Assembly: GCA_031288595.1 (NCBI GenBank)
Contig: JAITRB010000005.1
Span: forward strand, 13,373-45,372
Direction of reading: 5' to 3'
Length of the DNA stretch: 32,000 bases
Origin: Puniceicoccales bacterium
GTDB lineage: Bacteria; Verrucomicrobiota; Verrucomicrobiia; Opitutales; JAIRLG01
Made by a program: the position numbers and the translations under genes. Below are positions 1-32,000 of this stretch, piece by piece (position 1 is the stretch's first letter; every line of letters starts with the position of its first letter). Below the pieces are notes generated by a model. That model searched no databases, was not told the DNA's origin, and saw only the letters and a program-made list of their open reading frames with translations.

Positions 1-47
1 GATTTACATTCCGCAGGTCATAGGTTCGAGTCCTATGCCGCCCACCA
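1..47 (+). tRNA. 3' part of a tRNA, probably tRNA-Val(UAC); 5' part lies outside the window
   Basis: T-arm ATAGG-TTCGAGT-CCTAT (20-36). Acceptor 3' strand GCCGCCC, discriminator A and encoded CCA (37-47). 5-nt variable loop AGGTC (15-19). The 7-nt loop TTTACAT (3-9) places TAC in the anticodon position. Confidence 0.7.
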
Positions 48-128
48 GAATTTTTAATCTGAATCCATAGGGCTTTGGGGCTTTTTGGGGGAAGTTTTGC
101 TTTGGGGATAAAAGGCGAGGTGTGTCCG

Positions 129-227
129 CTGTGGCTGTCTTTGCAACAGGAAAAAATTTCCCCAGAAATTTTTCCTGTTGTGGCCCGCGCCGCGGGCGAT
201 TCCTTTGGAACCCAAAGACAGCCACAG
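129..227 (-). repeat. Cloverleaf palindromic element, copy A (GCTGTCTTTG-type closing stem, long arm first on + strand)
   Basis: Closing helix CTGTGGCTGTCTTTG (129-143) / CAAAGACAGCCACAG (213-227), 15 bp perfect. Internal hairpins at 144-180 (CAACAGGAAAAAATTT / AAATTTTTCCTGTTG), 183-197 (GCCCGC-GCC-GCGGGC) and 198-212 (GATTCC-TTT-GGAACC). Confidence 0.85.
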
Positions 228-290
228 AATCATCCCAAGAGCCTCCCAGGCCGAGCTCCAGAGCGAGCATCTTTGGGCTGAATCTAATCC

Positions 291-935
291 TCAACTCTCG
301 CTGTTCTGGAGCCGATAGAAGAGGATAAGTCGCTCTCTGAGTTTTTCGCCGTAGTGCCGGTCGGAGGCCCAGCGGCCAGCGAGGTCGTAAAGGGTACGAG
401 CAGAGCCCCTTGAAACAAAGTGAAATCGCGGGTCGACGCAGGGATTTTTTAGCGCCTCTCTAGACCCGTAGGCCTTGAGGTGCTGGATATGTGCCCGTAT
501 CCCCTCGCGGACGCTGCGGAAGCTCACCCCATGGGCGCCATCATCCGTCGCCCCCAGGCCGCAGAAATTGTTTTGACTCGCCCTGACCTGCCCTCTGAAG
601 CGGAGATAGCCTGTTTCCAGAGACATCTGGGCGAAGGCGAGGTCGTGATTGACCCCTTCGGCCCTGCTCTCTTCCAGATAGGCCCGAGCAATTTCCTGGA
701 TTTTCTCCTGGCTGAGCTGGGGGTTGTTCTGCCCCAATGCTCTTTCCATCGTCGTCAGCGTCAGTCTGCCCTGGCCCATGATCCGTGTGCTGATCCTCGT
801 CTGCCTATCCCTCTCTGGAAGAGGAAGTTTTGGCTCATTCCGGCTGCGCCGGTACTCCGTGACGAGGGCCGTGCAACCGCAGAGCAGGCCCAGGGCGAGA
901 AAGATTCCATGGCGCACCTTCATCGGGAATGTCAT
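291..935 (-). CDS. Lipoprotein with glucosaminidase (FlgJ/GH73-like, endo-beta-N-acetylglucosaminidase) domain
   Basis: 214-aa ORF with a lipobox-like N-terminus LALGLLCGC. The block ETGYLRF..NNFCGLGA..FRSVREGIRAHIQHLKAY resembles glucosaminidase-domain proteins. Its ATG overlaps the stop of the upstream gene (TCAT at 932-935 on + strand). Confidence 0.6.
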   Translation of the reverse strand: MTFPMKVRHGIFLALGLLCGCTALVTEYRRSRNEPKLPLPERDRQTRISTRIMGQGRLTLTTMERALGQNNPQLSQEKIQEIARAYLEESRAEGVNHDLAFAQMSLETGYLRFRGQVRASQNNFCGLGATDDGAHGVSFRSVREGIRAHIQHLKAYGSREALKNPCVDPRFHFVSRGSARTLYDLAGRWASDRHYGEKLRERLILFYRLQNSES

Positions 936-1876
936 AGCTCTAAAATCTCGAATACCCTGTCGATAACCTTGGGGACTGGCAAGGTCTTTAAATCCCCGCC
1001 AGCTGCCCGGATCCAGGCATTCGACGGACGGCTAGAGGGGTAGGGGCCAAAGCGCTTCGGATCCGTGGGGCCGTAGAGCCCAATGACGGGGGTTCCCATG
1101 CTGGCGGCGAGGTGGACGGGCCCACTGTCATTGGCCACGACGCAGCGCGCATGCCGTATAAGGGACAGAAGTTCTGCCAAATGGGTGCGCCCTCGCTCAT
1201 CCTCTAATCGAGGATGGGAAGCGAAAGCATTGTCTTTCCTGCAGCCAAGGATCTTTATGCTCCATCCGGCCGGTAGTCGCTCATCCTGGAGAAGACCCTG
1301 GGCGAGAAGGGGGAAAAGGGGCCATTCTTTCCCTCTGCCTCTAGCTTCCGGAAAAAGGGCAAGACTGGGGATCTCAGCTTCGGCTGCTGCTAGATGGGAC
1401 TGTCGCCAGTCGATGAGTCCTGTGACCGATGAGGAAAGGCCTAGGGTAGGCAGGAAATGTGCCAGAATGTCCATCGCATGGATCTCTTTGGCTAGGATTT
1501 GGGTCGGACCGATATGTTCTCGATAGGCTAAAAAGGCGCACTCCCGGGCATCGCTGCGACCGATTTTTCGCTTCGCTCGAGCCCCATAGGTCATGAGCGC
1601 CGTCCGCGCCAATCCCTGCATGTCCCAGACACTTTCGTATTCGGTGCGGCGAATCTCCCGAATTAGACGGAAAAAAGCCCCCAATCCTGCGTCTCGATGG
1701 AATTTATAGACGTGATCCGCTAGGCCCGAGTAGGCGATCAGGGGAGCTAAATCACTCCGAATAACCCAGTCAACGACGATCTCTGGTCTAGTCCAGCGCA
1801 AGGTCTGGATGATCGCCAAGGCGTGAATTACATCCCCTAGCGAAGACGGCTTGATGACCAGAAGCCGCTCCGGCAT
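932..1876 (-). CDS. Glycosyltransferase family 9 (LPS heptosyltransferase-like)
   Basis: 314 aa. N-terminal LLVIKPSSLGDVIHALAIIQTLR and C-terminal VANDSGPVHLAASMGTPVIGLYGPT blocks are typical of GT9 heptosyltransferases. Confidence 0.75.
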   Translation of the reverse strand: MPERLLVIKPSSLGDVIHALAIIQTLRWTRPEIVVDWVIRSDLAPLIAYSGLADHVYKFHRDAGLGAFFRLIREIRRTEYESVWDMQGLARTALMTYGARAKRKIGRSDARECAFLAYREHIGPTQILAKEIHAMDILAHFLPTLGLSSSVTGLIDWRQSHLAAAEAEIPSLALFPEARGRGKEWPLFPLLAQGLLQDERLPAGWSIKILGCRKDNAFASHPRLEDERGRTHLAELLSLIRHARCVVANDSGPVHLAASMGTPVIGLYGPTDPKRFGPYPSSRPSNAWIRAAGGDLKTLPVPKVIDRVFEILEL

Positions 1877-1891
1877 GAACGAGCCTTAGCC

Positions 1892-2629
1892 CTAACGGCG
1901 GCTGTGCAGCTTGGATAGCAGTCGTAGGATTTCCACGTAGAGCCAGACTAGGGTCACCATGAGCCCGAAGGCGGCGTACCACTCCAGCTCCTTCGGAGCT
2001 CCGCGACGGGATTGGCGGGCGATAAAATCGAAGTCAAGGACGAGGTTGAGAGCGGCCACGGAGACGACGAAAAGGCTGAAGACGATGCTGATGGGACTGG
2101 AGCTGTTCAAAACTCCGTGCCCCGTAAAGAGGCGGAAGAGTATATTCGCCAGGTAGACGAGCATGATGCCCATCGTGGCCGCGAAGAGGCCGATGGCGAA
2201 CCTCTCATTGACGCGGATGAGCTGGGTCTTGTAGACCACCAACATGGCGGCGAATACCCCAAAGGTCAGGGCGATAGCCTGCGTGACGATACCCGGATAG
2301 GAGCGTTCGAAGAGCAGGGAGATGCTGCCGAGTACTAGGCCTTCGAAGAGAGAATAGAGGGGGGCTGTAACTCTAGCGAGATTGGGTTTGAAGATGCCGA
2401 GCAGCGCGGTGGTGAAGGCGAGAATGCTGAAGAGCATCCCCTTTCCCATGAGCTCTTCGATGGAGGCATAGGGGGTCTTCCAGGCGAAAGCTGCCGATAG
2501 AAAAACCAGGCCGAGGCAAATGGCGGCCTTGTTGACGCAGCCGGAGATGCTCATGAAGGCCGTGGCAGCCGGTATGGCCTCAAAGGCGCGCTCCTGGAGG
2601 ACGGGATTCGACGTGCGCTCGTATTCCAT
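1892..2629 (-). CDS. Bax inhibitor-1/YccA-like integral membrane protein
   Basis: 245 aa. N-terminal RTSNPVL motif followed by about seven hydrophobic helices. Confidence 0.6.
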   Translation of the reverse strand: MEYERTSNPVLQERAFEAIPAATAFMSISGCVNKAAICLGLVFLSAAFAWKTPYASIEELMGKGMLFSILAFTTALLGIFKPNLARVTAPLYSLFEGLVLGSISLLFERSYPGIVTQAIALTFGVFAAMLVVYKTQLIRVNERFAIGLFAATMGIMLVYLANILFRLFTGHGVLNSSSPISIVFSLFVVSVAALNLVLDFDFIARQSRRGAPKELEWYAAFGLMVTLVWLYVEILRLLSKLHSRR

Positions 2630-2766
2630 AGGTGCAAATGATAGACAAAGACGAACTGAAGTAAAGGATATAGGGCAACTGGAGGAGCTGTCAACTCCGT
2701 CCTGCGCCCAGAGGTGGCCGAAGGGTGAGGGGAATCTTCAGCGCCAGGTGGATTTGGCGGCTCCCT

Positions 2767-4146
2767 TTATCCGATCTGGGCGAGACCCGCGAAGAAGTGG
2801 CGGAAGACGCGGTAAGCCTTGGTCATCATCGCGAGAGAGAGGTTTTCATTAGGTGCGTGGAGCCGGTTCTGGGAGGTGAAAAATCCGATCATCAGCGGAT
2901 TCATGCCGGTCGTCTCCTGAATGGTCTGCATCAGGGGAATGCTGCCGCCCTCGCGGGTGAGCAGGAGCGGCGTTCCCATGACGCGCTGAGTGGCCTTTTG
3001 CAGGAGCTGGAAAGCCTGGGCCAGAAGGGAGGGCGAACTGCCTTGGGATGACAGGGTCTCTAAAGGGAAACGATAGGGCTTTCCAAGGGCGTCGGGAAAT
3101 ATCGCGAGGCGGGCCCAGGGCGGACAGAGGGCCCGCAGGCGCTCCTGAAGTGACTTGAGGATCTTTCCAGGCGATTGCTCCGGCACCAGCCGGCACGAGA
3201 TCTTTGCCCGGGCAGTGGAGGGAATGACAGTCTTGACGCCCGGGCCTTGCCAGCCGGAGCCGAACCCATTGATCTCCAGGGTCGGAAGGAATTCCTGCGC
3301 ATAGGCTGCGGAGCCCTCATGGGGTGCGAAGGCCTCGATGCCCGCTTCGCGGCGCAGGGTCTCTTCCGAGAGGGGAGCATTTTCCAGAGATGCCAACTCC
3401 TCAGCCGAAGGTTCTCGCAGCTCGCTATAGAAATCTTCCACCGTCACCTTCCCGTTCGCGTCGTGCAGCTGGGCACAGATTTCGGCAAGCACCTGGGCGG
3501 CGTTCGGCATCGGCCCACCCATGCCGGAATGGAGATCTGTGGTGGCCGTTGTGACTTCGAATTCCAAGGTCAGGAGGCCCCGAAGGCCGGTTGTCAGGCT
3601 CAGGTGCTGCTCGTCGCAGGTCCCGGTATCGGAGAGCAGGAATAGCTCGGAGCGGAGCGCATCGCCGTGTGCTTTTAAAAATTCCTCCATGTGCGGACTG
3701 CCGATTTCCTCCTCTCCCTCCAGTAAGAGGCGGATATTCCAGGGGAAATTGGGATTTTCCTGCAGCCCCTGGACTAGGGCATGCAAGAGGATCGCATGGG
3801 CCCCCTTGTTGTCGGCGATGCCACGGCCATAGAGGGCATCGTGGCGAAGAGTGGGCGCAAAGGGCGGCGATTCCCAGAGCTCCAGTGGTTCTGGTGGCTG
3901 GACATCGTAATGCCCGTAGAGGAGAAGCGAGGGAGCTGCCGACGAGATCAGGCGCGAGGCCAGGAGAATGGGATGTTTTGCGGTGGCTATGGTCTGAACT
4001 TCGAAATGCTCCCGCCTCAGAAATTCGGAGATACAGTCCCGGGTATCCTGCATGCCCCGTTCACAGGTCGGGTCGCTGGAGATGCTGGGATAGCTGGCGT
4101 AGCGCCGGAGGAACTGGATGATGGGCTCGATTTCCTGGCAATCCAT
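2767..4146 (-). CDS. M20-family metallopeptidase (dipeptidase/ArgE-DapE-CPG2 type)
   Basis: 459 aa with the motifs LLYGHYDVQP, GRGIADNKG and EGEEEIGS. Confidence 0.8.
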   Translation of the reverse strand: MDCQEIEPIIQFLRRYASYPSISSDPTCERGMQDTRDCISEFLRREHFEVQTIATAKHPILLASRLISSAAPSLLLYGHYDVQPPEPLELWESPPFAPTLRHDALYGRGIADNKGAHAILLHALVQGLQENPNFPWNIRLLLEGEEEIGSPHMEEFLKAHGDALRSELFLLSDTGTCDEQHLSLTTGLRGLLTLEFEVTTATTDLHSGMGGPMPNAAQVLAEICAQLHDANGKVTVEDFYSELREPSAEELASLENAPLSEETLRREAGIEAFAPHEGSAAYAQEFLPTLEINGFGSGWQGPGVKTVIPSTARAKISCRLVPEQSPGKILKSLQERLRALCPPWARLAIFPDALGKPYRFPLETLSSQGSSPSLLAQAFQLLQKATQRVMGTPLLLTREGGSIPLMQTIQETTGMNPLMIGFFTSQNRLHAPNENLSLAMMTKAYRVFRHFFAGLAQIG

Positions 4147-4260
4147 AAAAATATCTGTATGCGGAGCAGTTCTATAGGGTTCCAGAGGAGAGAAGGCAAT
4201 CCAGTTCTGGATGGCCGAGGGGATTTAGCCTGGGTTTGCTGGATGAGGGGGCTTAGGGAG

Positions 4261-4358
4261 GTCGGCTGGCTTTTGATGCCAAAGGCATCGGGCCCGCGGA
4301 GCGGGCCCACAGTGGAGGCCAGGACTCTGTCCTGGCCTCCACTGAAAAGCCAGCCGAC
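4261..4358 (+). repeat. Cloverleaf palindromic element, copy F (unique closing stem)
   Basis: Closing helix GTCGGCTGGCTTTT (4261-4274) / AAAAGCCAGCCGAC (4345-4358), 14 bp perfect. Hairpins GATGCC-AAA-GGCATC (4275-4289), GGGCCCGC-GGA-GCGGGCCC (4290-4308) and CAGTGGAGGCCAGGA-CTCTG-TCCTGGCCTCCACTG (4310-4344). Confidence 0.85.
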
Positions 4359-4424
4359 AGCACCTTGGCCCCGCGATTTTTTCCAGGAGCCTCCCGAGTA
4401 GCTCTAAAAATTTCAAAGAATGGA

Positions 4425-5261
4425 TCACAGAAAATACCTCTCCTGCCTTTCGGAGATCGGCCGGCCCACCCGTCGCATGACCGCCAGCATATCCTCCCAG
4501 ACGAGCCGCTTCGTGGCGCTGGTCTGGTTCCGCAGCAGGTAGGAGGGATGGAAGGTGACCATGAGAGGGATGTCTTGAAAGAAATACCACTGGCCACGGC
4601 AGAGGGTGATTCTCCGCTGGCTGTCGTATCCCAGAAGCCCGTTGACCGCAGTAGCCCCCAGTGCGACGATGACTTGGGGTTGGACGATCTCCAGCTGGGC
4701 CCGAAGATAGGGCAGGCAATGTTCCATCTCTTCCTGTGTAGGCGGGCGATTTCCCTGTTCCGCCGAAGTCTCGGGTCGCCAGTTCATGATGTTCGTGATG
4801 TAGACCTCCTCTCGCGTCAGACCCATGGCGAGGATAATTTTCGTCAGCAGCTGCCCCGCACGCCCGACGAAGGGAATGCCCTGGATTTCCTCATCTGCCC
4901 CGGGCGCTTCGCCGCAGAAGAGAATGTCCGCTTCCAGATTCCCAACGCCAAAAACCAGCTGTTTGCCCGGCCGCAGATGCCGCTGAAAATCTCTGGAATT
5001 CAGTACCTGTGCGCGAAGCCATTCCCACTGTTCCTGCTTAGGACCAGGGGGCAGAGATACGGCCATCGTGCCGTCGTCCAGTAGAGCTTGCTGCGAGGGC
5101 GGTGAGGGGATATGCTTGGAAGAGGACATGACTTGGGGAGTAGTTTTCAGAGTTTCCAGGAAGAATTGCCAGTTCTCGAGGCCGATGTAAATCTCTCGTT
5201 GGCCGGCCTCTCTCATCGACTGAAGTGTCCGGAGCAGAAGTGTGTGAGGTAAGTCGCCCAT
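4425..5261 (-). CDS. Uracil-DNA glycosylase, family 4, with an N-terminal extension of about 90 aa
   Basis: 278 aa with the motifs GEAPGADEE, FVGRAGQLL and HPSYLLRN. Confidence 0.8.
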   Translation of the reverse strand: MGDLPHTLLLRTLQSMREAGQREIYIGLENWQFFLETLKTTPQVMSSSKHIPSPPSQQALLDDGTMAVSLPPGPKQEQWEWLRAQVLNSRDFQRHLRPGKQLVFGVGNLEADILFCGEAPGADEEIQGIPFVGRAGQLLTKIILAMGLTREEVYITNIMNWRPETSAEQGNRPPTQEEMEHCLPYLRAQLEIVQPQVIVALGATAVNGLLGYDSQRRITLCRGQWYFFQDIPLMVTFHPSYLLRNQTSATKRLVWEDMLAVMRRVGRPISERQERYFL

Positions 5262-5348
5262 AAGCTTCTTTTAACGAAATTCATCCCACTTGGCAAGGCA
5301 TAAACCTTGCGCTTGCCAGGTATACGATTAGGCTTGTCCCTTGGAGAC

Positions 5349-6158
5349 ATGAAACGGCGATTTTATCTTCTTCTGGCAGGAGGGATTCCCTGGCCATTGG
5401 GGCTCCTGGGGACTGCAGATGAACCGACATCGGTGGCTGCGGTTCAGGTTCAAGAGAACACAACATCTGCAGGAGCTCTCATAGGCATGCCGAGTACTTC
5501 TGCGGTGGCGCGCACTCCGCCGGTGGCGGAACCAAAGCTGGACGAGGCAGCGGGACTGCAGGATGAAACCATCATCGAGACCTGGATGAGGGTTTTGATC
5601 CAAAATGCGCTGCGCTGTCTGCGGGAGAATCCCTGGAAGACCCTTTCTCGCCTGAAGTCGGCTCGGGGCCTGCTGCTGCTGGGGCCGGAAAAATTGGGAA
5701 GTCTGCTGGGGGTGCACGCCGGGGCGGCCCTCGGGTTTTACCGGAGAAGCGATGGACACTGGGGCCTTCCGGCCATCTACCAGGTCGAATCGAAATCGCC
5801 CATCAAATGGGGTGAGGTGAGCTCGCTGATTCTGCCCATCGAAGACGAGAAGACCCAGGTAAGCCTGCTGTTGCCCCAATGGCCCTGCGCGGTGGCGGCG
5901 AAAGCGCCGCCAAACTTCGGCCCCTCTTCGGAACTTGCCCAGGAGCTGGAGAAGGAGGAGAGTCCTTCGCTCTGGATTTTTCCGGAATCGAGGGATTTTC
6001 CCAAAAAGCTGGAGCTGATCTTCCACTTCAACCGCGAGATCAATGAGGAATTTTATGGGAAGGAAGGAATCCGGGCCGTGGATATTTTTTTTGACGATAC
6101 CGCTGAGCCAGCGCACCTGAGAGAATGGTGGAATTTTTTGAAAAAGGTCTTAAACTAG
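5349..6158 (+). CDS. Hypothetical secreted protein (weak SYLF/Ysc84-like pattern)
   Basis: The ORF track starts at TTG 5307. The first ATG (5349) gives a signal-like MKRRFYLLLAGGIPWPLGLLG. The central ARGLLLLGPEKLGS..GFYRRSDGHWGLPAIYQVES loosely resembles SYLF domains. The antisense ORF 5328-6116 is Arg-rich and looks non-coding. Confidence 0.5.
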   Translation: MKRRFYLLLAGGIPWPLGLLGTADEPTSVAAVQVQENTTSAGALIGMPSTSAVARTPPVAEPKLDEAAGLQDETIIETWMRVLIQNALRCLRENPWKTLSRLKSARGLLLLGPEKLGSLLGVHAGAALGFYRRSDGHWGLPAIYQVESKSPIKWGEVSSLILPIEDEKTQVSLLLPQWPCAVAAKAPPNFGPSSELAQELEKEESPSLWIFPESRDFPKKLELIFHFNREINEEFYGKEGIRAVDIFFDDTAEPAHLREWWNFLKKVLN

Positions 6159-6769
6159 AGGCCGTGAAGGGGGAATTCAGGCGGGCCCAGGGTTTTTTGC
6201 TCATCGAGGTCGTCGTGGCCCTGGCGGTTTTTGCCGTTTCAGCCGCCATCATCGTCCAGAGCTTCGCCAATGGGCTTGTGGCTAAGTACCAGCGGGAGAA
6301 CTCACCCGACGCGGGGGACCGGTTGCTGTTTCTGGTGGATCAGGTCTTTGAGCAGATCAGAGGGGGAAGGTCCAGCAAAGAGGACTTGGCCAACGGTGGG
6401 GAGATGCATTTCCCCGATGGGAGCTGTTGGCGCTGGAAGATGCTGTGCCAGCCAACGAATGTGCTGAATCTCTTCCAGATTTCCCTGGAGTTGATTCTCC
6501 CGAAGGGACAGGAGGAGTACCAGTTCTACCGTTGGGTGCCTGAGTGGAAGGATTGGGACCAGGAGACAAAGGCCAAGGAGTATTTTCAGAAAAATAAGGG
6601 AAAGGGCTTGGGGAAACCCAAGAAGTCTCGGAAGGGAAAAGCTCAAGTCTTGGGGTTTGTCTCTTCGCTGTCTTTGGATTCCGGAGGAATCGACCCGCGC
6701 AGCGGGCCCCAGGATAAAAACAAAAGGGAGTTTTGTTTTTATCCTGCAAAGACAGCGAAGTACTGCTGA
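6125..6769 (+). CDS. Prepilin-type N-terminal domain protein, GspI-like minor pseudopilin
   Basis: QGFLLIEVVVALAVFAVSAAIIV is a prepilin cleavage/methylation motif plus hydrophobic helix. An alternative GTG start at 6164 would give a 9-aa leader and remove the 34-nt overlap with the upstream gene. The last 35 or so codons and the stop lie inside repeat copy B. Confidence 0.6.
   Translation: MVEFFEKGLKLEAVKGEFRRAQGFLLIEVVVALAVFAVSAAIIVQSFANGLVAKYQRENSPDAGDRLLFLVDQVFEQIRGGRSSKEDLANGGEMHFPDGSCWRWKMLCQPTNVLNLFQISLELILPKGQEEYQFYRWVPEWKDWDQETKAKEYFQKNKGKGLGKPKKSRKGKAQVLGFVSSLSLDSGGIDPRSGPQDKNKREFCFYPAKTAKYC
6663..6760 (+). repeat. Cloverleaf palindromic element, copy B (GCTGTCTTTG-type)
   Basis: Closing helix CTTCGCTGTCTTTG (6663-6676) / CAAAGACAGCGAAG (6747-6760), 14 bp perfect. 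Hairpins GATTCC-GGA-GGAATC (6677-6691), GACCCGC-GCA-GCGGGCC (6692-6708) and CAGGATAAAAACAAAA-GGGAG-TTTTGTTTTTATCCTG (6710-6746, 16 bp perfect). Confidence 0.9.
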
Positions 6770-6885
6770 TCCACACTGGAAAACCCTATCTTGCTTCACC
6801 TTTCGATTCTCTGAATTCTCTGCAAAGAGCCGTAGGGCTGATGAGTGCTGGAGGGAAGCAGAGACGGCAATTCCCTTTCGCCCTT

Positions 6886-6905
6886 GACCCCAGGGGTCGC
6901 TTTTT
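6886..6905 (+). terminator. Weak intrinsic-terminator-like hairpin plus T-run
   Basis: GACCC-CAG-GGGTC followed by GCTTTTT. The stem is short (5-6 bp). It lies between repeat copies B and C, downstream of the pseudopilin-like ORF. Confidence 0.3.
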
Positions 6906-6936
6906 CAGTCTTCTGGAGATCCAGGTGTTCCGTTTC

Positions 6937-7032
6937 CCGCTGTCTTTGGATTCCAAAGGAATCGGTCCGCATAGCGGTCCCCAGGGGTAAAGGGAAGGCT
7001 TTGCCTTCCATTTACTCCTGCAAAGACAGCGG
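6937..7032 (+). repeat. Cloverleaf palindromic element, copy C (GCTGTCTTTG-type)
   Basis: Closing helix CCGCTGTCTTTG (6937-6948) / CAAAGACAGCGG (7021-7032). Hairpins GATTCC-AAA-GGAATC, GGTCCGC-ATA-GCGGTCC (one mismatch) and CAGGGGTAAAGGGAAGG-CTTTG-CCTTCCATTTACTCCTG (one G-T pair, one mismatch). Confidence 0.85.
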
Positions 7033-7058
7033 CGCTTGCCTGAAAACGCTCAGAATTT

Positions 7059-8162
7059 ATGCTGCGAGTGGGGATTGTTGGATTGCCCAATGTGGGGAAG
7101 AGCACGCTCTTCAATGCCCTGACGCGGACGTACAAGGCCGCAGCGGAGAATTATCCTTTCTGCACCATTGAGCCGAACGTGGGCATGGTCGAGGTGCCGG
7201 ACGGGCGCCTCGAACCTCTTAGGAAAATGGCCAAGACGGAGAAGGTGGTACCGGCCGTCATCGAGTTTGTCGATATCGCCGGTCTGGTAGCCGGTGCATC
7301 CCGAGGTGAGGGGCTCGGTAACCAATTCCTGGCCCACATCCGCGAGGTGGATGCCATCCTGCAGATCGTCCGCTGTTTTGAGGATGAGAGCATCGTCCAC
7401 ACGATGGGAGTGGTGGATCCGCTGCGGGACATCGGGATCATCCGTACAGAACTGCTGCTGGCTGATCTGCAATCAGCGGAGGGCCAGCTGGAGAAATGGC
7501 GCAAGAGGGCCCGCAGCGGCGAGAAGGAGGCGGTGGAGCAGGTGGGATTGCTGGAAAAAATCTGCGCCCAGCTGGACCAGGGGAAAGCCGTAGGGACCTC
7601 GGCGCTATCCGCTGAGGAACGGGCCCAGGCAGAAGTTTTCCATCTCCTGAGCTCGAAGCCGATGCTCCTCGCCTGCAACGTGGCCGAAGGGGATTTAAGT
7701 GATCCCTCGGCCAATCCTCATGTGGCCCAGGTGGGACGGCATCTCCGCGAGGAGGACGAGGGAGAGCTCTGTGTCGTGAGCGCCCGTATCGAGCAGGAGC
7801 TTACCGCCCTGTCTCCGGAGGACGCCCGGACCTATCTGGAGGCAATCGGTGTGGGGGATAGCGGCGTGGCCCAGCTGATCCAAAAGAGCTATGCCCTGTT
7901 AGGCCTAGCCTCCTATTTCACGGCCGGCGAGAAAGAGGTGCATGCCTGGACTTTTAGATGGGGGATGAAGGCACCAGCCTGTGCGGGTCTCATCCACGGC
8001 GATTTCGAGCGGGGATTCATCCGGGCGGAGGTGATCGGTTACGAGGACCTGAGAAGGGCCGGCTCGGTGGCCCGTGCTCGAGAACTAGGCACCTATCGCC
8101 TAGAGGGCAAGGATTACGAAGTGCGGGATGGCGATATCCTGGTCTTCCGCTTCAACGTATGA
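7059..8162 (+). CDS. ychF: Ribosome-binding ATPase YchF
   Basis: 367 aa. P-loop GLPNVGKSTLFNALT, then NYPFCTIEPNVG and DIAGLVAGASRGEGLGNQFL, plus a C-terminal YchF/TGS block HAWTFRWGMKAPACAGLIHGDFERGFIRAEV. Confidence 0.95.
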   Translation: MLRVGIVGLPNVGKSTLFNALTRTYKAAAENYPFCTIEPNVGMVEVPDGRLEPLRKMAKTEKVVPAVIEFVDIAGLVAGASRGEGLGNQFLAHIREVDAILQIVRCFEDESIVHTMGVVDPLRDIGIIRTELLLADLQSAEGQLEKWRKRARSGEKEAVEQVGLLEKICAQLDQGKAVGTSALSAEERAQAEVFHLLSSKPMLLACNVAEGDLSDPSANPHVAQVGRHLREEDEGELCVVSARIEQELTALSPEDARTYLEAIGVGDSGVAQLIQKSYALLGLASYFTAGEKEVHAWTFRWGMKAPACAGLIHGDFERGFIRAEVIGYEDLRRAGSVARARELGTYRLEGKDYEVRDGDILVFRFNV

Positions 8163-9340
8163 GGGCATTGCGGCTTCGGGACTTCCCTCTGGCTCTGGAT
8201 GGGTCCCGTCCCGACTTCCTGATCATCGCGGGAGAGGCCTCTGGAGATGAGCATGCGGCCCGTATGGTAGAGGGTTTATTCTGCGAGAATCCCCAAGTGT
8301 CGGTCTATGCCTTCGGCGGGAAAAATCTCCAGGCGGCCGGTGCCCATCTGCTCTATGATCTGACGCAGCACGCGGTCATAGGCCTGTGTGAGGTTTTGAG
8401 GAATCTCGGCCTGTTCCGGCAATTGCTCGCGGCGGTCATCGACTGGGTGGCCATCCACAGGCCGCGTACGGTCTGCCTGGTGGATTACCCGGGCTTCAAC
8501 CTGCGATTGGCCAAACGCCTTTTCCAAAGGGGCTTGAGCCGGAAGGGTGGCGGCGAGGTCGCGCTCTACTACTACATCAGCCCGCAGATCTGGGCCTGGA
8601 AGGCAAAGCGCCGCTTTGGGATGGCCCGCTGGCTCGACCATCTGGGGCTTATCTTTCCCTTTGAAAAGGATTTTTTCGCAGACATCCCGCTGCGGGTCTC
8701 CTTTGTCGGCCATCCCTTGTTGTGCGCCAAAGCTTCTTTCCTATCGTACGCTCCCCAGGGGGTACTGCTCCTGCTACCCGGAAGCCGCGTGGCGACCGTC
8801 CGCCGGCTCTTCCCGCTGATGCTCGAAACTTTTCGGCGACTGCAGCCCCAATTCCCACACCTCTTAGCGGCGGTGCCGTATGCCGACGAGGGGGTGTTGG
8901 AAGAATTGCGGGGGATATTTGCAGGGTACGAAGACCTTCGGTCCTACCTGCGATTTGTTTCCGTTTCAGGCCCAGATCTTCCCTGTGCGGCGAGCCTGAT
9001 GGTCTCCGGCACCATGTCCCTCAGCTGCGCTCTGGCCGGTATCCCTGGGGTCATCACCCATAAAATCCATCCCCTGAGCTACTTCCTGGCCAGGCACTGG
9101 GTCAAGATTCCCTACATCGGCATGGCCAATATTCTGCTGAAGCGGAAGTCGCTGCCGGAGTATATCCAGAGCGAGGCCGAGCCTTCTGCCCTGTGCGAGG
9201 AAGTCTCGCAGTGCCTGCGGGATCCCAGGAGAATCGAACAGGCGCAACAGGATGCCGAAGCCCTGAGGGCCATCCTTGGAGCACAGCCGGATCTGAAGGT
9301 GGCCGAGTGGCTCCTCACTTCGCTGGAGGAGAAATTTTAG
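8159..9340 (+). CDS. lpxB: Lipid-A-disaccharide synthase
   Basis: The ORF is open from 7958, but ATG 8159 (MRALRL..) overlaps the ychF stop (ATGA at 8159-8162). The LpxB N-terminal motif IIAGEASGDEHAARM follows, and the length (393 aa) fits LpxB. Confidence 0.85.
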   Translation: MRALRLRDFPLALDGSRPDFLIIAGEASGDEHAARMVEGLFCENPQVSVYAFGGKNLQAAGAHLLYDLTQHAVIGLCEVLRNLGLFRQLLAAVIDWVAIHRPRTVCLVDYPGFNLRLAKRLFQRGLSRKGGGEVALYYYISPQIWAWKAKRRFGMARWLDHLGLIFPFEKDFFADIPLRVSFVGHPLLCAKASFLSYAPQGVLLLLPGSRVATVRRLFPLMLETFRRLQPQFPHLLAAVPYADEGVLEELRGIFAGYEDLRSYLRFVSVSGPDLPCAASLMVSGTMSLSCALAGIPGVITHKIHPLSYFLARHWVKIPYIGMANILLKRKSLPEYIQSEAEPSALCEEVSQCLRDPRRIEQAQQDAEALRAILGAQPDLKVAEWLLTSLEEKF

Positions 9341-9410
9341 GGGAAAGCCTAGGTCTTACACGGGAAAGGCCGATTTGGGGAATTTCGGGCCCGGATATTT
9401 GGGCGGAGCT

Positions 9411-9509
9411 GGCGCTGTCTTTGGATTCCGGAGGAATCAGCCCGCGCAGCGGGCACCAGAGCGGCAAATGAAAAGGCCTTTTCATCTGCCGCTCTGCAAA
9501 GACAGCGCC
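9411..9509 (+). repeat. Cloverleaf palindromic element, copy D (GCTGTCTTTG-type)
   Basis: Closing helix GGCGCTGTCTTTG (9411-9423) / CAAAGACAGCGCC (9497-9509). Hairpins GATTCC-GGA-GGAATC, AGCCCGC-GCA-GCGGGCA, and a long arm CAGAGCGGCAAATGAAAAGG/CCTTTTCATCTGCCGCTCTG (9457-9496, one mismatch). Confidence 0.9.
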
Positions 9510-10570
9510 GGAGCCGATGGCCCCCCTTCTTCCCGCACGATTTCCCGGAGTTTGGGCAGCCAGCGGCGATGGGGCCCTGAGAGGGGGATCTGTTTCAGTT
9601 CCGCAGCCGAGAACCAGCGGCCATCGGAGGGTATCGGGGTCCTCTCATCGACTTTTAAAATGTGAAACTTTTCCGTGAACCGTGTGAGGCCGATGCTTCG
9701 CCTGCCCGTAAAGATGGGCGGGAGGAGTTTTGGGGAAAACGGAATTGGAATTTCCGGGAATTCCCAGATGAGGGCCGTAGGCTTGCTCGGAATGCCCATG
9801 GGCGATAAGAGGAGCCGGTCCCGGTGGAAAAAGAGGCCGCGGGCCTTGCTGGCTTTTCTGTAGCTGGGGATCTTGAATCGCGGGATGCTTTCGGCCGTCG
9901 CGTGGAGATGGGCCCGACAATGAGAACGTAGGGGGCAGAGCAGGCACTGTGGGTGCTGTGGCAGACAGATCAGCGCGCCGAGCTCCATGAGCCCCTCATT
10001 GTAGAGGGCATGGCGTGGGGAATCGAGGCAGCGCTCGGCCAAGGGACGTAGGTAACTCAGGGCCTGCGCCTGGCCGTCGAAGGCACGTTGGATATTTCCG
10101 AAGCGCAGCAGGACGCGGAGAATATTTCCATCCATGACGGCCACTGGTGTATCTTGAGAAAAGCTGGCGATGGCCGCCGCCGTGTAGCGGCCGATGCCGG
10201 GGAGTTTTTCCCAATCGCCGACCGTTTGGGGCAGATGCCCTTGCCGTCGAATGATTTGGGCGATTTCGTGGAGTGCCGAGGCACGCCGATAGTAGCCCAG
10301 TCCTTCCCACAGGCCTAGAACCTCCACCTCATCAGCTTGGGCTAGGCTTTCCAGGTCAGGGAAGCGCCGGATCCATCGCTCGAAATAAGGCACGACCGTT
10401 TTGACCTGGGTCTGCTGGAGCATCATCTCCGAAATGAGTGTGTGGTAGACGGAGCGTTTCTGGCGCCAGGGCAGAGAGCGAGCCTGGTGGGCATAGAAAT
10501 CGATCACCGCTTGCCTGAGAAAGAGGATTGCCTTTCGGGATAGGTGGAGTGACGGCATGGGATGAGCCAT
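9482..10570 (-). CDS. mutY: A/G-specific adenine DNA glycosylase
   Basis: 362 aa with LISEMMLQQTQV, GLGYYRRA and VMDGNILRV, and an Fe-S cluster pattern C-x6-C-x2-C-x5-C in CLPQHPQCLLCPLRSHC. The last 8 or so codons and the stop lie inside repeat copy D. Confidence 0.9.
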   Translation of the reverse strand: MAHPMPSLHLSRKAILFLRQAVIDFYAHQARSLPWRQKRSVYHTLISEMMLQQTQVKTVVPYFERWIRRFPDLESLAQADEVEVLGLWEGLGYYRRASALHEIAQIIRRQGHLPQTVGDWEKLPGIGRYTAAAIASFSQDTPVAVMDGNILRVLLRFGNIQRAFDGQAQALSYLRPLAERCLDSPRHALYNEGLMELGALICLPQHPQCLLCPLRSHCRAHLHATAESIPRFKIPSYRKASKARGLFFHRDRLLLSPMGIPSKPTALIWEFPEIPIPFSPKLLPPIFTGRRSIGLTRFTEKFHILKVDERTPIPSDGRWFSAAELKQIPLSGPHRRWLPKLREIVREEGGPSAPALSLQSGR

Positions 10571-10630
10571 GCCGCGAAAAACTTTAGGTTTGGCAATACG
10601 GAGGAAATTTTTATAAAGGGAGGCTGGCTT

Positions 10631-11122
10631 ATGGATCGCAGGGAACAGGTGAATTTGTTACTAAAGGGGGTCTCGAAGCGCCTGGGGCTTGGGCTGAGAT
10701 TCGACGGAGAGGCTAGTACCTGCCGGTTTCGGGATAACGGCTCGCAGCGGCATTATATTTTGGAAGTACTGGAGAATCACGACATGCTCTACATCTACTG
10801 CCCACTGATGGAAGTCCCCTGCGAGGGGTGTGAGACCTTCTTTCAATTCCTCCTGAGCCTCAACCTGCATGGACTCCTGACGCAGCATGCCTTCGTCGGC
10901 CTCGATGAGGTGAAAAATCTCATCGTCATGTCCTACTCCTTTCCCATCGAGCTTCTGGATGAATCGCTGCTCTTCAACCTGATCGTCCACTTCACCTCCT
11001 CGGCTGAAAAGGTCTACCAGATGCTGGACAATTTTCTCAAGTCGAGCTCCTTTGCGAAGGGCATCGGGGCGAGCCGCAGGAATGACCTGGCTAAGACGAG
11101 CCGGCTCAGGGTTCGGGTTTAA
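10631..11122 (+). CDS. Type III secretion chaperone-like protein (CesT/Tir-chaperone-like or YbjN-like fold)
   Basis: ATG 10631 is preceded by AAAGGGAGG 8 nt upstream. 163 aa, acidic. The pattern LGLGLRFDGEASTCRFRDNG..ILEVLENHDMLYIYCPLMEVP...FFQFLLSLNLHGLLTQHAFVGLDEVKNLIVMSYSFPIELLDESLLFNLIVHF matches the layout of class I T3SS chaperones. Confidence 0.55.
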   Translation: MDRREQVNLLLKGVSKRLGLGLRFDGEASTCRFRDNGSQRHYILEVLENHDMLYIYCPLMEVPCEGCETFFQFLLSLNLHGLLTQHAFVGLDEVKNLIVMSYSFPIELLDESLLFNLIVHFTSSAEKVYQMLDNFLKSSSFAKGIGASRRNDLAKTSRLRVRV

Positions 11123-11129
11123 CAAAAAG

Positions 11130-11804
11130 ATGTCGGAATTCCCCTATGCCTTGGGCTCAGCTTCGACGGGGTCGGTGCAGGAGACGATTGCCTCTTCCAG
11201 TGAGCCGAAAGGACTGGAAAATCCGGTCAGTTCAGTGGCGGACTTGCTGCGATCCCATGGCGAGCTGGTGGGCTCTCCGCTGGTGGAAGTGGCGGAAGCG
11301 AGAATGGATTTGAGTGTCGTTGAGGAGAGTGAAGAGGAATCGACCCGCAGCATCGGCCAGATGGAGAGGGAGGGGATTTTTCTGGATACCGACGGTGATG
11401 GGATTCCGGACTACCGCGACCTGAGTGGCAGCGAGTCGCGCTTCGCGCAGGAGGCGGATAAGGGGATGAGCAATGCGATGGAAATGCTGAGGGCGATGAT
11501 GGGGAATGTTCTCGGGTTTAATTTCCGACCCGATATCCTGAAGTCGGAGGAGGCCGTGAGTGAAATTTCAAAGGCACAGGGCGGAAACCTGCAGGCGACA
11601 CTGGCGGCTACCCATAGAAATCGCGTCACAATGGACTTCGATGTCGGAGTCTCGTCCTGGCGTCGGATGGCCCAGAAGCGGAGGGACCTCTTCCGCCGGA
11701 CGAGGGAACTTAGGGGGCTTAGCCATATGGAGGGTTTTTATAAAAATATGCCCCAAGTGGCGGATCGCTCGCGGATAGATGCTGATGTGTCGAGGCCGCG
11801 CTGA
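11130..11804 (+). CDS. Hypothetical protein, possible secreted effector; contains one DxDxDG calcium-binding-like motif
   Basis: ATG 11130 lies 7 nt after the chaperone-like stop. 224 aa with no signal peptide. Ser/Thr-rich N-terminus MSEFPYALGSASTGSVQETIASSSE, a DTDGDGIPDYRD motif, and no family recognised. Confidence 0.5.
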   Translation: MSEFPYALGSASTGSVQETIASSSEPKGLENPVSSVADLLRSHGELVGSPLVEVAEARMDLSVVEESEEESTRSIGQMEREGIFLDTDGDGIPDYRDLSGSESRFAQEADKGMSNAMEMLRAMMGNVLGFNFRPDILKSEEAVSEISKAQGGNLQATLAATHRNRVTMDFDVGVSSWRRMAQKRRDLFRRTRELRGLSHMEGFYKNMPQVADRSRIDADVSRPR

Positions 11805-11837
11805 GGATTTTGAGAGGAATCGTTTGTGATGCTTTGT

Positions 11838-11937
11838 GGGCGATGGCCCGTCGGAGAACGGCCTTTGGCCGTTCTCCGACTCCGGCTGTTTTCATGCAAT
11901 GAAAACAGCCATCTGGCTTTGCCAGGGGCCATCGCCC
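11838..11937 (-). repeat. Cloverleaf palindromic element, copy H (GCGATGGCCC-type sub-family)
   Basis: Closing helix GGGCGATGGCCC (11838-11849) / GGGCCATCGCCC (11926-11937), 12 bp perfect. Hairpins GTCGGAGAACGGC-CTTTG-GCCGTTCTCCGAC (11850-11880), GGCTGTTTTCAT-GCA-ATGAAAACAGCC (11884-11910) and CTGGC-TTT-GCCAG (11913-11925). Confidence 0.85.
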
Positions 11938-12075
11938 CACAGCACGCCCCATAAGCTCTCGTCTCCCGCCGCCAACGCCTTTCCCTCTGTCTAGATTTCC
12001 CATCTCCAAACTCGGATGTTCCTCTGACTATTTGCTTGTAAGGATCCCCAACGCTTCCAGAAATGCGAGGACTGA

Positions 12076-12644
12076 GTGGAGATCGATCGGGAGAAAATTG
12101 AGAGGAGCGTACGGCTCCTGCTGGCAGGAATCGGCGAGAATCCGAAACGCGAGGGCCTGTTCGGAACACCGGGACGAATCGCTGCGTTTTTCGAGGAGTT
12201 CTTGGGCCTAAGGGATACATTTGAAAGTGTCCGGAAGCTGTTTCAGGTCGAGTCAGATGGCCGCTATGTGCTCTTGGCATTCCCTTCTATTCGCTCTGTG
12301 AACATCACTTCCTGCCCTTTTACGGCAAGGCATCGATGGCCTATGAAGTGTCCCAGAAGCGCGTTCTAGGCCTGAGAAAATTCATGCGCTTAAGACTCTG
12401 TACCGGCCACCTACAGCTGCAGGAGCACCTGGCGGAGGAACTGGCGAATGCCCTTGTGAAGGCGACGGACGGCGGGAGTGTCCTGATACTCCTGGAGGCC
12501 GAGCATCTCTGCACCCGCATGCGGTGGCTTAGGTCGGAAGGAGCCTGCTACGTAACCCGAGCCCTGAGGGGGAATTTCGCCGGCGACACCGCCCTGCTCT
12601 CGGATATGCTGGCGATGATCCGTCTGGGAAGGACAGGACTCTGA
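12076..12644 (+). pseudogene. folE: GTP cyclohydrolase I (FolE) interrupted by a frameshift
   Basis: Frame 1 (GTG 12076 to stop 12369) encodes the FolE N-terminus (LLLAGIGENPKREGLFGTPGRIA). Frame 2, open from 12225, encodes GIPFYSLCEHHFLPFYGKA...LQLQEHL...EAEHLCTRMR up to stop 12644. By homology the frames join near 12270-12280. Confidence 0.75.
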
Positions 12645-12652
12645 GCAAATCG

Positions 12653-13444
12653 ATGGAAGAGGCGATTCTCGTCGGCGTTCTGAACCTCACACCGGATTCC
12701 TTCTCGGATGGCGGTCTTTACTGTACGCTGGACCGTGCCCTGGAACACGCGCGCCAGATGCGGGCGGAAGGCGCTGCCTACATCGATGTGGGGGGGGAAT
12801 CGACCCGCCCTGGCTTTACGGCCATAGGCGTTCGGGAAGAATGGGAGCGCATCGCTCCGGTCCTCGAGGAATTGCGGAGGGAGCATATTCCGATCTCGGT
12901 CGATACGAGAAAACGAGAGCTGATCCCGCTGGCTTTGGATGCCGGAGCTTCGATGATCAACTTCCAGGGCAGTGTTCGCGAGGCCCTGGAGCTGACGAGG
13001 TCATCGGAATTTCTTCGGAGCGAGGGGCATTGGGTCCTGATGTACAACGGCCGTACGGACGAAGGGAACGAAAAGCTCTCACCCGAGCAGCGGAGAGTCC
13101 TGTTTTTCGAGCGCTGTGCCGAGCACCTGGCTTCGAGAAACATCCCCGCCGAGCGCGTCATCTTCGACCTCGGCATCGGCTTCGGGACCTCAGACGGAGA
13201 AGCTGAGTATCTTCTCCGCCAACAGGAGCGTTTCATCCGGCGCTGGGAACATCCCTGGATGCTGGCGATTTCCAAAAAATCCTTCCTGAAGCGCTGGTGT
13301 TCAGGCGCGGGAGCGGAGCAACGGCTGGAGCTTAGTCTGGCGCTGGCACTCATGAGCTACCGGCAGGGCTGCCGCTACTTCCGCGTCCACGATGTCCGGC
13401 CGCATCGGGATTGCCTCCGAGCCATACGTGAAATTTATGGATAG
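12653..13444 (+). CDS. folP: Dihydropteroate synthase
   Basis: 263 aa with GVLNLTPDSFSDGG, IDVGGESTRPG, ISVDT, DLGIGFG, ISKKSF and FRVHDV. Confidence 0.9.
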   Translation: MEEAILVGVLNLTPDSFSDGGLYCTLDRALEHARQMRAEGAAYIDVGGESTRPGFTAIGVREEWERIAPVLEELRREHIPISVDTRKRELIPLALDAGASMINFQGSVREALELTRSSEFLRSEGHWVLMYNGRTDEGNEKLSPEQRRVLFFERCAEHLASRNIPAERVIFDLGIGFGTSDGEAEYLLRQQERFIRRWEHPWMLAISKKSFLKRWCSGAGAEQRLELSLALALMSYRQGCRYFRVHDVRPHRDCLRAIREIYG

Positions 13445-13829
13445 TTTATTTCTGCGAGGTCTTTCCTATGAGGCGCGACACGGCGTCGAGGATTTCGAGC
13501 ATCAGGTCTCCCAGACGTTTGGGCTTTCCGTCGAACTTCGCGGTGATTTCGGTCGGGCCATCGCGACGGATGAGCTTGCAGAATCCGTAGACTACGATGC
13601 GGTGGAGCGCTGCCTGGCTCGGGAAATCCATGCGAAGAGCTTCCATCTCATCGAGGCCCTGGCATCCCATCTGGTAGCGGAGCTTTTTCGAAGCTTCCCC
13701 TCCGTGGTGGAAATTCGCCTGGAGCTGAGCAAGCGGCCGCTGCTGTGGGAGGGAAAATCCTATCACTCGATCGGGTTTTCCATGGAAAGGCGACGGCATG
13801 ACGCGTGTTTATCTCTCACTCGGAACTAA
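13437..13829 (+). CDS. folB: Dihydroneopterin aldolase
   Basis: ATG 13437 overlaps the folP stop by 8 nt. The N-terminus MDSLFLRGLSYEARHGVEDFEHQVSQTFGLSVEL fits the FolB pattern, as does the operon context. About 130 aa. Confidence 0.7.
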   Translation: MDSLFLRGLSYEARHGVEDFEHQVSQTFGLSVELRGDFGRAIATDELAESVDYDAVERCLAREIHAKSFHLIEALASHLVAELFRSFPSVVEIRLELSKRPLLWEGKSYHSIGFSMERRRHDACLSLTRN

Positions 13830-14826
13830 TCTGGGCGATCGGGAAACCCAGCTCCGCAAAGCCGTAGGACTTCTGCAGGAGAGCTTTGGACTCTTCGCCC
13901 TTTCCGGTCTCTGGGAGACGGAGCCCTGGGGGCGTGTCCGGCAGCCGCCTTTCCTGAACCTCGCCCTGGGCCTCGAAGTTTCCGGGTCCATCGAGGCATT
14001 TTTCTCCCACATTCAGGCCATCGAGCAGCGGCTCGGCAAGAGGAGAGATGGCTTCTGGGCTGCCCGCAACATCGACATCGATCTCCTCTTCTGGGGCCAC
14101 GAGCATTACCGTTCTCCGCATCTGCTGGTTCCGCATCCCTACTGGCATCAGCGGGCATTTGTCCTAAAACCTCTTCTGGAAATCGCCCCGCTACTCAATC
14201 CTGGAGGGAAAAATCTTCCTTTCTGGCTGCGGCGCTGCGAAGCCGAAGATCCATCAGTTGCTGCGCGCCGTGTCGGCCAACTCGAAGGCATTTCTCTCCC
14301 TCCACCTACTCCCTTGAGCTACGAGGAATTGGAGGCACAGGGAGTCATCCTTAAGGGAATCGCGGGGGTGGATGCCCGGCAGGGCCTGGCACGCGAAGGA
14401 AGGATTCCCTGGGAGCTTCCCGAAGACCGTTCCTTTTTTCGCGAGCAGACCCGCGACGGCATCCTATGCCTGGGACGCAAAACGATGGAATCCCTGCCGC
14501 ATGCCTTCGCTCCGGAGGAGCGCGAACTGTGGATTCTGAGCCGGAATGCGTCGTCCTGCGACCGTTTTCCCGCTGCCCTGGTCTTTCACCATCCGAGAGA
14601 ACTGCGAGATGTGCGGACGCCGAAGAACATTTGGATCTGCGGTGGTGGGGAGGTTTATGCGCAATTCCTTCCTCTCTGCTCGGAGATCTATCTCACGCAA
14701 CTGGCGGCGGATTACAACTGCGACCAGTTCCTCGACCCTTCCTGGCGGAAATTGTTCTCCGAAATGCGCTGTCTCAAACGCAATCCCCATGACGCCGTTT
14801 GGTACTACCGACGTCTTGGAGAATAG
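13798..14826 (+). CDS. Bifunctional HPPK (FolK) / dihydrofolate reductase (FolA) fusion
   Basis: The N-terminal half has HPPK motifs: VYLSLGTNLGDRE, NIDIDLL and LLVPHPYWHQRAFVLKPLLEI. The C-terminal half has DHFR motifs: GRIPWELPEDRSFFREQT, LGRKTMESLP, WICGGGEVYAQFLP and IYLTQL. It is a single 342-aa ORF. Confidence 0.8.
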   Translation: MTRVYLSLGTNLGDRETQLRKAVGLLQESFGLFALSGLWETEPWGRVRQPPFLNLALGLEVSGSIEAFFSHIQAIEQRLGKRRDGFWAARNIDIDLLFWGHEHYRSPHLLVPHPYWHQRAFVLKPLLEIAPLLNPGGKNLPFWLRRCEAEDPSVAARRVGQLEGISLPPPTPLSYEELEAQGVILKGIAGVDARQGLAREGRIPWELPEDRSFFREQTRDGILCLGRKTMESLPHAFAPEERELWILSRNASSCDRFPAALVFHHPRELRDVRTPKNIWICGGGEVYAQFLPLCSEIYLTQLAADYNCDQFLDPSWRKLFSEMRCLKRNPHDAVWYYRRLGE

Positions 14827-14847
14827 ACGCTTGAGGGGAGTTTTTTC

Positions 14848-14876
14848 TTGCCTCATGTATACAAGCACCGTAATAT
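14848..14876 (+). promoter_or_regulatory. Sigma70-like promoter candidate
   Basis: TTGCCT (14848-14853), a 17-nt spacer, then TAATAT (14871-14876). It lies at the start of a 510-bp non-coding gap upstream of the galE-like gene. This is a motif match only. Confidence 0.3.
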
Positions 14877-15336
14877 AAAAGGAGAGGAGGTATATACTGC
14901 CTCAATTCTGAAGGGAAGGGTTATGGTGGGAAAAATTCATCTGGCGGGGCTTAGTGCTCTGTGGGGCACTCTGTCTGTAGGGTATGCCGAGCGTTGGCCG
15001 AGAAATGGGATGACCTAGGAAGAGCTTCGCATTGCCGTGTACTGGAAGAACAAAACAGCTTTGTCGCCTCATGCCGAAGCTCGACCAGCACCCGCTTGTG
15101 CGATGTCGAGGACAGGTGGGGCCGGCGAAGGTGTTGACTTGAGAGGATACCCTGGTTTCCCTCATCTTGAGATGGATGGATCTGTTTGGCTCTGTAATCC
15201 TGATTTGGCCAAAACGCCTGAGCTGGAAGCTCCGGAAGACCCATTTGGGTTCCGTTCCTGAAAGGGGCCGTATTTCCCTCCTGAGGAGGGGGAATGGGTC
15301 CGCTGCGAAGAGCTTCTGGTCGCAGAGGGAAATTTT

Positions 15337-16314
15337 ATGCCAAACGTATTGGTGACCGGAGGTTGTGGCTATATCGGCTCGGGTCTTGTTCATCGGCTGA
15401 AACGCCTGAGCTATGGTGTGTCGGTGCTGGATTCTTTGGTTCATGGGGATAGGGGAGCGATTCCGGAAGACGTCCCGCTCTATGTCGGGGATTACGGCCA
15501 CCTCGCTCTGATGGAACAGATTCTATCGGAGCAGGTGGTGGACTGCGTTCTGCACTGCGGGGCCTGGACGGACGTGCGCGAATCGCTGGCCTGGCCGATG
15601 ATGTACTTCGTCAACAACCTGGCCGGAACGATGTTTTTGCTGCAGGCCATGGTTCACAAGCACGTGAAGCAAATCATCTACCTATCGACGGCGTCGGTCT
15701 ATGGAGAGGTGGAGAGTGGTTTAGCGGATGAATCGCAGGTCCCGAATCCCATCAATCCCGACGGGATGACGCATCTGGGCGTCGAGCAGCTTTTGGCAGC
15801 TCTGGCGGAGTCCGAGCGCTGGAGCGTCGTCATCCTCCGTCCTTCCAATGTCGTAGGACGGGCCTCGTCGGGGGAAAGTATTTCTCTGAAGAAAGATAAC
15901 CTGTTCTCCATTCTGGGTGAGGTCGTGAACGGCGAACGGGAATCCTGCGAGGTTTTCGGTAACGACCGACCCACGTTCGACGGCACGGCGGTTCGGGATT
16001 ACGTCCATGTGGAGGATGTGATCCATGCCTTCATCTCCGCCCTGTCGTCCATGCCGGCGATGGGGACGAGGGGAAGCTATAACCTCGCCTCCGGTCGGGG
16101 ATATTCGGTCCGAGAGGTCATTCGGAGCTTCGAAAGGATTTTCGGCAAGAGGATTCCCGTTGTGGAGTCAGACGCTCATCCTGGGGAAATCGCCCGTTCC
16201 GTTCTGGACCCGAGGAAGGCACAGCGGGAACTTCACTGGGAGCGGCGGTTCGATGATCTGAAAACTCTGGTACGGGATACCTGTCCGGGGAGAGAGGGAG
16301 AGCTTTTCGGCTGA
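15337..16314 (+). CDS. UDP-glucose 4-epimerase-like extended SDR (GalE homologue with atypical active site)
   Basis: 325 aa. Rossmann motif VLVTGGCGYIGSG, then STASVYGE and the GalE-specific block FGNDRPTFDGTAVRDYVHVEDV. Where GalE has PYGxSK, this protein reads PDGMTH. Confidence 0.8.
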   Translation: MPNVLVTGGCGYIGSGLVHRLKRLSYGVSVLDSLVHGDRGAIPEDVPLYVGDYGHLALMEQILSEQVVDCVLHCGAWTDVRESLAWPMMYFVNNLAGTMFLLQAMVHKHVKQIIYLSTASVYGEVESGLADESQVPNPINPDGMTHLGVEQLLAALAESERWSVVILRPSNVVGRASSGESISLKKDNLFSILGEVVNGERESCEVFGNDRPTFDGTAVRDYVHVEDVIHAFISALSSMPAMGTRGSYNLASGRGYSVREVIRSFERIFGKRIPVVESDAHPGEIARSVLDPRKAQRELHWERRFDDLKTLVRDTCPGREGELFG

Positions 16315-16377
16315 TGGAGGGAAGGTTCTTTTGAGGGGTATTCGGAGAGGTGGTCTTTGGGGCTGGTTTCAAAATCT

Positions 16378-16485
16378 GGCGCGATGGCCCGTCGCTAAAC
16401 GGACAAAAGCCGTTTAGCGACAGGGCTCTCCTCCGCGCGGAGCGCGGAGGAGAGCCCCTTTGCTCCGCAAAGGGGCCCTCGCGCC
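16378..16485 (-). repeat. Cloverleaf palindromic element, copy I (GCGATGGCCC-type sub-family)
   Basis: Closing helix GGCGCGATGGCC (16378-16389) / GGCCCTCGCGCC (16474-16485), 12 bp with one mismatch. Hairpins GTCGCTAAACGG-ACAAAAG-CCGTTTAGCGAC (16391-16421), GGGCTCTCCTCCGCGC-GGA-GCGCGGAGGAGAGCCC (16423-16457, 16 bp perfect) and CTTTGC-TCC-GCAAAG (16458-16472). Confidence 0.85.
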
Positions 16486-16518
16486 AAAAGATTCCAGCAG
16501 TTGGAAATCACCGAAGCA

Positions 16519-18720
<2,202 letters not shown>

Positions 18721-18836
18721 GGCCAGTATAACTAGCCGAAAATACCCTCAAGACGAGCCTTTATCCGGCGGCGGGGTTCTCCTGCAATCCGTCCGATGTT
18801 TTCGCTTGTTTTAAAAGCTGGAAAGCGCTGTCTTGG

Positions 18837-18926
18837 GCTCGCTGTCTTTGCAGGGATGAAAAGTCTCCTTTTCATCCCTGATGCTCGCTTTGCGAGCGAG
18901 CCCTTCGGGCTCCAAAGACAGCGAGC
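18837..18926 (-). repeat. Cloverleaf palindromic element, copy E (GCTGTCTTTG-type)
   Basis: Closing helix GCTCGCTGTCTTTG (18837-18850) / CAAAGACAGCGAGC (18913-18926), 14 bp perfect. Hairpins CAGGGATGAAAAG-TCTC-CTTTTCATCCCTG (18851-18880), GCTCGC-TTT-GCGAGC (18883-18897) and GAGCCC-TTC-GGGCTC (18898-18912). Confidence 0.9.
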
Positions 18927-18981
18927 ACCCTTCCCTGTAGCCCCCTTCCCTCTCCAGTACCGATTCCTCGGTCCTCCTCCA

Positions 18982-19362
18982 TTATGGGTTCTCTCCTTCG
19001 CTGTTTGGGGAACGTCTCACTAAAATTGCCCGCATGGGGTCGTGATTCAGCATTTTCAGAGCGGTCTGGATGTTTTCCTCCGTGCAATCCACCAGAACTT
19101 TCACCTCGGAGTCGTTTTTCTCTCGGTCGATGCTGCAGAGGATGCCGATGACGCGATGCCCCCGCAGGTCTCCCAGGAAGACATCGATGCCCTCGCCATC
19201 CTGGGATCGCGTCCCATTGATAAAGCCGTAGTCCATCGGATAGATGAGTTGGGGAAAGCGCGGATGCGAAGATCCTCTGGGCCGGTCGATACTCAGGCCG
19301 TTCTTCTCGATCAACGCCTCCAGGGCTTGGAAAAATTCGTCCGGATTCTGCGAAGTCTCCAT
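18982..19362 (-). CDS. Small inorganic-pyrophosphatase-like protein
   Basis: 126 aa. The block YPMDYGFINGTRSQDGEGIDVFL resembles the family I pyrophosphatase core (YP.nYGfip.T...DGDP.Dv). The protein is shorter than a canonical PPase. Confidence 0.55.
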   Translation of the reverse strand: METSQNPDEFFQALEALIEKNGLSIDRPRGSSHPRFPQLIYPMDYGFINGTRSQDGEGIDVFLGDLRGHRVIGILCSIDREKNDSEVKVLVDCTEENIQTALKMLNHDPMRAILVRRSPNSEGENP

Positions 19363-19691
19363 GGCCTTTCCGTGTAGCCCGTGTATTTCTAAAGTTCCAC
19401 CACCTGCAAGCCTCTAGATAGAAGCGCTTCGCTTTTTCGACAAGCCGAAAGAAAGAGCTTCGAAAAGGGTAGAGCCATGGCTTGCTTGTGATTTCCCTTC
19501 AGGGAGTCCGCAGGGACAAGGTGAAGTTCGCAGAGCTAAGAGGAATCCATTCCCACATAAGCGGGCTGTTGAGCGCGGAGGGAATGCGAAATGTCTCTCT
19601 ATTTTTCACACAGCATGCCCTCCTCCTGAGCCGGTGGATTGCTTGGGGAGGAGTGATTTGGAACCTTGAAATACCCTGGAATCTCTGCTCA

Positions 19692-20426
19692 ATGGGCAAG
19701 CGTTTTATGGATTCCACCGTGCCCGTTCCGCTGCACGTCGGCCTCATCATGGACGGTGATGGTCGCTGGGCGATACAGCGGGGGAAGCCGCGTCTCTACG
19801 GCCACCGGCGTGGAGCGGAAAATGTCCGGCGCATCGTGGTCCACGCGCAATCCCTGGGCATCCGCTTCCTGACGCTCTACGCCTTTTCGCTCGAAAACAA
19901 CAGGCGGCCAGCGGTGGAGGTCCACGGTCTCCTGTCGCTCTTCGAGCTCTATGCAAGGCGCTGGCTGCCCCAGCTCTTGGAACAGGGAATCCGCATCCGC
20001 TTGATCGGAGATGTGGAGGCCCTGAGGCCATCGACGGCCCAGGCCCTGCGGAAGCTGGAGGAAAATACGCGAAAAGGGGAGAAGATGACGGTGATTTTGG
20101 CCGTCAACTACGGAGGCCGAGATGAGGTTCTTCGGGCTATTCGGCGTCTTTGGAACTCCGGCGAAAAGGAAGGACCGACCTGTTGGGAAGATTTTGAAAA
20201 ATTTTTGGACACCGCCGGTATTCCTGATCCGGATCTCATCCTGCGCAGCTCGGGCGAGATGCGGCTGAGCCACTTTTTGCCGTTGCAGTCCGTCTATTCG
20301 GAGCTTTATTTCCCTCCCGTTCTGTGGCCGGACTTCAGCGAGAAGGATCTGGATGAAGCCGTGGCCGTTTACCGCAGCCGCCAGAGGCGGTTTGGGCGAC
20401 TGGAGGGCCAGAAAAGGGACGCGTGA
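19692..20426 (+). CDS. uppS: Undecaprenyl-diphosphate synthase (cis-prenyltransferase)
   Basis: The ORF is open from 19482, but ATG 19692 gives a typical length of about 244 aa. Motifs: HVGLIMDGDGRWA, YGHRRG, LTLYAFSLENNRRP, and RSSGEMRLSHFLPLQ..LWPDF. The last is somewhat diverged from the usual RTSGE.R.SNFLLWQ. Confidence 0.85.
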   Translation: MGKRFMDSTVPVPLHVGLIMDGDGRWAIQRGKPRLYGHRRGAENVRRIVVHAQSLGIRFLTLYAFSLENNRRPAVEVHGLLSLFELYARRWLPQLLEQGIRIRLIGDVEALRPSTAQALRKLEENTRKGEKMTVILAVNYGGRDEVLRAIRRLWNSGEKEGPTCWEDFEKFLDTAGIPDPDLILRSSGEMRLSHFLPLQSVYSELYFPPVLWPDFSEKDLDEAVAVYRSRQRRFGRLEGQKRDA

Positions 20427-20429
20427 GAG

Positions 20430-21308
20430 ATGAAGGAGAGAATCGGAAGTTTTTGTGTCCTGTGGCTGGCGGTTCTGGGGATACTTGCGCTAGGAGGTGT
20501 GAGCGGTGGGGTGCTACTCCTCATCCTGGCCTCTCTGCTGACCCAGTACGAGCTCTGCCAGCTCTGCCGCAAGGCCGGTTACGAGCCTTACCTCTGGCAC
20601 TGTCTGGGCTATGGATTGCTGATGCTGCTCCTGGCCTATTTCCCCCCGGCTCCGATGTGCGGAGTGGAGGCGGCGATGATGGTTTTCGTCTGTGCCTTGA
20701 TCGAGACGACCTTCCATGCCTTTTCCAAAAAGGAACCGCGGGCCATCATCGGGAGTCTGGTGTCGACGGTCTGCAACCTGGTCTACCTGCCCCTGATGTT
20801 CAGCCTTCCCATCGCGATGTTGCGGGACTGGTCCTCGAAGGGAGAGGATAGGATGGCCCTCGCCTGTCTCCTGTGGATCATCGCCGTGGCCAAGTTCAGC
20901 GATGTCAGCGGGCTCTGCGTCGGCTCCCTCTGTGGCGGACAGAAACTGGCTCCACAACTGAGTCCTGCCAAGACGCGCCGGGGCCTGATCGGTGCCGTAA
21001 TCCTCGCCCCTCTGCTCGTCGGCCTAGGCAGCCGATTGCTCTTCACTTCCTTTTTCCCAAAAGATTTCTCGCCCCTCCGGGCCCTGCTGCTGGCGATTTT
21101 AATCGCGCTGATCGCCGCCTTTTCTGACCTCGTGGAATCCACGGTTAAGCGCCTGGCTCAGGTGAAGGATTCGGGGAAACTCATCCCGGGAATCGGGGGG
21201 ATTTTCGACCTGACCGACAGCCTGATTTTGGCTCTTCCGGTGGGAGTCCTGTACTTCCACTACTGGGAAAAAATATCCCCCGTCCTGAGGGCATGGGGAC
21301 TTTTCTGA
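20430..21308 (+). CDS. cdsA: Phosphatidate cytidylyltransferase (CDP-diglyceride synthase)
   Basis: 292 aa and polytopic, directly downstream of uppS. It has SPAKTRRGLIGAV and the C-terminal signature STVKRLAQVKDSGKLIPGIGGIFDLTDS. That signature carries I for the usual H and L for the usual R/K. Confidence 0.8.
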   Translation: MKERIGSFCVLWLAVLGILALGGVSGGVLLLILASLLTQYELCQLCRKAGYEPYLWHCLGYGLLMLLLAYFPPAPMCGVEAAMMVFVCALIETTFHAFSKKEPRAIIGSLVSTVCNLVYLPLMFSLPIAMLRDWSSKGEDRMALACLLWIIAVAKFSDVSGLCVGSLCGGQKLAPQLSPAKTRRGLIGAVILAPLLVGLGSRLLFTSFFPKDFSPLRALLLAILIALIAAFSDLVESTVKRLAQVKDSGKLIPGIGGIFDLTDSLILALPVGVLYFHYWEKISPVLRAWGLF

Positions 21309-21323
21309 GAGGGGATTCGTAAC

Positions 21324-22013
21324 GTGGCAGCCGGCATCCTCTACGTCGTCGCGACGCCCATCGGTCATCTTGGGGACTTCTCGCTGCGGGCACTGGAAGT
21401 TCTGAAGAACTGCGAGGTGCTGGCCTGTGAGGATTCACGCGTCAGCTCCCGTCTATTGACCCGTTACAAGCTTTCCCGTCCGCTGATTCTCTACAATGCC
21501 GCCCATGAAATCCGCCAGACGGCCGTGTTGCTGAAGAAATTAAAGCTGGGGAAAAATGTGGCCCTGATCAGCGATGCAGGGACACCTAGCCTGAGCGACC
21601 CTGGCTTTCGCCTGGTGCGGGCCTGCCGAAAGGATGGCATTGCCGTCCTGCCCGTTCCAGGGGCAAGCGCTGCGCTGGCGGCCCTCTCGGTCAGCGGCCT
21701 TCCTACAGAATCCTTCCTCTTCCTTGGCTTCCTTCCTCCCAAATCCTCGGCGAGGCAAGAGATTTTTCAGCGCTATGAGGATTGCCCTCATACCCTCATC
21801 TTCTATGAGGCCTGCCATCGCATCGAGAAGTTTCTCCAGGAGGCCCGAGAGGTTTTGGGCGATGCCCGTTGGGCCTGCGTGGCCCGGGAGATGACGAAAT
21901 TGCACGAGACTTATATCACCCGAACTTTGGGGGAAATTTGCGAGGAGAAGCTCTGCTTACCAGCCAAGGGCGAGTTCACCGTTCTCATCGCCAAGTCTCG
22001 CTTCACGCTCTAG
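21324..22013 (+). CDS. rsmI: 16S rRNA (cytidine1402-2'-O)-methyltransferase
   Basis: GTG start. The N-terminal motif LYVVATPIGHLGDFSLRALEVLKNCEVLACEDSR is typical of RsmI. 229 aa. Confidence 0.85.
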   Translation: MAAGILYVVATPIGHLGDFSLRALEVLKNCEVLACEDSRVSSRLLTRYKLSRPLILYNAAHEIRQTAVLLKKLKLGKNVALISDAGTPSLSDPGFRLVRACRKDGIAVLPVPGASAALAALSVSGLPTESFLFLGFLPPKSSARQEIFQRYEDCPHTLIFYEACHRIEKFLQEAREVLGDARWACVAREMTKLHETYITRTLGEICEEKLCLPAKGEFTVLIAKSRFTL

Positions 22014-22065
22014 GAGACTGAGGGCTTAGGGTTACTGGCAAAGGGGTGAATGAAGGTTGCTCTGG

Positions 22066-22161
22066 GTGTGCCGCCTTGGCTAGTGCCGGCCTCGGCCGAG
22101 GCCGGCGCTAGCGGCGGCCCGCTGCGCGGGCCGGAGCCCGGAGGGCTCCAAGGCGGCACAC
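22066..22161 (-). repeat. Cloverleaf palindromic element, copy G (unique closing stem)
   Basis: Closing helix GTGTGCCGCCTTG (22066-22078) / CAAGGCGGCACAC (22149-22161). Long arm GCTAGTGCCGGCCTCG..CGAGGCCGGCGCTAGC (22079-22112, one G-T pair). Hairpins CGGCCCGC-TGC-GCGGGCCG (22115-22133) and GAGCCC-GGA-GGGCTC (22134-22148). Confidence 0.85.
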
Positions 22162-22337
22162 ACCGATGACAGAAAATGCTCCGCGACCGGATACCCCAGA
22201 GATGGGAGATGAGTCATCAGGGGACAATGGCAACACAGAGAAAAATGACGGACAGCAGGTGAGGGATAAGCAGCACGGCTTTTCTTGAAGTAGCCGTTCC
22301 TGGCTTCTCTGGAGCTAAGCGCTCCGGGGCTTCTCTT

Positions 22338-23186
22338 TTAAGCGATGCCCAGCTTGGCATAGTCGATAGGATTCAGCTCCTGATGCTTATGCCGGAAGCG
22401 TGGGATGCACTGGAAGAGGGCCTGGGTATAGGGATGTTTCTGTTCCTGCAGCAAGGCCTTGGTCTCGCCGGCCTCGACGATATGGCCCCGAAACATGACG
22501 AGGGTACGGTCAGCGAAATGGGAGACGAGCAGGAGATTGTGCGTGATGATGAGGATGGCGAAGTGGCGCTGTGCCTGCAGTTCCTTGAGCAGGTCGAGGA
22601 TCTGCTTCTGCAGAGTGACATCGAGGGCGGTAGTGGGCTCATCCGCGATGAGCAGGTCCGGCTGCTGCAGAATAGCCATGGCGATCATGACCCGCTGCTG
22701 CATCCCTCCGCTGAGCTCATGAGGATAGGAACGCCGGCAGCGCTCCGTATCCAGAATGCCCACGTCCCGCAGGTGTTGCCGAATCTTTTCCAGGCGCTCC
22801 TTCTGGGATAGGCCTTCCAAAATTTCCGACATCTGGTAGCCGATCGTCAGCGACGGATTGAGCGAAGCCCCGGGTTCCTGGAAGATATAGGCGATCCTGC
22901 GCCCGCGGATGGAGAGCAATTCCTTTGCGGGTAGTTGGAGTAGATTTTTACCCTGGAAATCGATGCTGCCCGAAACCCGGGTTTCCCTAGGAGGCAGTAG
23001 GCGCGTGACCGCCAACGCCGTGACGCTCTTGCCACTGCCGCTTTCGCCGATGAGGGCGACGGTTTCCCCGGAGGCCACTGCGAAGGAAATGCCGTGCACC
23101 ACCTCCTCATCGAGGTCGCTAAAATGGATCCGGAGATCTGCGACGGACAAAAGGGGAAGGGCTTTGGAGGTTTGGAACGGATCCAT
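22338..23186 (-). CDS. ABC transporter ATP-binding protein, OppD/DppD (peptide/nickel) type
   Basis: 282 aa. Walker A GESGSGKS, signature LSGGMQQR, Walker B LLIADEPTTALD, and the OppD-type C-terminal motif HPYTQALFQCIP. Confidence 0.85.
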   Translation of the reverse strand: MDPFQTSKALPLLSVADLRIHFSDLDEEVVHGISFAVASGETVALIGESGSGKSVTALAVTRLLPPRETRVSGSIDFQGKNLLQLPAKELLSIRGRRIAYIFQEPGASLNPSLTIGYQMSEILEGLSQKERLEKIRQHLRDVGILDTERCRRSYPHELSGGMQQRVMIAMAILQQPDLLIADEPTTALDVTLQKQILDLLKELQAQRHFAILIITHNLLLVSHFADRTLVMFRGHIVEAGETKALLQEQKHPYTQALFQCIPRFRHKHQELNPIDYAKLGIA

Positions 23187-24034
23187 GGATACTATCCCCT
23201 AGGGATTGAGAACGGGAAGGCAAGGGGAAATGGGAAGTTTTTAGCGGAAAAAGATTTTGGGCGATTGGGAGCTTGGCAAGAGCTGAGATTCAAGTTTCGG
23301 CATGCCATCCGCATCTGCATGGACCCTAAGCGGCCGCATGTTCTTCTCAGGAGAGGTTTTTTCGGAAGCTTCTAGATTGTTTTATCCGAGAAGGATCAGC
23401 TAGAAAGGGTATCCGCCATCCCCTAGGGGGATGGCAATTCTCCTGCTGATTCTCTGGCAATGCTGCTGTCGGCGGGATGTTTTTAAAAACCGGGAGAATT
23501 TCTGATTCGCGACGAGCGCTTCTCGGTGACGGACCCGATAGCGGCGATTTGGGGAACAGAGCCGAGAACCCCGTCTCTGCTGATGGAAAATCTTAGCGGA
23601 AGGTACGGTGAGAACAGTCCAAGGAGGGCATCGACCTCAGGCCGGAGCAAATGGGCCTATGGGTTCCATAGGCCTTCGGCGACGAGGAGGATGAGAGGCA
23701 GCATAAATTCGAGGAATATCCAGGCCCAAGCGAAGTTCAGATATCCGGATCGGGTCTTCGCCTTTCACAGGAGGATCAGGTAACAATCTGCTTCATCTCC
23801 TGCCAAACGGAGAGATAGTACCGAGGCCGAGCGGGAACGAAGCCGGACGTGGCTCTCGGTGGGTGAAATTCTCCTCCCTTCTCAAGCGCAAGAACGGACT
23901 GCCTGGCCTTGGGAAACGGAGCGAATCGTGCCGAAGAGAGGGTGAAGTTGAGGCTGCGATGCGCGAGGGTGAATGGGCCGAGAGCAGGAGGCGATTCGGC
24001 CGCACATCCCTCTCTTCAGGGAAGGGTCGATAGC

Positions 24035-25420
24035 TCAGAGCAAAAGCTTGGAACCCAAGGCCAGGAAGATGGAAACTCCGGCGATGTCCGTGATGGATGT
24101 GAGGAAGATATAGGAACTCTGGGCGGGATCGAAGTGCAGGGATTGGAGGAAGAGGGGGACAAAGGCACCGGCCAAACCGGCTAGACCCATGTTGAGGCTC
24201 ATCGCCAGGAATAGCACCACGCCGACCATGGGATTGTGGGTCCAGAGACCGGCGATGAAAGAGGTCAATAAGCCGATCATCAGGCCATTGTAGAGTCCCT
24301 TGCAGAGCTCTTTTCGGCAGATTCTGCGGGCGTCACCCGTGTGCAGATTGCCCAGGGCGAGTCCGCGAATGGCGACAGCCAGCGTCTGGGCACCGGCACT
24401 TCCCCCTAGGGAGGAGACGAGGTTCATGAAAACGGCCAGGAGTGCGAGCTGCGTGATCTGTTCTGTGAAAAGGGAGATCACTTTGGCGGTCGTGAAGGCG
24501 ATGACGAGGTTGGCCATGAGCCAGGGCATGCGCTTGGTGACGCTGGAAAGGATGGGGTCGTGGATATTTTCATCAGCCCCGGCCCCGTGCAGCTTTTGAA
24601 TGTCCTCGGTCGCCTCGTCGCGCAGGATATCGATGACATCGTCGTGCGTCACGATGCCCATCAGGCGGCCCTGGGTATCCACGACGGGCAGGTTCTGGAA
24701 ATTGAGCTCCGCCATCTGCCGCGCCACCTCCTCTTTGTGCTGGTCGAAGCGGCAGACCCCGCGCAGTTCCTTGTGCATGAGATGGGAGATTTTCTGACTA
24801 GGACGGGACCAGATGAGGTCGCGGACGGAGGTCACGCCCATGAGCCGCTTGCGCTCATCGACGACGTAGAGCATGTCGCTGTTCTCGGTCTCATGCTTCT
24901 CGCGCCGGATGTGGTGAATGGCCTCGTCGACGCTCATGTCATCTCGCAGGGTCATGACATAGGGAGTCATGACACCGGCAGCCGTATGGGGGTCGTAGGA
25001 GAGCAGCTTACGCATTGTCCGAGCCACTTCCTCCGGCAGCTGGGAAAGGATGCGATCCTGTTCCTGAGGGCGGAGCTCCCGTAGGAGGCAGACGGCATCG
25101 TCCGGTTCGAGCCCCTCGATGATCTTCTTCGCACGGATACTCCGCATCTCCCGCAGGATGTCGGCGGAGTCCTCTGTATCCATCTCGGCGATGATGTCTG
25201 CGGCGTCCTCATAGGACAGTTTTCTCAAAATGGCCTGCCGTTTTTCGGAATCGAGACGTTCCAGAACGCTGCTGACTTCATAGGGAGAGCTATGGGCGAG
25301 GCGCTGCTGCTCGATGGCCTCTTCCCAATTCTCCTCCGATACCAGCTGCATGAGCTCATCGAAGCTGTAGGCCTCTTTGCGAGGGTCTTTTGAAAGCGAT
25401 TTCATTGCCGACTTCAGCAT
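24035..25420 (-). CDS. mgtE: Magnesium transporter MgtE
   Basis: 461 aa. An N-terminal acidic MgtE-N region, tandem CBS-like segments (e.g. PVVDTQGRLMGIVTHDDVIDIL), and a C-terminal five-helix membrane domain. Confidence 0.9.
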   Translation of the reverse strand: MLKSAMKSLSKDPRKEAYSFDELMQLVSEENWEEAIEQQRLAHSSPYEVSSVLERLDSEKRQAILRKLSYEDAADIIAEMDTEDSADILREMRSIRAKKIIEGLEPDDAVCLLRELRPQEQDRILSQLPEEVARTMRKLLSYDPHTAAGVMTPYVMTLRDDMSVDEAIHHIRREKHETENSDMLYVVDERKRLMGVTSVRDLIWSRPSQKISHLMHKELRGVCRFDQHKEEVARQMAELNFQNLPVVDTQGRLMGIVTHDDVIDILRDEATEDIQKLHGAGADENIHDPILSSVTKRMPWLMANLVIAFTTAKVISLFTEQITQLALLAVFMNLVSSLGGSAGAQTLAVAIRGLALGNLHTGDARRICRKELCKGLYNGLMIGLLTSFIAGLWTHNPMVGVVLFLAMSLNMGLAGLAGAFVPLFLQSLHFDPAQSSYIFLTSITDIAGVSIFLALGSKLLL

Positions 25421-25512
25421 GGGACTGAAACTTACAGACTGCTTCCCAAGCCTCCTCGGGATTTTGTTCTGTCATTGCGAATTCAAGAGGGCGACGAAGG
25501 CAAGGATTTTTT

Positions 25513-26331
25513 TTGATAGAGGCAGCGAAGAAATTTTATCCCCATGCATGCAAACCTGTTGAGATGGCCAGGGCAGCGATCGGTTCCATGACTTACTCCG
25601 CCTTGGCGTGCGAAATTTTTTCCTTTACGCCGCTTGCAATTTGCGCTCGATGCCTCCCCCGTTCTAGTACTGAAATGTCGGCAGCATTCAAGGGGTTGAC
25701 CTGGTGTATCGCACATCTGGGGGATGACGGGAACTGGTGGGTCGATAGCCTGAGCGACGAGACCCATTGGGATATGGACCGTCTGGGTCTCATCGATCCG
25801 CGGCAATGGGAGTATCTCCTGGAATTGCTCTCGCCTCTGCGGGATTGTGGGCTTCAGGATGAACTTTTGGAGGCAGCTTTCTGCCAATTCCGCATCGAGA
25901 AGGAGTTGCCTAATCGGCGCGTTCAGCTGACAGTCGTCAACACCTGCCTCGCGGATACGGATGAAAAGCTATTCCTCTTGCCCTATGCGCAGTCCGATTC
26001 TGAGGAGGCCTATACCGAATGGATCGATCACCTCTTGCGGCTCCGCGTGGAGTCGTTGAACCGAATTTCCGACTTCAGGCAGCCTCTGTCTTCTGAAGAG
26101 GTGGAGATGCGCGTTCTCGACCGAGAGAACCGGAAGACACCGGAGGGCAGAGTCCACGCGTTTGAGGAAATCGCCTCGATTTTGGAATACGTACCGGAAG
26201 AGGAAGAAGAGGAGAAGAAAGAGGGCGATCTAGAAGAGGAAGATTCGGGCGAGGGAGTGTCGGACCTAGGAGAAGAGCTTTGGGAGAAGGAGCTGCAGGA
26301 GGACATCGGTCGTCTGGAACTAAGCGAATAG
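25513..26331 (+). CDS. Hypothetical protein with a highly acidic C-terminal tail; start uncertain
   Basis: The ORF begins at TTG 25513. In-frame ATGs lie at 25564, 25588 and 25675. The body has no recognised family. The C-terminus reads EEEEEEKKEGDLEEEDSGEGVSDLGEELWEKELQED. Confidence 0.4.
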   Translation: MIEAAKKFYPHACKPVEMARAAIGSMTYSALACEIFSFTPLAICARCLPRSSTEMSAAFKGLTWCIAHLGDDGNWWVDSLSDETHWDMDRLGLIDPRQWEYLLELLSPLRDCGLQDELLEAAFCQFRIEKELPNRRVQLTVVNTCLADTDEKLFLLPYAQSDSEEAYTEWIDHLLRLRVESLNRISDFRQPLSSEEVEMRVLDRENRKTPEGRVHAFEEIASILEYVPEEEEEEKKEGDLEEEDSGEGVSDLGEELWEKELQEDIGRLELSE

Positions 26332-26336
26332 GGAAT

Positions 26337-26813
26337 ATGAGCATCCATCCTCAAGACTGGATTCCGCATCGCCCTCCCTTCCTCTTCGTCGACGAAGTCC
26401 TTTCCCTGGAAGAGCGGAGCATCGTCGCGCGCAAGACCTTCGAAGCGGCCATGGAGATCTATCGCGGTCACTATCCGGAACATCCCGTGACCCCAGGGGC
26501 ACTCCTCTGTGAGGCGATGTTTCAGACGGCGGGAATTCTGGTCTCCTACGACAACCATAAGAAGAATCCGTCCTCCGTCCCATCGCAGGGAATGCCGGTT
26601 CTCTCCCGCATCGAAGAAGCGAGGTTCCACACGCCGGTCTTCCCGGATGAGACGGTGGAGATGCGCATCACTTGGGAAGAGACAATGGGACATTTTTTCT
26701 GCTTCAGGGGTCTGATGAGCTGCCGGGGCAAACGGGTGCTGAGCCTCCGTTTTATCCTGGCTCATGTTGCCTTGGAGGAGGATTCTTCCTCAGCCGAGGA
26801 AGTGGACCGCTGA
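26337..26813 (+). CDS. FabZ/FabA-like hotdog-fold 3-hydroxyacyl-ACP dehydratase family protein
   Basis: ATG 26337. The motifs IPHRPPFLFVDEV and YRGHYPEHPVTPGALLCEAMFQTAGIL match the FabZ active-site region. 158 aa. Confidence 0.7.
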   Translation: MSIHPQDWIPHRPPFLFVDEVLSLEERSIVARKTFEAAMEIYRGHYPEHPVTPGALLCEAMFQTAGILVSYDNHKKNPSSVPSQGMPVLSRIEEARFHTPVFPDETVEMRITWEETMGHFFCFRGLMSCRGKRVLSLRFILAHVALEEDSSSAEEVDR

Positions 26814-26831
26814 CGCAGATACAGAACCTCT

Positions 26832-28055
26832 TCACGAGGGATCGCTCTTCTCCAGACCCAGTTTCTGGCTCAGAATGGCCGTGGCCTTCGTGGTATCAGA
26901 GGCATGGACGAAGAGCGCCAAATGGATGTCATTGGCCGTAATTTTGACGATGGAGATCTGCGATGCGTTCAGCTCCCGCGACCATTCCATGAGCAGGAGG
27001 GCGCGATTCTCCTTGACCAGGGCACCGATCAGCGAAATCCGGCTCAGGTAACCCTCCATGCAGAGCTCCCCGCCGCTCTGCGCAATGACCTTCTTCAGCC
27101 GGAGCAGATGCTCCTCCTTTCCTGTTTCAAAGGTGACGCAGATTTCCTCGTGCCCATTGGCCAGAGCGCGTTCCGAAAACCAGTCGACGCAGGTGCCGCA
27201 GGCATTGAGCTGATGGATTTCTCCGTAAACTTCCGGCAGCGAGCTTGGGGCAAGGCTGAAGCGCAGGTGGCGCAGATTGGATTTGACGGAGAGATGAATC
27301 GTCTCCCAGTCTGAGATGGGTGGCGAAGAGATGAGTGTCCCCTCATTGTCCGCAGCGGCGAAGCTTGAGCGGACGTGGAAGGAGACGTTTTTCTCCTTGG
27401 CGAGAGCCACCGAGCGCGAGTGCATGACCTTACCGCCGTTCTGGGACACGGCCAGCATGGTATCGAAGGATATTTGCTGGAGACATTCCTTCAGAGGTGT
27501 ACGGCGTGGGTCGGCGGCGTAGACCCCATCGACATCGGTGAAGATTTCACAGCGGTCGGCATGGAAGCAGGCCGCCAAAGCGATGGCCGTCAGGTCAGAC
27601 CCCCCGCGGCCGAAGGTGGTGATGTCGCCCTCTGGGGAAATTCCCTGGCAACCGGAGACCAGGACAACTTTTCCCTCTTTCAGGTGTCGGTGGATGCGGT
27701 CCGGCTGGATGTCCTGAATCGTCGCATGCCGATGGAGTTTGTCCGTCCATATGCCGGCCTGTTCGCCGCTCAGAGATATGGCCGCTACCCCCAATGCCTG
27801 AAGAGCCAGGGTCACGAGGCAGCAGCAGGCCTGTTCACCGGTGGCCAGAAGAGCATCGACTTCCCGGGCGCTGGGCGAAGCACTGCAGGCCTCCGCATCC
27901 CGAATCAACTGGTCGGTGACGCCGCCCTGGGCCGAGATGACGACGATGAGGGGATGCCCCTGATGGTGCGTGTCGCGAATGCGTTCGGCAACCTGCTGGA
28001 TACGATCGAAATCCTGCAGCGAAGTACCGCCGTATTTCTGGACGATGAGAGGCAT
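26832..28055 (-). CDS. lysC: Aspartate kinase
   Basis: The ORF track starts at TTG 28064. ATG 28055 gives [13 protein letters not shown], the typical aspartokinase N-terminus. The C-terminal region looks like tandem ACT domains. Confidence 0.9.
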
Positions 28056-28071
28056 GGGGCGCAATCGATTC

Positions 28072-28674
28072 CTAAACCCCGGTGAAGCGCGCTTCGCTGC
28101 CCTGGATTAACTTCCGGATATTGGTTCGGTGCCGGAGGAAGAGAAAAGCCATGAGGACCCAGGAGACGAGGAGCGTTTCTCGGGGATAGGAAAAGAGGTA
28201 GGCGCTGAGCGGCAGACTCAGGGCAAAGCAGAGGGAAGCGAGGGAGACAAAGCGCGAGGCGCGAAAAACGACGGCCCAGATCAGTCCCCCGACGAACAGT
28301 GCACCTGGCATGAGGGCAGCCAATCCCCCCATCGTCGTGGCGATTCCCTTTCCACCGCGAAACTTGAGAAAGATGGAGCAGCAGTGGCCGAGAATGCTCC
28401 CGATAAAGGCCGTATAGGCCAGGCGTAGGCTTATGATGTGCAGGGGATTGAGACAGATGGGGAGGTAGCTCACGGTGAAGCCCTTGAGAAAATCCAACAG
28501 AAAGACCAGATTCCCCGCCATTTTCCCGACGCAGCGCTTGACATTGGTGGCCCCGGGATTACCGCTGCCCGCATGCAGAATGTTGACGCCGTAGAGCCTG
28601 GAGATCAGAACGGCAAAGGAGATGGAGCCCACCAGATAGGCCAGGATAAAGACGAGGCAATATTGAACGAGCAT
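28072..28674 (-). CDS. plsY: Glycerol-3-phosphate acyltransferase PlsY
   Basis: 200 aa and polytopic, with [14 protein letters not shown] and [12 protein letters not shown]. Confidence 0.9.
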
Positions 28675-28785
28675 ACCGTTGCTGCCTGAGATAATAATGA
28701 CTACAGTTCTCCAATGAAGTCAAATGTGATCTTGTCCTGAGCCTTTTTTCTTGTGAGCTCCCTTTGCGGAAATTCCTGAGAGCAG

Positions 28786-28825
28786 GGCAGGGAGAGTCTA
28801 TCCTTGGCAGGGATAGCCTATCCTT
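28786..28825. promoter_or_regulatory. Tandem 20-nt direct repeat containing a 13-bp palindrome; candidate operator in the plsY/pssA divergent region
   Basis: GGCAGGGAGAGTCTATCCTT (28786-28805) is followed immediately by GGCAGGGATAGCCTATCCTT (28806-28825), 17/20 identical. The second unit contains GGATAG-C-CTATCC (28811-28823). Confidence 0.4.
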
Positions 28826-28904
28826 AAAACTTGCCTCGTAAGCGGAGAAGCTTTTATTCCTCTGCTGTCTATTTATCCCCGAAGGAGGAGGATTCGAATT
28901 TTTT

Positions 28905-29708
28905 ATGAGACAGGGTGAAGGGATAGCTGATGCGAGCCGCATATACCTATTGCCGAGTTTCTTCACGGCGGCGAACCTGTTCTTCGGCTTTCTGGCGATG
29001 ATCCGCTGCATTCAGGCCAAGTACGTCGCGCTTGCCTCTTCGGCCCTATCCCACGACTACTACATCCAGGCCGTTTGGTGCGTCCTGCTGGCTGCCTTTT
29101 GCGATGCTCTGGATGGCCGCCTCGCGCGGCTCGGGAAGAAGGAATCCCTCTTCGGTCGGGAGTTCGATTCCATCGCCGATATGGTCTCCTTCGGCGTAGC
29201 CCCGTCCCTCATGGTCTTCTTTCTCGTACTGTCCCCGACGGAGGGCTATCCCTTTTTTCGAGAGGTCGGCTGGCTGATCGGCTTCATCTATCTCCTTTGC
29301 GGTGGCGTGCGTCTTGCCCGATTCAATGTCATCACCCATCCTGCCCTGCTGCAGGAAGAGAGGGGACATGGCTCGGATTTTCTGGGCCTGCCGATTCCTG
29401 CCGCCGCCGGAGTGATTGTCTCTCTAGTTCTGGTGCTGAACAGCTATGACCTCAATCACTGGTCACTCTTGCTCCCCCCTTTGATGTTGGGCATCGCCTA
29501 CCTGATGGTGAGCAATGTGCCCTTTCCCTCCTTCAAGAAAATCGACTGGAATACGCGCACCAGGCTGCAGACCTTCGTCGTTCTTTTCTCCGTGTTCCTC
29601 ACAATTTTTCTGTGCCGAGAGTTCAGTCTGGCCTTCATTTTTTTTATCTACGTCGGTTTCGGCACGCTGCGCCACCTCCTACGCCTCCGGCGCCGGAGAA
29701 GGTGGTAG
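28905..29708 (+). CDS. pssA: CDP-diacylglycerol--serine O-phosphatidyltransferase
   Basis: 267 aa. CDP-alcohol phosphatidyltransferase motif DALDGRLARLGKKESLFGREFDSIAD. SD-like GAAGGAGGAGG upstream. Confidence 0.85.
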   Translation: MRQGEGIADASRIYLLPSFFTAANLFFGFLAMIRCIQAKYVALASSALSHDYYIQAVWCVLLAAFCDALDGRLARLGKKESLFGREFDSIADMVSFGVAPSLMVFFLVLSPTEGYPFFREVGWLIGFIYLLCGGVRLARFNVITHPALLQEERGHGSDFLGLPIPAAAGVIVSLVLVLNSYDLNHWSLLLPPLMLGIAYLMVSNVPFPSFKKIDWNTRTRLQTFVVLFSVFLTIFLCREFSLAFIFFIYVGFGTLRHLLRLRRRRRW

Positions 29709-29711
29709 TCT

Positions 29712-30431
29712 ATGAGAAATAAATCGGCCAAGTCCTTGCTCGATTTGTTTTGGAACATTTTTCTTCCGGCGATTCTGATGACTTGGCTGGATGAGTGGAC
29801 CGGATGCAGTCCTATCTGTGCACTGGGCGTTGCCCTGATGTTGCCGCTGGGCTTAGGACTGAAGGAATTTTTTGAGAGAAGGCGCTGCAATCTCATCTCG
29901 GCCATCGGCCTGCTGGACGTGCTCCTGACGGGTGGCATCGGATTCCTGCAATTGCCCAAGGACTGGATCGCCGTCAAAGAGTCCTTCGTACCCGCCATTT
30001 TGGGCCTGCTCGTCCTGTTGACGCTCAAAACCTCTCGGCCGTTTTTTCAGATTATCATGGAGCAACACTTCATCTTCAACGAAAGGATCATCGAACAGGC
30101 CTCGAGCGACGAGAGCTCGAAAGTCTCTTGGGATCGCCTCATGCGCCGGGGGACTTGGCTGTTATTTTTGCCGTTTCTGCTGAGTGCTATCCTGAACTTC
30201 ATTCTGGCCCGCTATTTCATCTGCAGCGAGACGGGAACAGCGGCGTTCAACAAGGAAATGGGCCGATTCCTCGTCTTGGGGCATACCTTCATCATTCTGC
30301 CCTGTTTCCTGATGCTACTTATGACCTTTATCCACGTGGCAAAGGAAATCTGCCGCATCACGGGTTCTTCCTTATCCGATCTTTTCGATGACGGCGATTC
30401 ACCCAGAGCAGCCCCGGAAGAGGGAAAATAG
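29712..30431 (+). CDS. Inner-membrane protein, VC0807-like family (from memory of the family pattern)
   Basis: 239 aa. LLDLFWNIFLPAILM ... ISAIGLLDVLLTGGIGFLQLPKDWIAVKESFVPAILGLLVLL resembles the VC0807/septation-protein-like family. It starts 4 nt after the pssA stop. Confidence 0.5.
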   Translation: MRNKSAKSLLDLFWNIFLPAILMTWLDEWTGCSPICALGVALMLPLGLGLKEFFERRRCNLISAIGLLDVLLTGGIGFLQLPKDWIAVKESFVPAILGLLVLLTLKTSRPFFQIIMEQHFIFNERIIEQASSDESSKVSWDRLMRRGTWLLFLPFLLSAILNFILARYFICSETGTAAFNKEMGRFLVLGHTFIILPCFLMLLMTFIHVAKEICRITGSSLSDLFDDGDSPRAAPEEGK

Positions 30432-30505
30432 AGAGCAATTTTTGCCGAACTCTAGCTCCGAGGGCATTGGGAAAAGAAGCAGCTCGGGGGCCACTGAGAC
30501 GGGAG

Positions 30506-31483
30506 CTAGATTTTGGGAATTTCGACGAGAAGCTGGGATTCCAGACCCGGGAAGCGTTCGGAAAAGCTGGCATTGGGAGGGGTGTTTTGCAGCAGGTGCT
30601 TCACCATGCCCATTTTAGCATCCAAATTGTCGACGAGCGAGACGAAAACGGCCTCTGGTGTGGCCGGCCGTACAGCCGCTCCCCATTCGGGCTCACCCTG
30701 ATGGCTGATGACCATGTGCTCCAGGCGCTCGGTTAATTCCGGATCGAGCTTGTTCTTCAACGCGGCCTTCCGCACCAGGCGGTAGCCGAGAATGATGTGC
30801 CCCTGCAGCGTACCTAATTTCGTCCGCTCGGGGACACTGTCATTCGTGTATTCCAAGACTTTCCCCACATCGTGGGCGAGCATGCCGGCGATGGCGAGGT
30901 CGGCCTGGATTTCGGGATAGAGCGGCAGCAGGGCGATGCCGGCCCGAACCACGTGCACCGTGTGCTCCAGCAAGCCGCAGGGATAGGCATGGTGCATGGA
31001 GCGTGCCGCCGGACTGATCATCCAGCCCTCGCCCAGTTCCTGAAAAACGCTGCGAATCGTCTCCCTCAGAGATTCGTGCTGGATATTTTCCACCTGGCGC
31101 CAGAATTCCTCGGCGAGGGCCTCTTTGGCCTCTTCCGGCCCCTCGGTGAGCAGAGCACGCCAATTGCCCTCGACAATTTCCGCTTCGGAAAGCGGCTTGA
31201 CCGAGACCAGATCCGGATTGAAATTACCCTGGTAGTAACGGTTCATGCCCTCTACCTGCAAGATCTCGCCGGCTTTGCTGGTCTTGAAAAAAGTGAAGCT
31301 CGAGTGGCTCTCGAAGCAGGTGCAGCCGAAGGAACCGCTCTTGTCCCCCAGTTCTATTTTGAGGTATTCGCTGCCGTTCCGCGCATGGCGCGTCTCGACC
31401 TTTCTCAGCAGGAGCACTGAGGTAAATCGGACTTCCTTGTCCCCACCGATGGCCTTCAGCTCCCGCGTGCCCCAGAAATGCAT
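30506..31483 (-). CDS. YhaM-like 3'-5' exoribonuclease (OB-fold plus HD domain)
   Basis: 325 aa. N-terminal OB-like region (LLLRKVETRHARNGSEYLKIELGD). HD-domain motifs HHAYPCGLLEHTVHV and LAHDVGK. Confidence 0.7.
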   Translation of the reverse strand: MHFWGTRELKAIGGDKEVRFTSVLLLRKVETRHARNGSEYLKIELGDKSGSFGCTCFESHSSFTFFKTSKAGEILQVEGMNRYYQGNFNPDLVSVKPLSEAEIVEGNWRALLTEGPEEAKEALAEEFWRQVENIQHESLRETIRSVFQELGEGWMISPAARSMHHAYPCGLLEHTVHVVRAGIALLPLYPEIQADLAIAGMLAHDVGKVLEYTNDSVPERTKLGTLQGHIILGYRLVRKAALKNKLDPELTERLEHMVISHQGEPEWGAAVRPATPEAVFVSLVDNLDAKMGMVKHLLQNTPPNASFSERFPGLESQLLVEIPKI

Positions 31484-31559
31484 GCTGGACAGTGAAGTGG
31501 ATTTTTTTCGGAGAAAAGGTTTTTATGAGGGGATTTCGGCAAAACGGTCTCTTGCAGAC

Positions 31560-32000
31560 TCAGTTCTCGATCCGCAGGGCCTGTGCCGGAGCGATTTTCG
31601 AGCCTCTCCAGGCAGGAATGAGCCCGGCAAAGAGGCAGATGGCATTGGCGAAGAGGAAGATGGAAAGGATGTCGCCGCCTTCGTAGCGCACGGGCAGATG
31701 GGGATAGCGGTTCAGCAAGCCCAGACCAGAACATCCGGATAGACAGAAGTTGAGCGTGGATAGGATGGAATCTCGAAATTCCAGCACCAGCCGTCCAATG
31801 GCGAATCCGCCGACATTGCCCAATAATCCGACCAAGAGTCCCTGGAAGCAGAAGCACAGGGCGATTTCGTTCGGCGTAGCCCCAAGGGCCTGCAGTAGCC
31901 CGATTTCCCTCGTTTTTCTGATGATGTTGAAGCTCAGCGCGCAGGAGAAGGAGAAGGCGGCCATGAGCAAGACGAAGAGGAGAACGAAGAACATCATGGT
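31560..32000 (-). CDS. FtsX-like ABC transporter permease (LolC/E family), C-terminal part; N-terminus lies beyond the window
   Basis: IRKTREIGLLQALGATPNEIALCF followed by hydrophobic helices, ending ..IPAWRGSKIAPAQALRIEN. The ORF is still open at position 32000. Confidence 0.7.
   Translation of the reverse strand, partial: TMMFFVLLFVLLMAAFSFSCALSFNIIRKTREIGLLQALGATPNEIALCFCFQGLLVGLLGNVGGFAIGRLVLEFRDSILSTLNFCLSGCSGLGLLNRYPHLPVRYEGGDILSIFLFANAICLFAGLIPAWRGSKIAPAQALRIEN

Follow-up and report, generated by a model that had tools for sequence, protein, structure and literature searches.

IS1397 inserts in the loop of a palindromic unit. The insertion of IS into REP sequences has been described (PMC1525189), including that of ISPpu9 (PMC12288879). 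A REP unit is a single imperfect palindrome of 20–40 bp, one end of which carries a conserved GTAG or CGTC tetranucleotide (PMC3733652). The elements examined here were found in a 32,000-nt stretch of DNA (the window) from an uncultured Puniceicoccales bacterium. They share with REP their abundance, extragenic position and occurrence in both orientations, and with MITEs the presence of terminal inverted repeats, which form a closing helix of 12–15 bp. They do not have the defining form of a REP/BIME unit, as they are 80–125 nt long with four helices and the main family lacks a GTAG/CGTC tag; CGTC-like starts (GTCG/CGTC) were found only on the long arms of one subfamily (GCGATGGCCC).

Fold and detection of the nine copies

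An earlier note on this DNA had described nine segments sharing a four-way-junction architecture, and all nine fold in this way (Table 1). The RNAfold minimum free energy (MFE) structures, proposed in that note as a check, consisted for every copy and on either strand of the closing helix and exactly three hairpins (dG −55 to −89 kcal/mol). When copies 3, 6 and 7 were folded with DNA parameters the four-way junction was again obtained, with z-scores of −11.4 to −12.1, and none of 200 shuffles matched their stability. The closing helix had the 12–15 bp claimed, with a single mismatch in copy 7, and the long arm measured 13–17 bp, within the claimed 12–20 bp. Hairpin 1 has the 3-nt loop described but a stem of 4–6 bp rather than 5–6 bp, and hairpin 2 measured 5–8 bp rather than 6–8 bp, apart from the long version correctly reported in copies 6 and 7. 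Both orientations are present in the window (four copies +, five −).

The unit is a compound palindrome, in which the terminal inverted repeat encloses three local palindromes. Folding of either single strand can therefore give a four-way junction, and extrusion of the duplex could yield a branched cruciform. The closing helix is made up of a conserved 10-bp core and an extension of 1–7 bp that is variable yet complementary. In the main family the ends are GCTGTCTTTG and the arms begin CAG...CTG. Five copies share the core, as had been noted, but the closing stems of the other four are not all unrelated to it. Those of copy 2 (GCTGGCTTTT) and copy 9 (GCCGCCTTGG) are variants of the core with 2–3 mismatches and represent recurrent subfamilies, and a clearly different closing stem was found only in copies 6 and 7.

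Table 1. Copies of the element and an adjoining partial duplicate in the window. The strand of a copy is that on which the short hairpin comes first; gene strands are in brackets.
Feature	Position	Strand	Family	Evidence	Gene context
Copy 1	129–227	−	Main, core GCTGTCTTTG/CAAAGACAGC	Fold; covariance model 87.3 bits	Convergent: tRNA 3′ end (+) and stop of glucosaminidase-like gene 291–935 (−)
Copy 2	4261–4358	+	GCTGGCTTT subfamily	Fold; covariance model 77 bits	67 nt past stop of UDG-like gene 4425–5261 (−); 115 nt before start of M20 peptidase gene 2767–4146 (−)
Copy 3	6663–6760	+	Main	Fold; covariance model 89.5 bits	Wholly within 3′ end of pilin-like ORF 6125–6769, encoding its final 35 codons
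Copy 4	6937–7032	+	Main	Fold; covariance model 77.2 bits	ychF start (7059) 27 nt downstream
Copy 5	9411–9509	+	Main	Fold; covariance model 91.5 bits	Convergent: lpxB (7958–9340, +) and HhH-GPD glycosylase gene (9482–10570, −), overlapping final 9 codons of the latter
Copy 6	11838–11937	−	GCGATGGCCC subfamily, hairpin 2 of 12 bp	Fold; covariance model 27.9 bits, E 7.9e-5	34 nt past stop of ORF 11052–11804 (+); upstream of folE
Copy 7	16378–16485	−	GCGATGGCCC subfamily, hairpin 2 of 16 bp	Fold; covariance model 32 bits	Convergent: epimerase gene (15337–16314, +) and glgB (16519–18720, −)
Copy 8	18837–18926	−	Main	Fold; covariance model 92.6 bits	56 nt after stop of pyrophosphatase-like gene (18982–19362, −); 117 nt before glgB start
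Degenerate one-sided duplicate of element terminus (GCTGTCTTGG)	18827–18836	+		Abuts copy 8	
Copy 9	22066–22161	−	GCCGCCTTGG subfamily	Fold; covariance model 43.9 bits	Convergent: TP_methylase gene (21324–22013, +) and ABC ATPase gene (22338–23186, −)

The main-family end, with up to one mismatch, was found 12 times in the window against 2.3 expected, and 12 was reached in none of 100 shuffles. With a 9-mer seed, a scan for structure only missed one of the nine copies, and with a 7-mer seed it missed none; shuffled windows gave 0–2 weak matches. A covariance model, another check that had been suggested, was trained on main-family copies including copies 1, 3, 4, 5 and 8 of the window. It recovered all nine copies at full length and nothing else there (next match E=0.59), and copies 2, 6, 7 and 9, which were left out of model building, still scored (Table 1). 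Together the elements make up about 3% of the window sequence. Most are intergenic, as stated for all in the earlier note, but copies 3 and 5 overlap the 3′ ends of ORFs. The statement that they belong to no described family stands within the libraries searched. The Rfam 15 scan gave zero matches at gathering thresholds and only chance-level ones at E up to 5 (sucA at 30.3 bits, gathering 40, for copy 7 and mir-4659 for copy 1), and no tRNA was called on the elements by ARAGORN.

Spread, conservation and strand symmetry

Approximately 125 further sites were found in 311 kb from three Puniceicoccales MAGs. No long ORF read into the element in 100 of 119 copies, with the gene calls in this larger sample being heuristic. 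Pattern scans of metagenome and viral contigs detected no members outside the Puniceicoccales, and there were none among phages and plasmids searched by BLAST with one copy. The terminal extensions and arms that are specific to a subfamily recur at unrelated loci. Five copies were nested in other copies, every insertion being at an apical loop, and in the orthologue of copy 9 in L042, from an 86%-identical genome, a second element sits in the loop of hairpin 1. L042 also includes two additional copies for which the corresponding window sites are empty. However, the window counterpart of the site at L042:5675 holds a possible decayed remnant, and the difference in occupancy could therefore be due to deletion rather than insertion. 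Divergence of the intergenic flanks was too great for a clean empty and filled pair with exact junctions to be obtained. Two of the MAG contigs terminate inside a copy.

Some sites are filled in three species with the frame conserved. The site of copy 4 is also filled in Pcl387_bin38 (L054:2644–2738) and Pcl387_bin136 (L036:4669–4756), with different long arms, and the orthologues of copies 5 and 7 are at L044:2935–3033 and L042:5463–5573, respectively. The orthologue of copy 8 (L042:2904–2991) is 96% identical, with all of the differences in the loops, and lies between flanks full of indels. In L036 the orthologue of the pilin-like ORF has an earlier stop and is without the element. Conservation of orthologous copies equals or exceeds that of the adjacent genes and, like the sites filled in three species, could reflect host-level selection rather than selfish persistence. 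In the larger sample copies were found in 20 of 33 convergent regions compared with 25 of 77 co-directional ones, and in 15 of 34 divergent regions. The convergent enrichment is a REP-like pattern, but a function at 3′ ends predicts the same.

The pairing looks to be a property of the DNA rather than of an RNA. Watson–Crick pairs numbered 3423, with G–T (73) as rare as A–C (71), and on each strand about 1% of the MFE pairs were G–U. When 48 copies were run through RNAalifold the consensus was the identical structure, with double-sided changes in 25 of its 39 pairs and one-sided changes nearly absent, and 3–5 Watson–Crick pair types were found per stem position. Between close copy pairs there were 52 double-sided changes that keep the pair versus 35 one-sided ones, and orthologues included a change of AAA to CCC with the matching change in the opposite arm. 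The triloops are C-GNA-G on either strand equally (flip/flop), with 40 GNA and 41 TNC in hairpin 1 and 36 of each in hairpin 2. This class accounts for about 76% of triloops versus about 12% expected, and every loop is frequent in direct as well as reverse-complement form. No bias was seen in the orientation of the element relative to transcription (17:16), and the counts relative to the GC-skew strand were 43:48 for the element and 63:50 for the GNA-loop strand (p=0.26).

Origin and maintenance of the elements

We consider it somewhat probable that the elements are lineage-specific, non-autonomous mobile palindromes of a REP/REPIN-like kind, acting at the DNA level and kept perfect by template switching. 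An enzyme whose gene lies elsewhere would mobilise them in trans. It would recognise a folded structure, single-stranded or extruded, rather than a fixed sequence, and would insert them at the single-stranded tips of hairpins or at other sites between genes. Template switching is known to homogenise the arms of inverted repeats and to invert spacers (PMC8794818; PMC8604942). Switching during replication of the hairpins may largely account for the near-perfect stems, the clustered double-sided changes and the inverted loops, which a need for foldability would reinforce. Altered C-termini and any other consequences for adjacent genes would be by-products. The suggestion in the earlier note of a REP/MITE-like element mobilised in trans is favoured, with subfamilies at unrelated loci, occupancy differences and nesting on its side, though the REP tag is missing from the main family and there is no target-site duplication. 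Searches of 343 kb (the window and 47 loci) with E. coli RayT using tblastn and phmmer gave a best E of 1.3, from a single query of limited reach. No mobilising enzyme was found in this sequence, and the genes between similar element pairs are housekeeping ones. No long element bounded by element termini was seen in the 343 kb; 63 core pairs were 50–140 nt apart and only six cores were partnerless, being solo ends or parts of variant or truncated copies, and no ORF is bounded by any of them.

It is possible, if rather doubtful, that the elements are substrates of an undescribed mobilisation or maintenance system that reads the DNA four-way junction by shape and not by sequence. Shape recognition would explain one architecture with at least four to five unrelated termini, covariation in every helix and new copies on hairpin tips, and the C-GNA-G triloops and their flip/flop would then be part of recognition or replication, as in hairpin-primed copying, besides being a possible side effect of template switching.

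A site that serves the host, with the cruciform or hairpins bound by a chromosomal protein (HU, IHF, gyrase or a junction-binding protein) to organise supercoiling or the nucleoid, appears unlikely. Such organisation has been proposed for E. coli BIMEs and REP325, and HU with REP325 offers a precedent (PMC4550694). The strand-symmetric constraints suit a role at the level of the duplex or cruciform. The restriction of triloops to C-GNA-G, whichever strand carries it, also speaks for such a site; the A/T-rich apical part of the long arm would ease extrusion, and the sites filled in three species and the near-identity of the copy 8 orthologues amid indel-rich flanks also fit. Against this, no binding protein was identified, the copies are irregularly spaced (0.2–5 kb) and missing from 22162–32000, the final 10 kb of the window, and nesting with mutual disruption, overlap with gene ends and occupancy differences between 86%-identical genomes are typical of selfish spread. 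A structural role is compatible with a mobile origin and is therefore not fully exclusive of the REP/REPIN-like reading, and the protein-bound DNA cruciform of the earlier note may still apply.

An RNA-level cis element, with a junction in the 3′ UTR that blocks 3′ exonucleases, terminates transcription both ways or is a processing site, is improbable. In the window the neighbouring genes are convergent for four of the nine copies and divergent for none, three co-directional copies are 34–67 nt past a stop codon, canonical terminators are not in excess (20 versus 22 expected) and other gene ends are without significant structure. In the larger sample, however, divergent regions carry copies too (15 of 34). 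The element is not followed by a U-tract; its 3′ flank is A-rich (33% A, 32% C, 13% T) and its 5′ flank rich in T and G, the opposite of a terminator, and neither this composition nor the terminator scan fits a Rho-independent terminator. The loops on the mRNA strand (17 GNA, 25 TNC) and the even orientation relative to transcription also argue against an RNA-level element, and selection on one RNA strand would not make G–U as rare as A–C. The terminator, mRNA stabiliser and structured RNA raised in the earlier note are accordingly disfavoured by the reversed flanks, the lack of orientation bias, the rarity of G–U and the lack of an Rfam match. Less probable still is a classical DDE-type MITE that descends from an IS sharing its terminal inverted repeats and transposes by cut-and-paste as duplex DNA. 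The inverted repeats, the unit size and the many copies in intergenic DNA would fit, but the longest abutting direct repeats at 116 copies were distributed as in a shuffled-partner control, giving no sign of a target-site duplication. Moreover, the outermost 1–7 bp vary while remaining complementary, whereas conservation is normally highest at the ends that a transposase binds, several unrelated termini surround one internal architecture, and no parent element was found in the 343 kb.

With these elements the range of interspersed palindromes in bacteria goes beyond single and paired hairpins and takes in a branched, closed unit of four helices whose shape is conserved across several sequence families. 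With hundreds of paralogues, and orthologues in four genomes, they provide a clean natural data set for asking whether perfect stems are kept by template switching or selection, and a starting point in the search for a structure-specific DNA enzyme. Fragmentation of the assemblies may be due in part to the repeats, which should be masked by annotators as they yield false ORF extensions.

Comparison with known systems

REP/BIME/REPIN elements, found in proteobacteria and mobilised by RAYT, a Y1 HUH transposase, are likewise short GC-rich hairpin palindromes present in hundreds of copies. They too are extragenic, enriched between convergent genes, found in both orientations and without target-site duplication, and they have lineage-specific sequence classes and units composed of several hairpins. 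Hairpin 2 (GGCCCGC-nnn-GCGGGCC) alone resembles a REP. However, the element is a closed junction of four helices, made of a terminal inverted repeat and three different hairpins, rather than a lone hairpin or two inverted copies of one hairpin; its stems are near perfect and strongly covarying with GNA/TNC flip/flop triloops, and no RAYT was found in the 343 kb. The bacterial MITEs (Correia, ERIC, RUP and Nezha among others) are also non-autonomous, 80–150 bp long and intergenic, occasionally fused to gene ends, with terminal inverted repeats that form a long stem. The elements differ from them in the lack of a target-site duplication, the variable outer termini and the three structure-conserved palindromes in place of an arbitrary interior.

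In integron attC sites, as in the elements, the outer inverted repeats are conserved, while the interior differs in sequence and length without losing its pairing. As proposed for the elements, attC sites are recognised in the folded state of single-stranded DNA, through structure and not sequence. An attC is a single imperfect hairpin with extrahelical bases and lies in one orientation in cassette arrays near the integrase, whereas the elements have perfect stems and occur in both orientations among housekeeping genes. Identity with attC was ruled out on orientation and stem perfection, and the tyrosine recombinases seen had only the ordinary Xer-type domain make-up. The ITRs of parvoviruses (AAV) also have an outer stem around small palindromes, which gives a branched hairpin, with flip and flop equally frequent, but they form a three-way (T-shaped) junction and are the terminal replication origins of a linear viral genome; the likeness is one of form only. 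Insertion into palindromic repeats by IS1397, ISKpn1 and ISPpu9 parallels the five tip-nested copies, though these IS are autonomous with transposase genes and the inserted item here is a small palindromic repeat. On the best reading, the elements are functionally closest to REP/BIME/REPIN elements and MITEs, in a more elaborate form.

Fold, anatomy and distribution of the repeats

In all nine segments (copies 1–9, Table) a closing helix around exactly three hairpins was the minimum free energy (MFE) structure on both strands, with ΔG between -55 and -89 kcal/mol. Copies 3, 6 and 7 formed the same junction under DNA parameters, and relative to dinucleotide shuffles their z-scores were -11.4 to -12.1. 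The core GCTGTCTTTG, with at most one mismatch, was found 12 times in the window against 2.3 expected. A sequence-independent scan, in which an inverted seed 70–130 nt apart had to be followed by an MFE fold with a single closing helix and three simple hairpins, retrieved eight of the nine copies when the seed was a 9-mer and every copy when it was a 7-mer. The remaining matches were low-energy and lay only inside ORFs, and shuffled windows yielded 0–2 weak matches. A covariance model trained on 48 main-family copies matched exactly nine window sites (next best match E=0.59), and four copies left out of the training still scored 77, 43.9, 32 and 27.9 bits. The nine four-way junctions described in the earlier note are thus confirmed by the folds, the scan and the model. 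Of the closing stems it took to be unrelated, those of copies 2 and 9 instead carry variants of the core, and the intergenic location it gave holds for most copies, the exceptions being copy 3, inside the 3′ end of an ORF, and copy 5, which overlaps a gene end.

The anatomy was determined from 119 copies, read on the strand with the short hairpin first. Main-family copies consist of a variable outer extension of 1–7 bp (mostly 4–5 bp), the closing core GCTGTCTTTG, hairpin 1 (GAYYCC-nnn-GGRRTC), hairpin 2 (G(G)CCCGC-nnn-GCGGG(C)C), a 1–3 nt linker, the long arm, the 3′ core CAAAGACAGC and the complement of the extension. The long arm (CAG...CTG, 13–20 bp) is purine-rich on its 5′ side and A/T-rich towards the tip, which often reads ...ATGAAAA-loop-TTTTCAT.... 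Other subfamilies keep the order of the parts and differ in the closing stem (GCCGCCTT(T/G)G, GCTGGCTTT, GCTGCCTTTG or GCGATGGCCC); the GCGATGGCCC subfamily, to which copies 6 and 7 belong, is distinguished by a long hairpin 2, and a GGGAC type is shorter, all three of its hairpins being short. Members of a subfamily have the outer extension in common, with CTGCG and the same hairpins found at five unrelated loci; the extension therefore moves together with the element and does not come from the target.

A separate, shorter four-way-junction family of about 70–80 nt was seen in the related loci and has no copy in the window. Its closing stem is GGCCCCGGGAC/GTCCCGGGGCC and its hairpins are GCTCGC-TTC-GCGAGC, AAGCGGC-TTTA-GCCGCTT and AGCCCTC-TTC-GAGGGCT. 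In some repeat copies, runs like GGGTGGGTGGGGTGGGTGGGG or their C-rich complement lie within hairpin 2 or next to it, and these may be repeat-associated G-quadruplex or i-motif tracts.

A scan for an exact pattern, covering one genome for each of 185,579 species, returned about 47 stretches in three Puniceicoccales metagenome-assembled genomes (MAGs), Pcl387_bin38, Pcl387_bin136 and Ct408_bin121. About 13 further stretches came from unrelated organisms, a count near that expected by chance for a 20-base pattern, and none had the junction fold. In nucleotide sequence the window is approximately 86% identical to Pcl387_bin38 across syntenic stretches, and approximately 68% identical to Pcl387_bin136. 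The model built from main-family copies matched approximately 125 sites in 311 kb of Puniceicoccales MAG loci, a biased sample as loci were fetched for holding a copy. Metagenome contigs gave 87 pattern matches, of which the three or four that scored with the model were simple long hairpins and not members, and the one match in viral contigs was at chance level. BLAST of copy 5 against plasmid and phage collections found no match, and ARAGORN called no tRNA on the elements. Rfam 15 contained no matching family at gathering or permissive thresholds, bearing out the earlier statement, and searching the literature for bacterial repeats of four-way or cloverleaf shape turned up no account of such an element. 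The family is a real, abundant and lineage-restricted group of compound palindromic repeats.

Location of repeat copies and associated features (L-prefixed loci were fetched from related Puniceicoccales MAGs and have their own coordinates; other coordinates refer to the window)
Feature	Location	Remark
Copy 1	129-227	main family
Copy 2	4261-4358	
Copy 3	6663-6760	main family; within 3′ end of ORF 6125-6769, provides its last 35 codons
Copy 4	6937-7032	main family
Copy 5	9411-9509	main family; overlaps final nine codons of gene 9482-10570
Copy 6	11838-11937	
Copy 7	16378-16485	
Copy 8	18837-18926	main family
Copy 9	22066-22161	
Degenerate terminus duplicate	18827-18836	adjoins copy 8
Extra main-family copy	L042, after orthologue of gene 21324-22013	absent at window site
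Extra GCCGCCTTT copy	L042, after orthologue of gene 15337-16314	window site may hold a decayed remnant
Nested insertion	L006:133	long-arm apical loop
Nested insertion	L050:2612	long-arm apical loop
Nested insertion	L022:2140	long-arm apical loop
Nested insertion	L019:3853	hairpin 1 loop
Nested insertion	L042:1-81	hairpin 1 loop; contig ends inside copy
Copy at contig end	L026:5317-5406	contig ends inside copy
Solo left terminus GCCGCTGTCTTTG	L037:171-183	
Complete copy	L037:235-336	
Shorter junction family	L022:3332-3428	
Shorter junction family	L050:4709-4787	
Shorter junction family	L056:5097-5173	
Shorter junction family	L013:3067-3145	
GGGTGGGTGGGGTGGGTGGGG-like run	L022:2140-2175	
GGGTGGGTGGGGTGGGTGGGG-like run	L050:2612-2734	
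GGGTGGGTGGGGTGGGTGGGG-like run	L050:6851-6971	
GGGTGGGTGGGGTGGGTGGGG-like run	L056:2228-2347	
GGGTGGGTGGGGTGGGTGGGG-like run	L056:4872-4996	

Variation in stems and loops

G-N-A and T-N-C together account for approximately 76% of triloops, compared with about 12% expected. The two classes are evenly split (40:41 in hairpin 1, 36:36 in hairpin 2), and each loop is common alongside its exact reverse complement (GCA/TGC, GGA/TCC, GAA/TTC). All of these loops are closed by a C-G pair, so one strand always bears C-GNA-G. The d(C-GNA-G) motif is an unusually stable DNA mini-hairpin. Within a copy, the loop orientations of hairpins 1 and 2 agree in 37 cases and disagree in 18, and this may reflect shared descent.

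Close pairs of copies differ by 52 double-sided changes that keep the pair and 35 one-sided changes, and RNAalifold of 48 copies found double-sided changes at 25 of 39 pairs and almost no one-sided ones. Between copy 8 and its orthologue at L042:2904 the differences are confined to loops. In the orthologue of copy 5 (L044:2935) AAA has become CCC with the opposite arm changed to match, and GTCGC/GCGAC in copy 7 corresponds to GTAGC/GCTAC at L042:5463. In the CTGCG subfamily the long arm has a hypervariable 5-bp block at its middle, where both arms co-vary. Template switching during replication of inverted repeats is an established source of arm homogenisation, multi-base compensatory changes and spacer inversion (PMC8794818; PMC8604942). 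Such a process would explain why the stems are perfect, why double changes cluster and why loops flip/flop, and selection on an RNA would not be needed. Selection for foldability may also be the source of the stem pattern.

The earlier note had suggested a terminator or a structured RNA, and neither role is supported. Selection on one RNA strand would allow G-U pairs and not A-C, and both are equally rare, with 73 G-T and 71 A-C among symmetric stem positions that include 3423 Watson-Crick pairs, which argues against RNA selection; G-U makes up about 1% of the MFE pairs on either strand. In co-directional contexts neither element orientation (17:16 relative to the transcribed strand) nor loop class on the mRNA strand (17:25) was biased, and with GC skew as the proxy no replication-strand bias was found for orientation or loop strand. 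As to termination, the elements have no T-run, the flanks on either strand are rich in G/T 5′ of the element and in A/C (13% T) 3′ of it, the reverse of terminator composition, a consensus scan of the window found no excess of canonical terminators, and other gene ends are unstructured. Taken together, the results speak against termination and against an RNA function of one strand, and in favour of a constraint or process that acts on the DNA symmetrically.

Spread, nesting and gene context

Subfamilies with identical termini and hairpins are found at unrelated loci, and the window differs in occupancy from its 86%-identical relative, where two extra copies were seen. The window site for the extra GCCGCCTTT copy may hold a decayed remnant, and this difference may be loss rather than gain. 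In five instances the in silico deletion of one copy restored a complete host element, the insertion lying in the apical loop of the long arm in three of them and in the hairpin 1 loop in two. The insertion at L042:1-81 breaks the orthologue of copy 9, which is intact in the window. Loops make up about 12% of the element, and five of five insertions in loops is therefore unlikely by chance (roughly 1e-4 to 1e-5). General insertion into pre-existing host hairpins was rejected, as beyond the nested cases the flanks were not complementary (p=0.14).

No target-site duplication was found at the copies. Degenerate one-sided duplicates of a terminus adjoin some of them, including copy 8. In locus L037 a solo left terminus lies 64 nt upstream of a complete copy with the same outer extension, and either arose by partial duplication or is what remains of a tandem copy since deleted. 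All three MAGs have a copy at one site and two MAGs at another, indicating that some sites are old. The site upstream of ychF is filled in the window, Pcl387_bin38 and Pcl387_bin136 with long arms that differ, and the Pcl387_bin38 copy is more like copy 3 than copy 4, a pattern that points either to sequence exchange among copies or to more than one insertion there. Two MAG contigs terminate inside a repeat copy, and the repeats may be one cause of the fragmented state of these assemblies (contigs mostly 3–22 kb).

Among Pfam-checked genes in the window, four copies (1, 5, 7 and 9) lie between convergent genes, five in co-directional intervals and none between divergent genes. In the larger sample, which relied on heuristic gene calls, a copy was present in 20/33 convergent, 15/34 divergent and 25/77 co-directional regions. 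This is the pattern expected for insertions tolerated where they are least harmful, and REPs are distributed among gene contexts in the same way.

The pilin-like ORF 6125-6769, with a weak N_methyl motif, runs through copy 3; its orthologue in locus L036 stops earlier and is without the element, and at L050:5700-6470 two copies flank a similar pilin-like gene. The folE gene (GTP cyclohydrolase I, 12076-12644), which heads a folate operon with folP, folB and a folK-folA fusion, is split by a frameshift into overlapping ORFs (12076-12369 and 12336-12644) that correspond to the N- and C-terminal portions of PF01227, representing either a pseudogene or a sequencing error. ORF 10562-11122, adjoining an HhH-GPD glycosylase gene, matches the CesT/Tir-chaperone family (PF05932, E 2.7e-12), and its predicted product resembles type III secretion chaperones. 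Bases 1-49 hold the 3′ portion of a tRNA gene that is truncated by the window edge (Rfam tRNA positions 29-71, 26.3 bits) and has CCA encoded; copy 1 starts 80 nt downstream.

Putative mobilising partner and relationship to known repeats

A search of 343 kb (window and loci) found no homologue of the E. coli REP-mobilising transposase RayT, and no parent insertion sequence with matching ends was seen there. The genes between similar copies (pheS and a pilin-like gene) are housekeeping genes and include no transposase. Two Phage_integrase proteins (tyrosine recombinases) near copies are of the ordinary Xer type with XerC/XerD-like domain make-up, and were rejected as the partner, their number being near that expected by chance for the sampled fraction of a small MAG. 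The mobilising enzyme, the physical form that it would recognise (single strand or extruded cruciform) and any benefit to the host are inferred.

The earlier proposal of a REP- or MITE-like mobile element is favoured as regards mobility, given the spread, occupancy differences and nesting; the element does not, however, qualify as a REP or classical MITE, nor as a terminator, an attC site or a member of any Rfam family. It behaves most like REP/REPIN elements, in that it is non-autonomous, acts at the DNA level, produces no target-site duplication and is enriched between convergent genes.

Follow-up and report, generated by a model that had tools for sequence, protein, structure and literature searches.

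Intergenic DNA of termite-gut Puniceicoccales carries numerous short palindromic elements in which pairing is conserved while the paired sequence changes, and which we read, in a judgement that is about evenly balanced, as a clade-specific superfamily of REP/REPIN-like 'cloverleaf' DNA repeats. Each unit consists of nested inverted repeats, so that a four-way 'cloverleaf' fold is possible for either DNA strand. Nine copies, A to I, lie within the window, that is, the whole 32 kb stretch of DNA that was analysed (Table 1), and the features of the wider family suggest that the structure matters at the level of dyad symmetry in DNA, not at that of an RNA fold.

Architecture and distribution of the elements

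Across the family, the cloverleaf unit is 80-125 nt long and comprises a closing helix, two mini-hairpins of 6-8 bp with triloops (H1 and H2), which are not inverted copies of one another, and a long variable hairpin (H3). Beside the junction lie conserved cores, namely GCYGNCTTTG, GCCCGC in H2 and the types of H1. In addition, 27-31 of 142 copies share an inverted ATGAAA/TTTCAT motif at a distance of 8-10 nt from the apex of H3. Subfamilies are distinguished by the core of the closing helix, several unrelated terminal cores having one architecture in common. H2, as GC-GNA-GC, is the same as the extraordinarily stable DNA mini-hairpin; C-GNA-G, or d(GCGNAGC), has been described as ultra-stable (PMC13037366, PMC3201870).

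In the window, a closing helix with hairpins had been proposed for nine copies in an earlier note, and closing helix plus three hairpins is indeed the minimum free energy structure of 9/9 elements, including copy A, which lies outside the range 4261-22161 covered by that note. The nine elements span 90-107 nt with closing helices of about 10-14 bp (15 bp in A), their folds have z-scores of -8.2 to -12.0, and none of 200 shuffles folded as well. With filters switched off, a covariance model search of the 32 kb recovered precisely A to I, with no further match above E = 0.1. All nine copies are intergenic or located at ORF ends, with housekeeping genes as neighbours. The solo degenerate terminus beside E is probably the leftover of an older closing arm, and a counterpart exists in the sister species.

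Table 1. Cloverleaf elements of the window and one solo terminus (coordinates given oriented, H1 first)
Feature	Position	Strand	Subfamily	Outer pairs	Bits	E value	Fold and surroundings
A	129..227	-	GCTGTCTTTG	CTGTG/CACAG	91.8	2.7e-21	conserved core 134-222, the closing helix including the outer pairs; H1 GGTTCC-AAA-GGAATC with one G.T (or A.C, by strand); 64 nt downstream of glucosaminidase gene (gene end 291)
F	4261..4358	+	GGCTGGCTTT		74.9		closing helix GTCGGCTGGCTTTT/AAAAGCCAGCCGAC; H1 GATGCC-AAA-GGCATC; H2 GGGCCCGC-GGA-GCGGGCCC; H3 stem 16 bp
B	6663..6760	+	GCTGTCTTTG	CTTC/GAAG	88.7		contained in a 3' extension of roughly 50 codons of ORF 6125-6769
C	6937..7032	+	GCTGTCTTTG	CC/GG	75.2		27 nt upstream of ychF
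D	9411..9509	+	GCTGTCTTTG	GGC/GCC	91.3		between convergent lpxB and mutY-like genes; overlaps last 9 codons of ORF 9482-10570
H	11838..11937	-	GCGATGGCCC		22.4	1e-3	hairpins of 13, 27 and 31 nt
I	16379..16485	-	GCGCGATGGCCC		29.2	1.9e-5	between convergent epimerase and glgB genes
Solo degenerate terminus GCTGTCTTGG	18827..18836	+					directly outside element E
E	18837..18926	-	GCTGTCTTTG	GCTC/GAGC	91.1		H1 GAGCCC-GAA-GGGCTC; H2 GCTCGC-AAA-GCGAGC
G	22066..22161	-	GCCGCCTTG		41.6		closing helix GTGTGCCGCCTTG/CAAGGCGGCACAC

Together with loci from metagenome-assembled genomes of related termite-gut Puniceicoccales, the window (about 400-430 kb in all) contains ~145 distinct elements by covariance model, and a structural scan found 143 in about 430 kb, whereas neither search gave a hit in 967 kb from distant relatives. 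Element density is ~1 per 3-4 kb, with clusters at B-C in the window and at two further loci (L005 and L054). The data set comprises about 145 copies from at least six genomes, orthologous pairs included. Contigs end within cloverleaf elements, and short-read assemblies of this clade are broken by these repeats.

Covariation in every helix

When the 66 copies with GCTGTCTTTG termini were aligned by MAFFT, with structure not used, 96.2% of the cells were paired as compared to 79.1% in shuffled data (0/500) and 38-48% with the partners slid, and both sides changed in 26 of 44 pairs. A second alignment gave 97.8% paired cells versus 73.0% shuffled (0/500), with changes on both sides in 33 of 36 pairs. 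Equally, in a non-circular test, the outer pairs at offsets 1-4 beyond the 10-nt core showed a complementarity of 96, 85, 87 and 57% versus 47, 33, 35 and 31% upon shuffling. In the H3 mid-stem and the outer closing pairs, 3-4 pair types occur per position, with complementarity still perfect. Between sibling copies, compensated stem changes number 47 versus 37 uncompensated ones, and change per nucleotide is about four times as frequent in loops as in stems. Intact copies are far commoner than disrupted ones, with 68/68 distinct pattern-defined Puniceicoccales copies folding; the remaining hits of the degenerate terminus pattern are for the most part variant copies, elements truncated at a contig end or, within coding sequence, fortuitous hits.

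The helix variants on which the earlier note had built its argument were read correctly, namely GATTCC/GGAATC (B, C, D), GATTCC/GGAACC (A), GATGCC/GGCATC (F) and GAGCCC/GGGCTC (E, G) for H1, CCCGC-nnn-GCGGG in most copies and GCTCGC-TTT-GCGAGC in E for H2, and the copy-specific outer pairs listed in Table 1. The closing helices of F, G, H and I, described as different yet paired, do pair over 14 bp in F, 13 bp in G and 12 bp in H, and in I with one T.C mismatch. That the outer GA..TC of H1 stays fixed holds within the window, but not in the wider family, where 51 copies have A-U and 14 have C-G as the second pair. The conclusion of the earlier note that simple decay is insufficient, and that selection or a structure-regenerating mechanism is at work, is supported by the strong covariation in every helix.

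Conservation, turnover and nesting

Element E and its ortholog are ~96% identical (95.7% by BLAST over 93 nt). The three differences between them, counted over 82 nt, all fall in loops, and no stem position has changed, while the flanking genes are 13% diverged. This strong conservation could reflect a host function and is counted against the reading as cloverleaf repeats. In orthologous spacers of the sister species, where the earlier note had proposed to look for joint change of both arms, I and G show compensatory double changes (C-G to A-T in I, A-T to G-C in G).

The sites themselves turn over. At the position of C, the sister species carries an element with a B-type interior, the same spacers of four other species are occupied by elements of other subfamilies or other orientations, and whether the D, H and extra-I sites hold an element depends on the species. 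Furthermore, elements are nested within each other: in three cases the apical loop of one element's H3 is the exact location of a second, inner element (L005 95-305, L023 2075-2340, L054 2570-2805), and a fourth, partial case is found inside an H1 loop at a contig end.

Dyad symmetry of DNA and alternative explanations

The elements might alternatively act as structured RNA in transcripts, with purifying selection on the fold; they could, for instance, stabilise 3' UTRs, offer an RNase III site, stand in for a terminator or serve as a small RNA. Very stable folds and the conservation of E far beyond that of its flanks agree with such a role, as does the location of 89 of 142 elements (63%) at most 200 nt downstream of the stop codon of a long ORF, a placement compatible with a 3' UTR function and counted against the cloverleaf-repeat reading; with canonical intrinsic terminators at chance level in the window (20 versus 22.2 expected), another 3'-end structure could be useful. 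Among about 5,900 pairs (oriented strand), however, G.T (42), equivalent to G.U at 0.7% of pairs, is no commoner than A.C (37), unlike in known RNA families; mismatches amount to only ~1.7% of stem positions, and 13 of 30 recent compensatory changes (43%) are of the transversion type, without wobble intermediate. Relative to the upstream gene, the elements are oriented at random (33 same, 35 opposite). About 65-70% of the triloops in H1 and H2 read GNA or TNC against 12.5% expected, on either strand and with both near-equal in one orientation, and an element can nest in the loop of another, all of which speaks against an RNA. Rfam 15 contains no family matching at gathering score, the sole sub-threshold match being sucA on element I (E 0.061). 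No U/T tract follows the element, and the flanks are T/G-rich 5' and A/C-rich 3' on either strand, the reverse of a terminator; an identity as intrinsic terminators is ruled out by this composition, and the terminator scan flags solely an incidental H2. Equally, the G.T versus A.C counts and the orientation led to the rejection of a generic RNA under structural selection, and overall a role as structured RNA appears unlikely to us.

As another option, a dimeric protein of the host may bind the repeats as duplex DNA, as has been described for REP/BIME elements; gyrase, an IHF-like protein or a nucleoid-organising factor would be examples, and selection would act on the palindromic duplex sequence, not on a fold. 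The strand symmetry of the signal, the junction-proximal cores and the motif near the H3 apex would be accommodated, but the perfect pairing of sequence-free stretches (H3 mid-stem, outer closing pairs), the enrichment of GNA triloops and the insertion into loops would be left unexplained, and we regard this option as quite improbable. A DDE-type MITE with merely incidental internal hairpins would account for inverted termini, small size, high copy number and the differences in presence between species. DDE MITEs, however, keep their tips, whereas here conservation is lowest in the outermost 3-4 bp, which covary; all internal segments are palindromic and covary as well, one architecture is common to several unrelated terminal cores, the flanks of both simple and nested copies lack any visible target-site duplication, and no multi-copy or transposase-like ORF family is found near the elements in about 420 kb of Puniceicoccales loci plus window, which together leave a MITE origin with very little credibility.

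Possible maintenance of the cloverleaf repeats

In the reading as cloverleaf DNA repeats, the dyad symmetry of the DNA, rather than the RNA fold of one strand, would be preserved through structure-dependent propagation, arm-to-arm template switching, or both. Propagation or retention may need a folded single-stranded or cruciform form, such that only foldable copies would leave descendants, and new copies might preferentially land in exposed hairpin loops. Upon intrastrand template switching in quasi-palindromes, a change in one arm would be copied to the other and loops could invert; perfect stems would thereby be regenerated without two independent mutations. Elements at one intergenic site may be swapped over time through gene conversion or re-insertion. 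Compensatory changes have been reported for REPIN hairpins (PMC3116915), and Escherichia coli quasi-palindromes are made perfect by template switching (PMC7202029). Loop inversion between sibling copies accounts for 3 of 12 fully different triloops, which is not significant against a null of the GNA/TNC-dominated loop pool. A mobilising enzyme may exist; tblastn with RAYT and IS200 TnpA queries and a motif regular expression gave no match in 540 kb, a fraction of each genome, so that the lack of a transposase or recombinase weighs only weakly against the cloverleaf-repeat reading.

Going further, these repeats could represent an undescribed class of mobile or self-maintaining DNA, in which the cloverleaf would be recognised as a folded single strand and, in that form, copied and integrated with a preference for the apical loops of other hairpins. 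The agent would be either an enzyme family new to such repeats or no dedicated enzyme, replication template switching then driving both spread and symmetry. We put this forward as a tentative and rather doubtful proposal.

Relation to known systems

The cloverleaf repeats are REP-like in the broad sense, being high-copy, intergenic, palindromic, clustered and clade-specific, and, as with REPs and REPINs, which are often clustered, they persist vertically with subfamilies and a single-stranded DNA hairpin is the proposed active form. They differ from REPs, which measure roughly 20-40 nt, in the size of the unit (80-125 nt) and from REPINs in having a closing helix around three different hairpins instead of an inverted REP doublet; an alternative 'clover' fold has been discussed for REPINs (PMC3116915, Fig. 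S11 legend). A GTAG tetranucleotide 5' of the hairpin is crucial for TnpA-REP (PMC8266576); in the segment table, no unpaired GTAG stands beside any hairpin or closing helix, and the flank positions are without conserved motif. RAYT genes encode Y1 HUH transposases and typically have REPs on their flanks; none was detected in the 540 kb searched.

With IS200/IS605 ends and PATEs, the cloverleaf repeats share structure-specific recognition of single-stranded DNA hairpins, as proposed here, and the lack of target duplication. IS200/IS605 hairpins are recognised as single-stranded DNA by structure over sequence, with no target duplication (summarised in PMC8266576). In contrast to the strand-specific and replication-direction-biased IS200/IS605 elements, the cloverleaf repeats show no such bias, with random orientation versus GC skew (55 vs 57), nor is a conserved target tetranucleotide visible in their flanks or TnpA found in the 540 kb. 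The missing GC-skew bias counts against the cloverleaf-repeat reading, as lagging-strand single-stranded DNA transposition of the IS200/IS608 type might predict a bias.

MITE-like repeats such as Correia/NEMIS, ERIC, BOX, RUP and Rickettsia RPE fold as one long hairpin, have conserved tips and usually duplicate TA or another target. Likenesses are the small size (about 100-150 bp), the intergenic location and the stable fold. MITE-like repeats are sometimes co-transcribed, and extension of ORFs, which they sometimes cause, is shared by elements B and D; the cloverleaf differs by its four-way junction and by arms that are hypervariable yet perfectly paired. Integron attC sites likewise keep structure rather than sequence and are recognised as a folded single strand, as proposed here for the cloverleaf. 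An attC identity is ruled out, as the cloverleaf sequences contain neither R''/R' core sites (GTTRRRY) nor L''/L' boxes, occur in both orientations and outside any cassette array, and have housekeeping neighbours with no intI nearby. Template switching in quasi-palindromes and DNA mini-hairpins have both been recognised as local phenomena, mutational or biophysical in kind, and a part played by template switching here is an inference. To our knowledge, neither is known to maintain a genome-wide repeat family.

Implications

The cloverleaf family constitutes an unusually clean natural data set in which pairing is conserved while parts of the element are essentially free of sequence constraint. 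With the usual hallmarks of RNA selection absent, it can serve as a test case for distinguishing RNA covariation from the maintenance of DNA palindromes, and covariation screens that search for new non-coding RNAs would flag it as a false positive. Should insertion into loops and correction from arm to arm hold true, these repeats would show how bacterial genomes build and keep complex nested palindromes, and could lead to a new structure-specific DNA enzyme.

Cloverleaf repeats in an ordinary chromosome segment

The window, with a G+C content of about 58%, is an ordinary bacterial chromosome segment that carries housekeeping genes such as lpxB, ychF, glgB, uppS, cdsA, folP/folK-DHFR, mgtE and a UDG-family gene. 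Nine copies of a repeat (A to I, 90-107 nt), which the earlier note had described from the sequence as folding units with paired changes in both arms, were confirmed as such: the minimum free energy fold of all nine is a four-way junction in which a closing helix of 10-15 bp encloses three hairpins, the short triloop hairpins H1 and H2 and the long variable hairpin H3, with z-scores of -8.2 to -12.0 and no shuffle equalling the native fold. Every sequence detail quoted in that description is correct, and only its range of 4261-22161 needs amendment, as copy A falls outside. The termini GCTGTCTTTG/CAAAGACAGC are common to A-E, and 10 of the 12 matches to this terminal pattern in the window (2.3 expected) lie within these five copies, while the closing cores of F, G and H/I are of other types. 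With filters off, the covariance model of the family recovers exactly the nine elements and nothing besides, with nine in the first 22 kb versus none in the last 10 kb (22200-32000). Spacers in the latter part are mostly very short.

Several features adjoin individual copies. A tRNA gene is represented by its 3' portion at 1-44 on the forward strand (Rfam tRNA model positions 29-71, 26.3 bits, E 0.17), where ARAGORN makes no call because the gene is truncated by the window start; element A thus lies between this tRNA gene and a convergent glucosaminidase gene. The protein encoded by the forward-strand ORF 6125-6769 is conserved and has a hydrophobic N-terminus resembling that of prepilins (GFLLIEVVVALAVFA); its C-terminus is about 50 residues longer than in three orthologs, and the reading frame of the extra part runs through element B. 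Directly outside element E, a degenerate solo terminus (GCTGTCTTGG, 18827-18836) with a counterpart in the sister species (scanned contig L044, ~2995-3015) resembles an arm left over from an earlier element that occupied this site.

Coordinates of the nine window elements, nested pairs and G-rich loop motifs (L-numbers denote scanned loci or contigs)
Feature	Location	Coordinates	Description
Element A	window	129-227	intergenic repeat
Element F	window	4261-4358	intergenic repeat
Element B	window	6663-6760	repeat overlapping ORF 6125-6769
Element C	window	6937-7032	intergenic repeat
Element D	window	9411-9509	repeat holding the last 9 codons of MutY-like ORF 9482-10570
Element H	window	11838-11937	intergenic repeat
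Element I	window	16379-16485	intergenic repeat
Element E	window	18837-18926	intergenic repeat
Element G	window	22066-22161	intergenic repeat
Nested pair	L005	95-305	inner element in outer H3 apical loop
Nested pair	L023	2075-2340	inner element in outer H3 apical loop
Nested pair	L054	2570-2805	inner element splits 4-nt loop between CT and CT
G-rich motif	L023	2150-2166	in loop
G-rich motif	L009	390-405	in loop
G-rich motif	L025	3590-3605	in loop
G-rich motif	L054	2670-2700	in loop
G-rich motif	L060	2270-2300	in loop

Range of the family

A scan for the termini in one genome per species, with the interior left free, yielded 66 loci, 50 of which derive from three Puniceicoccales metagenome-assembled genomes (MAGs; Pcl387_bin38, Pcl387_bin136 and Ct408_bin121) and adopt the four-way junction fold without exception; the 16 loci from other phyla do not fold in this way and were treated as chance matches. 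A structural scan, in which the closing seed had to be perfect, the closing stem had to reach 9 bp, simple hairpins had to number exactly three and unpaired bases could not exceed 22%, identified 143 elements in about 430 kb, 65 with GCTGTCTTTG termini and 78 with other closing cores (GCCGCCTTTG, GGCTGGCTTT, GCCGGCTTT, GCTGCCTTTG, GCGCGATGGCCC and a 79-nt GGGGCCCCGGGA type), and the covariance model retrieved about 145 distinct elements from the same sequences. As a negative control, 80 contigs (967 kb) of more distant relatives, obtained in a metagenome scan via LpxB at 51% identity or less, contained no element by either approach. A comparison with plasmid and phage records showed no similarity.

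The window organism is a sister species of Pcl387_bin38, with a gene nucleotide identity of 86-87%. The sole match in an exact-protein look-up, a 2.5-kb Logan contig of the window organism, ends within elements C and D; neither this look-up nor the LpxB scan yielded a close strain in which filled and empty sites could be paired. Short-read contigs of the clade end inside elements (L067, equivalent to window 6936-9415, as well as L058 and L044 at their ends). MAG assemblies are thus broken up by the repeats, which may be why the contigs of Pcl387_bin38 are so short.

Pairing is maintained while sequence changes

When 66 GCTGTCTTTG copies are aligned by MAFFT without regard to structure, 96.2% of the cells are paired compared with 79.1% upon shuffling (0/500) and 38-48% with slid partners, the covariation score is 0.359 versus 0.107 and 26 of 44 pairs have changed on both sides. 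A covariance-model-fitted alignment of 149 distinct rows covering all subfamilies, which is biased towards structure and includes some opposite-strand rows, gives 97.8% versus 73.0% paired cells and both-side changes in 33 of 36 pairs (1,278 such cells versus 64 one-sided). As element ends are defined by pairing, the outer closing pairs were tested separately with fixed flanks; complementarity at offsets 1-4 outside the core amounts to 96, 85, 87 and 57% versus 47, 33, 35 and 31% in shuffled controls, with three or four pair types at each outer closing position. An origin of these pairs in the stem of a target hairpin is ruled out, since siblings from separate loci have them in common and compensate where they differ, so that the outer pairs are part of the element itself rather than of its target. 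Between siblings, change per nucleotide is about four times faster in loops than in stems, and 47 stem changes are compensated versus 37 uncompensated. Pairing exceeds chance expectation and the stems are constrained, which supports the earlier proposal that selection or regeneration keeps the fold.

Comparison of orthologous spacers, as had been suggested, likewise finds both arms changing together. Between element I and its ortholog, GTCGC/GCGAC stands against GTAGC/GCTAC, a C-G to A-T exchange, and the middle hairpin of the ortholog is heavily altered with pairing still perfect; in G, CTAG/CTAG stands against CTGG/CCAG. Element E differs from its Pcl387_bin38 ortholog at 3 of 82 positions, in loops only; the flanking genes are about 13% diverged and the flanking spacer is barely alignable.

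The sites themselves turn over. At position C, Pcl387_bin38 carries an element with the interior of the window element B type (B being located 272 bp upstream) between both flanks of C, which indicates element replacement through gene conversion or re-insertion. The corresponding spacers of four species at a greater distance (YchF identity 74-76%) are occupied by elements of other subfamilies or orientations; these spacers lie downstream of the glucosaminidase gene and of UDG, upstream of ychF, and in the interval that separates the epimerase gene from glgB. Neither the D nor the H site holds an element in those of the distant species whose spacer is covered, and the D-site comparison shows no clean insertion boundaries. 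In the interval from the epimerase gene to the I ortholog, the sister species (L044, 5575-5675) additionally carries a GGGGCCGCCTTTG element and, over about 100 nt, short tandem repeats of the GATTTGG/GATTCAG kind; the window has neither.

DNA or RNA as the relevant level

Several independent counts point to the DNA, not the RNA, as the level at which the structure matters, and support a sharpening of the earlier interpretation to this effect. The main rival, an RNA-level function, is weakened as a strand-specific signal is wholly absent. An excess of G.U among RNAfold-derived pairs (53 versus 29) was a folding-model artefact: when about 5,940 stem pairs were counted free of an energy model, G.T (42) was as infrequent as A.C (37) on the oriented strand among 105 mismatches. 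Of the recent compensatory changes, 13 of 30 after de-duplication are transversion-type and thus have no wobble intermediate. Orientation is random with respect to the upstream gene (33 versus 35, with a further 21 elements between convergent genes) and unbiased with respect to local GC skew and replication strand (55 versus 57). GNA and the complementary TNC make up about two thirds of the triloops in H1 and H2 versus 12.5% expected, and in one orientation the two forms are near parity (48 versus 44 in H1, 41 versus 42 in H2); GNA loops prefer neither a replication strand (85 versus 67, p = 0.17) nor the sense strand of the upstream gene (48 versus 33, p = 0.12) significantly. The H2 sequence is GC-GNA-GC, and C-GNA-G is an extraordinarily stable DNA mini-hairpin (PMC13037366; PMC3201870).

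A reading as intrinsic terminators is excluded by flank composition, since T and G are enriched 5' of the elements and A and C 3' of them, opposite to what a terminator shows, and by a scan in which terminator-like sites occur in the window at chance level. Covariation in sequence-free stretches is left unaccounted for by a duplex protein-binding role. Rfam searches at gathering and E-value thresholds returned nothing usable, and no Rfam family matches the elements. A sub-threshold match to the 'sucA RNA motif' (16385-16456, 30.3 bits versus a gathering score of 40) is element I, an indication that DNA palindromes of this kind can mimic RNA motifs.

Nesting and possible loop modules

Three composite loci offer evidence for mobility: a complete inner element occupies precisely the apical loop of H3 in an outer element whose closing helix, H1 and H2 are intact, and no direct target duplication is visible. 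In a fourth case, cut by the contig end, an element abuts the H1 3' arm of the G ortholog. IS1397 reportedly inserts into REP units (work cited in PMC3116915), a precedent for insertion into hairpin loops. Between siblings, 3 of 12 fully different triloops are inverted (L011/L041 with GGA and TCC; L013/L033 and L017/L039 with GAA and TTC), which is not significant with the family loop pool as null, so that inversion, indistinguishable from a draw from this pool, is retained as a suggestion only. Hairpin loops of elements in related MAGs repeatedly contain a G-rich motif, either GGGTGGGTGGGG or the complementary sequence, which has G-quadruplex potential and may represent a further small module that entered loops by insertion. 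In H1-first orientation, the H3 5' arm has a strong purine bias (A 34%, G 36%, T 8%), and in 27-31 of 142 copies it includes ATGAAA at a constant distance of 8-10 nt from the apex, creating an ATGAAA...TTTCAT inverted motif (H3 examples at window 18853-18880 and 9468-9492).

Relation to known systems

The closest known kind of element is REP/REPIN, as compensatory hairpin changes and an alternative clover fold have also been noted for REPINs (PMC3116915). However, GTAG, which is present in REP and essential for TnpA-REP (PMC8266576), is lacking in the cloverleaf elements, and their unit is neither a single palindrome nor a REP doublet. REP is associated with RAYT; tblastn with RayT and IS200 TnpA queries and a motif search detected no RAYT/IS200 transposases in 540 kb (part of each genome), and a multi-copy ORF family was not found near the elements either. 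By the tests of GTAG and of the unit, the cloverleaf family falls outside REP, and membership tests equally place it outside DDE-type MITEs and attC sites.

The elements are best regarded as a superfamily of palindromic 'cloverleaf' DNA repeats that is restricted to one clade. The dyad symmetry of these repeats would be kept by structure-dependent propagation or retention, together with which arm-to-arm correction via template switching, a mechanism described in E. coli (PMC7202029), might act.
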